Below are positions 1 through 64,000 of a stretch of 64,000 nucleotides of DNA, piece after piece. Below the pieces are notes generated by a model. That model did not search any database and was not told the DNA's origin. It saw only the letters and a program-made list of their open reading frames with translations. Both the position numbers and the translations under genes were made by a program. The number at the start of each line of letters is the position of its first letter. Within the stretch, counting starts at the first letter, position 1. Origin of the DNA: Prevotella sp. (GTDB taxonomy: Bacteria; Bacteroidota; Bacteroidia; Bacteroidales; Dysgonomonadaceae); the NCBI GenBank assembly GCA_031285625.1, contig JAITVV010000048.1:1-64000 (forward strand). Direction: 5' to 3'.

Positions 1-236
1 TTTTTATAATAATTGCCCCCTGTGTAGTATACGTTGTAGTACAGGAATGTTATAGCCGGATTAATATGTTAGTAATCAGTCGGATGAAAATTAAAGAAAC
101 TTGTCAAAAGTAACAGCTTTCACATAATTCTATTTGTTACCTTTTTGTTACCTTTCAATTATACACCTTATTATAAGATAAATTAAGAACAAGTTATAAT
201 GTCAAACCTGAACAGATTTGATAAAAGATAGAATAC

Positions 237-327
237 TAAGGTCTCGGACCTATTTATTACTTTTTTATCTGCAGCAGCAACAATTAGTTAGATTGAAATA
301 ATGTATCATTAAATACTTTCTTTTACT
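237..327. repeat. Dispersed ~90-bp intergenic element, copy 1 (AAGGTC-N3-GACC family)
   Basis: taaggtctcggacctatttattactt...ttaaatactttcttt aligns with 954-1038 and 21004-21094. Confidence 0.75.
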
Positions 328-344
328 TAAAAGATAAAAGAGTT

Positions 345-938
345 TTACTTCTTACCTAGTTCTGTCTTTAATTGTGCGACCTCTGTTAGTAATTGAGGTG
401 ATAATATTTTGCCCAGTACACTCAGATTATCGGAAATACTCAAATACCTCCATGTTCCATCTGTATGAGAATCCTTTACTGCCATTAGGTAGGCAAAACC
501 ATCCAGCTTAACAGAGTTAGAATCGATTTTCTTTAATTCATAATCCGGATACATGCTTTTTCCTTCAGATAAGACTAATTCTGTGAATTGAGGATTCTGG
601 AAATACATAGTCATATTCTGATTATACTTACATAATACAAAAGAAGTTCCTTCTATAGACTCCACACCACTTAATTTTATATTGGGTGCAATATCTTCAT
701 ACGATATTGTTATTCCCAACTTAGGCATCATAGAATCCATCATAGCTTTCATTACATCTCTCGATGTTACTTCAAATAACCTGGGATATGTCATATCCAG
801 TATTTTTTCAGTTTCTTTATTTTTTGTAAAATCGATTATCTTTTCAAAATCATTTTTTACAATATCCTGAGCACTATCCTGAGCAAATACCCAGGTACAT
901 GAAAAAATAAGTAATAAAGTAAATAATACTTTTTTCAT
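345..938 (-). CDS. Hypothetical secreted protein
   Basis: 197-aa ORF with Sec signal peptide ending AQ; no recognisable domain. Confidence 0.8.
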   Translation of the reverse strand: MKKVLFTLLLIFSCTWVFAQDSAQDIVKNDFEKIIDFTKNKETEKILDMTYPRLFEVTSRDVMKAMMDSMMPKLGITISYEDIAPNIKLSGVESIEGTSFVLCKYNQNMTMYFQNPQFTELVLSEGKSMYPDYELKKIDSNSVKLDGFAYLMAVKDSHTDGTWRYLSISDNLSVLGKILSPQLLTEVAQLKTELGKK

Positions 939-953
939 TCTTTATTCATCATT

Positions 954-1038
954 TAAGGTCGCAGACCAATTTATTACTTTTGTATGTATAACAAGTATAG
1001 CAAGTTGCAATTAAAAAACGTTAAATACTTTCTTTACT
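954..1038. repeat. Dispersed ~85-bp intergenic element, copy 2
   Basis: taaggtcgcagaccaatttattactt...ttgcaattaaa...ttaaatactttcttt. Confidence 0.75.
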
Positions 1039-2242
1039 TATACGAAGCAAATTTGAGACATACAGGCATATCCAATTCTATATCTTTATATGTATTCTCC
1101 AACAAGCCAGTGGCTCTGTCGATAAGGAAAATCTGTATTATATCACTATCACGGCTCGCCACCAAGAGATATTTACCATTAGGCGTAATCACAAAATTAC
1201 GGGGATGGATTCCGGTTTCCTGATACCCTACCTTTGTTAGTTTACCATTTGTTTGATCTATCGAAAATATAGCAAGGCCATCCCCTTTCAGGCGATTGGA
1301 TGCATAAAGAAATTTACCATCGGGAGAGATATGAATATCTGCACTACCTTTTGCATCCAATGTATCGGCTTGTATTGTCTGAAATTGTGATAGATTTCCA
1401 CTATTTGCATCATAGTTAAATGCTATAACCGCACCTGATAGTTCCGTGATAAGATATGCGTATTTACCATTCGGATGGAATTCCAGATGTCTCGGACCTG
1501 AGCCGGAAGCTACATCGAAGGCAGCCGGAGCACCTACTTTCAGATAATTACCTGGTTCTCCGGTATTTATATCAAACTTATGGATTTTGTCTGTACCTAA
1601 ATCATCTGCAAACAGATATTTTCCATCAGGAGAATATCGTACACAATGTAAATGAGGAGCTTTTTGGCGTTCGGCATCCGCCCCTTTACCTGTAAATTTC
1701 ACCAGCTGGCTGGCTGAGGTCAATGTACCATCTCCATTTACATTAAAAGCAGTAATACTTCCTCCAGAGTAATTGGCTGTAACTACATGTTTTCCGCCTT
1801 TATCTATTTCAATGTAACATGGGTCTGCCCCCCCGGTGAGTTGTGTATTAAGCGATTTCAGGCTACCATCCACTTTATCAAAAAGGAAAGCATTGGCTGC
1901 AGCTTTGTTATCCCCTGTTTCAGAAACAGCATACACAAACTTTTCATCATTACTGATTGTCAAATAGGAAGGATTGCTCACCTTCACCATATTCTTATAT
2001 TTGGAATATCCGGAAACTGTATCAAACTGGTAGACATAGATTCCTTCACTCTCGCCTGTAGTGTAAGTTCCTACTAATAAATACAGGCTGCTATCATCTG
2101 ATATAGTTTCTGCATTCATATTGGTAGTATCTGATGGATTGATCATATTATTTGTATTTGAATTCGATGTTTTCTGATTACATGATAGTAATGACAAGCC
2201 GAAAACAGCTGATAATAGGATATATTTATACATAATTCTCAT
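1034..2242 (-). CDS. pgl: Lactonase family beta-propeller lipoprotein (6-phosphogluconolactonase-like)
   Basis: Motifs LLVGTYT, NPSYL, ANYSGG, PHLH, DLGTD, GSGPRH, YASNR, HPRNF; lipobox LLSC. Confidence 0.85.
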   Translation of the reverse strand: MRIMYKYILLSAVFGLSLLSCNQKTSNSNTNNMINPSDTTNMNAETISDDSSLYLLVGTYTTGESEGIYVYQFDTVSGYSKYKNMVKVSNPSYLTISNDEKFVYAVSETGDNKAAANAFLFDKVDGSLKSLNTQLTGGADPCYIEIDKGGKHVVTANYSGGSITAFNVNGDGTLTSASQLVKFTGKGADAERQKAPHLHCVRYSPDGKYLFADDLGTDKIHKFDINTGEPGNYLKVGAPAAFDVASGSGPRHLEFHPNGKYAYLITELSGAVIAFNYDANSGNLSQFQTIQADTLDAKGSADIHISPDGKFLYASNRLKGDGLAIFSIDQTNGKLTKVGYQETGIHPRNFVITPNGKYLLVASRDSDIIQIFLIDRATGLLENTYKDIELDMPVCLKFASYK

Positions 2243-2409
2243 TTTTAAACCATTTAGTCCTTATAAAGTTCAAAGAACAAAAGAAAGCAAAATTTATGAG
2301 TTTGAAGCACATTTTCATTGTAAAATTCGGGATAAATATTTTGTTTTAATGAGATTAAAAAGCTATCTTTGTCGGCTGAAAAAGAAGAAATAATTTAAAT
2401 CACTATAAA

Positions 2410-2670
2410 ATGAAAAAAGATATTCATCCAGAAAACTATCGTCCGGTTGCTTTCAAGGATATGTCAAATGATGAGGTATTTATCTCACGTTCAACTATCA
2501 ATGCAAAAGAAACTATCGAAATAGATGGAGTAACTTATCCATTGGTGAAGCTTGAAATCACAAGCTCTTCTCACCCGTTCTATACAGGAAAACAAAAACT
2601 TGTGGATACTGCAGGACGTGTTGATAAGTTTATGAGCCGCTACGCTAAGCGTACTCAACCTAAGAAATAA
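2410..2670 (+). CDS. rpmE2: 50S ribosomal protein L31 type B
   Basis: [13 protein letters not shown]...[23 protein letters not shown]; no Zn-binding cysteines. Confidence 0.97.
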
Positions 2671-2690
2671 TTGTAAGCAATTACAAATAG

Positions 2691-2728
2691 AAAATGAAGG
2701 CTATCAGAATCTGATAGCCTTCATTTTT
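2691..2728 (+). terminator. Bidirectional intrinsic terminator
   Basis: aaaatgaaggctatcag-aat-ctgatagccttcattttt between convergent genes. Confidence 0.9.
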
Positions 2729-2745
2729 GTCTCTAATATTTTAAT

Positions 2746-4728
2746 TTACAGCTTTTCCAATCTATTTATTAGTTCTTCCCCTAATTTGGTCTTAGAATCG
2801 ATATGCTTTAGGACTGTCTCTACAAAAGCATTTTCTTCAAACAATCCCCTTACCTGTTCAAAATCGGTTCTCTGCTGATTACGGTCACCATCTACACCAA
2901 ATCCGGTATGAGAAGACAATGAAAATTCTTTTTTCGCATCCTCATAAATCATTTTATCCAGCTCTACTACAGCATCCCTCCATCGGCTAACGATAGAAAT
3001 TATATCCTGTGCAGTAATAGTATCTGCAGACAGGTTATAATATTGTTGTATTTTGTCCCAGGCCCATGTCCATTCCAGAGAATAATAATTCTTATGCAGT
3101 TCTTGAAATACTTCATTCATTTCGCTTACATGAGTAATCTTATCAGACTCAATATCGTCTATCAGCCTGTCTATCTCAGAGCGGGGAGCCAGCATACCTG
3201 CAATATCACTCCATTCATGCAAACCAATAGTTGTATCAGGTTTTAAGCGTGCTCTGATTTCCTCATCATTTGTACAAGGACAATCCCTTAAACGGGAGAT
3301 GATAGAATTACCCAGGAATTTGTTTATAGCCATATTATAAAGCTTCAGCCCTCTTTTCAAGGAAGTACTTTTGATACGGCAACTCTGATAGGTATATGAC
3401 CCGGATGTTTCACCACAGGTATCTTTCAATCCGTTCAGTATATCGATAGCCTTAAACATCTTTTGAATAGTATAAGGACTTAGTAAATTGAAATTTATCT
3501 GATCCAGTTTTTCAGGGTCTTTACGTCTGTCCCGCTTAGGGAACTTCTGCGCATCGCGAATTGTACCCACACTCCTTAGATTAATTCCGGGCACCAGTAC
3601 AGATTCATTCTTATCTTCTATAAGATACGAAAATGGCATATCAGAAGTATCTGAATTATGATAATGCCTCCCCATAATTAAAGAAAAAGCACCAATACGG
3701 GCTGGCCATAATATATAAGAGTTACTGGTGGTTTTACCTCCCCGCTCTACAATCCCCTGATGAATAGGTCCCAGCTTATACATGTGATTGCTCTGGTTAG
3801 AGCCCGAGCCTGCATTCATAAACGAAAACATACCTGCAATGAGCAGTGTCGACTTATGATGCGTCACAGTATATGGTCCTGCAAACAGCGCACATGCTTC
3901 TCCATTCTCACCCTGACAGTTGCTAAAGAATAAAGAATCGCTGGCAGAATAAGTATGCCCTAACTGACACGATTGTCCAACAAAGCAACGGGTAAGCATA
4001 GTACCATCTTCAACCCTCGAACCCGAACATATTACAAAATCATATGCCATTACGCTATATCCAATGTGTACTGGATCATATTCATTGCTATTGATACTAC
4101 CATTCTCCAAATGGCGGGCACCTTCTATCTCAGCATAATCACCAATGTAAACATTCTTTATCGCCCCAGCATTCACAATAGATACATTATCGCCAATGCA
4201 TCCTATGTCTGAAGTATACTCCTTTGCATACGATTTTACCATATCCTGTAGCTTCTTAATCAACACCGGACGGTGCCTGTAAAATGAAAGAATATAGGCA
4301 AAATGAGCACTTAACTTATCATAGATTATAACCTCACGTCCACCGGTTTCATTCAGCACAGAGACCTCTACCCCATTTCCAAATGAAGACTCTCCCTCAA
4401 CATACAGGTGATGTATATTTTGTATACGTACATTATTTCCAATACGATAATTTGCAATATAGTTCTGGATATTCTCTATCAATACGTTGTTACCCAGTTC
4501 ACAATTATGAAGACATGCATGACGTATACCTGAATGTTTTCTCAGTCCACCAGGCAAAGTAAATTCCTCTTCGAGAACCCCTAATTTTATCACGCCCGAA
4601 AAATTAACATGCTTAATATAATCCGGCTTAAAATCAGGGTGTACCATTATATTATTCCAATCATCAGCGTTACATCCCTGAGATTTCAATATCTCTATCT
4701 CCTGGGCAGTTAAATCTCTATAACTCAT
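2746..4728 (-). CDS. DUF4954 family protein (hexapeptide-repeat-like)
   Basis: Conserved Bacteroidetes motifs NETGGREV, AGPYTVTHHKSTLLIAG, GSGSNQSNHMYKLGP. Confidence 0.85.
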   Translation of the reverse strand: MSYRDLTAQEIEILKSQGCNADDWNNIMVHPDFKPDYIKHVNFSGVIKLGVLEEEFTLPGGLRKHSGIRHACLHNCELGNNVLIENIQNYIANYRIGNNVRIQNIHHLYVEGESSFGNGVEVSVLNETGGREVIIYDKLSAHFAYILSFYRHRPVLIKKLQDMVKSYAKEYTSDIGCIGDNVSIVNAGAIKNVYIGDYAEIEGARHLENGSINSNEYDPVHIGYSVMAYDFVICSGSRVEDGTMLTRCFVGQSCQLGHTYSASDSLFFSNCQGENGEACALFAGPYTVTHHKSTLLIAGMFSFMNAGSGSNQSNHMYKLGPIHQGIVERGGKTTSNSYILWPARIGAFSLIMGRHYHNSDTSDMPFSYLIEDKNESVLVPGINLRSVGTIRDAQKFPKRDRRKDPEKLDQINFNLLSPYTIQKMFKAIDILNGLKDTCGETSGSYTYQSCRIKSTSLKRGLKLYNMAINKFLGNSIISRLRDCPCTNDEEIRARLKPDTTIGLHEWSDIAGMLAPRSEIDRLIDDIESDKITHVSEMNEVFQELHKNYYSLEWTWAWDKIQQYYNLSADTITAQDIISIVSRWRDAVVELDKMIYEDAKKEFSLSSHTGFGVDGDRNQQRTDFEQVRGLFEENAFVETVLKHIDSKTKLGEELINRLEKL

Positions 4729-4842
4729 ATAAGTTTCAAATTCTTAATTTACAGACGCAATTTACATAAAAAAGTAAAAATATAACTTAATTTATTTAAC
4801 AAAAAGTTGTAAATATAACGTTAAAACTCCCTTTGTGCATAA

Positions 4843-4879
4843 AAAAGTCCCCGATCAATTTTATTTAACCGGGGACTTT
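4843..4879 (-). terminator. Intrinsic terminator
   Basis: aaagtccccg...cggggacttt inverted repeat with a T-run on the minus strand. Confidence 0.8.
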
Positions 4880-4897
4880 GAATTATATAATATTTAA

Positions 4898-7333
4898 TTA
4901 TTGCATTACTTCTTCATCCGGAATTATATCCTGAATAGATGTAGATAAACCGTTGATACGCTCCTGCAGATTATATTTGCGAATCAATTCCGCAACCTCA
5001 GGATCCAGTGGTGCACGATATACCTTAGACGGATCTAATTCACAAGCACGCATCAGGTGATCAATAGCTTCATTGTCTTTATTTGAACGGATAGATAATA
5101 TTGTGCGTAGATATTCATTATTTCCAGTCTCCGGAAGATTATCCAACACTTCTTTAGCTTTTGCATTATATCCCATACAGATCAAACATAATGCTGTATT
5201 GTAATCCGGATAATCAGACAGGATTTCCAAAGCTTTCCAGTATTCTCTATCTTGAAGCAGTTTCAGGCCTTTCTCATAATTTGGTCTCTCCTGTACATCA
5301 ACTGCTGTTTCGGTATCCATATTAGGACGATGCATATTGAATTCAAATACAGCTTTATTTAGAAGAGGATATATTGAATCTCTTATAACTTTATAGTCAT
5401 CAGGGAAATCTTTCTTTATTTGTGTTTCAGTACCGTCAGGATCGATAGCTCCTTCCAGCAATGCCAGAATCTGAGTCTTATTCATTATATCGTTCCGTTG
5501 CATAATCTGAGCAGCTAGTGTATTCCAGTCTTCACCCGAATGTTCAACCTTAATTACATTGCTGGCATCTCTGATCTCTCCGGATAGTGATTTCACGAAA
5601 TAATCCTTTATGGCCTGGGAACGTTTTTCCGATAACTTATAATTATTATCATAAGAGCCATCCAGTGCTGTAGAAACTCTAAGAACAATGCTATCAACTA
5701 CAAATTTACCATCTTCAGTAAATGCACGGTAAGTAGTCAGCATTTTATTCAATTCAGCTTTATTATCCTGATAATTCAGACTAAAGTTTGATTTGCCCGG
5801 TTGAAATTTGATATAAGTTGTCAAACGATTATAAGCATCCCTGTACAATTTGGTTCTCTTAAATACCAAAGATGTATCAACGAGTTGAGACAGAGAAGAT
5901 ATAAAGTAAGAAATAGTATCGGCAGGAGGCATAATATACCTACTACGGTCAATAGCATCTACTCTACCATCCATTGTAAGACGCAGTTTCTTCAAACCTA
6001 CTGTTACCGGATGATCTTGTTTATAGTAATATACAAAATCGCGACCAGCATCTACAATACTGTCAAGGCGCATACCTTGCTCATATGGAAAAGGAATCAT
6101 TTCTTTAGCTACATCATCTTTCCTTTCCTTCTTCATTTCATTTTCAGCAATAGCCTCAAACATATACCTGTTTTTAGCCATTTCGATAGAATCGCTTTCT
6201 GTCAATACATTATTTATGATATCATCTAATGAACGTCCCTCTTCGTATGCTTCGCGGAATTTAGCAGGCATTTTCATATAGCTTACCTCAAAATCCTTAT
6301 CATCTAACACCAGAGATTTAGCATTTTTATTGAATTTCTTCATGTATTGATCAAACAGGCCAACAGTATCTTTACCATTAGTCATATCACGCATCACCTG
6401 TTCACGCGCCTTACGAACATACTCATTGTAGAAACGTTGACGATATCCTTTCAATTTGGCAAGTTCAGCAGCATCAAATTTGCTCTTTTCAGTCTTCCAC
6501 TTTTCATATTCCATCTGCTTACTCCATTCTCTGTAATATTCTTCATAATACATATTCTGGCGATTGCGGATATCCTTTTCTGTTCCTTCTCGATCAAAGA
6601 ATATATCATCATATTTATCGTCTCCAACTATAGACTTCATATATTGATCATAGTCTGCATAATCCTGTTTTTGCTTAGCAAGGAAAGCATGACCTTTTAA
6701 TATAACATCTTTCAAAGGGATAATTGAGTCATTATGGAATAATTTAGGATGTAAAGTCATTCTAAAGTTTTCTGATAAAAGTTCTTTTGGAACCTTTACT
6801 ATAAAGTCAACACTTACTCGCCCATTACGCTCAGGAGTGAAACGTGATTTTGCAGTTACAACAACTTCAGATAAATGCTGCACATCACTAAGACTAGTTG
6901 GCTTTTGATTTTCTTTATCAACAGATTCCGTAATGTTTTCAGCATTGGTAAATGTAACTTCTTCCGAAACGGTTCTAGTACCAGCCCCAAAACCTTTTAC
7001 GCCTTCCTGAAAAGGCAGTTCGATATTAGCCTTCTTTAATTGTTGCATAAACAAAGGTTTAACCATGGCTTCTTTAGGTTTACCTCCTGAATAAGAAAAA
7101 CCACGTGAAGCAACATCTTCTCCCCGCGCAGCACGTATATCACGTACCGAATTGGATTTACAAGAGAACATGATTAAAATAAAAACGGCCATCAAAGGCA
7201 TGGACAGAAGCGCTAGCCGAGAAGTAGAGGCATTAATGCTTTTTTTCATAAGTTTATTTTCGTATCTCATTAAACAGCAATGATTTGTAAAGTTTCTGTA
7301 AAAAACTGTGCAAAGATAATGAATATCATGCAA
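4898..7333 (-). CDS. Large lipoprotein with DUF3868-like and OmpA-like C-terminal regions plus TPR-like tail; true start probably downstream (MKKSINAST)
   Basis: Lipobox MFSC; F.PGKS...N..EL, DGSYDNNYKLSEKRSQAIKDY, GEDW, IYPLL resemble Bacteroidetes OmpA-like proteins. Confidence 0.6.
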   Translation of the reverse strand: MHDIHYLCTVFYRNFTNHCCLMRYENKLMKKSINASTSRLALLSMPLMAVFILIMFSCKSNSVRDIRAARGEDVASRGFSYSGGKPKEAMVKPLFMQQLKKANIELPFQEGVKGFGAGTRTVSEEVTFTNAENITESVDKENQKPTSLSDVQHLSEVVVTAKSRFTPERNGRVSVDFIVKVPKELLSENFRMTLHPKLFHNDSIIPLKDVILKGHAFLAKQKQDYADYDQYMKSIVGDDKYDDIFFDREGTEKDIRNRQNMYYEEYYREWSKQMEYEKWKTEKSKFDAAELAKLKGYRQRFYNEYVRKAREQVMRDMTNGKDTVGLFDQYMKKFNKNAKSLVLDDKDFEVSYMKMPAKFREAYEEGRSLDDIINNVLTESDSIEMAKNRYMFEAIAENEMKKERKDDVAKEMIPFPYEQGMRLDSIVDAGRDFVYYYKQDHPVTVGLKKLRLTMDGRVDAIDRSRYIMPPADTISYFISSLSQLVDTSLVFKRTKLYRDAYNRLTTYIKFQPGKSNFSLNYQDNKAELNKMLTTYRAFTEDGKFVVDSIVLRVSTALDGSYDNNYKLSEKRSQAIKDYFVKSLSGEIRDASNVIKVEHSGEDWNTLAAQIMQRNDIMNKTQILALLEGAIDPDGTETQIKKDFPDDYKVIRDSIYPLLNKAVFEFNMHRPNMDTETAVDVQERPNYEKGLKLLQDREYWKALEILSDYPDYNTALCLICMGYNAKAKEVLDNLPETGNNEYLRTILSIRSNKDNEAIDHLMRACELDPSKVYRAPLDPEVAELIRKYNLQERINGLSTSIQDIIPDEEVMQ

Positions 7334-7534
7334 TAAATGAACTATTTAAAATTAATTTTTCGAAATAAGAATCTCTATCATCAGATTGTATTCTGTTATT
7401 ACAAGCCCAGTTATACATATATAACTCAAAAAAGTCTTTTATATTTTATTTACTATAAAAAACATATGTTAAATTTTCATGACAAAAAAAAATACTGATA
7501 CTTTTTCAACAATATCAGTATTCCTTTATAACAT

Positions 7535-7741
7535 CTATAATTCAGTATTGTTCTCTGAATCCTTTTTTTTACTATTCTTTATCCGTCCTGCTTTGCGTAA
7601 AGCCTGATTTAATATAAATTGTATTTGCCCATTGGTACTGCGAAATTCATCTGCGGCCCATTTTTCGATTGCTTCCATCATTTCCTGATCGATTCGCAGG
7701 ACAAAACTTTTAACGGCAGAATCCTTTTCCTTTTTAGCCAC
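7535..7741 (-). CDS. Arc-family ribbon-helix-helix DNA-binding protein
   Basis: KSFVLRID...AIEKWAADEFRSTNGQI; typical partner of SPFH genes. Confidence 0.9.
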   Translation of the reverse strand: MAKKEKDSAVKSFVLRIDQEMMEAIEKWAADEFRSTNGQIQFILNQALRKAGRIKNSKKKDSENNTEL

Positions 7742-7752
7742 AATCTTAATTA

Positions 7753-8694
7753 TTAGTGATGAAGTGTTCCAGCATTTACTATTGGTTGTGCCGCCTCATC
7801 TGCACACAATACAACTAATAAGTTACTCACCATAGCTGCCTTACGCTCTTCATCCAGTTCCACTATTTCTTCTTTTTGTAATTTATCCAGAGCCAACTGT
7901 ACCATACTCACTGCGCCCTCTACAATCTTTTCGCGGGCAGCTATAATTGCATCAGCCTGTTGGCGACGAAGCATTACACTTGCTATTTCAGCAGCATATG
8001 CAAGATAATTGATTCGCGCTTCAATGACTTCTATTCCTGCAATAGCCAGCCGGCTATTCAATTCTTCTTCCAGTTTCTGGCTAATTTCACCATTATCAGA
8101 ACGTAGCGTCACCTCACTTTCTTTACTCTCATTGTTATCATAAGCATACATTCCTGCGACTTGACGGAGGGCAGCATCACTCTGTATCTTTACAAAATTT
8201 TCATAAGCCTGCATTCTATTCGAAAACTGTATATAGTTATTCGCCGAACCCGGGACGATTCCTGAAATAGAAGAAGTATCTATATCGAACATAGCCTTAT
8301 ATGTATCTTTCACCCTCCAAACCAATACAGAGCCAATCATAATAGGATTACCAACCTTATCATTTACTTTGATAGGAGGTACATCCAGATTACGTGCACG
8401 TAAAGTCACTTTCTTTTTATTATAAAAAGGATTTACCCATAAAAAGCCATTATCAGTAATTGTACCTCTATATTTACCAAAGAATACCATCACACGCGCA
8501 TTATTTGGTTCTACTATAATAAATCCCATTACAGCTAAAGCTGAAAGTAGAATACCCAATACACCCACAAATGCAAATAATACAGAACCTGTACTAAAAG
8601 CCCAGATACTGCCTCCCATAATAAGAAGTATAAGAAGAAGAGCTAAAAAACCAGAGATTTTAGTTCCATTAAATTTCTTTTCAAGTGTTTCCAT
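7753..8694 (-). CDS. SPFH/band 7 domain membrane protein
   Basis: KVNDKVGNPI, LAYAAEIASVMLRRQQA, AAMVSNLLVVLC. Confidence 0.92.
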   Translation of the reverse strand: METLEKKFNGTKISGFLALLLILLIMGGSIWAFSTGSVLFAFVGVLGILLSALAVMGFIIVEPNNARVMVFFGKYRGTITDNGFLWVNPFYNKKKVTLRARNLDVPPIKVNDKVGNPIMIGSVLVWRVKDTYKAMFDIDTSSISGIVPGSANNYIQFSNRMQAYENFVKIQSDAALRQVAGMYAYDNNESKESEVTLRSDNGEISQKLEEELNSRLAIAGIEVIEARINYLAYAAEIASVMLRRQQADAIIAAREKIVEGAVSMVQLALDKLQKEEIVELDEERKAAMVSNLLVVLCADEAAQPIVNAGTLHH

Positions 8695-8707
8695 AATTAA
8701 TTTATTT

Positions 8708-8726
8708 TGATATTAAAATGATATCA
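8708..8726. promoter_or_regulatory. Probable operator of the SPFH-Arc operon (TGATATYA repeated at 11-bp spacing)
   Basis: tgatatta-aaa-tgatatca just upstream of the SPFH start; RHH proteins bind tandem short boxes (inference). Confidence 0.5.
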
Positions 8727-8775
8727 TAAATATATAAACTAATTTATAGAATTCCAAATATTTTTATATTAAAAA

Positions 8776-8800
8776 TGGCAGGCTAAAATTTAGCCTGCCA
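8776..8800 (-). terminator. hcp terminator
   Basis: tggcaggctaa-aat-ttagcctgcca followed by Ts on the minus strand. Confidence 0.8.
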
Positions 8801-8828
8801 CGATATATTATGTTCTTTAGATATTCTG

Positions 8829-10466
8829 CTAGCTTGCTAAAAACATTTCTATATCTTTATCAACAGTAGAGATACCACCGATACCAAAATTATCGACCAA
8901 CACCTTAGCCACATTCGGAGAAAGGAATCCAGGTAAAGTTGGTCCAAGGTGGATATTTTTCACTCCAAGGTGTAATAATGCTAACAGAACGATTACAGCT
9001 TTTTGTTCGTACCAGGCAATATTGAAAGCGATTGGCAACTGATTGATATCATCCAGTCCGAATACTTCTTTCAACTTGAGTGCAATCACTGCAAGTGAGT
9101 AGCTGTCATTACATTGCCCTGCATCCAACACACGCGGGATACCACCTATATCACCCAATGGAAGCTTGTTATATCTGTATTTCGCACATCCGGCAGTCAT
9201 TATAACAGTATCATTCGGCAAAGCTTTTGCAAAGTCAGTATAATAACTACGACTTTTCATACGTCCGTCGCAACCTGCCATTACAAAGAACTTACGGATA
9301 GCACCCGATTTTACAGCATCGACAACCTTATCAGCCAAAGCCATTACCTGAGCGTGAGCAAATCCTCCAACAATAGTACCCGATTCAATCTGGCGTGGAG
9401 GTTGAGAGTTCTTAGCCATTTCGATAATCTCAGAGAAGTCTTTTTGTTGTCCTGGTTTACGTTCTGCTATATGCCTTGCTCCATCGAGTCCGGCTGCTCC
9501 TGTAGTAAATATCTTACCTAAATAAGAAGCATTGCGTGAAGGAGGTACAATACAGTTGGTCGTAAATAGGATAGGCCCATTGAAAGCTTCAAAATCCTCT
9601 TTCTGTTGCCACCATGCACCGCCATAATTACCTACAAGATGCTTGTATTTCTTCAATTGCGGATAGTAGTGAGCAGGAAGCATTTCGCTGTGTGTATATA
9701 CATCTACACCTGTACCTTCGGTTTGTTGCAACAGTTCTTCAATATCTCGCAGATCGTGTCCGCTGATAAGTATTCCAGGATTTTTGCCTGCTCCGATATT
9801 TACTTCTGTTATTTCAGGATTACCAAAGCGTCCGGTGTTGGCTGCATCCAGCAATGCCATTACTTGTACACCATATCTTCCTGTTTCCAGTGCTAAAGGT
9901 ATAAGTTCGTCTATTGTAATATCTTCTCTTGTAATCTCGGCTAAAGCATGTTGCATAAATGAGAAAATCTGGTCATCTGTCTTATCCAGATTGTAGGCAT
10001 GTTCGGCATAGGCAGCCATTCCTTTTATTCCATAGTGAATAAGTTCTTTCAGTGATCGGATATCTTCATTTTTGGTGTGCAGGACACCGACTTCTTTAGC
10101 TTTGGTCATAAATTCCGACTCATCGCCATTCCATGTACATGCATCAGGAAGATTTTGTGTTGTATTCAGTTGAGAGGCCAGTTTATTCTTTAAGGATAAA
10201 CCTTCTTTTACTTTTGCCTTGATAGCTTCGAAATCGAAGTTGGCATTTGTAATACTGATAAATAAAGCATCTACAACAAACTTATCGGCTTCCTTTGAGG
10301 CTTTTCCTTCTTTGCGCAATAAATCGTTATAAACCGCGATACCTTTCGTCACAAACAATAACAAGTCCTGAATATCGGACACTTCCGCGGTTTTCCCGCA
10401 TACGCCTGCTATTGTACAACCTGTACCTTTAGACGTTTCCTGACATTGATAGCAAAACATACTCAT
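8829..10466 (-). CDS. hcp: Hybrid-cluster protein (hydroxylamine reductase)
   Basis: MFCYQCQET...[36 protein letters not shown]. Confidence 0.97.
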
Positions 10467-10523
10467 ATTAAAATAGCTTTATAGTTATAGTATTACAAAG
10501 CTATCTATATCAATCAGCTATAA

Positions 10524-10543
10524 TTTGTATCAAATGTTACAAA
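10524..10543. promoter_or_regulatory. HcpR (Crp/Fnr-family) type binding site upstream of hcp
   Basis: Imperfect palindrome TTTGTATC-AAAT-GTTACAAA about 20 bp upstream of a minus-strand TAGCTTTG -7 box; resembles GTAAC-N4-GTTAC HcpR boxes. Confidence 0.7.
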
Positions 10544-10628
10544 TCCGGATTATTTTTTATTATAGTTAATAAAACAGGCTCTATGAACTGAAAAAGATAT
10601 CAATTGTTAGTATTGGAAACAGATTGAT

Positions 10629-11093
10629 ATGAAAAAGGCTATTTCTATAATTATACCTGTCATCGTTTGCTTTCTTACCGGATATACTGCTCAGTTCTTC
10701 CAAGCAGAAGCAATCGAACATTGGTACCCATTACTAAATAAGCCTACTCTTACACCACCAAACATTGCTTTCCCTATAGCCTGGAGTATCTTATATTTGT
10801 TTATGGGGATATCTATAGGACTTATCATTGCATCTGAAAGCAGAAGGAAACGATTCTTTATGGTTTTGTTTATTCTACAGTTAATACTGAACTTCACCTG
10901 GAGTATATCATTCTTCTATCTGCAAAATCCTCTTTTGGCGTTGATAAACATCATCTTACTCGAAGTAATATTGATATACTATGCCATAGCAACTTTTAAA
11001 GAATTTAAGATAAGCAGCATATTATTTATCCCTTATATATTATGGGTTGGTTTTGCCACATACCTTAATTTGTATATTCTATTCTATAATTAA
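10629..11093 (+). CDS. tspO: TspO/MBR family tryptophan-rich sensory protein
   Basis: WYPLLNKPTLTPPN..FP..W, LN..WS..FF, PY..WV.FA..LN. Confidence 0.93.
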   Translation: MKKAISIIIPVIVCFLTGYTAQFFQAEAIEHWYPLLNKPTLTPPNIAFPIAWSILYLFMGISIGLIIASESRRKRFFMVLFILQLILNFTWSISFFYLQNPLLALINIILLEVILIYYAIATFKEFKISSILFIPYILWVGFATYLNLYILFYN

Positions 11094-11605
11094 GTTTCAA
11101 ACTCAAATATTTCCCCATATTCAGCCATCCTGTCAAAAGCCCCCTTCAAATCTGTTTCACCGAAATAGACCCGAAAACAATTGATAACGCCACCATGAGC
11201 AAAAATAATAACGGAAGAGTAATCACTCTCCTTCAGTTCGTCCAGAAAAGAGGCTATACGATTATACATTTGCTTAAATGACTCACCGTTAGGAGCAGGT
11301 GTGCTTATCCAATCCTTATCCCATTCTTCCATATCTATCTTATCCCATTCCTGCATCTCCCAATCACCAAAATGAAGTTCTTTTAACCGATCATGTAAGC
11401 GGATATCTGTAAAACCACAGTATTCAGCAAGACGTTTTGCCCGGCTTAACGGACTGGAGAATACAGCATCGAACTGCAAGCCTTTTAAATTTTGCTTCAC
11501 AATTTCCGCTTCACTTTCAAATGTATCTTTCAACGGTACATCTGTTTGTCCGTAGCAAACTCCATTTACTCCTACCGCTGTATGCCGTACTATATATATA
11601 TTCAT
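11090..11605 (-). CDS. cobC: Alpha-ribazole phosphatase (histidine phosphatase)
   Basis: RH, YGQTD, SSPL.RA, FGDWE, AHGG motifs; real start MNIYIVRH at 11605 overlaps the cobS stop (ATGA). Confidence 0.9.
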   Translation of the reverse strand: MNIYIVRHTAVGVNGVCYGQTDVPLKDTFESEAEIVKQNLKGLQFDAVFSSPLSRAKRLAEYCGFTDIRLHDRLKELHFGDWEMQEWDKIDMEEWDKDWISTPAPNGESFKQMYNRIASFLDELKESDYSSVIIFAHGGVINCFRVYFGETDLKGAFDRMAEYGEIFEFET

Positions 11606-12363
11606 ATTTGAACCAATTTCAATATAACGGTTATACCCAGATAAAAAGACAATTCGCACATCAGAAATAAAGCTCCGCAACAATCTCCTGTATAACCCTG
11701 TATCTTTTTCTTCATTAAAAGAACCAATCCGAGAAAAACAAAGATAGGAAATATTATAGCTACCCAAAGGTGAAATTTTAATAATAAAATGAAAGGGAGT
11801 AATCCGAATACAATAGAAATAAGGGCTGTCTGTAATGACATTTTTCTATATATGGTTTTGGACTTACTGGTTTCTTCGTTTCGCGCATATGGTAAAAACA
11901 AAGTAATCAGCGAACTTATAAATTTACATAAAGGGTCGGCTGCCAGAATAACGAAACAAGCCGTATGCAAATCCAGATTACTCAACAACAAATAGAATAA
12001 TAGAAAATAGAAAATTAAAGTTAATACCCCGTAAGTGCCTATATGAGAATCTTTCATAATAGCTAAAATACGCTCACGTGTATTACCTCCGCCAAATCCG
12101 TCAAAGAAGTCGGCAAGACCATCTTCATGCAATGCTCCTGTAATAAGCAGGCGGCTGAGAAGGGCTACAATCACAGCAACAGAATATGGCAAGACTTGTA
12201 CCGCACACCAAAGTGTTCCTGCCATCACCACAGCCGTAAGCCACCCAACTACAGCCCAGTAATTTATCACCTGCTTAAAATATTCGGTAGGGACATTAAA
12301 TGCCCTAAAACGCCAAAAAGGTAAGCGGGTAAAGAAAACCAGTGCTGCAGCTATATTTTTCAT
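11602..12363 (-). CDS. cobS: Adenosylcobinamide-GDP ribazoletransferase
   Basis: FFTRLP, TGALHEDGLADFFDGFGG, IMKDS.IG.YG, GYTGDCCGA. Confidence 0.95.
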   Translation of the reverse strand: MKNIAAALVFFTRLPFWRFRAFNVPTEYFKQVINYWAVVGWLTAVVMAGTLWCAVQVLPYSVAVIVALLSRLLITGALHEDGLADFFDGFGGGNTRERILAIMKDSHIGTYGVLTLIFYFLLFYLLLSNLDLHTACFVILAADPLCKFISSLITLFLPYARNEETSKSKTIYRKMSLQTALISIVFGLLPFILLLKFHLWVAIIFPIFVFLGLVLLMKKKIQGYTGDCCGALFLMCELSFYLGITVILKLVQI

Positions 12364-12390
12364 ATCATTTAATTGCCAATCGGCATATCA

Positions 12391-13428
12391 TTAAAAATAC
12401 TTTGTTACTTTAATCTCTTTGAAAGAATTCATCTCATTTATCATTCGTACTGCCGAATCGATAATAGGATATGCACATAATGCACCTGTCCCCTCTCCCA
12501 ACCGAAGGCCTAAGTTAAGTATAGGTTTTGCTTTCAGGTAATCCAAGATAAGCTTGTGCCCTGCCTCATCTCCCTGATGTCCAAAGACAGCATAATGCAA
12601 CACCTTATCATTTAGCTTGGAAGCAACAAGCATACAGTTTGTCATAATAAAGCCGTCGACAAGGATAATCATCTTTAATTCCGCGGCTTTCAACATAGCA
12701 CCAACTGTCATTACCATCTCATAACCACCAAAATAGCGCATAATGTCTTCAACAGAAGCATCACCTTTGTAGTTATCCATCGACTGTTTCAGTACTTTAT
12801 ACTTATGTCCGATGATATTTCCGGTATGGTCGCATCCAGCTCCGATACACTGATCTAAAGGAATTCCGGTCAGATATGTCATCCATAGGGAAGAAGATGA
12901 TGTATTGGTAATTCCCATTTCGCCAAACCCAATCACATTGCATCCTTCGTCAAAACATGCCTGAACGCATTCGGCGCCATATTTTATTGCAAGTTCCATT
13001 TCTTCATGAGTCATAGCTGCTTCATGTAAATAATTCCGGGTGCTTTTCCGGATCTTCTTATGTATAATCGGGTCTTCGGGCTTGAAGTCAAAATTAACAC
13101 CTGCATCTACAACTTTAAGATCGAAACCATGCTGACGGGCTAAGAAATTGATACCTGCCCCACCATTCCAGAAGTTAACAATCATCTGATACGTTACTTC
13201 CTGTGGCGACGGACTAACACCTTCGGCTGCGATTCCATGATCTCCGGCAAATACAATATGGCAAGGATTAGTCAGCTTAGGATTCAAAGATTGCTGTATC
13301 CAACCTATTTGCATAGCTAAATCTTCCAGCTTGCCTAACGAACCTTTTGGTTTTGTCAGATTATCAATTTTCTCCTGTAAGTAAGAACGTACTTCGTCTT
13401 GTGGTTTTTCGATGTTAAATTGTTGCAT
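12391..13428 (-). CDS. cobT: Nicotinate-nucleotide--dimethylbenzimidazole phosphoribosyltransferase
   Basis: [33 protein letters not shown]. Confidence 0.95.
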
Positions 13429-13609
13429 TGTTATATTTTAGTTTTATATTAAAAAAGTGACATTACATTAAAACTATTATCTTCTTTATAATCAGGTTCT
13501 ATATTGTTAAAAAGTGACAAAAGTAACACATTTTAGCTTGTTTATATATTGTAACCTTTTATTTGATAATACTCTTGCTATCTGTACTATATAGATAAAT
13601 CTATAAAGG

Positions 13610-14122
13610 TTATTTTACTTTCATCGCTATACCCGATACCATTAAATACACCTCATCAGATTCAGCAGCAATATACTGATTGAGCCACCCTTGCAAATCT
13701 GCAAATTTTCGTTGCAGGTCATTTTGAGACATCTCTCCCATACCTATTTCATTTGTTACGAAGATAAACCGGGCATCCTGAGTTATAAGCTGATCAAACT
13801 CAGATTTTAGAGCAGAGAGGGCAGCTTCTACATCAGAATGAAGATCAAAAAAGAAATTAGTAGCCCATAAAGTGATACAATCCACAAGCACAACTTTTCC
13901 TGTAAAGTCATGTTTGCTTAGCTCCTTTTCTTCTTCTATATTGACCCAATTCTTTTCTCTTTCAGCTTTATGCCTTTCTATGCGCTTCCGGTGCTCCTCA
14001 TCCCATACCCGCGATGTTGCCAGATATACAGGATTAGGAGAAAATGACAAAGCCAGGTTCTGAGCATAGCTACTCTTCCCGGAACGTTGTCCACCTGTAA
14101 TGAGAATAATTTGTCTAGCCAT
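13610..14122 (-). CDS. cobU: Adenosylcobinamide kinase/guanylyltransferase
   Basis: ITGGQRSGKS, DCITLW, VTNEIGMG, VSG. Confidence 0.95.
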   Translation of the reverse strand: MARQIILITGGQRSGKSSYAQNLALSFSPNPVYLATSRVWDEEHRKRIERHKAEREKNWVNIEEEKELSKHDFTGKVVLVDCITLWATNFFFDLHSDVEAALSALKSEFDQLITQDARFIFVTNEIGMGEMSQNDLQRKFADLQGWLNQYIAAESDEVYLMVSGIAMKVK

Positions 14123-14689
14123 TTACTTTTTTCTCTTATATAGAAAATCTTTCCAGCGTTCTTCCATGTCTCCGGCTTTATACATATCATAACGGGCCAT
14201 TGTAAAAAATAAGTCCGACAAACGGTTTATAAAACGCATAACGGCAGTCGGAACTTCATCCTGCTTATTCAATGTCCATAAACGGCGTTCGGCACGGCGG
14301 GCTATAGAACGCGCCAGTTGCAAATGAGCTGAAACGATTGTCCCTCCGGGAAGAATAAAAGTTTCACTTGGCCCCATTTCATCTGTCATCCGATCCATGC
14401 ACTCTTCGCAGAACTTATCCAGGTCTTCATCAAGCTTATTCTGATTTGTCTCTCTTATAGCCGAAGGAGTAGCTACCTGAGACATGACAACCATCATTTC
14501 GGTTTGTATTTTAAATAAAACCGGTTGCCACTCGTGATTTGCAGGTAAGTATGCCCGTACAACACCTAAGGCTGAATTCAGCTCGTCAATAGTACCATTG
14601 GCTTCAATACGTACGTCATCCTTATCAACACGTTGCCCGCCAAAGATTCCGGTTTTACCCTTATCTCCCCCTCTTGTATATATTTTCAT
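14123..14689 (-). CDS. pduO: PduO-type ATP:corrinoid adenosyltransferase
   Basis: KIYTRGGDKGKT, GTIDELNS, FILPGG, RRAER, NRLSD. Confidence 0.93.
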   Translation of the reverse strand: MKIYTRGGDKGKTGIFGGQRVDKDDVRIEANGTIDELNSALGVVRAYLPANHEWQPVLFKIQTEMMVVMSQVATPSAIRETNQNKLDEDLDKFCEECMDRMTDEMGPSETFILPGGTIVSAHLQLARSIARRAERRLWTLNKQDEVPTAVMRFINRLSDLFFTMARYDMYKAGDMEERWKDFLYKRKK

Positions 14690-14862
14690 CTGTTTTGATT
14701 TTTATTTAAGCATAACAAAGGTACAATAAGTTATGCTGAATACATTTTCATTTTTAAGCTTTTTCCCTAAATCTTATTAACATCTGAAAGAATGCTCACA
14801 GCACTTTACGGTACAATATTTTAGTTTATCTTTGTGCAATAATAATTGTTAGCTATACACTT

Positions 14863-17685
14863 ATGCACATTAAAGCACTCTTAATTTCCCTGGTTATATT
14901 CTTATTGGTTACTTCCTGTTCAGATAAGAAACCTACTTTCGATCAACGGGAGTTCATTACACTTTCTGGAAAATGGCAATGTGACTTAGGGGAAATCAAC
15001 TTACCGGGAACAGTAGATCAGAGTCGTCTGGCTCCACAGACTACCGACACATTAAACACAGGACAGCTTACCCGATTGAATCCCTTTGTAGGAAAAATAA
15101 AGTATAAAAGAGAGGTCGAAATACCTGCCTCCTCAGCTGATAAAGAATGGCGACTGATCATGGAACGGACAAAACCTTCAACTGTATGGGTTGATGGGGA
15201 CAGCATAGGATCCAGCACCTTAATATTATCTCCACAATTATACAATCTTGGTAAATTAACTGAAGGGAAACACATTATAACAATAGAAATAGATAACAGC
15301 CCCAGTTCTGTACCACAGGGCATACATGGCTCGCATGCATGGACAGATGCTACACAGACCAACTGGAACGGCATCATAGGAAAATTTGGTCTTGAAGCAA
15401 ATGACGGTATATTAATCAGTGATTTACAGGTTTATCCTGATATATCTTCTAAAACGATACCAGTTGTTGCCCGGATCAAATCATCTGTAAGCGGAGCGGC
15501 AAAAATCACTGTAAAAGGATATGTGTGGAACACTGATGAAGATGTAACCATACCTGAACAGATCGTTGATATCCGGCTTGAAGAAGGACAAGATACATAC
15601 CTATTCGAGATAAATACCGGAGATAAACAAATGCTATGGAGTGAATTCGACCCGGCTCTATATAAGATTAACTTTGAAATAGAAAGCCAGAATATAAAAG
15701 ACACATATACTATTGATTTCGGCATCAGAGATTTCTCTACCGAAGGTACCCAGTTCACCATAAACTCACTAAAGACATTCTTACGGGGAAAGCATGATGC
15801 CTGTGTATTTCCTCTGACAGGCTATCCACCAATGGATAAAGCAGAATGGAAAAAGCAAATGCGAATAGCAAAAGAATATGGACTAAACCACTACAGGTTT
15901 CACTCATGGACACCGCCGCAAGCAGCTTTCGATGCAGCTAATGAAGAAGGTATTTATATGCAGGCTGAACTCCCTTACTGGGGCACGATGGATACAGCAA
16001 ATGTTGAACTTAATAAATTCCTTATAAACGAAGCTGAACATATATTGAGCTCTTACGGCAACAATCCGTCTTTTGTTATGATGGCACTGGGAAATGAGTT
16101 GGGCGGTGATATAGAAGTAATGCGCAACATGGTTACTGATTTCAGGAAAATAGACAAGCGCAGACTATATGCTTTTGGAGCAAATAATATGTTGGGTACA
16201 GCAGGCCAACAGGAGGGTGAGGATTTCTTCGTTACATGCCGTGTAGGCGGACAGGTCGGTTCTGACGATTACTCGCAGCATACGCGTGCTACATTCTCTT
16301 TCGCCGATGCTAAAGACGGTGGCTATATGAATGGTGTTTATCCGTCTACCGGTCTGACATTCGAAAAAGCAGTTGCCGATTGTTCCGTTCCTATCATCAG
16401 CCACGAGAACGGACAGTTTCAGGTGTACCCTGATTATAGTGAAATAAAGAAATACAAAGGAGTATTATATCCTTATAACATGGAAATATTCCGTAACAGA
16501 TTGCAAGAAAACGGTCTTCAAGACCAAGCTGAAGCTTTCCATAAGGCTACTGCCCGCTTTGCCGCCCTTTGCTACAAGGCGGATATAGAAATGTGCTTCC
16601 GCACACAGGGATTCGGGGGTTTTCAGGTGCTTGATTTACAGGATTATCCCGGACAGGGAAGTGCATATGTAGGTATTCTGGACGCATTCATGGATAATAA
16701 AGGAGGAATGGAAGCCGAAGAATTCAGGGGATTTTGTGATGAAATAGTACCTATAGCTATTATGCAGAAATACTGCTGGAGCAATAATGAGCAGTTCTCA
16801 GCTAAAATAAAAGTGACTAACTTCTCGAAAGAATCGTTGTCTAAAACAAAAGTGGAATGGTGCCTAAGTACGACAAAAGATAAAACAACAATAGCTGAAG
16901 GTGAATTATCAGCAGATATTCCTCAAGGTACATTAACCGAAGCAGGACAAATTGAGACTTCACTACAAAAGATAGATATAGCAACCCAGCTACAACTGAC
17001 ACTGAAATTAGGTTCACATATTAATAAATATGACATATGGGTATATCCTGATATAAAGGATATTAAAGAAACAAATATAGTTGAAACAACTTCGCTAAAG
17101 CAGGCTCTGGATATGCTAAATGCAGGGAAGAATGTTCTATACATTCCTAACCATAATGAAATAAGCAAGCTCTCAGTTGGTGGGTTATTCACTCCTGATT
17201 ATTGGAATTATGCTATGTTTAAGAATATTTCAGAATGGGTAAAACGAGATGTATCACCAGGAACACTGTCCATCCTGACCAATCCTTCACATCCCTTGTT
17301 TAAAGAATTCCCAACAGAAGCACATAGCAACTGGCAATGGTGGATTATTTCAAAAAATTCGCGACCATTTATTCTTGACAGAACTCCTAAGGACTATAAA
17401 CCATTGATTCAGGTTATAGATAATATAGAACGTAATCACAAACTAGGTTTATTATTTGAAATGCAAGTTGGTAAAGGAAAGCTACTGGTAAGCACATGTA
17501 ACCTGGAAGCGATAAAAGATAAACCTGAAGGTAAGCAATTTAAAAAGGCTATATTAGATTATATGAGTTCTGCAGACTTTGCTCCTACAAACGAATATAC
17601 AGAGGAAGATATAAAAAGTCTTTTCAGCACCTCCATTAAAGAGAAAAATATTGTGGGGGTTAAGAATATAACAACGTATGAATAA
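14863..17685 (+). CDS. Glycoside hydrolase family 2 lipoprotein (possible beta-glucuronidase)
   Basis: WNGI.G, FGIR.F, GLNHYRFHSW.PP, GNE acid/base, SHE.GQ nucleophile, LQDYPGQG; adjacent to uxuAB. Confidence 0.85.
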   Translation: MHIKALLISLVIFLLVTSCSDKKPTFDQREFITLSGKWQCDLGEINLPGTVDQSRLAPQTTDTLNTGQLTRLNPFVGKIKYKREVEIPASSADKEWRLIMERTKPSTVWVDGDSIGSSTLILSPQLYNLGKLTEGKHIITIEIDNSPSSVPQGIHGSHAWTDATQTNWNGIIGKFGLEANDGILISDLQVYPDISSKTIPVVARIKSSVSGAAKITVKGYVWNTDEDVTIPEQIVDIRLEEGQDTYLFEINTGDKQMLWSEFDPALYKINFEIESQNIKDTYTIDFGIRDFSTEGTQFTINSLKTFLRGKHDACVFPLTGYPPMDKAEWKKQMRIAKEYGLNHYRFHSWTPPQAAFDAANEEGIYMQAELPYWGTMDTANVELNKFLINEAEHILSSYGNNPSFVMMALGNELGGDIEVMRNMVTDFRKIDKRRLYAFGANNMLGTAGQQEGEDFFVTCRVGGQVGSDDYSQHTRATFSFADAKDGGYMNGVYPSTGLTFEKAVADCSVPIISHENGQFQVYPDYSEIKKYKGVLYPYNMEIFRNRLQENGLQDQAEAFHKATARFAALCYKADIEMCFRTQGFGGFQVLDLQDYPGQGSAYVGILDAFMDNKGGMEAEEFRGFCDEIVPIAIMQKYCWSNNEQFSAKIKVTNFSKESLSKTKVEWCLSTTKDKTTIAEGELSADIPQGTLTEAGQIETSLQKIDIATQLQLTLKLGSHINKYDIWVYPDIKDIKETNIVETTSLKQALDMLNAGKNVLYIPNHNEISKLSVGGLFTPDYWNYAMFKNISEWVKRDVSPGTLSILTNPSHPLFKEFPTEAHSNWQWWIISKNSRPFILDRTPKDYKPLIQVIDNIERNHKLGLLFEMQVGKGKLLVSTCNLEAIKDKPEGKQFKKAILDYMSSADFAPTNEYTEEDIKSLFSTSIKEKNIVGVKNITTYE

Positions 17686-17689
17686 ATAG

Positions 17690-17728
17690 AAAAACGGAGG
17701 TTAGCAACAAGGCTGAACCTCCGTTTTT
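17690..17728. terminator. Bidirectional terminator
   Basis: aaaaacggaggtt...aacctccgttttt between convergent genes. Confidence 0.85.
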
Positions 17729-17748
17729 ATTTAGAATAACTAAAAACT

Positions 17749-18918
17749 CTAATATAATGTTCTGGCTATACCCAACTCCAGCCCCCTGAGCTCAGCCAGC
17801 CCTCTAAGCCTGCCAATGCAGGAATAACCGGGATTTGTTTTCTTCTCCAGATCATCTATCATCTGGTGTCCATGATCGGGACGGAAAGGAATAGATATAT
17901 TACGCTTCTGTTGTATTTCCAGAAAGCCTTTCATTACATTGTACATATCAACATCTCCTTCAAGATGATTCGCTTCATAGAAATTACCTTCTCCGTCTCG
18001 TTGTGTAGATCGCAAGTGAACAAAATTCACCCTGTCGCCCAAACGTTTAATCATATTAGGTAAATCATTATCGGCACGTACACCAAAAGAGCCAGTACAG
18101 AAACAAAGTCCGTTTGAATGATTAGGAACAGCTTCTACCAGTTTATTAAAATCCTCTTCGGTACTAAGAATACGAGGCAAACCCAAAATAGAATATGGGG
18201 GATCATCCGGATGAATAGCTAACTTCACCTCTACTTCATCAGCCACAGGCGCTATCTCTTTAACGAAAGAGATCAGATTCCTTCTTAACGTTTCTGCATC
18301 TATATTCTTATACCGGTCAAGCTGAGCCTGAAATTCCTCGAGAGTAAAGCTTTCTTCTGCACCCGGTAATCCGGCAATCATATTGCGAATTAACAGGTCT
18401 TTATCATCCTGTGTCATTTCATCATAACGTGTTTGGGCTTTAGCAATATCCTCAGCAGAATATTCCTCCATAGCCCCGGGACGTTTCAATATAAAAAGTT
18501 CGAATGCCATAAAAGCAGCACGTTCAAAGCGCAAAGCTTTAGATCCATCAGGCATTGTATAAGCCAGATCGGTACGAGTCCAGTCCAGAACAGGCATAAA
18601 ATTGTATGTCACAATAGTGATGCCACATTGAGCCAGATTGCGAATACTTTGTTTATAATTCTCTACATATTCTTTATGATTTCCTTCCTGAGTCTTGATA
18701 TGCTCATGTACCGGAATGCTCTCTACTACCGACCACTTAAGACCAGCCTTTTCGATTATATCTTTGCGCTTTTGAATCTCTTCAACAGTCCACACCTCAC
18801 CGTTTTTAATATGGTGTAATGCGGTAACAATGCCTGTTGCTCCTGCTTGCTTTATATCTGACAGCGATACCGGGTCATTAGGCCCGTACCATCGCCATGT
18901 TTGTTCGCTAAGTATCAT
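17749..18918 (-). CDS. uxuA: Mannonate dehydratase
   Basis: [43 protein letters not shown]. Confidence 0.97.
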
Positions 18919-18939
18919 AAAATTTAAATTAGCTGATTA

Positions 18940-19755
18940 TTATATAGTAAAAGAGTCGAATCCTCCATCGACAACCAGAATAGAGCCATTCACAAAGCTG
19001 GAAGCATCACTAGCCAGATAATGAATAGAACCCAAAAGTTCGTCAGCTTCACCAAAGCGCCGAAAAGGCGTGTGTGCAATAACAGATTTAGCCCTGTCGG
19101 TATATGATCCGTCAGCATTCAGCATCAAAGACCTGTTCTGCTCTGTTATAAAAAAACCCGGCGCAATAGCATTTACCCTGAATCCTTCACCGAATTTAAT
19201 GGATAACTCACCAGCCATATATTTTGTAAAATTAGCCACTGCAGCTTTTGCCACGCCATAACCCATAACACGGGTCAGAGGTCGAAGAGATGATTCGGAA
19301 GCTATATTAATTATATTCCCTTTACCATTATCTACCATTGCTTTTGCAAAAACTAAAGTTGGTAATACTGTTCCAAAAAGATTCAAATCCACTACTTCTT
19401 TAAAAGCACTGATATCAATATCAAAAATCGTTTTATCAGGTGGTATTGTCGCTCCCGGCATATTCCCCCCTGCTGCATTTATCAGTATGTCTATTCTACC
19501 ATACTTTTGCAGAATATCTTCCCTGTTTTGCTCCAGGTTGGCTTTATCTAAAGCATCAGAGATATAAAAAACAGCTTCATCCCCAGAGGCTTTAATCTTA
19601 TTAACCAAAGCCTCGCCCTTTTCTTTCGAGCGGCCTAAGACCACGACCTTTGCCCCCTGGGAAGCTAAATATTCTGCCATTTGTGAGCCTAATATACCAT
19701 AGCCTCCTGTAATAAGGATAACTTTCCCCTCAATATCAAATATATTTTTTTTCAT
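18940..19755 (-). CDS. uxuB: SDR-family D-mannonate oxidoreductase
   Basis: TGG.G.LG, NAAGGNMP, PLTRV.GY...K, NAIAPGFF; immediately upstream of uxuA. Confidence 0.85.
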   Translation of the reverse strand: MKKNIFDIEGKVILITGGYGILGSQMAEYLASQGAKVVVLGRSKEKGEALVNKIKASGDEAVFYISDALDKANLEQNREDILQKYGRIDILINAAGGNMPGATIPPDKTIFDIDISAFKEVVDLNLFGTVLPTLVFAKAMVDNGKGNIINIASESSLRPLTRVMGYGVAKAAVANFTKYMAGELSIKFGEGFRVNAIAPGFFITEQNRSLMLNADGSYTDRAKSVIAHTPFRRFGEADELLGSIHYLASDASSFVNGSILVVDGGFDSFTI

Positions 19756-19757
19756 CT

Positions 19758-20822
19758 TTACAATTTATAATTATTGTAATAGTCAACATTCTCTTTTATT
19801 AAAATATCAATAGGCATATAGTTCACCTTTTGAGGTAGTTGCTTGAACAGGAAGTAATTGCCCATGGCTTTAAGGGCATCATACCCCTGCAGTTCGGGAC
19901 GCTGTGAAAGAATAAACGAGATTTTTCCATTCTTCAGTCCGCTAATATTCCTTTCTATAGCATCATGTCCTATCAGTTTTATTTTTGCTTGAAGATCAGT
20001 ATCCAATTTATCCAATAATGCAACCAGCTCATATATACGGGAATTGAGTACAATCCCTCCAACTATATTTTTGCTATTTCTTATAATATTTTCCAATTCA
20101 CCAAGACTTTTAGTAAAATCATCCGGGTTTATTTCTATATGATGAATTTTACCTGTAAAATTATGACTATCCATATATTCCATAAAGCCACGTTCACGGG
20201 TTTTCATCTGTACTGAAATCTCTTTGTATTTGAAGCGTATATGGGCAATAATAATGTCTGCCTCTGCACCGATTTCTCCCAATAGTAGTTTAGCTGCTAT
20301 ATGCCCTGTGCCAAAAGAGTCTCCACCGAAATAAGAAAGATCTTTCTGCCCGGAAATTCCGGAATCGATATAGATATAAGGAAGTTCTTTGGCATCCAGT
20401 TCTTTTGAGAGTTTAATCACATAATCACCAAATAAAGTAGCAATCAGCACCCCGTCAAAATCTTTTTCTTTAAAAGCATTTATAGCATTTACAAAAGAAA
20501 ATCTGTCATATTGATTAAATAGAAAATATTCTGTACTGATATTAAATTTCTTTAGCTCATCGGTAGCCCTGTTGATGCCTTCACATACTAATTCCCAATA
20601 GTCACCCGAGGAATATGTAGGAGCAAGAACTGCAAACTTATAACTCTTCTTTGAAGCCAGAAAGCGAGCAACCATATTAGGTTCGTAATTTATCTCCTTT
20701 AGTACCTTTTCTACTTTTGCCCTTTTATCTTCCGATACTCTTCCCCTGTTATGTAAAACCCTGTCGACAGTTCCTGTAGAGACACCTGCCATGCGGGCAA
20801 TATCTATTATCCGTATATTCAT
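19758..20822 (-). CDS. LacI-family regulator (UxuR-like)
   Basis: IRIIDIARMAGVSTGTVDRVLHNRG helix-turn-helix; first gene of the uxu operon. Confidence 0.9.
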   Translation of the reverse strand: MNIRIIDIARMAGVSTGTVDRVLHNRGRVSEDKRAKVEKVLKEINYEPNMVARFLASKKSYKFAVLAPTYSSGDYWELVCEGINRATDELKKFNISTEYFLFNQYDRFSFVNAINAFKEKDFDGVLIATLFGDYVIKLSKELDAKELPYIYIDSGISGQKDLSYFGGDSFGTGHIAAKLLLGEIGAEADIIIAHIRFKYKEISVQMKTRERGFMEYMDSHNFTGKIHHIEINPDDFTKSLGELENIIRNSKNIVGGIVLNSRIYELVALLDKLDTDLQAKIKLIGHDAIERNISGLKNGKISFILSQRPELQGYDALKAMGNYFLFKQLPQKVNYMPIDILIKENVDYYNNYKL

Positions 20823-20842
20823 AATCGTATCCAGTTAACACT

Positions 20843-20915
20843 ATGTGTACGCACACATTATATTATTTACAAATTTAATACTTTAGAATGAGGAAACAAT
20901 GCGTGTGCGCACACA
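20843..20915. promoter_or_regulatory. Two LacI-type palindromic operators
   Basis: ATGTGTACGCACACAT (20843-20858) and GTGTGCGCACAC (20903-20914), both with central CG, next to minus-strand -7 boxes TAAATTTG (20870-20877) and TATATTTG (20916-20923). Confidence 0.8.
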
Positions 20916-21003
20916 CAAATATAAAAATTAGATTAATTATTTAGTAATTAGACTTATACACAAATCACATTTTTATTAATATGTTGAATAACATAATTTG
21001 ATT

Positions 21004-21094
21004 TAAGGTCTCAGACCTATTTATCACTTGTGTATCTGAAAGAGCAATAATAAGCTATAAAATTGCAATTAAATATTAAATAGTTTCTTTTATT
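21004..21094. repeat. Dispersed ~90-bp intergenic element, copy 3
   Basis: taaggtctcagacctatttatcactt...ttgcaattaaatattaaatagtttcttt. Confidence 0.75.
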
Positions 21095-22044
21095 TAGATT
21101 TGAAAATAAGCTACCAGCATAATGATGCCGGATACCAGAAGTAACATTGCTATTTCGGTGCAAATGTTGATTCTAATCGCAGTTTTCATATCAGCAGTGG
21201 TTAACTCCCTATCTTTAGAACCGATATATGGCTTATCTACAAGTTCTCCAAAATAAACATTTGGTCCCCCGAAACGGCAATTCAGTATACCAGCCAGAGC
21301 AGCTTCCGGATATCCGGAATTCGGGCTTGCATGTTGGCTACCATATCTCTCGACAAAAGATAGTAATGATATTTTTCCGCTTACGATTATCATAAGTATC
21401 GAAGTCAGGCGTGCTGGAATGTAGTTAGCGATATCGTCAATACGGGCTGCCCAACAACCAAATTGCCTATACCTCAAACTCTTATAACCAATCATGGAAT
21501 CTAGTGTGTTGACCATCTTATAAGCAACCATGCCCGGAACACCAAGGAGCATAAACCAGAACATTGGAGCAATAACCCCATCGCTCAGATTTTCCGATAA
21601 TGTTTCTAAAGCTGCAGTACGGATTTGTTGCGGAGATAAAGCCGAAGTATCACGCCCGACAATACGTGCCACCTGTATCCTTCCCTCTTCTACGGATGAG
21701 TCTAAAGCACGAAAAACATCCCTAACTTCAACAACCAATGTCTTACCAGCCAGACATAAAAAAATCATAATAGTAGAAAAAATCAGGGACAAATATGGAT
21801 GGATAGTATCCAGACCTTTTATTATAAAGTAAACAAGAAAAAAGGTGGATAAAATGAACAGAATAGCGAAAACAGCACCTTTCAGCATTCTTTTTTCATA
21901 CTTATTATATTTTTTTTCACCCCAAGCTATAATTTTTCCCATTGCAACCACCGGATGTGGTATCCAACGGGGATCACCAATCAACCGGTCAGCCATCCAT
22001 CCAATTATCAGGGGCAAAAGAGTATATAATAATTTTACATCCAT
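21094..22044 (-). CDS. cbiB: Adenosylcobinamide-phosphate synthase
   Basis: GDP...HPV, VGRDT, ENLSDG..AP, NTLDSM.GY, SPNSG.PEA. Confidence 0.95.
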   Translation of the reverse strand: MDVKLLYTLLPLIIGWMADRLIGDPRWIPHPVVAMGKIIAWGEKKYNKYEKRMLKGAVFAILFILSTFFLVYFIIKGLDTIHPYLSLIFSTIMIFLCLAGKTLVVEVRDVFRALDSSVEEGRIQVARIVGRDTSALSPQQIRTAALETLSENLSDGVIAPMFWFMLLGVPGMVAYKMVNTLDSMIGYKSLRYRQFGCWAARIDDIANYIPARLTSILMIIVSGKISLLSFVERYGSQHASPNSGYPEAALAGILNCRFGGPNVYFGELVDKPYIGSKDRELTTADMKTAIRINICTEIAMLLLVSGIIMLVAYFQI

Positions 22045-23036
22045 TCTTTTATTGCTTTTACAAGTAAATCATTCTCCTCAGATGATTGTGTAGCAATACG
22101 AAAGTAATGTTTGTCCAGTCCGTAGAAATTAGAAGCATCACGAATAAGAATACTATAGCTATCAATCAGATAACGTTTGAGATCAGAAGCTTTTCTTTCG
22201 GCTAATTTACATAAAAAAAAGTGTGTATCGGTTGGTGATACTATTATTTTTTGCAAGCATTCTAAGTTTTTTTGCAGACGCTTGGTCTCTTTCAAATAAT
22301 TTGTAATATCCATAGCCTGTCCGTTCTCCAAAAGAAATTTTCCTGCCTCAATTGCCAACCCATTCACAGACCAGGGCATACAATAGCCTGAAATATTCGC
22401 CAAAACATCAGCATGGGCAGTTATATATCCCAGCCGGAGCCCGGGAATGGCAAAATGCTTTGTCATAGAGTGTAACAGTATCACATTTTGGAATTGAACC
22501 GCTTCCGATATACTAAATAACTCTTTCAATGTAAAATGCTCATAAGACTGGTCTATAATAATATATTGGTTAGAATGACCTTTTATGTACTCTATCAATA
22601 CATTTTTGTCTATCACCGTCCCTGTCGGATTGTTAGGATTGCATAACCAGACCAAATCAGTATCGGCAGATACTTCGTCTAAAGATTTTATTTGTTGAAC
22701 AGCATGTTTATTTATCTTACATGCATCACCATATTCACTAAACGTAGGGTAAAAGATAGCTGATTTGGCATGAGCAAATGTTTGAGCAATCAGGTATATG
22801 GCTTCAGTAGCACCATTAGTAACACAGAGACTCTGCTCTGTCACTCCGTTTTGCTTTGCTAACAGCCTTATTAATGAACCGGCATCAGGCTCAGGATATG
22901 AATGAATAACATTAATATGCGAACATAAATGCTCTTGCAAAGCAGACAAATCTTGCCGGCTGTATATATTCGAACTAAAATTACTTATTATTTCCTTACT
23001 ATAGCTGTATATATCGTCTCCGTGCCCGTTAATCAT
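22035..23036 (-). CDS. cobD: L-threonine-O-3-phosphate decarboxylase (PLP, class I/II)
   Basis: GHGDD, NFSSN, NGATEAI, CNPNNPTG, SMTK.FAIPGLRLGY. Confidence 0.88.
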   Translation of the reverse strand: MINGHGDDIYSYSKEIISNFSSNIYSRQDLSALQEHLCSHINVIHSYPEPDAGSLIRLLAKQNGVTEQSLCVTNGATEAIYLIAQTFAHAKSAIFYPTFSEYGDACKINKHAVQQIKSLDEVSADTDLVWLCNPNNPTGTVIDKNVLIEYIKGHSNQYIIIDQSYEHFTLKELFSISEAVQFQNVILLHSMTKHFAIPGLRLGYITAHADVLANISGYCMPWSVNGLAIEAGKFLLENGQAMDITNYLKETKRLQKNLECLQKIIVSPTDTHFFLCKLAERKASDLKRYLIDSYSILIRDASNFYGLDKHYFRIATQSSEENDLLVKAIKEWM

Positions 23037-23122
23037 TCCGATTCGTTATTAAAATATAAAAACTTCAATAGATAAGTTTATCTGCAGGATCTATTACAAA
23101 TAACACAACCAACAAAATTCCA

Positions 23123-24622
23123 TTATCCTTTCATTATTTTATAAACCAGATCCATATTTACATGTTTGCGTACATGATCTGCCAGTTTATTATATTGCTC
23201 TTCTTTAAAAGCTTTGAAATCGAAAGGCGTATCTGATAATTTAGCTGCATATGGCGCAAGTAAATGATCAACAACTACTCCATTGTCAAGAATACCATGA
23301 ATATATGTACCAAAGCATTTATTATTCAGGAAGTAGCCATCGGTTTTCCCATCATCCAATTTATTTAAAGGAGATGCCTCTGCATTTTCTACAGGAGAGG
23401 TAGCTCCCATATGAATTTCATACCCTTCGCATTCCAGGTCTGAACCTAGGAAAGAGAACTTCACCTGACGTGTCACTTTATCACCTTCCATTTGTGTCGT
23501 TATCGGCAATAATCCAAGACCCGGCAAACGCTCAATATTACTTTCCACATGATTGGGATCACATACCTCCTGCCCCATTATCTGGTAGCCTCCACAAATA
23601 CCGACTACTGTAGCTCCGTTTTTATGAGCTTTTACAATACTTTGGGCAACACCGTTACGGCGCAATTCATAAAGATCTGATAATGTACTCTTACTTCCGG
23701 GAATAAGTATGATATCAGCTTTTTCTATCTCATCGGTATTATTTGTATAATAGAGATGTACACGGGGATCACGTTCCAAGACATTAAAATCTGTAAAATT
23801 AGACAGGTGCCTTAACAAGACAACAGCAATATTTACCTTACCATGTGCAGCCTGAAGATTCTTGGTTTGTAACATTACAGAATCTTCTTCTTCGATATAT
23901 ATGTCTTTATAATAAGGGACGACACCAATAACAGGAATACCACATAGATCTTCGATTATCTTAATACCAGATTCAAACAGGCGTATATCTCCCCTGAATT
24001 TGTTAATAAGAATGCCTTTTACTTGTTTCCGTTCTTCTTCGCTAAGCAACATAACAGAGCCATAAACAGAAGCAAATACACCTCCCCTATCAATGTCAGC
24101 AACGAGAATAACATCTGCTTTTGCGTGTATAGCCATTGGCATATTTACCAAATCGACAGCCCTCAAATTAATTTCGGATATACTGCCTGCTCCTTCCATA
24201 ACAATAGGATTGTACCGCATAGCCAAACGATCGAAAGCATCATTTACTTCTTTCCGGAGTTCTTCGCGTCCCTCTACCCTAAAGTATTCATAAGCATGCT
24301 GGTTACCCACCGGTTTACCATTAAGTACCACCTGGCAAACTTTATCAGTCGTGGGTTTCAATAGTAAAGGATTCATATCTGTATGGCAAGGCACTCCAGC
24401 CGCCTCAGCCTGTACAGCCTGTGCCCGTCCTATCTCCAAGCCTTCAGGTGTGGCATACGAATTCAGCGCCATATTCTGTGCCTTAAAAGGTGCGGGACGA
24501 TAACCATCCTGCAAAAATATACGGCAAAAAGCCGCTGTTATAATACTCTTACCTACATCACTGCCTGTTCCGGCAAACATTACCGGATGAAGTTGCTTTG
24601 TGTCTTTTTCTGAGTGAGACAT
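23123..24622 (-). CDS. cobQ: Cobyric acid synthase
   Basis: GTGSDVGKS, PFKAQNM, EGAGS..EIN, GICGGYQ, GYEIH, TY.HG. Confidence 0.96.
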   Translation of the reverse strand: MSHSEKDTKQLHPVMFAGTGSDVGKSIITAAFCRIFLQDGYRPAPFKAQNMALNSYATPEGLEIGRAQAVQAEAAGVPCHTDMNPLLLKPTTDKVCQVVLNGKPVGNQHAYEYFRVEGREELRKEVNDAFDRLAMRYNPIVMEGAGSISEINLRAVDLVNMPMAIHAKADVILVADIDRGGVFASVYGSVMLLSEEERKQVKGILINKFRGDIRLFESGIKIIEDLCGIPVIGVVPYYKDIYIEEEDSVMLQTKNLQAAHGKVNIAVVLLRHLSNFTDFNVLERDPRVHLYYTNNTDEIEKADIILIPGSKSTLSDLYELRRNGVAQSIVKAHKNGATVVGICGGYQIMGQEVCDPNHVESNIERLPGLGLLPITTQMEGDKVTRQVKFSFLGSDLECEGYEIHMGATSPVENAEASPLNKLDDGKTDGYFLNNKCFGTYIHGILDNGVVVDHLLAPYAAKLSDTPFDFKAFKEEQYNKLADHVRKHVNMDLVYKIMKG

Positions 24623-24876
24623 GTATATAAATTATGATTTACTAATTATAAGCTGATCTTACAAAGGTAGAACTTTTCTCTCTGAAAAACCGTATCTTTG
24701 AAAAGATCAATTTATCTATATATAAATGATGTACAATTTGAGATTATGAAAAAAAGTGACAAGTAATTTATAATAAAAAGCTGTTACTTTTGTCACCTTT
24801 TTCTCATAAAAAACTAGATATAAACGACTTAATAATTGAGTATATTTGTAACTTTTTCGTATAATTTAATAATAGA

Positions 24877-25539
24877 ATGATAAAAATACAGGTATCGGAC
24901 GAAATAAAAATTCTCTGGCCCGATTTTGCCGGAGCAGCCATTTATACAGAGGTAAACAACACACCTCACAGCGAAACACTCTGGCAACAAATAAATAGCT
25001 ACGCAACAGAATATAAAGCGACTCACGAAATAGAAGATATAAAGAAAAATCCGGCGATAACAGCAACACGCGAGGCATACAAGAAATTTGGGAAAGACCC
25101 GAACCGTTACCGCCCCTCCTCAGAAGCTCTTTGTCGCCGTATATTAAGGGATCTGCCCTTATACCAAATAGATACCTTGGTGGATTTGATTAATCTTGTA
25201 TCTATCCGTACAGGTTATTCCATCGGAGGTTTTGACGCAGACAAAATCCAAGGAGACACGCTTACTCTCGGTATTGGAAAAGCAAATGAACCTTATGAAG
25301 GAATTGGAAAAGGTATTTTAAATATAGAGGGATTACCTGTATATCGTGATTCATCAGGCGGAATAGGGACGCCAACCAGTGACCATGAACGTACAAAAAT
25401 AGAATTGGGTACAACGAAATTTTTAGCCCTGATAAACGGTTACAGTGGAAAAGACGGATTACCGGAAGCTGTTGAATATATGCAGTCATTGTTACGGGAA
25501 TTTACTAATTCGGATGGTGGAGAGGTGACATTTTATTAA
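24877..25539 (+). CDS. B3/B4 domain protein (PheRS beta editing-like)
   Basis: KDPNRYRPSSEAL.RR, LVD..N..S, GTPTSD.ERT. Confidence 0.88.
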   Translation: MIKIQVSDEIKILWPDFAGAAIYTEVNNTPHSETLWQQINSYATEYKATHEIEDIKKNPAITATREAYKKFGKDPNRYRPSSEALCRRILRDLPLYQIDTLVDLINLVSIRTGYSIGGFDADKIQGDTLTLGIGKANEPYEGIGKGILNIEGLPVYRDSSGGIGTPTSDHERTKIELGTTKFLALINGYSGKDGLPEAVEYMQSLLREFTNSDGGEVTFY

Positions 25540-25549
25540 ACATAAGATC

Positions 25550-27004
25550 ATGAAAATATTAACTGGCAATCAAATTAAAGAAGCTGATCTGTATACAATC
25601 GAGCATGAACCGATCAAATCAGTTGACCTGATGGAAAGAGCTTCAAATGTTATTGCGGAATGGATATACAGTAATATAAATAAGCATACTCCTCTCCTGT
25701 TTCTTATAGGTAAAGGTAATAATGGAGGTGATGGCCTGGCTGTGGCCCGTATTTTATATTATGCCGGATACGATTGTTCGGTCTTATTACCTTTTGAGAA
25801 GGAAGCATTAAGCAGAGAGTGCCGTAAAAACCTTGAAAGACTGCCAATTGAAATTGGAAAGAAAGATACCAAAGACATAAAATCCAATACCATAATTATC
25901 GATGCTCTACTGGGTACAGGAGTAAAAGGGAATATTAAAGAGCCTCTGTCATCAATAATTGAAGAGATCAACTTATTACCGAATAAAGTTATTTCTATTG
26001 ATCTGCCATCAGGTATGAAAAGCGAATTTGGAAATATTGATCAAAAAATAATTAAAGCAGGTATAACCCTTACGCTTGAATTTCCCAAATTAGCAATGCT
26101 ATTGCCTGAAGCAGGAGAATACTGCGGAGACATAAAGATACTACCGATAGGACTGGATAAAGAATTTATTAACAATGCTCCATCTACTTATCACTATATT
26201 ACGAATGAGTTTATAGAAAATATAAAACTCAGACGTGAAAAATTCTCTCATAAGGGTACATACGGGCACGCTTTACTTATCTGTGGATCCAGAGGAATGG
26301 TAGGAGCAGCAGTTTTAGCTACAGGAGCAGCATTACGCTCGGGTTGCGGGTTAGTAACAACACATATCCCTGAAGAAGAACGACTTGCTATACAAGTAAA
26401 CCATCCTTCAGCAATGTTAAGCCTCGATGAGGCACCTTATTTTTCGACATTACCCATCAACATATCTAAATATACAAGTATTGGCATCGGTAGCGGGCTA
26501 GGACAAAACCATGAAACAACAAGCACATTCAAACAATTACTAAATAGCATATACAGACCAATTGTGATTGATGCCGATGCCCTAAATATATTATCTGATA
26601 ATTATAACTTAAGACAGCATATACCTGCTGGCTCTATACTTACTCCCCATCCGGGAGAACTGAAACGCCTGATAGGTGAATGGCCGGATGAAGAAATCAA
26701 AATAGAGCATGTGCGAAAATTGGCATCAAATCTACAATCGATCATTATAGTAAAAGGGGCACATACCATGATATGTCTGCCTGATGGCAATTGTTATTTC
26801 AATTCTAGCGGAAATAGCGGAATGGCTAAAGGTGGCAGTGGAGATATACTAACAGGTTATATTACAGGATTGCTAGCCAGAGGCTATGATAGTATTCACG
26901 CAGCCATATTAGGGGTACACAGGCACGGGCTGGCCGGAGATGAAGCTGCTGAAAAATATAGTGTAGAGAGTATGAACAGTAAAGATATAATAGACTTTCT
27001 TTGA
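25550..27004 (+). CDS. nnr: Bifunctional NAD(P)HX epimerase/dehydratase
   Basis: LMERA, GKGNNGGDG, DALLGTG, HKGTYG, DADAL, TPHPGE, GGSGDIL. Confidence 0.95.
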   Translation: MKILTGNQIKEADLYTIEHEPIKSVDLMERASNVIAEWIYSNINKHTPLLFLIGKGNNGGDGLAVARILYYAGYDCSVLLPFEKEALSRECRKNLERLPIEIGKKDTKDIKSNTIIIDALLGTGVKGNIKEPLSSIIEEINLLPNKVISIDLPSGMKSEFGNIDQKIIKAGITLTLEFPKLAMLLPEAGEYCGDIKILPIGLDKEFINNAPSTYHYITNEFIENIKLRREKFSHKGTYGHALLICGSRGMVGAAVLATGAALRSGCGLVTTHIPEEERLAIQVNHPSAMLSLDEAPYFSTLPINISKYTSIGIGSGLGQNHETTSTFKQLLNSIYRPIVIDADALNILSDNYNLRQHIPAGSILTPHPGELKRLIGEWPDEEIKIEHVRKLASNLQSIIIVKGAHTMICLPDGNCYFNSSGNSGMAKGGSGDILTGYITGLLARGYDSIHAAILGVHRHGLAGDEAAEKYSVESMNSKDIIDFL

Positions 27005-27073
27005 TAAAAAAAGAAGCCCGCAACATCACATCGCAGACTTCCTGTACCTTAACACAAACTTTACAAACTACAC
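27005..27073 (-). ncRNA. Candidate small RNA, paralogous family copy 1
   Basis: Minus strand UGUAGUUUGUAAAGUUUGUGUUAAGG + GAAGUCUGCGAU-GUGA-UGUUGCGGGCUUC-U7; the G-U pairs form only in this orientation. Confidence 0.7.
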
Positions 27074-27078
27074 AATGA

Positions 27079-27126
27079 TATAACTGTATAGCAAGCAAAA
27101 AAGTTCAAAAGGTTTTGTTAATTAAC
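27079..27126 (-). promoter_or_regulatory. ECF-like promoter with upstream palindrome
   Basis: GTTAATTAAC-N10-GAAC-N18-GTTATA, same spacing as 50732-50779. Confidence 0.6.
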
Positions 27127-27142
27127 AGTATCTAGTATTTTT

Positions 27143-27949
27143 TTAGAAATAAAATTTGAGCATACCATCAAAACGCTCCATGTAGCGATACAGATGTTTA
27201 CCTAAAATACGTTGCTGCTCTTTTTTTGAATTGAGTTCCATCTCCGCATATTTAGAAGTGTTTCCCTTATATGCATAATCAAATTGACGGGTGTTTACCT
27301 GAATAAGGATAAGGATTAGTGTAATAGATAATATAGTAGTTGTGAATAACCTGGCTTTTTCCCTAACCTTCTTAAATATAGCCGGTATAGTCAGATTAAT
27401 AATTATAGAACCTACTATTAATAAGAAAATATCATAGTTATTCCACCACCATATCTTACCAGAGCCTCCGACATAATCGACTGAAGGCCAAAACATAGCG
27501 ATTCCGCCCCATACCGATGACGAAGTAGGCAGATCGCCGGCTAGATGTGCCCATGCCGCTAATATGAATACAGCTAAATATATCAGATGGCTTTTACATA
27601 AAGATGGTAACACTATTTGCTTTTTGCTGAACACCTTTTGGAATAAGAATATTGAGGATACCAGCAAGAGACCAAAGAGAATACTTGCTATAATAGAATG
27701 GAAAAAGGCATGATGGGAATACCAAAACTTACTTCCATAAATGACTTTTCCAGTATGAGACAGATCGAAAAGACGACCGAATATACTATCAAAACGAGAC
27801 CACATACTAATAGCGTCTATATCGGGGAAAGCTCCTCCGACAGTACCTATGAGTATAATCTTTGCCTTCCTAAGAGGTGTAGCACCAACATAAGTTGCAG
27901 CACATGTAGCCACAGCTGTTCCCGATAAGGCATGAGTGAGTATGTCCAT
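27143..27949 (-). CDS. Membrane-bound metal-dependent hydrolase (YdjM/DUF457-like)
   Basis: MDILTH, PDID, HH.FFHS, H..GD motifs with hydrophobic segments. Confidence 0.85.
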   Translation of the reverse strand: MDILTHALSGTAVATCAATYVGATPLRKAKIILIGTVGGAFPDIDAISMWSRFDSIFGRLFDLSHTGKVIYGSKFWYSHHAFFHSIIASILFGLLLVSSIFLFQKVFSKKQIVLPSLCKSHLIYLAVFILAAWAHLAGDLPTSSSVWGGIAMFWPSVDYVGGSGKIWWWNNYDIFLLIVGSIIINLTIPAIFKKVREKARLFTTTILSITLILILIQVNTRQFDYAYKGNTSKYAEMELNSKKEQQRILGKHLYRYMERFDGMLKFYF

Positions 27950-27957
27950 GATAACAG

Positions 27958-28977
27958 TTAAGTCTCCTCTTCGGTAAGGAATGGGATAATAAGCTCATTT
28001 GTAGAAGAAGGAAGCAACTTCGTTTTTATATAGAAACGTTGTTTATCAAAATATTCAATGCGTTGCCTGGCATTACATTCCGTGATTAAGGTGGTATAGC
28101 GCTTCAATGATTGGATCCATTCTTTTTGCCTTCTACACATTTCAATATCGTAAGAACCTAAAATTTCGGCTGAGGCTGTCCAATAATGTACACATGATTT
28201 ATTATCATATTCGATATGGACATAACTAGGTTCCAGATCTACGGCAGATATATATACATTAACATTGACGCCTCCCTTATTAACTCCGGTTTTTGCTATA
28301 TTCTCCATAAAATCGGTAGCTCGCAAGAGTTCCTGTTGAAATAAAGCTTGTTCTTCGTCTGTTATCAGTCCCCGGTTAACATAATAGTTAATATCTTTTA
28401 TCATGGATAAGAACAGATTATTATCCGCTAATATGGTTATCTCACAATCCAGCTTTATATTACTATCAAGATAATTCTTATATATTTCTTTAATTTCTGT
28501 GGGTACAACAAAATCTTTAAAATAGAAGTCAGAGGGTACATTTTGTGTATGATAGAACCATTTATAATAATAAAATTTAGCAAGATTCTCATAGTGAAGT
28601 GTATAAGCATATGGTAATCTATTTAATACCAGTTCGACCTTGGCAACCTTTGCATCTTTTACCTTTGTTAGCAGATCCAAATTCATCTGCATTATTTCCA
28701 GATAGGTATTTATCGGATCAGTAGATTTAGACATCTGAAAATCAAACAGCACACTATCTTTATAACTAAGGCCAATAATATGGTCTAATGAGATTCCCAG
28801 TTTGGGAACGATAGTACATATTTCCTCAAAGGTGAAAGGTATCTCATTTCGAAGCCTGCGATATACCGATTCCTTATTCAGATCAAGGATATCTACTAAA
28901 TAAGCTACTATTTTTTTTGTTTCAGGGATATGCTTTTGCAGGGCATCAACCAGCATCTTGTTCTTCTTATTTTTCAT
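27958..28977 (-). CDS. N-terminal HTH putative transcriptional regulator (Bacteroidetes family)
   Basis: LVDILDLNKESVYRRLRNEIPFTFEE...LGISLD. Confidence 0.8.
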   Translation of the reverse strand: MKNKKNKMLVDALQKHIPETKKIVAYLVDILDLNKESVYRRLRNEIPFTFEEICTIVPKLGISLDHIIGLSYKDSVLFDFQMSKSTDPINTYLEIMQMNLDLLTKVKDAKVAKVELVLNRLPYAYTLHYENLAKFYYYKWFYHTQNVPSDFYFKDFVVPTEIKEIYKNYLDSNIKLDCEITILADNNLFLSMIKDINYYVNRGLITDEEQALFQQELLRATDFMENIAKTGVNKGGVNVNVYISAVDLEPSYVHIEYDNKSCVHYWTASAEILGSYDIEMCRRQKEWIQSLKRYTTLITECNARQRIEYFDKQRFYIKTKLLPSSTNELIIPFLTEEET

Positions 28978-29332
28978 ATAGTCGCCATAACAATAGTCTG
29001 CTATAAAGTTAACAAATAATTATACTTATTTGCCTATCTTGGAAACAAAGATCATTCATTTTTTTAACTTATTATAAAATTCAAAGCTTTGTATCTTTTC
29101 CTTTCTCGCTGCATCAGTTACAATCGAGGAATTATACTATTTTACTTTTAATATTTTAATATTATCCTTATTATCAAGTAATTTCAATATATAATCATCA
29201 TAAGGACAAGCCCAGTAACAACCCGTAACTGCAAGCCTACTATTATCAGGAGAAATAAGAATATCAGTCCAGATAAAAGGATATATGTAGAAAACAAATT
29301 ATATTTACATAAAAGATGCAAAACATTAACTA

Positions 29333-29821
29333 ATGAGATTACGAACAGAGATAGAACCACGAATAGATATAGCCAAAGAACATTATCAGACAATATTAGA
29401 TTATGTTACAGGGTATGAAAGTTATGTGGATGAAAAAGGTGATGAGAATAACGAAGAATACAAGAGAATAGAAGCTAAAATTCAGGATATCACAGGCAAA
29501 GACATGTCTCGTTATAATTTATGGGAAACATGGGAAGCAGAAGGTCCCGAAGTGCTTTCATTCAGGATAAGCTTACCCGATCCAAATAAGATAACGGACT
29601 TAACAAGAGAAGAGTTATTGGAAATCATAAGGCGAACAAGGGATTGTGATGTGTCTAAAATAGATAATGATTCTTTTGAAAGTAACTTTATCTATTATTT
29701 AGATGATTATTATCATAGCTTTTTAAAACTTAATTGCAAAAATTATAATTATAACTACTTCATACGACAAAAAGATGGCAGTACTCTGACCAATGATGAG
29801 ATAGTGAATAAATTAACCTAA
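29333..29821 (+). CDS. Hypothetical acidic protein, possibly orphan immunity protein
   Basis: 162-aa ORF; C-terminal half (ITDLTREELLEII...TNDEIV) loosely recalls colicin/pyocin DNase immunity proteins. Confidence 0.55.
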   Translation: MRLRTEIEPRIDIAKEHYQTILDYVTGYESYVDEKGDENNEEYKRIEAKIQDITGKDMSRYNLWETWEAEGPEVLSFRISLPDPNKITDLTREELLEIIRRTRDCDVSKIDNDSFESNFIYYLDDYYHSFLKLNCKNYNYNYFIRQKDGSTLTNDEIVNKLT

Positions 29822-29841
29822 CAATTCATTACTTATAATAA

Positions 29842-30570
29842 ATGAAAGAAAATAAATATGATGATCAGGCTTTCTTCGATCAATATAGTCAAATGACACG
29901 TTCTGTAGAAGGATTGAAAGGAGCGGGAGAATGGCATATCCTAAAACAGATGTTACCTTCCTTTGAGGGCAAACGAGTGTTAGATCTCGGATGCGGCTTT
30001 GGATGGCATTGCCGGTATGCTATCGAACAGGGAGCAACCTTTGTGATGGGAATTGATATATCCGAAAGAATGATATCTGAAGCCCTGAGTAAGAATAATT
30101 CTCCCAGGATTGAATACAGATGTATGGCAATTGAAGATTTTGACTATTGTCCTGATACATTCGATATAGTTATTAGTTCATTGGCTTTTCATTATTTGGA
30201 ATCATTCGACGATATAAGCAACAAGGTTTACAGATGCCTTACCGGAAACGGACAATTTGTATTTTCCGTAGAGCATCCGGTCTTTACAGCCTATGGCAAT
30301 CAGGACTGGTTCTATGATCAGGCAGGTAATCGTTTACACTGGCCTGTTGATAGATATTTCGACGAAGGACGACGTAATGCATCTTTTTTAGGTGGAGATG
30401 TTATTAAATATCACAAAACACTAACTACTTATATAAATGGCTTATTATCCTCAGGTTTTAAGATAACAGCACTGGTAGAACCTGAACCGGATAATACCAT
30501 GATGGAAATACCGGGAATGTTGGATGAGTTGCGGAGGCCAATGTTTCTTATTATAGCTACTGAGAAATAA
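29842..30570 (+). CDS. Class I SAM-dependent methyltransferase
   Basis: VLDLGCGFG, GIDIS, ISSLAFHY, FSVEHP. Confidence 0.93.
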   Translation: MKENKYDDQAFFDQYSQMTRSVEGLKGAGEWHILKQMLPSFEGKRVLDLGCGFGWHCRYAIEQGATFVMGIDISERMISEALSKNNSPRIEYRCMAIEDFDYCPDTFDIVISSLAFHYLESFDDISNKVYRCLTGNGQFVFSVEHPVFTAYGNQDWFYDQAGNRLHWPVDRYFDEGRRNASFLGGDVIKYHKTLTTYINGLLSSGFKITALVEPEPDNTMMEIPGMLDELRRPMFLIIATEK

Positions 30571-30573
30571 TTA

Positions 30574-31215
30574 CTATTGCCCTCCTCTGTATACTTTCAC
30601 AAATAGCACAACCATACAAATAGATAAAAATAAGACTGATAGATCCGAATAGGTCTGTAATGACATAATTACAACATCAGCCTCAGGTTCCGTTAAATTT
30701 ATACTGAATTTATAGAAAGTATAATATGTCTCTACAATATTGCAAACGACTCCAACCGCATTAAGAATGAAAGCAATCCCTAATATTTTTAATCCTCCGA
30801 TCCTATCATTTTTGAATTGCAAAAGATTAATCCCGATGATTATGTACAATACAATACGCAGGATAGCCAAAAGATTGAAAAAAAGAGAGGTAATCCCCAT
30901 TAAATAATGAAATTGAAGAGGTAGAACATGTATAAGAACATTTACAATTAATTGTATTCCAAGAGTAATTAAGATAATGTAGATAGCTACCTTGATCTTT
31001 TCTTGTTTATAATTAGTTATATATTGACTAAAAAGAAAGAGTACACACATATTCAATAAATAAAAGGGAAGAAATGCAAGCGTACCGGATATTGTCCAGC
31101 CAATTATTGACCTGAATATATGTGTGTAGATAATTGAGATAAAACAAGCCAGTAAGCTAATACCTACTACAGTCTTCAGATATGATTTCTTATTTATCAA
31201 TTGTTCTGTATTCAT
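30574..31215 (-). CDS. Hypothetical multi-pass membrane protein
   Basis: About six hydrophobic segments; D.IGGL..LG motif shared with 63116-63853. Confidence 0.7.
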   Translation of the reverse strand: MNTEQLINKKSYLKTVVGISLLACFISIIYTHIFRSIIGWTISGTLAFLPFYLLNMCVLFLFSQYITNYKQEKIKVAIYIILITLGIQLIVNVLIHVLPLQFHYLMGITSLFFNLLAILRIVLYIIIGINLLQFKNDRIGGLKILGIAFILNAVGVVCNIVETYYTFYKFSINLTEPEADVVIMSLQTYSDLSVLFLSICMVVLFVKVYRGGQ

Positions 31216-31695
31216 TATTTTTAGAAATATTTCTTGTTAATAAGTGAGAGAATATCTATTGCTATTTCTATACTAAACACAATGTACATAAATATACAAA
31301 TAGTGTAAAAATTTATTAATGATTATCTATCAAGCGGTTGCATTGTTAAAAAGAAATCAAAAGGTATTTTTTAACTTAATTTTCTTGATTATACAGAAAT
31401 TAAGGTTAATTTTGTCTTGTATTCACATGACACAAAACAGATGAACTACTTTAGCTTTAAATTTTTACCTATAATTTCTTTTTCTTTCTTAATGAGAACA
31501 GGTAGTAATTTTATTAAAAAAATTCCTTTTATAGCTTATCTGTTCAACATATTCATGCAAACACTAACCACAATATATCATTCATCAGAATTAATGACTC
31601 CTCATTATTATTTACAACGTGTAAAAAATAAACACTTTTATCAAAAGAGAGTTCAAATTTCGTATTGAAGGGTGTATAAATCTGAAATTATAATT

Positions 31696-31782
31696 ATGTA
31701 GACGCCTGACGTTAACACAAACACACTATTACTAGACTACAGGCGCAACCCTCAGGGAGAAATCCGCTGGGGGTTTCTTTTT
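31696..31782 (+). ncRNA. Candidate structured small RNA carrying the complement of the paralogous sRNA core
   Basis: CGCCUG...CAGGCG stem enclosing UUAACACAAAC...UUACUAGACUA, then terminator AACCCUCAG...CUGGGGGUU-UCUUUUU; no convincing gene upstream on the + strand. Confidence 0.55.
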
Positions 31783-31861
31783 ATAGATTATTTGTACACT
31801 CCTCTTAGCTTATATGAGCTTTTTGATATATTTTTGTGTTTGAAAAGTATAGGAGGATATT

Positions 31862-32716
31862 ATGTCGAAAAATTCTACGGATCAAAATTATAAACCTATT
31901 TCTGTTGGTATAGTAATATCTACCTACAACAATCCGGAATGGCTAAAAAAGACATTATGGGGTTATACTACTCAGTCACATTCTGCATTCGAACTCATTA
32001 TAGCAGATGATGGCTCAGACAATCGAACCCGTGAACTTGTTGAAAGCTTTAAAAAAGATTATTTTCCGGATATAAAGCATGTGTGGCATGCAGATGAAGG
32101 ATTCAGAAAATGTAAAATTCTGAACGAGGCATTGATTGTAGCTGAGTCTGAATATCTCATCTTTACAGATCAGGACTGTATTCCGCGTAAGGATTTTATC
32201 GAAACACATCTTAAATATGCCCAGAAAGGCTATTTTCTTTCAGGCGGATATTCCCGGTTACCAATGGACTTGAGTAAATCTATTTCCTTTGATGATATAA
32301 CTTCAGGAAACGCATTTAATCTTGACTGGCTCAAGACGCATGGATTGAAGTCTTCTTTTAAAAATACAAAATTTACCAAATCAAGCAGCTTCGCTTCTTT
32401 TATGAATTTCATTACTCCTGCCAAAGCTTCCTGGAACGGATGTAATTCATCTGGATGGAAAGAGGATATGTTAGCAATTAACGGTTTCAACGAGGCCATG
32501 CAATATGGAGGACTGGATCGCGAATTTGGCGAAAGGCTTGTCAATTTTGGAATCCGTTCGAAGCAAATAAGGTATTCAGCCATATGCCTGCATCTGGATC
32601 ATGCCCGCCCATATAAGAAAATCGACCTTATAAAAAAGAATAAGGCAATTCGCCGCAATGTGAGAGTAAACAAGATTGTAAGAACCCCATTTGGAATAGA
32701 AAAGACAGAAGAATAA
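31862..32716 (+). CDS. Glycosyltransferase family 2
   Basis: ISTYN, IADDGS, FTDQD, GCNSS, NGFNE, D.EFG.RL. Confidence 0.93.
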   Translation: MSKNSTDQNYKPISVGIVISTYNNPEWLKKTLWGYTTQSHSAFELIIADDGSDNRTRELVESFKKDYFPDIKHVWHADEGFRKCKILNEALIVAESEYLIFTDQDCIPRKDFIETHLKYAQKGYFLSGGYSRLPMDLSKSISFDDITSGNAFNLDWLKTHGLKSSFKNTKFTKSSSFASFMNFITPAKASWNGCNSSGWKEDMLAINGFNEAMQYGGLDREFGERLVNFGIRSKQIRYSAICLHLDHARPYKKIDLIKKNKAIRRNVRVNKIVRTPFGIEKTEE

Positions 32717-32745
32717 CTTTATCTTCTTCGAACCTTTATATAATA

Positions 32746-32768
32746 AACGCCCGGAATATCCGGGCGTT
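32746..32768. terminator. Bidirectional terminator
   Basis: aacgcccgga-ata-tccgggcgtt. Confidence 0.85.
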
Positions 32769-32807
32769 CTTGTTAATCAAAAAAGAAAAGTCTCCTTTAC
32801 CTGATCT

Positions 32808-33773
32808 TTAAACTTCAGGCTCTTCCTCAACGCCATAAGTATCAGACACAATAAATAATTCAGTATTCTCAGCTTCAAAATCCAATTGCTGATAACCGGA
32901 TTCAATCTTGTCATCTTCATTAATCACTCCGTTACCATTAATATCAGCTATTCTTAAAGCTCCCAACTTAATTTTATCTAAATCAGTCCCTGTTGCATAT
33001 TCCGGAGCTTCATCTATTTGTGCCTGAGTTGTAAATAGCCCAACTACCTGATAATTTTCACGCAAGAATGTCTTTTCTCCATTTTCTACCTTATAAAATA
33101 AGTCTTCAGTATAGTAATGTGAAAATGCTACTTTACCTTCCGTATCTGTTTTAGCACTATCTACCAATACATATTTGTCATCACTGAACTCGTAGAATTT
33201 GATAAATGCGCCATTAGATGTTTTTTTCTCATCAGCTCCCTCAGCCCATTCTTCGTTGACTTCATAAACTGTAAAATTGCTAATTGTTGCAGGGGTTGCA
33301 GGAAGTACATCGGTAATCACATATATCTGACTATTTCCAGCCATTACCGGTTCTGACGATTCCATTGATATACCATTAACAAGAACTTTTCCGTCTTTCA
33401 TTGTTAACTTAATAGACTCCTTATTAATAGCCCTGATTATAACTGTATCCTTATCACTTTTGGGTAAACTATGTATACCTGTTGCAATATGGCGTACTAT
33501 ATTGTCTTTCGTGATAGCACCATCTGCACTCAAGGTACTTTCAGTCTTATCCTCCACAGCAAATACAGTAATGGAATCTGTCCCGACATCAATACCATCT
33601 GTACTTTTTAGAACCTGAGTAAAATCAGTTACCCCTTCCATCGTTTCAAGTTTACTGATCACCTGTTTTAATTCTTTATTGTTCTCTATTTTTGGATCAT
33701 CATCGTCACTACATGCTACAGATGAAAATACCAAGGTTAACATTGCAATACTTAAATAAAAAAACTTTTTCAT
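32808..33773 (-). CDS. Lipoprotein with fasciclin-like domain and SusC-loop-like C-terminus
   Basis: Lipobox VAC-SDDDD; ITVFAV..RHI..IYVITDVL (FAS1-like); GLF....ID...G.....DINGNGVINEDD. Confidence 0.65.
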   Translation of the reverse strand: MKKFFYLSIAMLTLVFSSVACSDDDDPKIENNKELKQVISKLETMEGVTDFTQVLKSTDGIDVGTDSITVFAVEDKTESTLSADGAITKDNIVRHIATGIHSLPKSDKDTVIIRAINKESIKLTMKDGKVLVNGISMESSEPVMAGNSQIYVITDVLPATPATISNFTVYEVNEEWAEGADEKKTSNGAFIKFYEFSDDKYVLVDSAKTDTEGKVAFSHYYTEDLFYKVENGEKTFLRENYQVVGLFTTQAQIDEAPEYATGTDLDKIKLGALRIADINGNGVINEDDKIESGYQQLDFEAENTELFIVSDTYGVEEEPEV

Positions 33774-34017
33774 AAATTAAACATTTAATTAATAATAATA
33801 TTTATTGTACTTATAACCTGTTCTATAGTCCATAATGGACTAGTACAACCGCAATGTTTAATTGTGAAAGTGATTCTGATAAATAGAATAAAGGAAGGGC
33901 ATAAAGCACCTTCGGGCATAAATTAATTAAAAGACGGAGTAGTTTGAAGTATGCTGCATAAAGTGATTTTAATTTAACATTCTTTAATGTGTCCTGGAGA
34001 CATAAAAAAAATAAAGC

Positions 34018-34055
34018 TAAAAAAAACCGTCCTGAAATGGGCAATTTCAGGACGG
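34018..34055 (-). terminator. Strong intrinsic terminator
   Basis: ccgtcctgaaat-N5-atttcaggacgg followed by a T-run on the minus strand. Confidence 0.85.
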
Positions 34056-34146
34056 GGAGGATAACCAAAAGCAATCCTCATTTTCGGGAACTTCATAACT
34101 ACCTTATACTGAGGCTTACAACCTTACACAAAACTTCAATTACTCA

Positions 34147-34371
34147 TCAAGCAGTATGCTCGCTTTTTATATTAGAATGCAAACAATATATGCAACCTCT
34201 TATCTTTCTTAAAGGAAATAAATCTTTGGCTTTTATTATAACTTCTTCAGCTGTGGAAAACAATCCTAGGTATGTCCTGTTTAATGAATCAGAACAATAA
34301 GGGCATCCATTTTCATGAACTTCATAGGATCCACTAGCTTGTTGGTCATCGTCTAAATAATAATGGATCAT
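34147..34371 (-). CDS. Small Cys/His-rich putative metal-binding protein (start MIHYY at 34371)
   Basis: EVHENGC...YLG.F...GCIYC pattern. Confidence 0.7.
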   Translation of the reverse strand: MIHYYLDDDQQASGSYEVHENGCPYCSDSLNRTYLGLFSTAEEVIIKAKDLFPLRKIRGCIYCLHSNIKSEHTA

Positions 34372-34537
34372 TTTATAATGATTGCAATAATAAAAAACAT
34401 TACATAGATAGTAAAGAGTATTGCTATTTACAAGGCCATACAACTTTTTAAACTAACAATCAAACAATAATCATTTGATTATTAAATATTTTAATATCCC
34501 CAAAAGTGTACTTAATATGACTTTTAATTAAAGGAAA

Positions 34538-34567
34538 AACGCCCCAAATTTTTATTCGGGGCGTTTC
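34538..34567 (-). terminator. Intrinsic terminator
   Basis: aaacgcccc...ggggcgttt. Confidence 0.75.
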
Positions 34568-34602
34568 AAAGAGAATTACTCTTCAATTTCAAGCTTTTTA
34601 TA

Positions 34603-35052
34603 TTACATCTCATGAATTTTCATTTCCAAAAACTTAAGAAAATTATCGGCATAGAAATCATTATCCTCACTCACATAATCACGACAACAAACTCTGTATT
34701 CATTATCTTTTATTCCGGATTCTACCAAAAAATAATATAGATAATCACCATCATCTGCCTCCAAAATGGTCAACTCATTTTCCAGAAATCCGTTTTCAAC
34801 ATCCCTTTTATATGAATATAGGATGTCGCTATCAGCTTCATCCCTAAACTCGGGAGGAGCAATTGTCTTAATGTATTCATAATGGACTTTAAAGTACTCA
34901 AATTCCTGTACCCACCATTTGTAAGACTCTGGCAGAGGAAAGCCTAACTCTCTCTCGGTAAAATCTATCCATTCTTTCTGCACAAAGCCCTTATTTCCAT
35001 GCTTTATTTTATATTCATTAGCACTAAACAGATTCAAAAAAGCATCATACAT
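34603..35052 (-). CDS. SMI1/KNR4 (SUKH) family immunity-like protein
   Basis: IDFTERELGFPLPESYKWW...YADNFLKFL. Confidence 0.88.
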   Translation of the reverse strand: MYDAFLNLFSANEYKIKHGNKGFVQKEWIDFTERELGFPLPESYKWWVQEFEYFKVHYEYIKTIAPPEFRDEADSDILYSYKRDVENGFLENELTILEADDGDYLYYFLVESGIKDNEYRVCCRDYVSEDNDFYADNFLKFLEMKIHEM

Positions 35053-35177
35053 AGTATTATATTAAAGTTTTAATTAGTTCAAAAATCTAATACTCTTACA
35101 AGTTAAGATATGTACAAAAATATGATAATTTAAGATTTATCGTGTACATTTGTGACAGAAACTCAACAAAAATAGAA

Positions 35178-35489
35178 ATGAGAAATTTTTGCCTGATCTT
35201 CATCTTATTCATAATTGTTCCATCAGTATGGTTCTCGTCTTGTTCCGGATCTGATGATAATGATGACAATGAAAAGCCGGTAATTTCAAATGTAAGATTC
35301 AATTTTGATGACACTATAGTTTATGAAGGTCAGTCTATTAAGATCAATGACTCAAAAAATACAGATCCCAATCGAACTGATATTTTGGTTATTGGAAAGA
35401 TGATTTATTTAACTGCTACTTTTCAAGACGATCTAGCCCTGTCAAGCTACAAGGTTGTATTAGATAGCGTACCTGACCACCGGCAGTAA
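35178..35489 (+). pseudogene. 3'-truncated lipoprotein gene
   Basis: Lipobox FSSC-SGSDD, KPVI..., ATFQDDLALSSYKV; runs abruptly into the antisense strand of the acyltransferase remnant. Confidence 0.65.
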
Positions 35490-36104
35490 TAACATAACCA
35501 ATAAGAAATAAAGGTATTGCAGCAGTCAGAGTACGTTTCCAACTCCAATCGAGAGGGTATTGAACCAGATAGTATGCTAAAACCAGATACCCAAGGAAAC
35601 CGGAAAAATAATAGAACATACCATATTCATTCCAGTCACATATTCCAAGAATACCCATGTTTCCATTATTACCCGTATAACCCAGATATGGAGCCAACAT
35701 TTGCAGATAAGGAAGACACATGCTTATAATCCAGATCCGTAAGAACCACTGAATATCCTTCTTAGAGGCTTGCTTCAACCAGGAACTGATTATAGGCATA
35801 AACAAATAAAGGCCAATCAACATATATACATACCACAGAGGTGTAGTGTCATAATTAAAATTAAAAATAAATGTATACAATTTCTGCAAAGTCAATCCTA
35901 TAGTATAATTCTCTGTAAGAATATTAGGACTTAGAATCTTTATTCCGGAATTTACATAAAGAAAATAGAGAACAGGCAGCATCAATGACCAAAATATAAA
36001 TGGTAGCAGCAACCGCTTGGCACGTTTTGAATAAAAAGTTGATATGTCCATTTTTATCGGTAATAATAACACCATGCAATGTGTTCTTTGGGCATTGTGT
36101 TCAT
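35470..36104 (-). pseudogene. Acyltransferase-3 (OafA-like) pseudogene with internal frameshifting deletion and 3' truncation
   Basis: MNTMPKEHIAW from 36104 is fused out of frame to VLLLP..FYSKR.KR...LWYVYMLIGLYL..P; C-terminal half is missing. Confidence 0.8.
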
Positions 36105-36301
36105 GATATTTTTATTTATAATTTAAGTTGCGCGAAATTACAGAAATTAAGTATGACTGGAAATACCACAAATCGAATATTTACACAAAGTATGTTAAGA
36201 TATCTATTAACAGAGATTTATACAAACAATAAAAAAACATAAGCAAATATTCCAAAAATTATTTTTCAGTATATTTACATTATAGTTTAAAAAAGAAGAA
36301 T

Positions 36302-36901
36302 ATGGCAAGTGGCTTCGCGACAACAAAATTAAGATCTCAAATATTTATACTTATCATAGGAATCATACTGGGAATAATGGTAATGTACCTTATTGCCCAA
36401 AAGAAAAACAGTACTGTGCAAATATCCCACAGCATGGTACTTGAGAAGGTTGAAAGCCTGGGAAATCTGGAAGTAACTAGATATAGTATACAGGACATGA
36501 TGGAATATAAGAAAGTGCGGAGATGGCTGCCTAATGCTAAAACTGCACTTGTAGTTTCGGGTGAAGTCATTTGTTGTGTTGATCTTACCAAACTGAAACC
36601 TGAAGATATAAAAGTTACAGATAAAACCATACACTTGCAATTACCTTCACCTGAAATATGCCATGTAAAAATCGATCATTCTAAATCACGCATCTACAAT
36701 ATGGAGTTTGGCCTATGGGAATCCACCAAAATAGTAGATGAAGCATACTCTTTTGCCGAAAAACAATTAGATGAGAAAGCCAGACAATTGGATATGCTTA
36801 GTCAGAGCCGCGACAATACTGTCAATTTACTCAAGCCTATATTAGAAGCTATGGGATTTGAAGAAGTCATTATTTCATTTTCACCCCAAAAGAAGGGTTA
36901 A
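36302..36901 (+). CDS. DUF4230 domain protein
   Basis: N-terminal TM; LG.LE, GEV...VDL, LP.PEI. Confidence 0.85.
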   Translation: MASGFATTKLRSQIFILIIGIILGIMVMYLIAQKKNSTVQISHSMVLEKVESLGNLEVTRYSIQDMMEYKKVRRWLPNAKTALVVSGEVICCVDLTKLKPEDIKVTDKTIHLQLPSPEICHVKIDHSKSRIYNMEFGLWESTKIVDEAYSFAEKQLDEKARQLDMLSQSRDNTVNLLKPILEAMGFEEVIISFSPQKKG

Positions 36902-37072
36902 GTATATTCTTTAGAGAATCAAAGCCAATTTACTTGTAACTATTTTTAACATAATAGAACGCAACATTGACTTGTCTTTCAGCATCTTTACCATAAGAAG
37001 GTATTGATCTGAAAAATAAAAGTCGTATATTTGTTTTATATCTCTTTTTTGAGATTTTTTACATTATGCATT

Positions 37073-37099
37073 AAACCTTTTGAAGGTTATACAGTCTAA
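37073..37099 (+). promoter_or_regulatory. Possible ECF-sigma promoter
   Basis: AAAC-N17-GTCTAA upstream of the low-complexity protein/OMP pair; a housekeeping TATATTTG is at 37026-37033. Confidence 0.4.
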
Positions 37100-37187
37100 A
37101 GATTATAATGAGATAGGCCCATTATTTACAGTAAGTTACACAAAATACAACTAAGATTACAAATTATAATTAATAGGAGAGCAGATT

Positions 37188-38636
37188 ATGAAGGTTAAAA
37201 AAGTTTTACTAACGGTTTTGGTGTCAGCGATGCCGTTCTTTGCTTTTGCGCAGGAATGGGATGACATCTATGCTACTTCTAAATCTAAAAATAACAAACA
37301 AGAAGAAGTAAAGAAAGCTGCGCCTCAAAAACAAGTGGATCAATCCAGGGTCCTTCTTGTAAAAGATAACGGTGACATAACATTGGAATCGACAGGAAAT
37401 GTTAACATCGATGTTGATGCTTACAACCGCAGAGGTGGAAATGTTAGTGTATATGAAAATACTCAATATGCTGAAGATTCACTGGTATATGATGATCAAT
37501 ATCAGGACTATGAATATACAGATCGTATTGTAAAATTCCATGATCCCGCTAATAGTGTTAAAATCTCAAGCGATAACGAAATAAATGTATATGTCGTAAA
37601 TGATTCGTATAGCAACTATTATCGTAATCGTGGATGGAATTTTAATGTAAATCTTGGCTGGGGCTGGGGAGGTGGCTATTATAATAGTTATTATCCTTGG
37701 TACGATCCATGGTATTATCCATCATACTCATGGGGATGGTATGATCCATGGTATTATGGCAGTTGGGGCTGGGGTTGGAGCAGACCTTGGTACAATTGGG
37801 GATGGAACAGGCCTTGGTATGGCGGCGGTTGGTATGCTGGCTGGTATGGCGGCGGCTGGTATGGCGGACACCATCACCATCGTTCTAATTACTCATACTC
37901 AGGAAGACCACGTTACGGATATGGCTCCAGTGGACGCTATTCAGCATCTAGCGGACGTTATGGTAGTTCATCAGGAAGATATTCTTCATCATACAGTGGA
38001 GGTAGAGGTTCGTCAGTTGGCACTCGCCCATCATACGGAACAGGAGGTAGAGGCTCATCTGTAGGTACTCGTCCATCTTATGGTTCAAGTGGCAGAGGCT
38101 CATCTACAGGGGTAAGTACAAGACCAACTACACGTCCTAGTTATAATACAGGAACATCAACGGGCAGAGGGTCATCTAGTGGTGTAAGCACAAGACCGAC
38201 AACTCGTCCTAGTTACAATACCGGAACTTCAACAGGTAGAGGTTCATCTAGTGGTGTAAGTACAAGACCGACTACACGCCCTAGCTACAATAGTGGTAGT
38301 TCTTCGACTGGCAGAGGATCCTCCAGTTCAGGTGTAAGTTCAAGGCCATCTACTCGTCCAAGCTATAACAGCAGTGGATCAAGCAGCAGTAGCTCGCGTC
38401 CAAGTTATAATAGTTCGTCTAGTTCACGTCCTAGCTATAACAGTAGCTCATCAAGTAGATCAAGTAGTTCTAGTTCACGTCCTAGCTATAATAGCAGCAG
38501 TTCTTCGTCAAGTAGGAGTTCAAGCTACAGTAGTCCTTCAAGCAGTTCTTCTAGAGGCTCTTACAGTTCAGGAAGTTCTTCCTCTGGTCGTTCTTCCGGT
38601 GGTGGAGGTGGCAGAAGCGGTGGCGGACGTCGATAA
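37188..38636 (+). CDS. Secreted protein with Trp/Tyr/Gly-rich middle and Ser/Gly/Arg low-complexity repeat tail
   Basis: Signal peptide, DDIY motif, YPWYDPWY repeats, ~24-aa GRGSS.GVSTRPTTRPSYNTGTST tandem units, ends GGRR. Confidence 0.85.
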   Translation: MKVKKVLLTVLVSAMPFFAFAQEWDDIYATSKSKNNKQEEVKKAAPQKQVDQSRVLLVKDNGDITLESTGNVNIDVDAYNRRGGNVSVYENTQYAEDSLVYDDQYQDYEYTDRIVKFHDPANSVKISSDNEINVYVVNDSYSNYYRNRGWNFNVNLGWGWGGGYYNSYYPWYDPWYYPSYSWGWYDPWYYGSWGWGWSRPWYNWGWNRPWYGGGWYAGWYGGGWYGGHHHHRSNYSYSGRPRYGYGSSGRYSASSGRYGSSSGRYSSSYSGGRGSSVGTRPSYGTGGRGSSVGTRPSYGSSGRGSSTGVSTRPTTRPSYNTGTSTGRGSSSGVSTRPTTRPSYNTGTSTGRGSSSGVSTRPTTRPSYNSGSSSTGRGSSSSGVSSRPSTRPSYNSSGSSSSSSRPSYNSSSSSRPSYNSSSSSRSSSSSSRPSYNSSSSSSSRSSSYSSPSSSSSRGSYSSGSSSSGRSSGGGGGRSGGGRR

Positions 38637-38665
38637 ATTATGAAACTAAAAAACTGAAAATACTA

Positions 38666-38704
38666 AAAAAGCTGTTTCAATGAATAAAACTGGAACAGCT
38701 TTTT
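38666..38704 (+). terminator. Intergenic hairpin/terminator
   Basis: aaaagctgtttca...tggaacagctttt. Confidence 0.65.
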
Positions 38705-38736
38705 AAGGAAATATACAAACGTTAGATATTATAATT

Positions 38737-40347
38737 ATGAGAAAGATATCATTCTTAATGTTAGCATCTCTATTTTCATTTGCAACTATCAATGCCCAGA
38801 ATGAGATGGATGCTTATAAATGTTCAAAAAATGATTTGACCGGTACAGCCCGTTCTGTAGCTATGGGAGGAGCTTTTGGCGCCTTAGGTGGAGATATCTC
38901 CGGTATTGCAATTAATCCTGCAGGTATAGGAGTTTATCAAAAATCAGAAATTGTGACTACTATTAATTTTCAGAATACGAAGTCACAGGCAGAGCTAAAC
39001 GTTGGAAAAGACAGTGAAAACAAATTTAAATTTACGTTTGATAATTTAGCCTTTGTTACTGTTTTCCCTTTGAATAGTGATGTTGTACCTACATTAAATA
39101 TAGGATTTTCTTATAATCGTTTGAAAAGTTTTGACCGTCAATATCTAATGAGAGGTGATTATACTCAATCATTAACAGATTATATTGCAGGAAGGGCAAC
39201 CAGTAATGGTATCTCTAGTGATAATATAGCACTAAAAGGAAATGATCAATGGAATGTCTGGAACAATCAGGACTGGTTAACAGTACTGGGATATAATTCT
39301 TTCTTAGTGAACGAAACATCGACAGGAAAATACTCGACAGCGATACCTGATAATATTCCTGTATCCAGTGATTTATTCGTACAGGAAAAAGGTGCTATCG
39401 ACTCATATGATTTTAACATAGGTGCATCTATTTCAGATGTAGTAAATGTTGGTGCTACTATATCAATGACTGATATAAACTACCGTCTTTATTCTCAATA
39501 TACGGAGTATATGTTAGACGGTAACGGTGGTATTGCAGATAATCGTAGATTTGATTTATACAACTGGGATAGAACAGATGGGACAGGCTGGCAGGTTAAA
39601 GCCGGAATAATTGTAAAACCGGTACAGGAACTTCGTATCGGACTATCTTACCATTCACCGACTTGGTATAAAATGACCGATCATTTCGCTGCTGATTTGG
39701 TACACAACTTATCAGGTGTACAAGGAGCTAATTTAGGTCAGGACTATGCCCCAGGGGAAGTCTTAAGCTACGATGGAGATGAAGATGCAGTTTATGACTA
39801 CAAGCTGCGCACACCTGATAAATGGACATTCAGTCTAGCCGGAGTAATTGCTTCCAAAGCTATTATTAGTGCTGATTATGAGTTGACTAATTACAAAAAC
39901 AATATGAGATTACATGATCGCAATAGTAATACTCTATCTCCAGACCCGAATGAGTATATTAAAAATGATTTTAGAATGTCATCATCTGTTCGCGTAGGAT
40001 TAGAATATCGTTTTACAAGTAAGTTTCTTGGTCGTGTAGGTTATTCCTGGGTACAAAGCCCTTTTGAAACAACTATAAAAAATAGCGGAGAAGAAGTTAC
40101 CACAGATCCTCGCCCTGTTACACAATATGCATTTGATGGAGACACACACTATATTACATATGGCTTAGGGTATCAGTTTATTCCTCAAAGGCGTTCGGAT
40201 GACAGAGAAGTCGGCTATTTCTATACAGATATTGCTTTTGTAATGAAAACTCAAAAGGATGACTTGTATGCTTTTAACGGGGCTGAAAAAGCAACTCTTA
40301 AAACAAACTCTTTCCGAGGTTTATTAACTGTAGGATATAAATTCTAG
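38737..40347 (+). CDS. FadL/OmpP1-like outer-membrane beta-barrel
   Basis: GTARSVAMGGAFGALGGD.S...NPAG hatch motif; C-terminal TVGYKF. Confidence 0.88.
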   Translation: MRKISFLMLASLFSFATINAQNEMDAYKCSKNDLTGTARSVAMGGAFGALGGDISGIAINPAGIGVYQKSEIVTTINFQNTKSQAELNVGKDSENKFKFTFDNLAFVTVFPLNSDVVPTLNIGFSYNRLKSFDRQYLMRGDYTQSLTDYIAGRATSNGISSDNIALKGNDQWNVWNNQDWLTVLGYNSFLVNETSTGKYSTAIPDNIPVSSDLFVQEKGAIDSYDFNIGASISDVVNVGATISMTDINYRLYSQYTEYMLDGNGGIADNRRFDLYNWDRTDGTGWQVKAGIIVKPVQELRIGLSYHSPTWYKMTDHFAADLVHNLSGVQGANLGQDYAPGEVLSYDGDEDAVYDYKLRTPDKWTFSLAGVIASKAIISADYELTNYKNNMRLHDRNSNTLSPDPNEYIKNDFRMSSSVRVGLEYRFTSKFLGRVGYSWVQSPFETTIKNSGEEVTTDPRPVTQYAFDGDTHYITYGLGYQFIPQRRSDDREVGYFYTDIAFVMKTQKDDLYAFNGAEKATLKTNSFRGLLTVGYKF

Positions 40348-40361
40348 AAAATAACATAGTA

Positions 40362-40399
40362 AAGAAGCAGCGATTTCGTTTTGAAATTGCTGCTTTTTT
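40362..40399 (+). terminator. Intrinsic terminator
   Basis: aagcagcgatttc-gtttt-gaaattgctgctttttt. Confidence 0.85.
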
Positions 40400-40438
40400 A
40401 TTATTGTGAGATATATTTGTATTTTATAAATTAATTAT

Positions 40439-40897
40439 ATGAAACTTGAAATAAGAAAACTTGATAAAAGTGAACCTGTTCCTTTCGACCTGCTATATTT
40501 GGCTGATCCATCAAAAGAAGCTGTAAATGACTATTTAAACAGAGGGACTTGCTATATAGGTCTATCAAATGATAAAATAATCGGAGTTTATGTTTTACTC
40601 CCTACCCGGCCTTTTACGATTGAACTCGTAAATCTGGCTGTTGATGAGGCATTCCACAATAAGGGATTAGGCAGAAAACTTATCGATCACGCAATAACTG
40701 TTGCCCGGGATGGAAATTATCAGGTACTTGAAGTTGGTACCGGTAATGCCGGAATAGGACAAATGGCACTTTATCAGAAATGCGGTTTTTCAATTGTACA
40801 TGTTGATTTCGATTTTTTCAGGAAACATTATGATGAGCCAATTTTCGAGAATGGTATTGAATGCCGCCATATGATCCGTCTAAGTATGGATTTGTAA
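40439..40897 (+). CDS. GNAT N-acetyltransferase
   Basis: LL.LADPS, NLAV....NKGLG, VGTGNA, YQKCGF. Confidence 0.92.
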   Translation: MKLEIRKLDKSEPVPFDLLYLADPSKEAVNDYLNRGTCYIGLSNDKIIGVYVLLPTRPFTIELVNLAVDEAFHNKGLGRKLIDHAITVARDGNYQVLEVGTGNAGIGQMALYQKCGFSIVHVDFDFFRKHYDEPIFENGIECRHMIRLSMDL

Positions 40898-40928
40898 TAG
40901 ACTCAGATTAATCATAGACAATAGAATA

Positions 40929-41489
40929 ATGACTGAAAAAGAGAAAGCAGAAAGAGGTCTTTTGTATGATGCAAATTCCGATCAGGAAATTCTTGCCGAC
41001 AGGCAGAGAGCAAAAGAAATACTTTATGAATACAATAATCTGCATCCTAAAAAGCAAGATGAAAGGAAGCAAATATTAAGGCTATTGCTAAATAAGACTG
41101 GAAATGAATTCATTTTTGAACCTCCTTTTTATTGCGATTACGGATATAACATTGAAGTTGGAGAGAATTTTTTTGCTAATATGAATCTGGTTATTCTGGA
41201 TGGAGCGAAAGTAAGTATAGGAAATAATGTTTTTATTGCACCTAATGTAGGCATTTATACTGCAGGGCATCCTTTAGATGAAATACAACGAAATGAAGGT
41301 CTGGAGTATGCATATCCTGTTACTATAGGCAATAGTGTATGGATAGGTGCGGGTGTGAGCATTCTGCCCGGAGTAACTGTTGGTAATAACGTGGTAATAG
41401 GTGCAGGGAGTGTAGTAACAAAAGATATACCAGATAACTGTGTTGTCGCAGGAAACCCCGCAGTTATAAAAAAGAGATTGGATAAATAA
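40929..41489 (+). CDS. maa: Sugar (maltose-type) O-acetyltransferase
   Basis: PPFYCDYGYNI, YTAGHP, hexapeptide repeats, AGNPA. Confidence 0.92.
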   Translation: MTEKEKAERGLLYDANSDQEILADRQRAKEILYEYNNLHPKKQDERKQILRLLLNKTGNEFIFEPPFYCDYGYNIEVGENFFANMNLVILDGAKVSIGNNVFIAPNVGIYTAGHPLDEIQRNEGLEYAYPVTIGNSVWIGAGVSILPGVTVGNNVVIGAGSVVTKDIPDNCVVAGNPAVIKKRLDK

Positions 41490-41492
41490 TCC

Positions 41493-42080
41493 ATGGAGCA
41501 TATTTTAGAAATAGCAAAGCGGAATGAACAACGTGCATGGAAAATCATAAATGATTCCGATGTAATCAATATATGGCAGTCGGTAGGGGCAAAAATAAAT
41601 CTTGTCGGTTCTTTAAAGATGGGACTTTTAATGAAACATCGTGATATCGATTTTCACATATATACAGACTCCCTGAATATTTCTGACAGTTTTGCAGCCA
41701 TGAGGAAACTTGCTGAAAATCCTTTTATAAAACGCATCGAGTACAACAACTTAATAGATACAGATGAAAAATGTATAGAATGGCATGCATGGTACCTTGA
41801 TGAAGATGAACAATTATGGCAATTAGACATGATCCATATACTGAAAGGGTCTTTTTATGACGGTTATTTTGAGAAGATGGCCGACCGTATATGCGAGGTG
41901 TTAACGCCAGAAACAAGGCTGACTATATTGAACTTGAAGAATGAAACTCCTGAAAGAAAAAAGATAATAGGGGTAGAATATTACAAGGCTGTTATTCAGG
42001 ATGGCATTAAAACATATGATGAGTTTTTAGAATGGAAGAAAAATCATCCTAATAATGGAATTATAAATTGGATTCCTTAA
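41493..42080 (+). CDS. Hypothetical protein with nucleotidyltransferase-like GS..DID motif
   Basis: LVGSL.MGL....DIDFH and later W.LD. Confidence 0.65.
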   Translation: MEHILEIAKRNEQRAWKIINDSDVINIWQSVGAKINLVGSLKMGLLMKHRDIDFHIYTDSLNISDSFAAMRKLAENPFIKRIEYNNLIDTDEKCIEWHAWYLDEDEQLWQLDMIHILKGSFYDGYFEKMADRICEVLTPETRLTILNLKNETPERKKIIGVEYYKAVIQDGIKTYDEFLEWKKNHPNNGIINWIP

Positions 42081-42093
42081 TTTATAGTAAATA

Positions 42094-42125
42094 AAAAGGG
42101 TTTTGCAAATTGCAAAACCCTTTTC
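42094..42125. terminator. Bidirectional terminator
   Basis: aaaaagggttttgcaa-a-ttgcaaaaccctttt. Confidence 0.9.
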
Positions 42126-42142
42126 TATTATTAGCTGAAATA

Positions 42143-42646
42143 TTATTTTTTCAGAGCATTAATTGCTGCATCATAATTTGGTTCGTTAGTAGTTTCTGCT
42201 ACCAGTTCATTATAAAGTACTTTCCCTTCAGTATCAAGAACAACAACCGAACGGGCAAGTAGACCTTTCAATGGACCATCAAGAGTCAATACACCATATG
42301 CTTTAGCAAATTCAGGATTTCTGAAAACTGATGCAGGGTGTACATTTTCAATACCTTCTGTTGTACAGAAGCGTCCTGCTGCAAATGGTAAATCTGCTGA
42401 AACAGCAAGTATTACTGTATTGGGAAGATTAGCAGCCTCTTTGTTGAACTTACGTACTGATGCTGCACAAACACCTGTATCCAGGCTAGGAAAAATATTA
42501 AGAATTACATTCTTTCCTTTAAGGTCTTTTAGAGATACTTCAGACAGGTCTGATTTAACCAAAACAAATTCAGGGGCTGTTGTGCCTACTGCCGGAAGTT
42601 GTCCGCTAATATTTACTGGAGAACCTTTAAATGTTACTTGTGACAT
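42143..42646 (-). CDS. tpx: Thiol peroxidase
   Basis: NIFPSLDTGVCA.S.R.FN, SADLPFA..RFC, EPNYD. Confidence 0.96.
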   Translation of the reverse strand: MSQVTFKGSPVNISGQLPAVGTTAPEFVLVKSDLSEVSLKDLKGKNVILNIFPSLDTGVCAASVRKFNKEAANLPNTVILAVSADLPFAAGRFCTTEGIENVHPASVFRNPEFAKAYGVLTLDGPLKGLLARSVVVLDTEGKVLYNELVAETTNEPNYDAAINALKK

Positions 42647-42677
42647 AATTTTTGTTTTTAATTGTTTGTTAATAGTT

Positions 42678-43313
42678 TTATTTTATTTCAATAAGAAAAT
42701 CTTTTTTAGGATGACGAATCTTTTTCAGGTTTACCAACCAGTCATTTGTTGAATCCCGATAACCTAAAGGTAATATTGTAACACTTTTAAGCCCACGTTC
42801 GTTCAATTTTAATAATTTATCTAATGCTTCATTATCAAATCCTTCCATTGGGGTAGAATCGATTTTCAGATCGGCAGCCATCGCCATTGCAAAACCAAAA
42901 GCAATATATGCCTGACGGGCAGCATGTTCGAAATTTACTTCGGCCGGACGACGTAAATAGGCCTTCTTCAGCCTGTCTGTGTAATCTTTATATTGGTTAG
43001 GGTCCTGTGCCCGGCCTTCAGTAATATATTTATATATTGTATCTATACGTTCTTCTGTATAATTATCCCATGCAGCAAATACCAATAAATGAGAACTATC
43101 TGCTATTTGTTGCTGATTGAATGCAATTGGTACTATCTTGTTTTTTATTTCCTGATTTGTAATTACGAAGATCTCAAAAGGTTGTAAACCTGATGAAGTT
43201 GGTGCCAACCATGCTGCTTCAATGATTTCATCTACTAATTTTTGATCAACTTTTTTCGCCGAATCAAATTTTTTTGTTGCGTATCTCCATTGTAGTGCGT
43301 CTATTAAGCTCAT
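42678..43313 (-). CDS. Nitroreductase family NAD(P)H-dependent oxidoreductase
   Basis: WRYATKKFD, LAPTSSGLQP, DSTPMEGF, LGYR. Confidence 0.93.
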   Translation of the reverse strand: MSLIDALQWRYATKKFDSAKKVDQKLVDEIIEAAWLAPTSSGLQPFEIFVITNQEIKNKIVPIAFNQQQIADSSHLLVFAAWDNYTEERIDTIYKYITEGRAQDPNQYKDYTDRLKKAYLRRPAEVNFEHAARQAYIAFGFAMAMAADLKIDSTPMEGFDNEALDKLLKLNERGLKSVTILPLGYRDSTNDWLVNLKKIRHPKKDFLIEIK

Positions 43314-43359
43314 TTTATTCCTTATTTTTGTTATTCTTTATTTTAGTATGAATGATAAT

Positions 43360-43809
43360 TTATATCAGGTTATCATTACATTTTCCTGTTATTTTTAATA
43401 ATGACTTCAACTGTTCACGTAATAGAACTAACTGCTCGTCATTTGTTTCTAAGGCTTTTTTTATTGCAGGAGGAATTGACTCCGCTTTTTTCTCCAATTC
43501 TTTGCCTTTATCCGATATTATAATATCTACCACTCTCTCATCTGCACTCGAACGTTTTCTTATTAATAACCCATTAGCTTCCATCCTTTTCAGCAAAGGT
43601 GTTAACGTTCCACTATCTAGCCATAACAATTCACCCAGATGTTTTACTGTAACAGACTTGCGTTCCCATAAAACCATAAGTACAAGATATTGGGGATATG
43701 TAAGTCCTAATTTTTCCAAATGGGGACGGTATATTGCGGTTATCTGCCTCGATAAAGCATATATCGGAAAACAGAGTTGGTTTTTTAATTTTAAACTTTC
43801 ATTCATCAT
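43360..43809 (-). CDS. ohrR: MarR/OhrR-type regulator
   Basis: QLCFP.YA sensing Cys, LTYPQYLV, DSGTLTPLLKR, DER. Confidence 0.85.
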   Translation of the reverse strand: MMNESLKLKNQLCFPIYALSRQITAIYRPHLEKLGLTYPQYLVLMVLWERKSVTVKHLGELLWLDSGTLTPLLKRMEANGLLIRKRSSADERVVDIIISDKGKELEKKAESIPPAIKKALETNDEQLVLLREQLKSLLKITGKCNDNLI

Positions 43810-44169
43810 TTTAATTTCTTAAAATTCGATTGTACAAAATTAAATATTTTAAAATTATATTGCAGGCTTCTTTTTGTTAAATAAGATTAATAGGTTAGCC
43901 TTTTCCTTTTTCGTCATGAAAATGAAAAATATGAAAAGCTTTAATTGAAAGGCTCTAGGAATAAAATGTAAACAGATAAGCTGGAATGATAAGAATTGTT
44001 GGCATTCGTTTTGACAATTGTCGGACAACTTTAGTGTTGAACTTATCTAGTCTGACAGATTAGGAGAACATATCGTATCGTCTTTAGCAAAAGATTCAAT
44101 ATCTTCCATTAGCAAAAGCTATATTTTAGGAAATAGAGATTATAACTTGCTATAAAAGTTTTTCAAAAA

Positions 44170-44580
44170 TTAGGGATTAAATGTTTTCTCCATTATTATA
44201 TAGTCATAGCCATTTTGAACAAAAGACTTATCAGTTTCTTTATATCCAAACTTTTTGTAAAAACCTGTGGCATTAGTTCTGGCATTGCACCATAAACGAT
44301 CAAATTTCATATCATTAGCATAGTCTGTAAGCCATTGCATCAATGCAGATGCATACCCCTTCCTTTGCATATCAGTACGGGTAGCTAATTTACGAAATTG
44401 CACTTCCCTGCCATGCAAGAAGACAGACATCACTGACATTAACTCTTCGTTTTCATATACGCCGATATGCAGCCCCATATCGTCGTCGGGAAGTTTTACA
44501 AATTCAATACTTTTGTCAGGATACATTACTTGTTGACGCATAGCCAGTACTTCTTCATATGGTGCTTCTGATATAATCAT
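44170..44580 (-). CDS. GNAT N-acetyltransferase
   Basis: QFRKLA...QRKGYAS, WCNAR, FYKKFG. Confidence 0.9.
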   Translation of the reverse strand: MIISEAPYEEVLAMRQQVMYPDKSIEFVKLPDDDMGLHIGVYENEELMSVMSVFLHGREVQFRKLATRTDMQRKGYASALMQWLTDYANDMKFDRLWCNARTNATGFYKKFGYKETDKSFVQNGYDYIIMEKTFNP

Positions 44581-44584
44581 TTCT

Positions 44585-46063
44585 TTAAAATTTATAAGTT
44601 AACATTAAGCGTCCTTCTGATGTTTGAGAAAAAACATCATCAAAATATTTATAGTTCGTATCACGGGTATAATTATATACAATACCTGTAAGGAAAAGAT
44701 GATCTCTCAACTTCACATCCGCCCTAAGGCTTATAGCATGCAGTATAGCCTGCGACTTATCTCCCTGATAATCGAATTCATGTACATCGATAGTGTCCCA
44801 GTCTATATCCTGTGGATATCCCTTCCAAGTAAACATCCGATATATTTCGTAATTTCCGGACAAACTGATCCGATCTTTATATGTAAGGTTGAATCCAGCC
44901 TTTGTGCTAAAACCACTAGCCAGATTATAATTACGCATATCCACTACATAGTGATCACTCAACGCACCTCCCAATAAAACCAGATTAGCATGTAAATATG
45001 CATCAAATCCTACATTTCTTACACGCTTGCTCTGATAAATAAGCCCTGTACCAAAGGATGCAGGGGTGCAGAATTTATAAGGGATCTTCGCCGAAACATC
45101 AGATATTGTATCCGAATCATAATAATCAAAGTGCTGATAAAATCCCAAACTTAAAAAATCATTTTTTGTATCTACCAGATCGGTCACATATAGCCGTCCG
45201 ATTATATTTAATTGGCTAAGCATTGGCTGAGAACTATGAATATTCAGATTACTCTTAAAAGTAAAATAATCATATGGCTTCTCATTTTCATCCGAAAATC
45301 GATCACCATATTCAATATTTATATCCATTGCAGCCCCTACCCCCTTGTCCAGAATTTCTCCTTTTAATTCAAGAATGCGTACTCCGGCCGATAATTCAAC
45401 ACTTACATCAGGTACTCCAAATTGTTTTCCGGATGTAGACCGTCTACGCCAGGCATCACCATTTAGGATACGTGTAAGACCTCTGGTTGGAGCAATCAGA
45501 AACCCGGCTAGCTCTCGCCCAAAACGGTGCGTACCTTCTCTTCTATCATCAAGAACTAAATCTGATGTACGATATAGTACTTCCCCAAGAGACAATCCGC
45601 CTATAGGTGTAGCTATAATATCATTGAATGATGGGTATTCATTTTCCATAAACAATTCCCACATAGCACTACCGCCAAATGCAAAAAGTCCTGACTGCCA
45701 GTAATTATAACCTCTCGATCGAGCTGAATTATAGTATAAACTACCATGATATGGATGCAGGAACATATTTGTACCCATCTGGTCATTGTCCCAGACAAAA
45801 CGGTGAGAAAGATTTTTCTTTATTGTATGCATATTTATATATGCAAACTCTTCTTTCATAATAAACCGATCAAATCCCCATATCCCCATATTTAAAGTGA
45901 AATTCTGAGCAGCAGCTCCCCATCCATTTTTTTTGGAATAATAAGCTATATCAAGAGAGTCTGCAGGCTTGGGGGGTGCAACCTGATACCGTATAGCAAA
46001 CTGTGCTTGTGCAGAGAAAGATATTAATAGAAATATTATTAATAGGTGAAGCTTATTTTGCAT
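44585..46063 (-). CDS. DUF3943 domain outer-membrane protein
   Basis: WDND...N...HPYHG..Y..AR, WE...E.E.PS.ND; ends TYKF. Confidence 0.85.
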   Translation of the reverse strand: MQNKLHLLIIFLLISFSAQAQFAIRYQVAPPKPADSLDIAYYSKKNGWGAAAQNFTLNMGIWGFDRFIMKEEFAYINMHTIKKNLSHRFVWDNDQMGTNMFLHPYHGSLYYNSARSRGYNYWQSGLFAFGGSAMWELFMENEYPSFNDIIATPIGGLSLGEVLYRTSDLVLDDRREGTHRFGRELAGFLIAPTRGLTRILNGDAWRRRSTSGKQFGVPDVSVELSAGVRILELKGEILDKGVGAAMDINIEYGDRFSDENEKPYDYFTFKSNLNIHSSQPMLSQLNIIGRLYVTDLVDTKNDFLSLGFYQHFDYYDSDTISDVSAKIPYKFCTPASFGTGLIYQSKRVRNVGFDAYLHANLVLLGGALSDHYVVDMRNYNLASGFSTKAGFNLTYKDRISLSGNYEIYRMFTWKGYPQDIDWDTIDVHEFDYQGDKSQAILHAISLRADVKLRDHLFLTGIVYNYTRDTNYKYFDDVFSQTSEGRLMLTYKF

Positions 46064-46181
46064 CTAAAGATTTACTAAGTTATCTTAAAGGGTACAAAGA
46101 TACAATATTTAATAAATTGGGAAACAGTACTATCAAGAATGTGAACCGAGAATTATTTTTTCTATCTTTGATTATAACTTT

Positions 46182-47069
46182 ATGGAATCAGGGGCAATGA
46201 AGAATCGTATTGAAGAAAGAAACAGGCAACTAAGAGAAAAAGGATTTGAAAAAACACTTAACTATGCCTGTGCTATAAATGATATTATTCAAGTAAAGAA
46301 GAAGCTCGAAAATATCAAACCTACAGAACTGAATAAGAAAGCTAGTTATTTTGGAACTGCTCTACATATAGCATGTGATGATAATAATATTGAAATTGTA
46401 AAACTATTACTTACAGCAGGGGCTGACCTGGAAATAAAAGACGTTGCCAGCAATACGGCTCTTGCTATTACAATAGAACGAGGATATGAGGATTTAGCAC
46501 ATTTCCTCATTGATGCCGGTGCAGATATACATACATTAGGAACACACCGAACTACTATGATACATCTGGCTTGTTTAAGATGTAGTCGCCAGATGATAGA
46601 ATATCTGATAAGCAAAGGACTTGATGTAAATGCTTTGGCAAGTGACAAGCGTAGTGCGCTGATATACACGACAAATAATGGAGGAAACATTGAAGCTGCC
46701 AGAACATTGATTGAAAATGGGATAAGTTCAGACCATTTTTCGGAAGCCTTTAAAGAAGCCTGTTGGCGGGGAAATCCCGATATTGCTCAGTTACTGCTTG
46801 CACATGGTGCTGATAAGAATGTTATCATGGGTAAAACCGGAAAAAAACCTGAGACACTTTTCTGGATATGCAATAAAGGAACTTACCTAGACGTAATAAA
46901 GAAAAGATACCTTTCGGTTATAGAACTGCTTTTAGCCAATGGTTTCGATTTTATGTCCAAATACAAATTTAAGGGGCTGATGATATCTTATGACGGCTCA
47001 CCTCTGGATAAAGCAATCGATTCTGGTTTCACCGAAGCCGTTAAATTGATTGAAGGTTATAAAAGCTAA
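46182..47069 (+). CDS. Ankyrin-repeat protein
   Basis: Repeated TALH.A...IVKLLL.AGAD units. Confidence 0.9.
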   Translation: MESGAMKNRIEERNRQLREKGFEKTLNYACAINDIIQVKKKLENIKPTELNKKASYFGTALHIACDDNNIEIVKLLLTAGADLEIKDVASNTALAITIERGYEDLAHFLIDAGADIHTLGTHRTTMIHLACLRCSRQMIEYLISKGLDVNALASDKRSALIYTTNNGGNIEAARTLIENGISSDHFSEAFKEACWRGNPDIAQLLLAHGADKNVIMGKTGKKPETLFWICNKGTYLDVIKKRYLSVIELLLANGFDFMSKYKFKGLMISYDGSPLDKAIDSGFTEAVKLIEGYKS

Positions 47070-47081
47070 TATAAAAAGATT

Positions 47082-47819
47082 GTGATGAAGCATATATCCT
47101 GGTTATTGATATTTATAATCTCCTCCATTTATGGAAATGCACAAATAGATACTAACGACAGTATACCCCGAATTCAGATGGATAATATATATTATCCAAA
47201 CCCCTATAGAAATAATAATTTATCTGAATACTACAGTCCTGATCAGATCGACTTTAGTAAAGATTTTCTATTTTTGGAAACTAAACGAACTGAGGCTAAT
47301 GCATTTCTTATAGATGTCAGTAAATACAGTTTCGAGCCGGATATATTCTGCACCGGAGACTCCGGGCAGAATGGGATATTTGACAAAGATAATCAACAGA
47401 TAAAAATACATATTACCAAGACTGAAAAGATAGATAGTGACAGTCTGGCTTTCCATATAGTAGGAAAATCCGACATGAAAGGAGTCATCTGTCAGCTTGA
47501 AGGTAAGATTACAATTTTGTCCGTATATAAGTATATGGCCGACCGGGTTTATCCGGGTCAAGGGATTATTTTCGCCAAATATGAATTCTTTGAAAATAAG
47601 GGACAGGAACACCCCGGTATTTTCAGAGGAATTTTTAAAGCCACTATAAGAATTAATCCAAAGATTCAGAAAATCAAACTGGATGAAAGGCTTAACCGAG
47701 GAAACTTATATAATAACCGTACTTATGTGGGTACGTGGACCACATATGATGGTGAAACTATAAAAAAGTGTATCTGGGGTGATAATAGATTACCTTTTAC
47801 TTTCGATTCAGCAGACTAA
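47082..47819 (+). CDS. Hypothetical secreted protein
   Basis: Signal peptide ending AQ; G.F.G, N..YVGTW..Y, C.WG..R.P. Confidence 0.7.
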   Translation: MMKHISWLLIFIISSIYGNAQIDTNDSIPRIQMDNIYYPNPYRNNNLSEYYSPDQIDFSKDFLFLETKRTEANAFLIDVSKYSFEPDIFCTGDSGQNGIFDKDNQQIKIHITKTEKIDSDSLAFHIVGKSDMKGVICQLEGKITILSVYKYMADRVYPGQGIIFAKYEFFENKGQEHPGIFRGIFKATIRINPKIQKIKLDERLNRGNLYNNRTYVGTWTTYDGETIKKCIWGDNRLPFTFDSAD

Positions 47820-47864
47820 ACTTATCAATAAGAAAATGGTTCTATATTTAAATCTACATATAAA

Positions 47865-48848
47865 ATGAATACAGATCCTGATAAGATAAAACAACGCGTT
47901 CAAACCATAATAGTAACCTGCGGCGTTATATTGATGGCTGGCAAATTTACGGCATACTTTCTGACCAATTCTGTTGGTATATTAACGGATGCTATGGAAA
48001 GTATTGTAAATGTCACTGCAGGATTTATCAGTCTTTACGCTATTCGTCAGGCCGCAAAACCTAAAGACGAGGACCATCCTTTCGGACATGGCAAAATAGA
48101 ATTAATCTCAGCATCTATAGAAGGTATCCTTATATTTATAGCCGGAGGTGTAATTATATATGAAGGTATACAACGACTATTTACTCCGTCAATTATCGAA
48201 AAATTAGATATAGGTATTGTTGTTATTGCCACCGCAGGAGTTGTTAACTATCTACTGGGATGGTATAGCATACGGCAAGGGAAAAAATATGATTCGATCG
48301 CTCTAGTCGCCGGAGGTAAACATTTACAATCTGATACTTATTCTACAATTGGGTTAGTTGTCGGACTAATCATGCTTTACTTTACCGGATTAGCCTGGAT
48401 AGACAGTGCTCTGGCCATAATATTTGGCGGCATAATATCCTTTACCGGAATAAGTATCTTACGCAAAACTATAAACAACCTGATTGATACAGCTGATAAA
48501 GAAGCATTGGAAATAATAACCAAATCAATCAGTGAAAACCGGAAACAAGATTGGATCGATATCCACAACCTGAAAGTACTAAAATATGGAGGCGACTATT
48601 TTATCGACTGTGACCTTACACTACCCTGGTACTACAACATAACAGAGGGACATCAATCTTGCGAAGAGTTGAGAATGTGCCTCGTCAAATTATTTCCTCA
48701 GGGCGCACTTATTTCTATACATTCAGATTCCTGCCTCGAAAAATATTGTGCTGTATGCCCTGTAAAGGACTGCCAATACCGTAAAAAGGCCTTTACCGGC
48801 CTTGTACCATTTACGATGGAAAAACTAATTACACAGGAAGAAAGCTGA
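47865..48848 (+). CDS. Cation diffusion facilitator transporter
   Basis: TDAMES, DEDHPFGHGK.E, HLQSD, C-terminal Cys cluster. Confidence 0.93.
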   Translation: MNTDPDKIKQRVQTIIVTCGVILMAGKFTAYFLTNSVGILTDAMESIVNVTAGFISLYAIRQAAKPKDEDHPFGHGKIELISASIEGILIFIAGGVIIYEGIQRLFTPSIIEKLDIGIVVIATAGVVNYLLGWYSIRQGKKYDSIALVAGGKHLQSDTYSTIGLVVGLIMLYFTGLAWIDSALAIIFGGIISFTGISILRKTINNLIDTADKEALEIITKSISENRKQDWIDIHNLKVLKYGGDYFIDCDLTLPWYYNITEGHQSCEELRMCLVKLFPQGALISIHSDSCLEKYCAVCPVKDCQYRKKAFTGLVPFTMEKLITQEES

Positions 48849-48984
48849 AACTATTCTTTAAACAATTTACTCATTTTAAGTGTTTTTACCTAGGCAAAGG
48901 TTGTTACACCCTACCCTGCTATTTCTGATTATTATTAAATATTTCACATCTTAAAAATTACCTTTGCACATATTTTACCATAAA

Positions 48985-50397
48985 ATGAAATTAAGCAAAT
49001 CACATACCGTAGCATTAATAGTTGCCATAGCATTTTTTATGCAGGGCTTAGATACTACTGCAGTAAACACTGCGATTCCGGCTATGGCCCGCTCTTTTGG
49101 AACAGATGTTGTGCACCTGAGTTCGGGGGTCACATCATATCTTATAGCCCTAGCAATCTTTATCCCGGTAAGTGGATGGATAGCAGATAGATATGGAATC
49201 CGGAAAGTATTCTGTACAGCAGTAATACTATTTATACTGGCATCCGCATTATGTGGTATATCCCAATCACTTACACAATTTGTGATGTTCCGCATCTTTC
49301 AGGGAATGGCCGGAGCTATGATGACCCCTGTCGGACGTCTGGCTGTATTAAAGTCTTCAACGAAGGAAGATTTAGTAACAACAATGGCCTACATTACCTG
49401 GCCTGCACTTGTTGCCCCTATATTAGGCCCTTTAGTCGGCGGATATCTTACAACATATTGGTCATGGCATTGGATATTTTATCTGAATATCCCTATCAGT
49501 ATAATATGTGTTGTTTTAGCATGGCATTTTATACCCGAAGAAAAAGACGATGGCTTACCTAAGCGGAGATTCGATGCTGTCGGATTTGTTTTCAGCGGAC
49601 TTGCCCTGGCAGGATTCATGTATGGAGTAGAACTGCTTAGCCGTTCAGAAGTCCCCTATTATGTATCGGCTATAATTATCATTATTAGTGTATGTCTGCT
49701 ATTATTCAATATCCGCTACTCAAAGCATATCTCTAATCCTCTGATAGATTATTCAATTGTGAAGATACCTACTTATAAAATTACAATATTTACAGGTTCT
49801 CTTTCCCGTATGGTGATTGGAGTAGCTCCATACCTTGTCCCTCTGATGTTTCAGGAAGGTTTTGGATTAAATCCATTCCAATCGGGTATGCTGTTTTTGG
49901 CAACTATGGCTGGTAACCTGACGATGAAACCTGCTACAATTTGGATAATGAGGCATTACAATTTCCGCACGGTTTTGGTCGCTAACGGGTTCCTGGTTGC
50001 ACTGTTTACATTCTTCACGGCCTTGCTGCTACCAACCACCCCTGTTATATTGATCGTAGTAGTTATGTTCTTGTCAGGTATGTTCCGCTCCATGCAGTTT
50101 AGCGCCATTACAACATTAGCTTTTGCCGAAATACCTCAAAAAAGCATGACTGCAGCGAATACATTATATAGTACAGTACAACAAATGTCGACAGGTATGG
50201 GTATTGCAATGGGAGCTGTATTCCTCAGATTCTCCAATATGATAAATGGACATACCGAGCATTACACTGTAGCCGACTTTCGTCTTGCGTTCATATTTGT
50301 AGCCGCCCTTGGAATAATCTCACTATATGGCTTTACCAAACTTGCTCCGGATGCAGGTGATGCAGTAAGAGTAAAGAAAAGGGACAGGAATGCATAA
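48985..50397 (+). CDS. MFS DHA2-type efflux transporter
   Basis: FFM..LD.T, GW.ADR.G, R..QG..GAMM.PVGR, WHWIFY.N.P. Confidence 0.92.
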   Translation: MKLSKSHTVALIVAIAFFMQGLDTTAVNTAIPAMARSFGTDVVHLSSGVTSYLIALAIFIPVSGWIADRYGIRKVFCTAVILFILASALCGISQSLTQFVMFRIFQGMAGAMMTPVGRLAVLKSSTKEDLVTTMAYITWPALVAPILGPLVGGYLTTYWSWHWIFYLNIPISIICVVLAWHFIPEEKDDGLPKRRFDAVGFVFSGLALAGFMYGVELLSRSEVPYYVSAIIIIISVCLLLFNIRYSKHISNPLIDYSIVKIPTYKITIFTGSLSRMVIGVAPYLVPLMFQEGFGLNPFQSGMLFLATMAGNLTMKPATIWIMRHYNFRTVLVANGFLVALFTFFTALLLPTTPVILIVVVMFLSGMFRSMQFSAITTLAFAEIPQKSMTAANTLYSTVQQMSTGMGIAMGAVFLRFSNMINGHTEHYTVADFRLAFIFVAALGIISLYGFTKLAPDAGDAVRVKKRDRNA

Positions 50398-50407
50398 ATT
50401 GAAAAAA

Positions 50408-50534
50408 GTAACAAAAGTGACACTTTTATGATACATTTTTAAGTGTCACATTTTCTTGTTAGCTATTACGCTTCTCTTAGTAATTCTTAAAAAAGTAACA
50501 AAGGTAACAGTTCCGAATATGTTTTATTTGTTAC
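50408..50534. repeat. GTRAC-AAAR-GTRAC direct/inverted repeat cluster (largest of five intergenic instances)
   Basis: gtaacaaaagtgac...gtcac and gtaacaaaggtaac...gttac; related motifs at 103-154, 13451-13555, 24756-24796 and 63905-63922. Confidence 0.6.
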
Positions 50535-50731
50535 TTTTTTCCTATACGATATCAAAGACCTCTTTATATAAGATAATTTTACAATTTAAATACTCCTCTC
50601 GTAAGACTATAAAATATCATGCTTTATTAAACATCTAATATACTGCAAAATAACCTTGATATAAATTAATTCAAAACAAACGGATTCTTTGGTGAAGTAA
50701 ATACCAACCCCCAATAAATATTAAAAACTTA

Positions 50732-50779
50732 GTTAATTAACTAAATAGCCTGAACATAATATTATTATATGTGGTTATA
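50732..50779 (+). promoter_or_regulatory. ECF-like promoter with upstream palindrome
   Basis: GTTAATTAAC-N10-GAAC-N18-GTTATA. Confidence 0.6.
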
Positions 50780-50783
50780 GGCT

Positions 50784-50849
50784 ATGTAGTTTTGTAAAGT
50801 TTGTGTTAAGGTATGAGAAAGTCCTGCGACGTGAGGTTGCGGGCTTTTT
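50784..50849 (+). ncRNA. Candidate small RNA, paralogous family copy 2
   Basis: AUGUAGUUUUGUAAAGUUUGUGUUAAGG + AAGUCCUGCGAC-GUGA-GGUUGCGGGCUU-UUU. Confidence 0.72.
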
Positions 50850-51555
50850 AATTTATAATACTACTATTTCTTATTTTGCTTAGATCTACAATTTTTGTTT
50901 CCTCCATCGCCTCCTCATTCCGAAATGTGATCTCTATCTTATGATCAGGCATCTTTTTTATAACATTCTCATCTCCGTTTTCAAATTGCCATTCCCAAAC
51001 AGGAAAATCAAAAAGATTATTCCATTTGTTTTCTTTATAGCTGAAAATATAATATGTATTGGTACTCGACCAATCTGCATAATTGACTAAATATAGTAAT
51101 TCATCGCCTCCATCGCCATCCAGATCTCCTTTATTATCCATAAAATACAGACCAAACAGTTGTCCTCCGGCATCAATAGTAGTAACAGTATCCGTTACAT
51201 TATTTTTGTTGATAATATAGATTACGGGATCTAGTTTCATTGTCCGCTCCACCAATTCATCATAACTTATTTTATCTCCATATAAAAACAATGGAGAAGC
51301 TATCGCTCTATTGAGAACCCGGCTATAATAACATACATACAATGTATCTGTTTTCCCATCTCCCTTCCAATTACCAGTAACCATTTCCGGAGTATAACCA
51401 CTCAGAGATTGCGGAACTTCTTGAATATCCCAGTTTAAAGGAACTTTATTATCTGCAAGGCAAATCGAATCAATAATTACATTTCCGTTATTTGCTGTTT
51501 GATTTTTATTGCAGGATATAGTTGCTATAAAAAGTAAAATAATAATTTTTTTCAT
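50848..51555 (-). CDS. Hypothetical lipoprotein
   Basis: Lipobox ISC; GDLDGDGGDEL Ca-binding-like loop. Confidence 0.75.
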   Translation of the reverse strand: MKKIIILLFIATISCNKNQTANNGNVIIDSICLADNKVPLNWDIQEVPQSLSGYTPEMVTGNWKGDGKTDTLYVCYYSRVLNRAIASPLFLYGDKISYDELVERTMKLDPVIYIINKNNVTDTVTTIDAGGQLFGLYFMDNKGDLDGDGGDELLYLVNYADWSSTNTYYIFSYKENKWNNLFDFPVWEWQFENGDENVIKKMPDHKIEITFRNEEAMEETKIVDLSKIRNSSIIN

Positions 51556-51901
51556 ATTTAATTATCCGTTATTGATAAATAAACTTTCAGAGCATGTGTT
51601 ATTATGTGTTTTCAAAAATAAAATATCAGGTAAATTCGTAAATAAGCTTTCTTTTTCTTTTAGTTTCTTTGTAAATATATAAAAAAGAAAATATATCTCG
51701 CCAATATAGTAATAAACTATCAAATAAGCACTTACTTAACCGGCATATATGTATAAAAAAAAATATAGCAATCCCTCCTGACATTAACTTATTAATAACT
51801 TACTTCAAATGAATGTAATACAGATTTTATAGATATAAAAAAAATCAACCTATATAATTTTAACTTTTTTCTTCAATTATATTAATCTATATTTGCATTA
51901 T

Positions 51902-52111
51902 AATCAAAGATTTGAGTAATTTTTTTACACTTTTCTAAATGCCATTACCTGAAACTAAAAGAATAGTTGAAGTGAAATGAAGTGTTAATATTAAGTACAC
52001 AAATTGCTTTTGGACGGAATGATGCAAAGTCCGGGATCATTGATCCAGATTTCCAGCCGAAGCAAACTTTATAATCCTCCTCAGCCTCCGAACCCTCGGA
52101 GGTTATTTTTT
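51902..52111 (+). ncRNA. Candidate ~210-nt structured RNA or attenuated leader with a 13-codon uORF
   Basis: TATATTTG -7 box at 51888-51895, branched stem at 52004-52065, terminator at 52085-52111. Confidence 0.5.
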
Positions 52112-52155
52112 AGATAACTTTACGATTAATGTTTTTTCTTCTGTAATTTAGCTGA

Positions 52156-52902
52156 ATGAATGGCAGACTACTTAAATATATAGTAATATTTTCCGCTTTT
52201 TCAGTGATACTACTCATTAGTATATGGGTATACCGGGATGAACAAAGCAAGAAGGCTGAAAGCTTTAATAGTGAGTCGTTCAAAGCTATTGGATATACTA
52301 ATAATGAATTTGACCTGTTTTGTGATATTGCCTTTAACAGAAATGGTGAACGAATAAGGAAATGGAGTACAGACATAAAGGTAGAAATAAAAGAACCACA
52401 TAGACTGAATAGTAGCTCGATAGCTGAGGTTGACTCTGTAATTGCTATATTGGGGCCATTAATAGCTCCGTTAAAAATAGAACGTGTGTGGAATAATGGA
52501 AATGTATATGTATACAGAAAAGTTGACAAGGTTAGACTATCCGATTATCATGCAAATGTACCGGTTGCTTTGAAAGGTCTTACCCAGAAGAATAAAGAGT
52601 CAGATTCTTCGTGGGAAATTAATTTTGCCAGCGTATATGTCAGAGAAGGTGCCAATACCCAGACTCTTCTCCATGAATTTGAACATGTACTGGGCCTGGA
52701 GCATCCATTGAGGATATACCCTTTTTATATAACAATAGGACGATCCATAATACCTGAATTATTTTATTCAGAAACAGAACAGATTTATCTCAAACATCCT
52801 TTTTACATCTCTGAACAAGAAAAAACAGTAATAAGAATGTTATACTCTTCTGAAATAAAATCAGGACTGCACAAGGACAATTTTTTGAATAAAATGAGAT
52901 GA
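52156..52902 (+). CDS. Membrane-anchored zincin-like metallopeptidase (DUF2927-like)
   Basis: HEFEHVLGLEH (HExxHxxGxxH), IRKW, MLYS..I.SG. Confidence 0.75.
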   Translation: MNGRLLKYIVIFSAFSVILLISIWVYRDEQSKKAESFNSESFKAIGYTNNEFDLFCDIAFNRNGERIRKWSTDIKVEIKEPHRLNSSSIAEVDSVIAILGPLIAPLKIERVWNNGNVYVYRKVDKVRLSDYHANVPVALKGLTQKNKESDSSWEINFASVYVREGANTQTLLHEFEHVLGLEHPLRIYPFYITIGRSIIPELFYSETEQIYLKHPFYISEQEKTVIRMLYSSEIKSGLHKDNFLNKMR

Positions 52903-53011
52903 AAATATTGATTATTTTCCCCATCATCATGCTTCCCATCTGTTTACGACACATAGATTTGTGTGATATAAACGAAAAACTATATCTTTGATATCTCTAA
53001 ATCACATAAAT

Positions 53012-54340
53012 ATGAATTGGCAACAGCTCTTATCAGCAAAACGTTTTGGGATGGAACAGTATCATGATGACAAACAACATGACCGTACTGATTTTCAGAG
53101 GGATTATGACCGATTGATTTTTTCATCCCCTTTTCGCCGGCTCCAAAACAAGACTCAGGTATTTCCTTTACCTGTTAGTATTTTTGTTCACAACAGATTA
53201 ACACATAGCATAGAAGTATCATGTGTGGGACGCTCTTTAGGGGTGGTGGTTGGCCGCGAATTAAGACGTAAATATCCTGATTCCACAGCTGACTTTGAAG
53301 AGATAAGCTCTATTATTGCTGCAGGATGTTTAGCTCATGATCTGGGAAATCCACCATTCGGTCATTCCGGAGAGACAGCAATATCAAGTTATTTCTCGGA
53401 AGGAAAAGGGAAACATCTGGAGAAAAAAATAAGAGAGGAAGGTAAGCGTTGGGAAGATTTTACCAATTTTGAGGGGAATGCTAATTCAATCCGTTTACTG
53501 ATCCATCAGTTTAACGGACGTCGTAAAGGCGGATTTGTGATGACTTATTCGATGCTGGCTTCCATAATCAAATATCCATATTCATCAGTTGCAGCAAATG
53601 GTAAAGGGAAATTCGGTTTTTTTGAATCGGAAGAGAATGATATCAGACAGATTGCAAACGAGTTGGGAATGCATTGCATCCAGAAAACCCCATTGAAATA
53701 TTCAAGACATCCACTGGTTTATCTTGTAGAAGCAGCAGATGATATTTGTTATAAAATAATGGATATAGAGGATGCTCATAAATTAGGTTTACTCACTACC
53801 GATCAGACAAAGGAACTGTTTCTTGACTTCTTTGATAAAGAGAGGCAAGAGAAGATGCAAAAAACAATGCTGGTTGTGAGTGATATTAATGAGCAAATTG
53901 CTTATCTGCGTTCCAGTGTTATAGGACTACTTGTAAACGAATGTGCAGAAGTATTTATCAATAACGAACCTGCCATCCTGGATGGAAAGTTTGAAAGTTC
54001 ATTAATCAAGCACATTTCAAGTTTACCGGATAAAGCTTATCGTGCAGCAACGGATATCAGCTACAAAAAGATATATAAAACAAAAGATGTGGTAGATATT
54101 GAATTAGCCGGACACCGTATTATAGGTTTTCTACTAGATACATTTATAACAGCAATAGAGAATCCTGATGCAAAATACTCACAATTGATACTTAGCCGCA
54201 TTCCCGAGCAATATGAAAAAGATGCTCCTTCTCTTTATCAGCGTATCTTATCTATACTGGATTTTGTTTCGGGTATGACAGATGTTTATGCCCTTGATTT
54301 GTATCGCAAGATTACAGGCATAAGTTTACCTACTATTTAA
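53012..54340 (+). CDS. dgt: Deoxyguanosinetriphosphate triphosphohydrolase
   Basis: FRRLQNKTQVFP, HNRLTHS.EV, AHDLGNPPFGHSGE, EAADDICY, SGMTD.YA. Confidence 0.95.
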   Translation: MNWQQLLSAKRFGMEQYHDDKQHDRTDFQRDYDRLIFSSPFRRLQNKTQVFPLPVSIFVHNRLTHSIEVSCVGRSLGVVVGRELRRKYPDSTADFEEISSIIAAGCLAHDLGNPPFGHSGETAISSYFSEGKGKHLEKKIREEGKRWEDFTNFEGNANSIRLLIHQFNGRRKGGFVMTYSMLASIIKYPYSSVAANGKGKFGFFESEENDIRQIANELGMHCIQKTPLKYSRHPLVYLVEAADDICYKIMDIEDAHKLGLLTTDQTKELFLDFFDKERQEKMQKTMLVVSDINEQIAYLRSSVIGLLVNECAEVFINNEPAILDGKFESSLIKHISSLPDKAYRAATDISYKKIYKTKDVVDIELAGHRIIGFLLDTFITAIENPDAKYSQLILSRIPEQYEKDAPSLYQRILSILDFVSGMTDVYALDLYRKITGISLPTI

Positions 54341-55121
54341 TTTCGTTATATAAAAATAATGTATTTTTAAGTTGTAAATCATAAATGAAAATGTCATTTT
54401 TTGACAAAATACTTGCCTCATAACAATTTAATAGATATATTTGCATTTGACAAGACAACAAGAACAACAATATCTAGACGAGACAGAATGCGGAATAAAC
54501 GCCTTTTAGGGTTGAACACACTATCTTTTCAAGAAAATATTATAATCAATTCTCTAAAGGAATTGGTCATAATTTCTATTTTTATAAAAAAACAAATTTT
54601 ATCAAAAATTGAGAATTTGATAGTTAGATTTATCTTATTAGGAACAAAAAATGAGATTTATAAAAAATTATCCTAACACATTCTTTGTATACATTGCGAA
54701 GCAAATACATTTTGTAATTGGTAAATCAAACAAAGTTGTATTATTTCAGCAGCAAAAAATTAATAAAAATTTTAGTATATCAAAGTATGTTTTATCCTTT
54801 ATCAAGAGAGATAAATATACAAATTCAATGCCTGGAGATGAGTGGAGATGTCATAAACTATTCACATTTGTATTTGTCTTCAATGTTTGTCCCTCCTATT
54901 TTCGTTCTAGAGCTTGTGAAAGTATTGAAAGGAAATCTCAGGTGTTGGATTTGTTTTTAATACAAAAACGTTTAATATAATTATATAAGGCCCTAAGCGT
55001 AAGGTCAGACAACAAGATTACATACTTCTCAACTTGCAACGTTAGAAGTTACATACGATAAAAAGACAACAATAAAGACAACAAGTATATTATATCCACA
55101 AGCTTCAAAGACAAATTGACT

Positions 55122-56387
55122 ATGAAACTAAAACTTTACTTATTACTATGTTTGGGCATATTCTGTTCCAAGCATACAAGTGCTCAAGTGACCATGGGGT
55201 CGAATAATCCACCAGAGGATTTTGCTATATTGCAACTTGACGGAACAAGCCAGGGATTACGTTTATCCAGGCTAGATACTAATCAGAGAGACCAGTTGAC
55301 AAATACATTAGACGCAACAGGAAAACTGACAGCCCGCGGATTGATGATTTTTAATACAGAGACAGGGTCTATTGAATTCTTTGATGGTGCAGACTGGAAA
55401 GGTCTCTCTAAAGCTCCGACCTTTGACAATGGTATTGAAAAAGATGGCGTAACCGGAAATGTTATTTTAGGGGGTAACCTACGTGAGGACACTGAAATAT
55501 CACAAGGTGCAAACAAATTGAATTTTACAACTACTACAGGCCTGTTCACTGTTAATACAGATCTATTACAAATTGGTAGTACAAATGTGACTGCCAGTAA
55601 TGCCAATTTTTCCATCAATAATGGAACTAATGATGTCATTAAAATAACAAAAACTTCTACCGGAAGCCAGATAGATGCTATAGTCGGAACAACAGGATTG
55701 AATGTTAATAATGGCGTATTTACAGCTGCAACAGGGAAAGTAACGATGGCTGGTACCGGAGGCAAACTGTCTTATACTTATCCTGTAGCATCAGGTGCTG
55801 CCGGTGACGCAATCAAGCCAAAAGCAGGAAGGATTATATTTGCTGCTGATACAAAAGGATTGGCCAGATGGGGAGATATAACTCCTTCAACAGAGATTCA
55901 ACCATTTAATATAACCAGAAATCAGGGATATCATGGCACGAATGGTACGCCAAGTAATCAGGATAAAATAACTTCGACGACCACAGAACCTAACCTCACT
56001 TTTCAGGCTATAACAGATCCATTGACATTATCAAAGGGAAGGTGGCTTATAGCTGGAATGGTTTATACATATACATATGCATATGCAACATCAGGTACTG
56101 CTAATAAATTTGTATGGACCAGGATTTGCAGAAATAACAGTGGAACATATTCACCTTTATTTACTACTGCCAACTTGGCCGAGCTTAAGACTGGGACTTC
56201 GACTAATGCCAACTCAGGAGCATATACAGCTATTCAGATAATGTATATACTGAATGTAGAAACAGCAGGGCAATACAGAGTAGAGATGACTACTGCAATG
56301 CCTAACACGACTATGGTTGCAGGGTGGACAGGTACCAGCCAGTTAAGAGCTGTTAAGGTAAGTGACAGAGCCGCAAGTGAGGACTAA
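55122..56387 (+). CDS. Secreted Thr/Gly-rich fibre/adhesin-like protein, paralog 1
   Basis: Signal peptide-AQ; QVT.GS..P..F..LQLDG...GL.L.R...GL.I.NT....EF.DG..W module; LTLSKGRW C-terminal domain. Confidence 0.7.
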   Translation: MKLKLYLLLCLGIFCSKHTSAQVTMGSNNPPEDFAILQLDGTSQGLRLSRLDTNQRDQLTNTLDATGKLTARGLMIFNTETGSIEFFDGADWKGLSKAPTFDNGIEKDGVTGNVILGGNLREDTEISQGANKLNFTTTTGLFTVNTDLLQIGSTNVTASNANFSINNGTNDVIKITKTSTGSQIDAIVGTTGLNVNNGVFTAATGKVTMAGTGGKLSYTYPVASGAAGDAIKPKAGRIIFAADTKGLARWGDITPSTEIQPFNITRNQGYHGTNGTPSNQDKITSTTTEPNLTFQAITDPLTLSKGRWLIAGMVYTYTYAYATSGTANKFVWTRICRNNSGTYSPLFTTANLAELKTGTSTNANSGAYTAIQIMYILNVETAGQYRVEMTTAMPNTTMVAGWTGTSQLRAVKVSDRAASED

Positions 56388-56405
56388 TAATCTTATACAC
56401 AAATT

Positions 56406-57611
56406 ATGAAAGTTATGAATAAATTATATATATATACATTAATTTTATTGTTTACAGTATTTTCTGTGAACGAGACCTTTGCTCAGGTTACTGCCGGGTC
56501 GAATAAAGTTCCTGCCAGCTTTAGTGTACTACAGCTTGACGGTACTACGGGAGGTTTACGCTTACCTCAGATATCAAATAAAAGCCTTATCAATATCAAT
56601 TCCTCATCTTCTGCAGCCAGAAAACTTCTGGCTAGAGGACTTACCATCTATGACACTAACACCGGATGGGTAGAATATTGGAACGGGACAGACTGGGCTC
56701 CTGTATCTCAATCTTTATCAGTAACAAATGGCATAAAGGAATATACAAACTATATCGGTTTAGGAGGTAATCTAGCTGAAGATACGCCTATAAACCTAAA
56801 GACATTTAATCTGAATTTAAAAACAAACTCGACATTAGGCAAATTCATTGTTAATACTAACGTATTACAGATTGATAACAGAAACATCCGCTTTCAGCCA
56901 TCCCGTTTCTCTGTAAACACGAATCTTCTTTCTGTAACAAGTGATGCAATTACTTTAAATCCATATCTAGGTGGTACCGGTATTTACACCCTTAAATCAG
57001 TAAAAACTGATGGAACAGATACTGGAAATTCTATAGTGGTGACAAATAATAATGTGCAAGTAAACGGAGATCTTTCGTACCGAGATAACGGGGACAATCC
57101 TGTAACTGTTGGTCATGCAATGGTTTCTATGGATAATGGTGATGCTTATTGGGCACCATTAAAACCCGAAACCAGTTTTAGATATGGAACATTTCTATCA
57201 AGTGTAAGTATCACAAGAACTTCGACAAGTGATACATATTATACGAATATGACTACAACTCAGATCTCAGATACTCCTCTAACATTAACTCCAGGAAAAT
57301 GGATGATATTTGCTTCTTATGCCACTACTTCTACAGGCACTGCAGCTCAGAATGTAAACTATGTCTGGACATATTTGTATAAGCAGCCAACGAGTGGAGG
57401 AACAAAAGAATTAGTGACTGTTATGGGAAAGCCAACATCTTCGAATGATGCAAGCAGGACAACATTTCCCAATCTTGTATATGTTGTAGATGTTACGGAA
57501 GAAACAAATTTTACTCTCGAAAGCGGAACAAGGAATTATACTACATCTTTATCTTATAGCTATGATGCACCTTCATTCTTCGCAATGTCGATCATTGAAG
57601 CAGGTAAATAA
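56406..57611 (+). CDS. Secreted fibre/adhesin-like protein, paralog 2
   Basis: Same N-terminal module; LGGNL..T; LTLTPGKWMIF. Confidence 0.7.
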   Translation: MKVMNKLYIYTLILLFTVFSVNETFAQVTAGSNKVPASFSVLQLDGTTGGLRLPQISNKSLININSSSSAARKLLARGLTIYDTNTGWVEYWNGTDWAPVSQSLSVTNGIKEYTNYIGLGGNLAEDTPINLKTFNLNLKTNSTLGKFIVNTNVLQIDNRNIRFQPSRFSVNTNLLSVTSDAITLNPYLGGTGIYTLKSVKTDGTDTGNSIVVTNNNVQVNGDLSYRDNGDNPVTVGHAMVSMDNGDAYWAPLKPETSFRYGTFLSSVSITRTSTSDTYYTNMTTTQISDTPLTLTPGKWMIFASYATTSTGTAAQNVNYVWTYLYKQPTSGGTKELVTVMGKPTSSNDASRTTFPNLVYVVDVTEETNFTLESGTRNYTTSLSYSYDAPSFFAMSIIEAGK

Positions 57612-57631
57612 TAATACAAAATAAAATAATC

Positions 57632-58843
57632 ATGAAATATAATATATATATACTGAGCATATTATTTACATTCCTATGTGTAAATAAATCATATAGTCAG
57701 ATTACAATAGGATCAGATATAGAACCTGCAAGTTTTTCCCTTGTTCAGGTAGAGGGTAGTGATGGAGGAGTACATTTACCGCGGATGACATCAAGTGAGA
57801 TGACCACACTCGGTGCATCGATGATAGGTAATAGCGAATCACAAGCACTCGTTGTATACAATACATCTGATAACAGAATGGAATTCTGGGATGGCAGTGT
57901 ATGGGTACCTCTAACAGCCACAAGTATATCAGGTAGCAATGCAATCACAAGTGTAGTTACGCCACAAGGGTTAAAGCTGGGTGGGGATTTAACGAAAACA
58001 ACAGAAATTGACATGAAGGATTTCAACTTTAGCTTCAAATATAATACAGGTACATCCGAACAGCTTTCGATAGGATCTGTTAAAGTAAAAAATGATGAAG
58101 TTGATCTTACTATCCCTGCAACAGGTGCTTTTACAGTTAATACCAACGCTCTGAATGTGAATTCATCCAATCGAAATATTGGTATGGCAGCCGAAAAGGT
58201 TACTGTAAATCAGGATCTTTTAACTATAGAAGATGCTAGTGTAGCAGGAACAGGAGTAAAAGGTACCTTAAATTACCCGCATTCATCAAAAGGCTCCGGT
58301 TATTTACTGGTAAGCGATGATACAAATGGAAATACTTCCTGGGGTGCTGTCAGACCGATGGGTACAATTGAAACGGGAACATTAAGTGATAATACCTTTT
58401 TCTGGAATGGCAACGATCAAAATATTACGACATCATATCTTAAATTATCACCTGGGCAGTGGATGATATTTGCTAAATATACAGGAAGAATGGTGTCTGC
58501 AACTGCCTTAATGTACCAATGGCTACAATTAGAAAAAACTACCACTAACCCTAACAGTGGAAGTCCAACATGGACATCATTAGGACGAGGAGGAGCCAAC
58601 CCTGAGTTAATAACAACAGGAAGTACTTCAACTTTTTTGTATTGTACACCATCTTATAGTCGTATGGTCAATATAACAGAAACTACTTATTACAGGGTGG
58701 TTGCAATGACTAGTAATCCTCGAAATACTACAAGTACTAATACAACGACTATGCAGCGTAATACAAGAACAGTCCCTGATTTTGGAGGTTCATATTTCTA
58801 TGCTGTCAGAATAGATGTGGAAGATCCTTCAAATCCATATTAA
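57632..58843 (+). CDS. Secreted fibre/adhesin-like protein, paralog 3
   Basis: Same N-terminal module; LGGDL...T; LKLSPGQWMIF. Confidence 0.7.
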   Translation: MKYNIYILSILFTFLCVNKSYSQITIGSDIEPASFSLVQVEGSDGGVHLPRMTSSEMTTLGASMIGNSESQALVVYNTSDNRMEFWDGSVWVPLTATSISGSNAITSVVTPQGLKLGGDLTKTTEIDMKDFNFSFKYNTGTSEQLSIGSVKVKNDEVDLTIPATGAFTVNTNALNVNSSNRNIGMAAEKVTVNQDLLTIEDASVAGTGVKGTLNYPHSSKGSGYLLVSDDTNGNTSWGAVRPMGTIETGTLSDNTFFWNGNDQNITTSYLKLSPGQWMIFAKYTGRMVSATALMYQWLQLEKTTTNPNSGSPTWTSLGRGGANPELITTGSTSTFLYCTPSYSRMVNITETTYYRVVAMTSNPRNTTSTNTTTMQRNTRTVPDFGGSYFYAVRIDVEDPSNPY

Positions 58844-58864
58844 TTTGATTATAATCTCGATATC

Positions 58865-58900
58865 TAAGCCTAATCAGAATTGATTAGGCTTATTTTATTT
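58865..58900 (+). terminator. Terminator of the three-paralog operon
   Basis: taagcctaatca-gaat-tgattaggctta-tttt. Confidence 0.85.
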
Positions 58901-58932
58901 TCTATATTTGTTTATTATAGAGACCATCAAAT

Positions 58933-59694
58933 ATGAGACAAACAATATTCATAATACTACTATTTACATGCTTAGTCGTATGTCAATCACAAACCAATTA
59001 CCCGGTTGGAGTTCAGAGACTATTAGAAGCATATTCATCTAGTATAACAGGATACGATGGAACTTCCATAATACTGAGAGATGGCAGTAAAATAGCTTAT
59101 TCAGAGGGAGAAAATAAGTCTCATAATGAACTGATGAATAGTAATGACATAGGAGATATATTCACTTATCCATATATAAAGGGAGAAGTTAAACATATAC
59201 CGAAGAATTATGATCCGGGACGTATTCGAAATGAAGAATTATTAAAAAAGATGTATGGTTCTACTTCTGCAGAAGTTCAGAAAAGTTTGGTTACAATTAT
59301 TTGGTGTCCAAAACTTGTGAACCAAAAATTAAGGATTACAAATATCAATGGTGTTGCAGAACAATTACAGAAAATCTCAAAAGAGTTAGACAAACATCCT
59401 GAGCTAAGAGATTATTTATATAGTGCCGGAACATTTAACTGGCGCAAAGTCAGAGGAACAGACAGACTAAGTTCTCATAGTTTTGGTACAGCTATCGATC
59501 TGAATGTAAAATACTCTAATTATTGGCAATGGGACTGTCGCTGCACATCTGAAGATACTGATTTAGAGTATAAAAATAAAATACCGCAACTAATAGTAGA
59601 TATTTTTGAAAAGTACGGTTTTATATGGGGCGGAAAATGGTATCATTACGACACTATGCATTTTGAATACAGACCCGAATTATTAGTAAATTAG
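58933..59694 (+). CDS. M15-family D-Ala-D-Ala/L-Ala-D-Glu metallopeptidase
   Basis: FNWR..., SSHSFGTAIDLN, WGGKWYHYDTMHFEYRPE. Confidence 0.92.
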   Translation: MRQTIFIILLFTCLVVCQSQTNYPVGVQRLLEAYSSSITGYDGTSIILRDGSKIAYSEGENKSHNELMNSNDIGDIFTYPYIKGEVKHIPKNYDPGRIRNEELLKKMYGSTSAEVQKSLVTIIWCPKLVNQKLRITNINGVAEQLQKISKELDKHPELRDYLYSAGTFNWRKVRGTDRLSSHSFGTAIDLNVKYSNYWQWDCRCTSEDTDLEYKNKIPQLIVDIFEKYGFIWGGKWYHYDTMHFEYRPELLVN

Positions 59695-59768
59695 AAGCCC
59701 TTTTCTATTTAATAAAAATTGTCTTTCCTGTAATATTTTGTAGCTTTGTTTGTCCAAAAATCAAAGCC

Positions 59769-61628
59769 ATGAAAAAACTGATCGTATTAACTTTCTTCCT
59801 CATCTCATTTTTTACTTTATATGCCCAACAAGTACTTTTTCCCAGAGAAGAAAACACATGCAGGATAATGTCGTATAACATTAGGAATGCAAGAGGGCTC
59901 GATGAAATAACTAATTATCAACGGATAGCAAATATTATAGAGAAAGTTTCTCCCGATGTTATTGCTTTACAGGAACTGGATAGTGTAACACAACGAAGCA
60001 ATAAGGCTGATGTATTGAAACAACTAGCCGACATCACCAGAATGCATGCGATATATGGTGCTGCTATACCTTTTCAGGGAGGTAAATATGGTATTGGCAT
60101 CCTTTCCAAAAAACGTCCTTTATCATGGAAAAACATTCCTCTTCCGGGACGGGAAGAAGTACGGGCACTGCTCATGGTCGAATTTGATAAATATATTGTT
60201 TTTGCTACCCATTTTTCGCTTACATCAGAAGATCGTATAACATCAATAAAGATAATAAATGAGCTGGCAAATCATTCTGATAAACCGGTATTCTTAGCTG
60301 GAGACCTCAATGCAGAACCAGATTCATCCGAGATAAAGACATTAGCTACGAATTGGAAAATTCTGAATAATACTAAAGATGCGACCTTCCCGGCAAATAA
60401 TCCTGTAAATAAAATAGATTATATTATGGGATATGCAAAAGGAGGTAAGACTTACTCGGTGCATCAGGCCAAGGTTGTGGATGAGCCTGTAGCGTCGGAT
60501 CACAGGCCATTATTTGTAGATGTACGATTAAGTACAAGCGAAGATAAAGTAATGCGTACACAGCCATATCTGCAAAATCCGTCCACAGATGCAATGACTA
60601 TAATGTGGATGACAAATGTGCCTTGCCGTAGTTGGGTCGAATATGGGACAGATAGCACTAACATGCAGCGTGCACGTACATTTGTGGAAGGGGAAGCTAT
60701 GGCAAATAATACTATTAATCGTATCCGGCTGGAAGGACTTAAACCCGGTACAAAATACTACTACCGTGCTGTATCACAGGAAATAACTCTTTATCAACCA
60801 TACAAGAAAGAATTCGGAGATACTGTACGCACAACTTTATCTTCCTTTACAACATGGAATGATAATCTAAAAGATTTTACAGCTCTGGTATTTAATGATC
60901 TTCATGACAATTATGATCTTTTTGATAAGTTATATGCCCAGGTAAAAGATAAAAAGATTGATGTTATTATATTTAATGGTGATTGCATTGCAGATGTACA
61001 AAGTGAGGATGTTGCCGTAAAGAGCATTTCTCATTACTGTGAGGTAGCTGGCGGAAATAATATACCAACAATCTTTATCAGAGGAAATCATGAGACAAGA
61101 GGAGCATACTCGATGTTTTTATGGAATCTGCTGGAGAAAAAAGGAGGAACACATACTTATGGTGCGTTTAATCTGGGAGATACACGTTTTGTTTTGCTTG
61201 ACTGCGGAGAAGACAAGCCGGATGATCACTGGGTATATTATGATATGAATGACTTTACCCATTACCGCCAGGAGCAGGCTGACTTCCTGCGAAAGGAGTT
61301 GGCTTCCTCTGAATTCAAAACGGCTAATAAACGCATCCTTATTCACCATATACCTCTCTTCGGGAAAAATATGGATGAGTATAATCCGTGTAAAGACTTC
61401 TGGGAACCGATACTGGCAAACGCTAAGTTTGACGTTTCGCTGAATGCACATACTCATGAGTTTGAATACATTCCAACCGGGAAGGAGCAAAATAACTACC
61501 CGGTAATGATAGGTGGAGGTCCTAGTGAGAAAAGTGGCGTAGTTACTGTTTTGGAAAAAAAAGGGAATAGCATGACTCTCACTGCTATAAATGTAAATGG
61601 AGCGGAAGTACTAAAGCTTGATTTGTAA
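59769..61628 (+). CDS. Fused EEP-family phosphatase + FN3 + calcineurin-like metallophosphoesterase
   Basis: SYNI, LQE, GDLN, IDY, SDH (EEP); DLH, NGD, RGNHE, HH.P, AHTH (MPP). Confidence 0.9.
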   Translation: MKKLIVLTFFLISFFTLYAQQVLFPREENTCRIMSYNIRNARGLDEITNYQRIANIIEKVSPDVIALQELDSVTQRSNKADVLKQLADITRMHAIYGAAIPFQGGKYGIGILSKKRPLSWKNIPLPGREEVRALLMVEFDKYIVFATHFSLTSEDRITSIKIINELANHSDKPVFLAGDLNAEPDSSEIKTLATNWKILNNTKDATFPANNPVNKIDYIMGYAKGGKTYSVHQAKVVDEPVASDHRPLFVDVRLSTSEDKVMRTQPYLQNPSTDAMTIMWMTNVPCRSWVEYGTDSTNMQRARTFVEGEAMANNTINRIRLEGLKPGTKYYYRAVSQEITLYQPYKKEFGDTVRTTLSSFTTWNDNLKDFTALVFNDLHDNYDLFDKLYAQVKDKKIDVIIFNGDCIADVQSEDVAVKSISHYCEVAGGNNIPTIFIRGNHETRGAYSMFLWNLLEKKGGTHTYGAFNLGDTRFVLLDCGEDKPDDHWVYYDMNDFTHYRQEQADFLRKELASSEFKTANKRILIHHIPLFGKNMDEYNPCKDFWEPILANAKFDVSLNAHTHEFEYIPTGKEQNNYPVMIGGGPSEKSGVVTVLEKKGNSMTLTAINVNGAEVLKLDL

Positions 61629-61752
61629 AGCCTTCAATCTCTGCTTATCTTTCATATTTCACAAAAATATTTTTCGGACAAAATATACTATTATATTTCT
61701 TTTTAGTTTTTTTGGTATAAATTTTGTTGCTGTTCATTCTATACACTTCATT

Positions 61753-62883
61753 ATGAAACAGAAAACAAAAACAAGACTAAAAAAAACTATGTTAATAGCT
61801 ATATCTATCATTGGCATTCTAATCATTGCCGGAATCATATTCTTAAACTCACCTAGATTTGGAAAGACTCCGTCCGGCGATCGACTGGAAAGGGTGAAGA
61901 GCTCGCCTAACTACAGGGAAGGTAAATTTCAAAACCAGAGCTATACAATTCAATTAACCGGTGATAAGAATATGTTTCTTACAGGTTTAGATTTTCTATT
62001 CGGAAAAAAAGAGAGGTTAACCCCTACTGTAGCATTACCAACAATAAAAACCGATCTTATAAACTTGAATAGGGAATCTGATATTTTAGTTTGGTTTGGT
62101 CATTCATCTTATTTTATGCAAATTGATGGTAAACGAATCCTTGTAGATCCGGTATTCAGCGATGTATCACCTGTTTCTTTTATAAATAAACCGTTCAAAG
62201 GTACCGATATCTATAAACCAACCGACATGCCTGATATCGATTATCTGTTTATATCCCATGATCACTGGGATCATCTGGATTATAATACAGTTATGGAGCT
62301 AAAAGATAGAACAAGTAAGATCATTTGTGGTTTAGGTGTTGGCGAACATTTCGAACATTGGGGTTTCGACAAGAATAAAGTAATTGAATTAGATTGGAAT
62401 GCAGTCTCTACCCTGGATGAAGGATTTAGTACATACTGTCTTCCCACCCGTCATTTCTCCGGCAGAGGATTATCCCCGAACCAATCACTCTGGGCATCGT
62501 TCTTATTACAAACTCCCACAATGAAAATATATATTGGTGGCGATAGCGGATATGATGCTCATTTTGCAAAAATAGGCGAACAATTTGCAGAAATAGATTT
62601 AGCTATATTGGAAAATGGACAATATAATCAGGATTGGAAATATATTCATATGATGCCCGAAGAGGTAATACAGGCCGCAAAAGACCTACATGCTAAAACT
62701 CTACTTCCTGTTCATTCTTCTAAGTTTGCTCTTGGGTATCACTCTTGGGACGAACCTCTGAAAAGAATTACTGAAGCAAACAAGAAAGAAAACCTGCGTT
62801 TACAGACACCTATGATTGGAGAAATCGTAAATTTGAAGGATAGCACACAAACCTTTAAAGAATGGTGGGCTGGTATTGATTAA
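61753..62883 (+). CDS. MBL-fold metallohydrolase (RomA/NAPE-PLD-like)
   Basis: WFGHSS, DPVFS, SHDHWDHLD, RHFSGR, GDSGY, IHM.PEE. Confidence 0.92.
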   Translation: MKQKTKTRLKKTMLIAISIIGILIIAGIIFLNSPRFGKTPSGDRLERVKSSPNYREGKFQNQSYTIQLTGDKNMFLTGLDFLFGKKERLTPTVALPTIKTDLINLNRESDILVWFGHSSYFMQIDGKRILVDPVFSDVSPVSFINKPFKGTDIYKPTDMPDIDYLFISHDHWDHLDYNTVMELKDRTSKIICGLGVGEHFEHWGFDKNKVIELDWNAVSTLDEGFSTYCLPTRHFSGRGLSPNQSLWASFLLQTPTMKIYIGGDSGYDAHFAKIGEQFAEIDLAILENGQYNQDWKYIHMMPEEVIQAAKDLHAKTLLPVHSSKFALGYHSWDEPLKRITEANKKENLRLQTPMIGEIVNLKDSTQTFKEWWAGID

Positions 62884-62904
62884 TACACGAGATAATATAA
62901 ATGC

Positions 62905-62968
62905 AAAAAGGTCCCGATATCACATCGTAGACCTCTTCAACCTTAACACAAACTTTACAAAACTACAT
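62905..62968 (-). ncRNA. Candidate small RNA, paralogous family copy 3
   Basis: Minus strand AUGUAGUUUUGUAAAGUUUGUGUUAAGG + AGGUCUACGAU-GUGA-UAUCGGGACCU-UUUU; both flanking genes are on +; AAAC-N17-GTTATA at 62998-62972. Confidence 0.72.
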
Positions 62969-63115
62969 ATATATAACGCCTGTTTCCTGAAATTGTTTTA
63001 TCAAAACCACCAATTTATTACTAAATAAGGATTATTTTTGCTAAAAAGTGTTTATCTTACTCTATTGATAAAACTCAAGTTGTATATATTCGCATGACAT
63101 CTTACTTTTAAAACG

Positions 63116-63853
63116 ATGAACGAACTATCATACTGCCCTTATTGTAACCAAAAAATAGAGATCGGTAGCGAAAAGTGCCCTTACTGTCAACGTATTTTTA
63201 CTTCAATGAAAAGACGCGTATACGAACCGGGTTATGCACTGATAAGACAAGATTTTGGCCTGATAAAAATAGTTTCTGTAACACTCACTTTCTTAATGGT
63301 ATTATTGTGCCTCTATCCATTCTTAAATAGAAATGTTTATATATTGCAGTCTTTTGATGAAGGTACAATACCCCTGTTTGTAATAACTCTGATTATTATA
63401 TTGTCATTGTGGCAGATATCATTTGTATCTAAATATTTACTTAATTTCTACCATCCTTTTTCAAAGATTTTTACAAACATCAGATGGGAAATGATAGCTA
63501 TAGTTTTTTTTCTACTGCTAGGTATCTCTGCCATAATAGTTGACACACTCAATAACTCAGACTTACAAAGTGGCATGCCTATCTATAAAGATATGATCAG
63601 CCATCAGAATATGCAGATTATTACATCACTTTTTATTGCAACATACGTATTTTGGGTTTTTGTTCATGCTATAACAGGATGGACACTTGCCGATTCTCGT
63701 AAACTTGACTTTGTGGGAGGGCTTCCTTATTTAGGATATATTTTGTTGGCGTCTGCAATTATCCCTTTATTCATTATATTTGTGCCAATGTTTGTAACAA
63801 ATATATTCTTTAAAGCCGGAGAATATTCAAAAAAGTATGGATTTCTGACATAA
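63116..63853 (+). CDS. Zinc-ribbon membrane protein
   Basis: CPYC...CPYC followed by TM helices; DFVGGL.YLG. Confidence 0.75.
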   Translation: MNELSYCPYCNQKIEIGSEKCPYCQRIFTSMKRRVYEPGYALIRQDFGLIKIVSVTLTFLMVLLCLYPFLNRNVYILQSFDEGTIPLFVITLIIILSLWQISFVSKYLLNFYHPFSKIFTNIRWEMIAIVFFLLLGISAIIVDTLNNSDLQSGMPIYKDMISHQNMQIITSLFIATYVFWVFVHAITGWTLADSRKLDFVGGLPYLGYILLASAIIPLFIIFVPMFVTNIFFKAGEYSKKYGFLT

Positions 63854-63860
63854 ATTATGC

Positions 63861-63897
63861 ATCATCGCCTCGAAATTTAGGACTCCGAGGCGATGAT
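63861..63897 (+). terminator. Hairpin downstream of last gene
   Basis: atcatcgcctcg...cgaggcgatgat. Confidence 0.7.
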
Positions 63898-64000
63898 CAA
63901 ATATTTGTCACCTTTGTGACAAAGAGAACAGTATATTAAGGTTGTGAAGCCTCCGTTCCTCACATAGGAACGTTGCTTTGAAGTGTCTGAAATAATTTTG

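Follow-up and report, generated by a model that had tools for sequence, protein, structure and literature searches.

The three intergenic loci that share a U/G-rich core in the 64,000-nucleotide stretch of DNA that was analysed here (the window) probably belong to a family of small-RNA genes that would have descended from the 3' UTR of tpx, multiplied in Dysgonomonas and, most likely, act in trans. Judged from sequence comparison, we regard this predicted family, which occurs in Dysgonomonas and its relatives, as real and new, i.e., previously uncatalogued. The 18-mer GTAAAGTTTGTGTTAAGG is present in the window in three exact copies, at 27047-27064 (-), 50794-50811 (+) and 62941-62958 (-), compared with no match in 100 dinucleotide-preserving shuffles of the window (expected 0), which agrees with the claim of an earlier note on this DNA that three loci carry an invariant core. 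Copies 2 and 3 have TGTAGTTTTGTAAAGTTTGTGTTAAGG in common, while copy 1 reads TGTAGTTTGTAAAG... and is one T shorter, as that note had stated and as was seen on reading the window sequence. On the 3' side of the core, all three copies have a strong hairpin whose stem sequence differs yet pairs, a CGAY-GUGA apex and a T-run, as had also been described. The window copies are stand-alone, and no same-strand protein gene has one of them between its stop codon and its terminator; each of them adjoins the 3' end of a convergent gene, i.e., 25550-27004 (+), 50848-51555 (-) and 61753-62883 (+), respectively. Copy 3 (-) is flanked by the + strand ORFs 61753-62883 and 63116-63853.

Table 1. Coordinates of the features under discussion; the function of the promoter-like regions is putative.
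Feature	Position	Strand	Details
Copy 1, small-RNA unit	27005-27073	-	core TGTGTAGTTTGTAAAGTTTGTGTTAAGG, shorter by one T; hairpin 27043-27011; U-run to ~27006; R1 covariance model 78.0 bits at 26996-27073; predicted hairpin -17.8 kcal/mol
Copy 1, putative promoter	27079-27126	-	palindrome GTTAATTAAC 27126-27117; GAAC 27106-27103; 18-nt spacer; GTTATA 27084-27079; 7 nt to GTAG
Copy 2, small-RNA unit	50785-50849	+	core TGTAGTTTTGTAAAGTTTGTGTTAAGG; hairpin and U-run 50816-50849; R1 covariance model 76.4 bits at 50784-50864; predicted hairpin -17.8 kcal/mol
Copy 2, putative promoter	50732-50779	+	palindrome GTTAATTAAC 50732-50741; GAAC 50752-50755; 18-nt spacer; GTTATA 50774-50779
Copy 3, small-RNA unit	62905-62967	-	core TGTAGTTTTGTAAAGTTTGTGTTAAGG; hairpin and U-run 62938-62905; R1 covariance model 72.7 bits at 62890-62968; predicted hairpin -15.2 kcal/mol
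Copy 3, putative promoter	62972-62998	-	AAAC 62998-62995; 17-nt spacer; GTTATA 62977-62972
tpx (thiol peroxidase) of this genome	42152-42646	-	tblastn; NF001808 244.5 bits; unlinked from the element
RbpB-type RRM gene	C5:2143-2352	-	PF00076 82.1 bits; NF058537 113.7 bits; sole RRM_1/Rbp_regulator gene of the genome

In a sample of 117 distinct copies that covers many species of Dysgonomonas, the unit, measured from TGTAG to where the U-run stops, had a median length of 69 nt. Its 5' part, (GUAGUUUUGUAAA)GUUUGUGUUAAGGUU, is an unpaired, U/G-rich stretch that is invariant; after it come a strong terminator hairpin, whose tip is of the GNGA type, and the U-run. The hairpin was predicted in all 117 copies (97 distinct hairpins, mean -18.4 kcal/mol). 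In the alignment of 106 copies, 96.2% of the cells of the stem were paired compared with 43-55% in the slid-alignment controls, 13 of the 14 pairs showed double changes and 270 cells were compensatory, which extends the drifting but pairing stem of the window copies to the family. GU was the commonest pair at four of the 14 stem positions, and the hairpin is strand-specific because of these G-U pairs, by which the strand had already been assigned in the earlier note. The edge of the conservation was sharp at TGTAG, each base of which was kept in 60-69 of the 70 upstream clusters, and no positional conservation was found upstream of it in these clusters. The unpaired leader of 26-30 nt was better conserved than the stem; the copies were gathered with a 20-mer, and the 20-mer part of the sample is thus invariant by the selection of the sample.

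The covariance-model search that the earlier note had proposed was positive: the R1 model produced seven strong matches in the genome (60-89 bits), and each of the 24 further Dysgonomonas genomes that were sampled carried the element in 2-17 copies (median 7 with this genome included). The seven canonical copies of this genome, with their covarying terminator, and approximately four diverged ones support the proposal of a dispersed paralogous family. They do not support that of a large genome-wide one; the family is modest in size, and three copies per 64 kb do not imply a large family because four of the seven canonical copies sit on this one 102-kb contig. The genes flanking the copies were unrelated housekeeping genes. 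Additionally, the element occurs in 13 of 20 further genera of the taxonomic family, mostly as a single copy, and a match was found in 50 of 96 genomes from outside of the genus. A few copies are arranged in tandem or tail-to-tail, and the 20-mer is carried by four viral or prophage contigs. The novelty of the family, which a full match to an existing Rfam family would have removed, was upheld, as cmscan found no Rfam family at these loci.

In all ten loci outside of the genus (nine genera of the taxonomic family and G141), an intact ORF of 166-174 aa precedes the element, which begins at the TAG stop codon of this ORF; the one such ORF that was checked by profile proved to be thiol peroxidase (NF001808, 248.8 bits). 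Since the element begins at the tpx stop codon, the tpx transcript must include the core there as its 3' UTR. In 11 Dysgonomonas loci, tpx is still directly upstream, and the tpx-linked copies, i.e., these 11 and the ten outside of the genus, lie between the stop codon and the terminator on the strand of the gene. The earlier statement that the element cannot be a 3' UTR consequently holds for copy 3, which lies between two + strand ORFs, but not for the family as a whole with its apparent descent from tpx. In the position of the tpx-linked ancestor, tpx is downstream of uvrA; uvrA synteny was found in 24 of 31 uvrA-side loci, and the copies are orthologous across species. The uvrA-side tpx was lost, yet the element was retained together with the terminal 60 nt or so of the gene, which suggests a promoter within the tpx coding region. 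In this genome, the core is absent downstream of tpx, which has a plain terminator instead. The tpx-linked form carries a FopS-like UUUCAU in six genera. The family would have begun as the tpx 3' UTR and its terminator, of which a single tpx-linked copy would persist in most genera of the taxonomic family, while in Dysgonomonas the unit would have been copied to approximately seven unrelated intergenic sites and gained promoters of its own. Proteobacteria have a class of small RNAs that derive from 3' UTRs and use the same terminator as the mRNA from which they come. The ancestral copy likewise starts at the tpx stop codon and uses the tpx terminator, but here the unit would later have been duplicated into approximately seven free-standing genes, and we know of no described 3' UTR-derived small RNA that has multiplied in this way.

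Upstream of the unit, GAAC was enriched at -43..-40 (19 of 70 upstream clusters) and TTATA at -20..-17 (21 of 70), and between a quarter and a third of the stand-alone Dysgonomonas copies have GAAC-N18-GTTATA, a pattern like that of a PM2 or alternative-sigma promoter. A part of the invariant core, TAGTTTTG-N4-G, is also compatible with the -7 promoter box of Bacteroidota; TAGTTTTG-TAAA-G has the same -7 box geometry as the FopS genes of this genome (TAtcTTTG-tact-G), and one copy of a relative has TATCTTTG-TACT-GTTTGTGTTAAGG in its place. The invariant core may, in part, be promoter and not RNA, and the 5' end of the RNA is ambiguous because of the match to the -7 box; with a start at GUUUGUG, the RNA would measure approximately 55 nt. 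In four RNA runs, which consisted of assembled contigs, no transcript was seen; these contigs end at the repeat, and their depth was flat. GibS, a single-copy small RNA of Bacteroides thetaiotaomicron with two seeds, is approximately 145 nt long. It is described as an intergenic RNA whose promoter is non-canonical, with boxes at -10 and -30 (PM2), and has been linked to stationary-phase and oxidative-stress genes (PMC7366714). The GAAC and GTTATA boxes are at comparable positions, as compared by position and not by motif sequence, and the new family is also tied to an oxidative-stress gene, i.e., tpx; unlike GibS as it is described, it is multicopy, and its loci match no Rfam family.

The new family can also be compared with FopS (RF04319), a paralogous small-RNA family of Bacteroides with 12-15 members per genome, whose single-stranded 5' part is bound by RbpB (PMC11697453). 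Both are multicopy (approximately seven copies here) and have a length of approximately 65-70 nt, a conserved unpaired 5' stretch, a Rho-independent terminator and a GNGA-type tip, the RNA of the new family being predicted from sequence. Moreover, both have a 5' GUGU and UUAAGGUU just 5' of the hairpin, one FopS member is likewise derived from a 3' UTR (PMC11697453), and an RbpB-type RRM gene is also encoded in this genome. True FopS genes occupy six separate loci of the same genome, at which RF04319 scored 61-82 bits (gathering threshold 56 bits) and none of which is one of the seven canonical loci. The two families differ in that some copies of the new one have GAAC-N18-GTTATA instead of the canonical -33/-7 promoter.

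The unpaired 5' stretch would act in trans by pairing with A/C-rich mRNA leaders, and/or the RNA would bind the RbpB-type RRM protein. The target prediction that had been called for gave a weak signal: a predicted pairing of -19 kcal/mol or lower was found for 24 translation-start windows compared with 8-18 for six shuffled seeds, and exact complements of at least 10 nt in 31 start windows compared with 16 for a composition-matched control, which is an overall enrichment of approximately 2-fold. No conserved targets emerged: of the 1175 pairs of orthologs that this genome forms with a second genus, none was observed in the top 3% (0.34-0.7 expected), whereas the FopS seed, which served as the positive control in this test, gave eight (0.92 expected). 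FopS represses the mRNAs of SusC-like transporters where their translation starts. The new seed showed no preference for 56 SusC starts in silico (median -9.65 vs -10.0, p 0.94, none in the top 100) in contrast to the FopS seed of this genome (-14.45 vs -10.7, p 1e-12, eight in the top 100). The FopS RNAs of the same genome would control a different regulon, and the regulon of the new family may be connected with oxidative or stationary-phase stress and with accessory genes. Among the predicted targets of this genome, the Hcp/VgrG leaders (type VI secretion) were strongly enriched, with seven of 11 in the top 100; this was barely replicated in other genomes, where 2-4 of 33 Hcp leaders reached that level.

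It is possible, though in our estimation unlikely, that the RNAs chiefly serve the RbpB-type RRM protein as ligands or sponges and do not pair with mRNAs, the binding site being the U/G-rich stretch and the UUAAGGUU-hairpin module that is common to FopS. The binding of FopS by RbpB, the single RRM_1/Rbp_regulator gene, the occurrence of UUAAGGUU and then a GNGA-tip hairpin in both families, the more than 26 invariant nt, which is longer than a pairing seed requires, and the lack of conserved targets among the ortholog pairs are consistent with this. The R1 model also aligned to the FopS loci over model positions 22-78 with 14-24 bits, but mostly through a generic terminator signal; moreover, RbpB binding and mRNA pairing are not exclusive, since FopS does both.

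We consider it quite unlikely that the loci are only a cis-acting 3' UTR or terminator module, which was copied as a handy, possibly bidirectional, terminator without a function in trans. The ancestral and most widespread form is indeed the tpx terminator, the window copies adjoin the 3' ends of convergent genes and the ortholog test found no conserved trans targets. However, a terminator has no need for the invariant leader that is more conserved than the stem, its G-U pairs make the hairpin poor on the opposite strand and there is no co-directional gene upstream of copy 3. Additionally, position-specific promoter-like boxes precede stand-alone copies, and the element and the tpx remnant were kept after the uvrA-side tpx had been lost.

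That the loci are diverged FopS members seems improbable in spite of the same build (an approximately 69-nt unit), the shared 5' GUGU and UUAAGGUU, the UUUCAU of the tpx-linked form and a 5' alignment slightly better than shuffles (56-58 of 3000 reached its score). Without the UUAAGGUU anchor, there was no likeness beyond shuffles in the 5' parts (1003 of 2000 reached the score), and the Dysgonomonas core lacks the CAU anti-start of UUUUUCAU, the 5' seed R1/R1' of this genome's FopS members, which pairs around start codons. None of the 23 matches of RF04319 at E<=10 was at the seven loci, cmscan was likewise without a FopS match there and the tpx-linked forms gave no match; conversely, R1 found nothing in a Bacteroides-like genome with eight FopS loci over the cut-off (best E 0.34). 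FopS membership was rejected, as the family's own model failed at all seven loci. A MITE or another selfish repeat, which the multicopy, dispersed, in a few cases tandem or tail-to-tail and virus- or prophage-borne copies could recall, is hardly credible, since the flanking direct repeats of the 117 copies were at chance (mean longest shared word 3.90 vs 3.72 in re-paired controls), terminal inverted repeats were absent (longest end-to-end inverted word 2-6 nt), the copies are orthologous and syntenic across species, no transposase was found near them and the stems covary under selection, so that neither of the hallmarks by which the earlier note would have recognised a MITE was found.

To our knowledge, small-RNA regulation in Bacteroidota is known almost solely from Bacteroides thetaiotaomicron. 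The present analysis adds another genus of the order that carries true FopS RNAs and, beside them, a second, uncatalogued multicopy family of the same build with another unpaired stretch and another predicted target space. With descent from tpx as the preferred reading, the birth of this family would be traceable stepwise, i.e., from the tpx 3' UTR, through the loss of the parent gene with its tail kept and free-standing copies, to the expansion of the copy number, which would make the family a clear example for the study of how new regulatory RNAs originate. It is very doubtful, in our view, that this tpx-3'-UTR-born RNA, with approximately seven genes under stress-type promoters, is a FopS-independent regulator of accessory, horizontally acquired genes including the type VI Hcp, VgrG, TssE and Rhs leaders; if true, warfare between bacteria would be connected in this way with oxidative or stationary-phase stress. 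For Dysgonomonas, the family offers concrete hypotheses, namely induction by stress, binding of the RRM protein and control of type VI secretion leaders.

The three intergenic loci for which the earlier note had described a common U/G-rich core were recovered by sequence matching, as the exact 18-mer GTAAAGTTTGTGTTAAGG was found three times in the window and had no match in any of 100 shuffles. Reading the loci also bore out the other details of that description: copies 2 and 3 have TGTAGTTTTGTAAAGTTTGTGTTAAGG in common with copy 1 being one T shorter, the stem after the core differs among the copies but still pairs and has a CGAY-GUGA apex followed by a T-run, and the minus-strand copy 3 is flanked on both sides by plus-strand ORFs. 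Two RNA runs, one possible-RNA run and one run of an unknown kind represent the region as assembled contigs, which stop at the repeat (50783-50812 and 62940-62968); the depth was flat across genes and was raised at the repeat, also in the run of an unknown kind, as expected for collapsed copies. At window 50427-50560, just 3' of the MFS transporter gene, the contigs of three runs omit or replace approximately 120-130 bases, which indicates strain-level variation of this spacer.

The source genome comprises 96 contigs and 4.84 Mb, of which the window is C23:1-64000. The core is exact in six of its copies and has one mismatch in a seventh, and the covariance model built from the copies, R1, gave seven strong matches (60-89 bits) in addition to weaker, diverged ones at C83:26613, C4:26856, C28:160782 and C5:37904. 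An exact 20-mer scan using one genome per species returned at least 113 stretches; nearly all of the matches listed were Dysgonomonas by record title, with D. termitidis, D. gadei, D. mossii, D. hofstadii and D. macrotermitis among the named species and many metagenome-assembled genomes, and the others comprised a few records titled Prevotella and one Polaribacter and one Clostridiales assembly. Two cultured strains, D. mossii DSM 22836 and D. gadei ATCC BAA-286, are among the carriers of the 20-mer. Three loci (L093, L102 and L075), which were without a hairpin or ran off the contig, were excluded from the later counts. Among the matches listed, a hairpin directly follows the core in all 117 distinct copies (mean -18.4 kcal/mol), with 97 distinct hairpin sequences and tips that are mostly GUGA, GGGA, GAGA or GCGA, some of them one base longer. 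RNAalifold found no structure on the MAFFT alignment, in which two hairpin types were misaligned; after this result, the structure was supplied by hand and the copies were realigned with R1. The resulting alignment of 106 copies favours the structure because it was fitted to the model, but the margin was large nonetheless: standard pairs occupied 96.2% of the cells compared to only 43-55% when the partner was slid by 1-3 columns. Two-sided changes occurred at 13 of the 14 pairs (270 cells) and, because G-U was the commonest pair at four of the 14 positions, the strand of the element is fixed. In other species, some copies occur as pairs, either in tandem or on opposite strands in a tail-to-tail arrangement, and one partner, the second, has a diverged core such as GUGUAGUUUUUUUAAUUUGUCUUAAGGUU or one without UUAAGG, which suggests that new core variants arise via local duplication.

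In a sample of the order (150 genomes, nearly all one per genus), R1 matched only its own genus and one further genome, G141. Among 120 genomes sampled from the family, 2-17 copies at E<=1e-5 were present in 24 of 24 other genomes of the genus (median of seven per genome, including the seven of the source genome), and in the rest of the family 50 of 96 genomes and 13 of 20 genera had a match, mostly a single one; related genomes are not independent in either sample. The exact 20-mer is also present in four viral or prophage contigs of IMG/VR (L201-L204), three of which match R1 strongly (60-89 bits) and the fourth weakly (25 bits).

Coordinates of the core matches, related genes and candidate target loci (C, contig of the source genome; L, locus of another species; FopS genes match RF04319 at 61-82 bits)
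Feature	Location	Strand	Remark
18-mer GTAAAGTTTGTGTTAAGG, copy 1	window 27047-27064	-	exact match
18-mer GTAAAGTTTGTGTTAAGG, copy 2	window 50794-50811	+	exact match
18-mer GTAAAGTTTGTGTTAAGG, copy 3	window 62941-62958	-	exact match
Intact tpx of the source genome	window 42152-42646	-	plain terminator, away from element
FopS gene	C69:75313-75385	-	over threshold
FopS gene	C69:75584-75656	-	over threshold
FopS gene	C91:14919-14991	-	over threshold
FopS gene	C52:52316-52388	-	over threshold
FopS gene	C52:55376-55448	-	over threshold
FopS gene	C75:26545-26618	-	over threshold
Tail-to-tail/tandem copies	L040:6847-7002		
Tail-to-tail/tandem copies	L094:1791-1946		
Tail-to-tail/tandem copies	L019:3782-3937		
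Tail-to-tail/tandem copies	L064:164-317		
Tail-to-tail/tandem copies	L050:1529-1722		
Tail-to-tail/tandem copies	L070:3653-3853		
Tail-to-tail/tandem copies	G167:C8:327490-327671		
Type VI secretion locus	C80:~160300-185300		four Hcp genes, ClpV, TssK, TssE, VgrG, Rhs
VgrG/PAAR/Hcp island	C81:2962-5424		scattered
VgrG/PAAR/Hcp island	C91:6098-6400		scattered
VgrG/PAAR/Hcp island	C16:7627-9270		scattered
VgrG/PAAR/Hcp island	C87:2486-4414		scattered
VgrG/PAAR/Hcp island	C52:8155-9915		scattered
VgrG/PAAR/Hcp island	C4:106926-108614		scattered

The origin of the family could be traced to the thiol peroxidase gene, tpx. The copy at C6:31658 represents a type that retains synteny, with uvrA upstream of it, in 24 of the 31 Dysgonomonas loci tested; in 14 of those, a release-factor gene lies downstream of the element. 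Outside the genus, the single match of G141 and of nine further genera of the family was examined, and at all ten loci the element starts exactly at the TAG stop of an intact ORF of 166-174 aa. This stop codon is the TAG of the conserved GTGTAG, and the ORFs end in ...AINSIV (in one case ...SIM). The ORF of L260, which was the one tested, is a thiol peroxidase (NF001808, 248.8 bits). Because of this gene structure, the core must presumably lie within the tpx transcript in these genera, where the element would constitute the tpx 3' UTR and terminator. Its two forms, GUGUAGUUUGUUUCAUGAAGAUUGUGUUAAC in six genera and GUGUAGUUUUGUAAAGUUUGUGUUAAG in four genera and Dysgonomonas, align well, with a score that was reached by only 7 of 3000 shuffles. 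Within Dysgonomonas, tpx still directly precedes the element at 11 loci. In the source genome, the uvrA-side tpx has been lost (C6:31443-31660), the gap between uvrA and the element being 215 nt with a broken frame, and a decayed C-terminal remnant of approximately 60 nt precedes the unit, as it also does in other genomes; the fact that this remnant was kept suggests a promoter for the RNA inside the tpx end. An intact tpx is still found at the uvrA side in many relatives. The family is descended from the tpx 3' UTR and, in Dysgonomonas, has grown into a set of stand-alone units that carry promoter-like boxes.

These boxes became apparent when 70 upstream clusters that were less than 60% alike were compared. 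Conservation sets in sharply at TGTAG (T in 60, G in 60, T in 64, A in 65, G in 66 and the next T in 69 of the 70), the bases from TTTG on being invariant by the method with which the copies were collected. Two motifs are enriched further upstream, GAAC at -43..-40, which occurs in 19 of 70 clusters (per-position background 0.29), and TTATA at -20..-17 (21 of 70), and TTG showed no enrichment at the expected -33 box position in these clusters. The arrangement (G/A)AAC-N17-18-GTTATA-N6-7-GTAG is common to the three copies of the window, and transcription would, judging from the boxes, start at about (U)GUAG. Counting against this start, TAGTTTTG-TAAA-G inside the unit may itself be a promoter element, as it fits the canonical -7 box TAnnTTTG and has the spacing of the FopS genes of the source genome (TAtcTTTG-tact-G), and one copy of a relative reads TATCTTTG-TACT-GTTTGTGTTAAGG. 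Two start sites are therefore possible, and both may be used: (U)GUAG, with a unit of approximately 69 nt, and GUUUGUG, with approximately 55 nt. A '-10 and -30' promoter, PM2, has been described for GibS and oxidative-stress genes in B. thetaiotaomicron (PMC7366714), and the GAAC/GTTATA boxes are similar to it in position. A strict genome scan for GAAC-N17-19-GTTATA gave 13 intergenic matches versus five in a reversed-string control, numbers that do not suffice to delimit a regulon or identify the sigma factor. Copies 1 (27117-27126) and 2 (50732-50741) carry the perfect palindrome GTTAATTAAC, separated from their GAAC box by approximately 10 nt on its upstream side; it may serve as the operator through which these copies are regulated. 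The palindrome is also present in L056 and L073, two loci of other species.

The closest known counterpart in build is FopS (Rfam RF04319), which comprises 14 paralogous RNAs of approximately 65 and 70 nt in B. thetaiotaomicron that combine a Rho-independent terminator with an unpaired 5' seed, is bound by RbpB and represses susC translation; its conservation was reported there within Bacteroidaceae, by BLAST (PMC11697453). None of the 23 matches of RF04319 at E<=10 in the source genome fell on the seven new-family loci. Conversely, in the Bacteroides-like genome G132, with eight FopS genes over threshold and BTnc231 at 132 bits, R1 had no match (best E 0.34). The 5' part of FopS in these matches reads GUGUUUUUCAU(A/G)GUAUUAGAUUUAAGGUUAAC, and its approximately 31 nt are nearly identical in the source genome and G132 (one A/G difference). 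The two families have in common only the initial GUGU, UUAAGGUU before the hairpin and the type of tip. Without the UUAAGGUU anchor, the alignment of the 5' parts was at the level of chance, its score being reached by 1003 of 2000 shuffles, and on FopS loci R1 aligned only in its 3' two-thirds (14-24 bits). Two distinct multicopy families with a common build are thus present in the source genome. Other Rfam families matched the new loci at chance level only, e.g., BTnc231 with 26 bits versus a threshold of 80.4 bits. Judging by titles and the starts of abstracts, the literature search on small RNAs of Dysgonomonas returned nothing relevant among the papers listed, and no literature was found on a thiol peroxidase UTR-derived RNA in Bacteroides.

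The neighbouring genes of the copies are unrelated to one another: NAD(P)HX dehydratase/epimerase and YdjM at copy 1, an MFS transporter at copy 2, a metallo-beta-lactamase-fold hydrolase at copy 3, and UvrA, release factor, AraC regulators, DUF2867 and aldo/keto reductase at the others in this genome. A co-directional downstream gene is present at four of the seven copies and absent at three, and the family is thus not a consistent leader. The reading as a MITE was rejected, as flanking direct repeats did not exceed chance (3.90 versus 3.72 in re-paired controls) and no terminal inverted repeat was present in the unit.

Putative targets were sought by scoring seed duplexes against the -40..+25 window of 3864 crudely called ORFs of the source genome. 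The overall enrichment was modest: the new seed reached -19 kcal/mol or lower in 24 windows versus 8-18 for six shuffled seeds, and exact complements of at least 10 nt occurred in 31 windows versus 16 in the reversed-string control. The FopS seed, used as a positive control, preferred the 56 SusC starts of this genome (median -14.45 versus -10.7, p 1e-12, eight in the top 100), for which the new seed showed no preference (p 0.94, none in the top 100). A genome of a second genus with the same seed (2.4 of 4.3 Mb used) provided 1175 reciprocal best-hit pairs with a median identity of 67%; eight of these pairs were in the top 3% in both genomes with the FopS seed versus 0.92 expected, and none with the new seed versus 0.34-0.7 expected. 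No functional theme was seen among the top matches of the new seed in the second genome. Its top 100 in the source genome included 68 genes without a homologue in the second genome, compared to 49.8 expected (p 1.5e-4) and to 46 for the FopS seed. In G160, another genome, three paralogous small ORFs of 83-130 aa (C1:167704-168093(+), 1516717-1516965(-) and 2036531-2036824(-)), which have no homologue in the source genome, have an almost identical leader (..gggtttgtttttcattttgccttgATG) that looks like a repeated element.

The top 20 windows of the new seed included TssE, VgrG and two Hcp genes. In the complete sets of six TssD and five VgrG genes of the source genome, 7 of 11 were in the top 100 with a 15-nt seed (hypergeometric p 2e-9, for a hypothesis formed after seeing the data), while the FopS seed placed none of the 11 there. 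Many leaders of the type VI secretion locus and islands have CUUAACAC or UAACACAAAC just 5' of the start codon. One of the Hcp genes of the locus lies at C80:163786-164178. The enrichment was barely replicated in the other genomes of the genus. Of 30 such genomes, only 10 had Hcp, whereas the RNA was present in 24 of 24, and Hcp starts elsewhere reached the same level in only 2 of 33 (15-nt seed) or 4 of 33 (28-nt seed) cases versus approximately 0.9 expected; most of these cases are in one genome, G185, which is apparently closely related.

Taken together, the new family is established as a real, selected and strand-specific RNA element family. That it acts as a trans-acting regulator is the best-supported reading and a reasonably probable one; action mainly through the one RbpB-type RRM protein that the source genome encodes is a less likely alternative. 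The predicted targets of the family are not the same as those of FopS, nor would they be conserved start regions of core genes. Accessory genes may be targets, including those with type VI secretion leaders in this strain, which we regard as a lead only. The family is an uncatalogued, multicopy, FopS-like small RNA that was born from a 3' UTR and has no Rfam match, and the six FopS genes in the same Dysgonomonas genome extend the range of FopS beyond Bacteroidaceae to another family.

Follow-up and report, generated by a model that had tools for sequence, protein, structure and literature searches.

The window analysed here, a 64-kb stretch taken from a 4.84-Mb genome in 96 contigs (G000), carries on its plus strand a compact candidate RNA element followed by a gene for a family 2 glycosyltransferase, GT2 (Table 1). 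The 91-nt stretch 31696-31786, which comprises a stem-loop and a terminator hairpin, is predicted to fold at -28.1 kcal/mol (z -4.09), and none of 200 shuffles folds as well. The closing stem of the stem-loop, H1, encloses a loop of 31 nt displaying two segments, A and B, which are antisense to the 5′ core of a multicopy family of small RNA (sRNA) genes in the same genome. In genomic DNA letters segment B reads TTAACACAAAC and segment A reads TTACTAGACTACA, the latter running over into the start of the 3′ arm of H1. Re-reading of the letters upheld the coordinates and sequences that the initial annotation had given for the stem and for both loop segments, including the perfect 11-nt complement between segment B and the family sequence. 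There is also an alternative to the closing stem, in which UGUAG at 31697-31701 could pair with CUACA at 31736-31740; the two helices are mutually exclusive, and the alternative pairing is kept in three relatives (G026, G019 and G022), where both of its sides have changed (UGCAG, CUGCA). Rfam 15 gave no matches at gathering score in the window, and in 31300-31900 only matches at chance level (E at least 1.9).

Table 1. Positions, in window coordinates, of the candidate RNA element, its neighbour and the proposed partner genes
Feature	Position	Strand	Basis or remark
Putative promoter P1: CTTG, 19-nt spacer, TAATTTTG (-7 box 31407-31414)	31384-31414	+	Conserved block in G027 and G026
Probable transcript body, poorly conserved, apparently non-coding	31419-31699	+	Hardly alignable; no conserved ORF
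H1 5′ arm, CGCCUG	31703-31708	+	Sequence, fold; invariant in 5/5 orthologs
Anti-core segment B, UUAACACAAAC	31712-31722	+	Perfect complement of family GUUUGUGUUAA; mean P(unpaired) 0.80
Anti-core segment A, UUACUAGACUACA	31729-31741	+	Pairs with family UGUAGUUUUGUAA; mean P(unpaired) 0.61
H1 3′ arm, CAGGCG	31740-31745	+	Sequence, fold; arms invariant in orthologs
Intrinsic terminator: hairpin 31747-31775, then UUUCUUUUU	31747-31784	+	Fold, orthologs
Putative promoter of the GT2 gene, -7 box TATTTTTG	31829-31836	+	Counterpart in G027 and G026
Glycosyltransferase family 2 gene, neighbour outside the RNA	31862-32716	+	PF00535, E 2.5e-20
Family sRNA copy, proposed pairing partner	27006-27073	-	R1, 81.1 bits
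Family sRNA copy, proposed pairing partner	50784-50854	+	R1, 81.4 bits
Family sRNA copy, proposed pairing partner	62900-62968	-	R1, 79.5 bits

The terminator belongs to the plus strand in more than one respect. Folded alone, it reaches -18.5 kcal/mol on this strand against -14.1 kcal/mol on the other, and its U-G pair is present on the plus strand only, so that folding of both strands bears out the U-tailed plus-strand terminator described initially. The hairpin was flagged by a custom genome-wide terminator scan. A simple scanner returned no terminators between 31000 and 32000 because the hairpin breaks the loop rule of that scanner, and its result says nothing on the absence of a terminator.

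Orthologs of the element were found, by BLAST and with a model of the stem-loop and terminator (R2), in five of the 35 genomes of the genus, namely G000, G027, G026, G019 and G022, at 94-120 bits. These five orthologs represent three sequence types, and 14 weak R2 matches from 14 genomes proved on inspection to be bare terminators. Between the lineages the domain is 77-88% identical and its flanks are unalignable. Both arms of H1 are invariant among the orthologs; of the 11 terminator pairs, five change on both sides, with 94.5% of the cells paired, and a T-rich tail follows on the plus strand in every one of the five. The minus strand has neither a hairpin nor a U-tail downstream, and the complement of the plus-strand terminator lies directly upstream of it. 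Since compensatory changes preserve the terminator, and every ortholog has its U-tail on the plus strand, this strand is most likely the functional one, and we consider it quite probable that it is the strand of the RNA product. One further argument for this strand was set aside: the transitions that lead away from the perfect complement all retain a G-U pair, yet about three quarters of the possible transitions would do so anyway.

Wider searches for further lineages brought in no new sequence types among the relevant matches. The stem-only pattern returned from genome contigs, among the matches listed, mostly unrelated G+C-rich genomes, the relevant ones being of known types, and a pattern run on metagenome contigs returned six stretches, three of known types and three unrelated. 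One of the former, L385 (metagenome contig, about 111-129, minus strand), is a G026-type copy with an interrupted loop, whose sequence departs wholly after ATTTATC; the break may represent an insertion or a rearrangement breakpoint.

What could be the extent of the transcript that ends at this terminator? A second conserved block, 31367-31421, lies about 290 nt upstream of the stem-loop and holds the putative promoter P1. The promoter consensus of Bacteroidota, as stated in the accessible part of PMC7366714, has TTTG near -33 and TAnnTTTG near -7. P1 fits this consensus, its -7 box being a perfect TAnnTTTG, and would place the start site near 31419. Exactly two perfect TAnnTTTG boxes are present on the plus strand of the region in each of G000, G027 and G026, one upstream of the stem-loop and the other between the terminator and the GT2 start. 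The block around the latter (31788-31836) is 78% identical to its counterpart in G027. Between the terminator and this GT2 promoter block, G027 carries a G+C-rich stretch of about 190 nt (L067:1606-1798), which is absent from G000 and G026.

Since a box stands upstream at P1, none stands directly before the stem-loop and no conserved ORF lies between, a non-coding primary transcript of about 360 nt is likely. The element is probably, to judge from these motifs, the 3′ domain of such an RNA, which would measure about 300-320 nt in the relatives; this domain is predicted to fold in the same way inside the full transcript. In G027 and G026 the interval matching 31419-31699 contains no ATG ORF of at least 15 aa, and the 75/83-aa ORF of G000 (83-aa form, 31417-31668) was discarded as a candidate, as it is without relatives and not conserved. 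A primary transcript of about 85 nt was likewise rejected for want of a perfect TAnnTTTG box directly upstream of the stem-loop; processing to a fragment of about 85 nt is possible. The element is probably no RNA of 87 nt standing by itself; the unit is probably some 300-360 nt long with its conserved promoter about 290 nt upstream. Four RNA-library runs, of seven found, are represented by assembled contigs, which carry neither strand nor ends and whose depth cannot rank the parts of the region. In run X1 a contig of 351 nt (31401-31751, depth 32.9) lies beside another at 31266-31426 with a depth of 2.9; unreliable as depth is here, these values would fit a start near P1. Contigs end at 31751/31753 in runs X1 and X5. 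We infer transcription and the ends of the RNA from the promoter and terminator motifs.

The proposed partners of the loop form a multicopy family. Seven clear copies of a 68-70-nt gene are present in G000, each consisting of A or G followed by TGTAGTTTTGTAAAGTTTGTGTTAAGG and a terminator, and a covariance model built from these seven copies (R1) yields 12 matches in the same genome. With R1 the family was found in all 35 genomes of the genus, at 2-26 matches per genome, and in six of the 151 genomes in a sample of the order, two of these six belonging to the genus. The 5′ core of 28 nt is practically invariant, being identical in 41 loci except for one base in one locus and a preceding run shorter by one T in one locus. 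It is predicted to be open, with P(unpaired) of 0.55-0.87. The 11-mer GTTTGTGTTAA occurs exactly four times in the window (27049-, 31712-, 50799+ and 62943-) and ten times genome-wide, of which seven are in family genes, one is at the present locus and two are apparently due to chance. Rfam gave no matches for this Dysgonomonas family, either at gathering score in the window or at E up to 1 for eight family loci.

The limits of the family transcript bear on how much of the loop could be used. The family core holds a perfect TAnnTTTG, TAGTTTTG; if this were the family promoter, the sRNA would be left without the partner of segment A, and about 11-13 pairs would be left. In one family copy the run at the place of TAGTTTTG is shorter by one T, and the same shorter run is found in G000 and G026, which weakly favours RNA over promoter at this place. 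No clear TAnnTTTG box was seen upstream of the family genes (26950-27110, 50740-50790 and 62965-63010 in the window; 41 family loci). TTATA or CTATT occurs in the last 14 nt of 34 of the 41 distinct family upstream sequences, and GAAC about 27-33 nt upstream in 13 of them; the upstream motifs of the family genes may reflect a different type of promoter.

As for targets of the family, an anti-core-like sequence, ACAGAAACTTTACAAATCATTGC, was noticed at 7277-7303 (-) of the window. It closely follows a TATCTTTG box, and some 35 nt separate it from the start of a minus-strand ORF of 790 aa, the first 500 aa of which gave no Pfam match. This site could be an mRNA target of the family. SusC-like genes stood behind none of seven anti-core-like 5′ sites, which belong to hand-picked genes and so are no test of targets of the FopS kind discussed below.

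The predicted duplex between a 29-nt core and the stem-loop amounts to -24.6 kcal/mol in G000, and to -27.9, -24.8, -24.3 and -24.3 kcal/mol in the other orthologs. Dinucleotide shuffles reach these energies in 0-3 cases of 1000 per locus (3/1000 for G000). Cofolded with three family members, the stem-loop opens its closing stem for a predicted net gain between -14.8 and -16.6 kcal/mol, and both kinds of energy thus agree with the earlier claim that the loop can bind nearly the whole core by invading the stem that closes it. Over the full length of the transcript, no region other than the 3′ domain is conspicuous for pairing with the core. Against the genomic background the picture is different. 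In a seeded scan of 2122 genome sites the locus, at -24.6 kcal/mol, comes 14th; those that equal or surpass it number 13 and mostly represent the strand opposite a family gene, and three unrelated sites do as well. The locus takes first place when the 70-nt windows preceding 3388 predicted terminators are compared, yet 5 of 16 shuffled or reversed control cores also find some window at -24.6 kcal/mol or better. Duplex energy speaks for the pairing when the locus is compared with its own shuffles but not when control cores are tried genome-wide. The duplex energy is not exceptional in this genome, and energy alone proves nothing.

The origin of the complementarity is nevertheless traceable. On the minus strand, about 40 nt of the locus can be aligned with the family genes; the aligned part runs from TGTAG, spans the core and takes in GTCTGC, which makes up the first half of the terminator of the family. 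The alignment scores are 29-34 and those of shuffles 15-16 (sd 2.5); for four orthologs, with 500 shuffles apiece, no shuffle came up to the score. Relative to the family core the minus strand shows substitutions and a 5-nt insertion, so that the invariant core of 28 nt is absent, and the match of R1 to minus-strand positions 31685-31734 (9.9 bits, E 1.6) is not significant beside the 79.5-81.4 bits of true copies. Family genes lie a few kb from the element in all three lineages. On the evidence of these alignments the locus is an inverted and decayed paralog of the family, and a family member no longer. The initial annotation had named a diverged minus-strand paralog as an outcome that would speak against its proposal; as to origin, the alignment of about 40 nt agrees with such a paralog, and as to present membership the weak score and the missing terminator contradict it. 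Because the locus is an inverted family copy, the complementarity exists by descent, and it therefore needs no selection to exist.

Is it maintained by selection? The complementary loop, for whose conservation the initial annotation had looked to relatives, is retained in three diverged lineages, with energies between -24.3 and -27.9 kcal/mol. Of the loop, the two core-pairing segments are conserved; the spacer that separates them differs among the lineages in its sequence and in its length. The changes of segment B among the orthologs are exclusively from A to G, with a G-U pair retained. The best-conserved parts of the element are the closing stem and the bases adjoining it. In six directed comparisons among three related lineages, random mutation under a uniform model, given as many transitions, transversions and gaps as were observed, kept the pairing energy in 36, 15, 10, 200, 30 and 1 of 2000 trials. 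The energy appears, under this model, to be kept better than by random mutation in five of the six comparisons, which favours selection on the pairing. The element is not a general part of the family system, because 30 of the 35 genomes having the family are without it.

Anti-core sequence is found in further units as well, in G000 and in relatives of the genus. When an alignment query made from the anti-core was run over the 3388 terminator-upstream windows, four windows scored at least 28, where 40 shuffled queries gave 0.28 such windows on average. With the same query the locus studied here gets 25, a score within noise: shuffled queries reach 25 in 1.9 windows on average. The two best windows, G000:C21:60256-60366 (+) and G000:C52:212550-212700 (+), are mutual paralogs (80% over 76 nt). 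In each of them a perfect TATTTTTG box is combined with a 5′ hairpin, a non-coding body, anti-core sequence in an open stretch, and a terminator. Their predicted duplexes with a 32-nt core reach -30.3 kcal/mol for the C21 unit and -28.1 kcal/mol for the C52 unit. The C52 unit contains three to four CUUUACA repeats, and both units have an upstream AGGATTTATAA...TTAAC motif in common with relatives in G019 and G022. The anti-core of this pair, too, looks like a family copy in inverted orientation. A further promoter-to-terminator anti-core unit is represented by L264 (G019:C11:19366-19596, -), L263 (G022) and L397 (G026), with a predicted duplex of -27.9 kcal/mol over 27 pairs that none of 300 shuffles equals; it is found in only three of the 35 genomes of the genus. 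From the C21/C52 pair and the kind present in G019, G022 and G026 it follows that the arrangement of promoter, anti-core and terminator recurs.

Anti-core-like stretches were also seen shortly before terminators at G000:C83:6600-6700 (+), G000:C37:17540-17650 (+) and G000:C96 near 30763-30790 (-), with predicted energies of -23.6, -20.2 and -19.4 kcal/mol, respectively, and with 0, 4 and 4 of 300 shuffles as good. One of these three stretches lies about 40 nt after a stop codon.

The reading that we put forward is that the 3′ domain of the plus-strand RNA pairs with the 5′ seed of the family and titrates the family, acting as a sponge or anti-sRNA. We regard this reading as plausible and adopt it tentatively, our confidence falling somewhat short of an even balance between belief and doubt. 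The non-coding RNA would extend from the sigma-ABfr-type promoter P1 to the intrinsic terminator. An inverted copy of a family gene would have given up the terminator of the family and acquired a closing stem together with a terminator on the opposite strand, its loop coming to show two conserved segments antisense to the invariant, single-stranded 5′ core. A family sRNA might then dock on segment B through 11 perfect pairs in the open loop, after which the pairing would spread to segment A across the variable spacer; the 6-bp closing stem would open, and a bipartite duplex of about 25 pairs would cover nearly the whole seed. In consequence the RNA would compete with the mRNA targets and titrate the family, and the decay of either partner would possibly be coupled to the pairing. 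As in the sponge class, the seed complementarity is predicted to be accessible in both partners and is kept in three related lineages. The sequence, the predicted fold, the conservation, the descent and the promoter and terminator motifs are observations; that the two RNAs pair inside the cell, and which way the regulation would run, is inference.

The same plus-strand RNA could instead act on another target, such as G/U-rich mRNA sites or a protein, in which case the complementarity would be a relic of its birth. This explanation is possible, if rather doubtful in our judgement. The well-supported origin by descent agrees with it, as do the unexceptional energy relative to control cores, the restriction of the element to five of the 35 family-bearing genomes and the fact that the closing stem with its adjoining bases is most conserved. 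A mere relic of birth, however, would not lead one to expect that the core-pairing segments are the conserved parts of the loop, next to a spacer free to vary in sequence and length, or that the energy is kept beyond random mutation in five of six comparisons; the existence of further units with anti-core sequence also argues against it. Absence of any RNA function, the locus being a decaying relic beside a terminator or a chance match, seems improbable to us. The two further occurrences of the 11-mer, apparently by chance, and the control cores that match some window equally well show that such matches do arise, but the identity of the domain amid unalignable flanks, the compensatory changes of the terminator and an alignment to the family that 0/500 shuffles reach are difficult to reconcile with this view. 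Still less credence can be given to the minus strand as the product, that is, to a diverged further paralog acting as a family-like sRNA, which we consider very improbable. Its alignment to the family and a closing stem that can form on either strand are what one would expect of it; its R1 score is that of a chance match, there is no hairpin or U-tail downstream, the complement of the plus-strand terminator lies directly upstream in place of a promoter, and two T-to-C changes break the seed-like segment in a core that is identical in 40 of 41 loci and differs by a single base in the other.

The neighbouring gene invites another explanation, raised in the initial annotation as well, namely that the element belongs to the leader of GT2: transcripts from P1 would read into GT2 unless terminated, and binding of a family sRNA would shift the decision. 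The same GT2 neighbour stands on the same strand in three lineages (G000, G026 and G027), in agreement with such an attenuator, and in one RNA-library run the contig depth is similar on both sides of the terminator (32.9 and 38.6), a weak hint given that depth cannot be ranked. Synteny of this kind, however, is expected among close relatives regardless. The alternative is weakened because a perfect, conserved TAnnTTTG box separates the terminator from the GT2 start; a proximal box is present in all three lineages, so that, as far as motifs indicate, GT2 would have a promoter of its own rather than rely on read-through. In G027 the terminator and GT2 are separated by about 480 nt, the inserted G+C-rich stretch included. 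No conserved anti-terminator pairing was seen on inspection of the ortholog alignment, and a distant GT2 relative, L050 (61% identity), is without the element in the 1500 nt upstream. We therefore hold a leader or attenuator of GT2 to be unlikely, and prefer titration of the family.

If this preferred reading is correct, what would it mean? RNA regulation in Bacteroidota is a young field with one well-studied multicopy family, FopS, which is reportedly countered by a protein. A conserved RNA covering almost the whole seed of a family of 7-12 copies would be a simple means of setting a threshold for all of them at a time, and an origin from an inverted copy would show a ready evolutionary route to sponges. 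We further hypothesize, in a more speculative vein and with considerable reserve, that the multicopy family repeatedly gives birth to its own antagonists, inverted copies that come to lie between a promoter and a terminator becoming anti-sRNAs. At least two unrelated kinds would then be present in G000 (31700-31784 and the C21/C52 pair) and a further kind in G019, G022 and G026, and all of them together would make up a layer of sponges, peculiar to this lineage, above a FopS-like regulon, which would be the first such layer in Bacteroidota.

The sponge concept is mentioned in the Discussion of PMC7366714, in the accessible part of that paper. The accessible portions of the literature searched for sponge RNAs in Bacteroides or Bacteroidota describe none, the terms sponge, decoy and anti-sRNA are absent from the accessible text of a 2026 review of sRNAs in gut commensals (PMC13750123), and a search for small RNAs of Dysgonomonas, within the same limits, found nothing. 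FopS of Bacteroides thetaiotaomicron is described, in the available part of PMC11697453, as having 14 copies in which a terminator comes after a 5′ seed that is conserved and single-stranded; the antagonist named there is the protein RbpB, the word sponge is absent from that part, and the FopS model is stated to have been deposited in Rfam. The Dysgonomonas partner family is similar in being multicopy (7 clear copies versus 14), in its length of about 65-70 nt and in having an open 5′ seed and a terminator. The likeness is one of architecture. Rfam gave no matches for the Dysgonomonas family, though Rfam 15 may not hold the FopS model. The Dysgonomonas family also differs from FopS in being found mostly within its genus, as the survey of the order indicates.

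Leaders and premature terminators that respond to sRNAs, an idea cited in the accessible Discussion of PMC7366714, resemble the present element in that a stem-loop with a terminator precedes a gene of the same orientation. They differ from it in that GT2 has its own conserved promoter motif downstream of the terminator and that an anti-terminator was not seen.

A different likeness is to the antisense RNAs of plasmid copy control, CopA/CopT and RNAI/RNAII, which are loop-displayed, cis-encoded and perfectly complementary. Here, too, the complementarity resides in a hairpin loop, and pairing would begin at the loop and spread into the stem. The present element is, in contrast, trans-encoded, imperfect and chromosomal.

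The closest counterparts are the sRNA sponges and anti-sRNAs of other phyla, such as SroC-GcvB, 3′ETS-leuZ with RyhB/RybB, AgvB/AsxR and RosA. What the candidate described here has in common with these is a site complementary to the seed of a trans-acting sRNA, through which the RNA could titrate that sRNA. It differs from them in that the site comes from an inverted copy of the sRNA gene, is bipartite and is displayed in a hairpin loop, and also in that it would face 7-12 near-identical sRNAs and belongs to the phylum Bacteroidota. Sponges and anti-sRNAs as such are established in other phyla; what would be new here, if true, is a candidate derived from an inverted paralog of the very family that it would bind.
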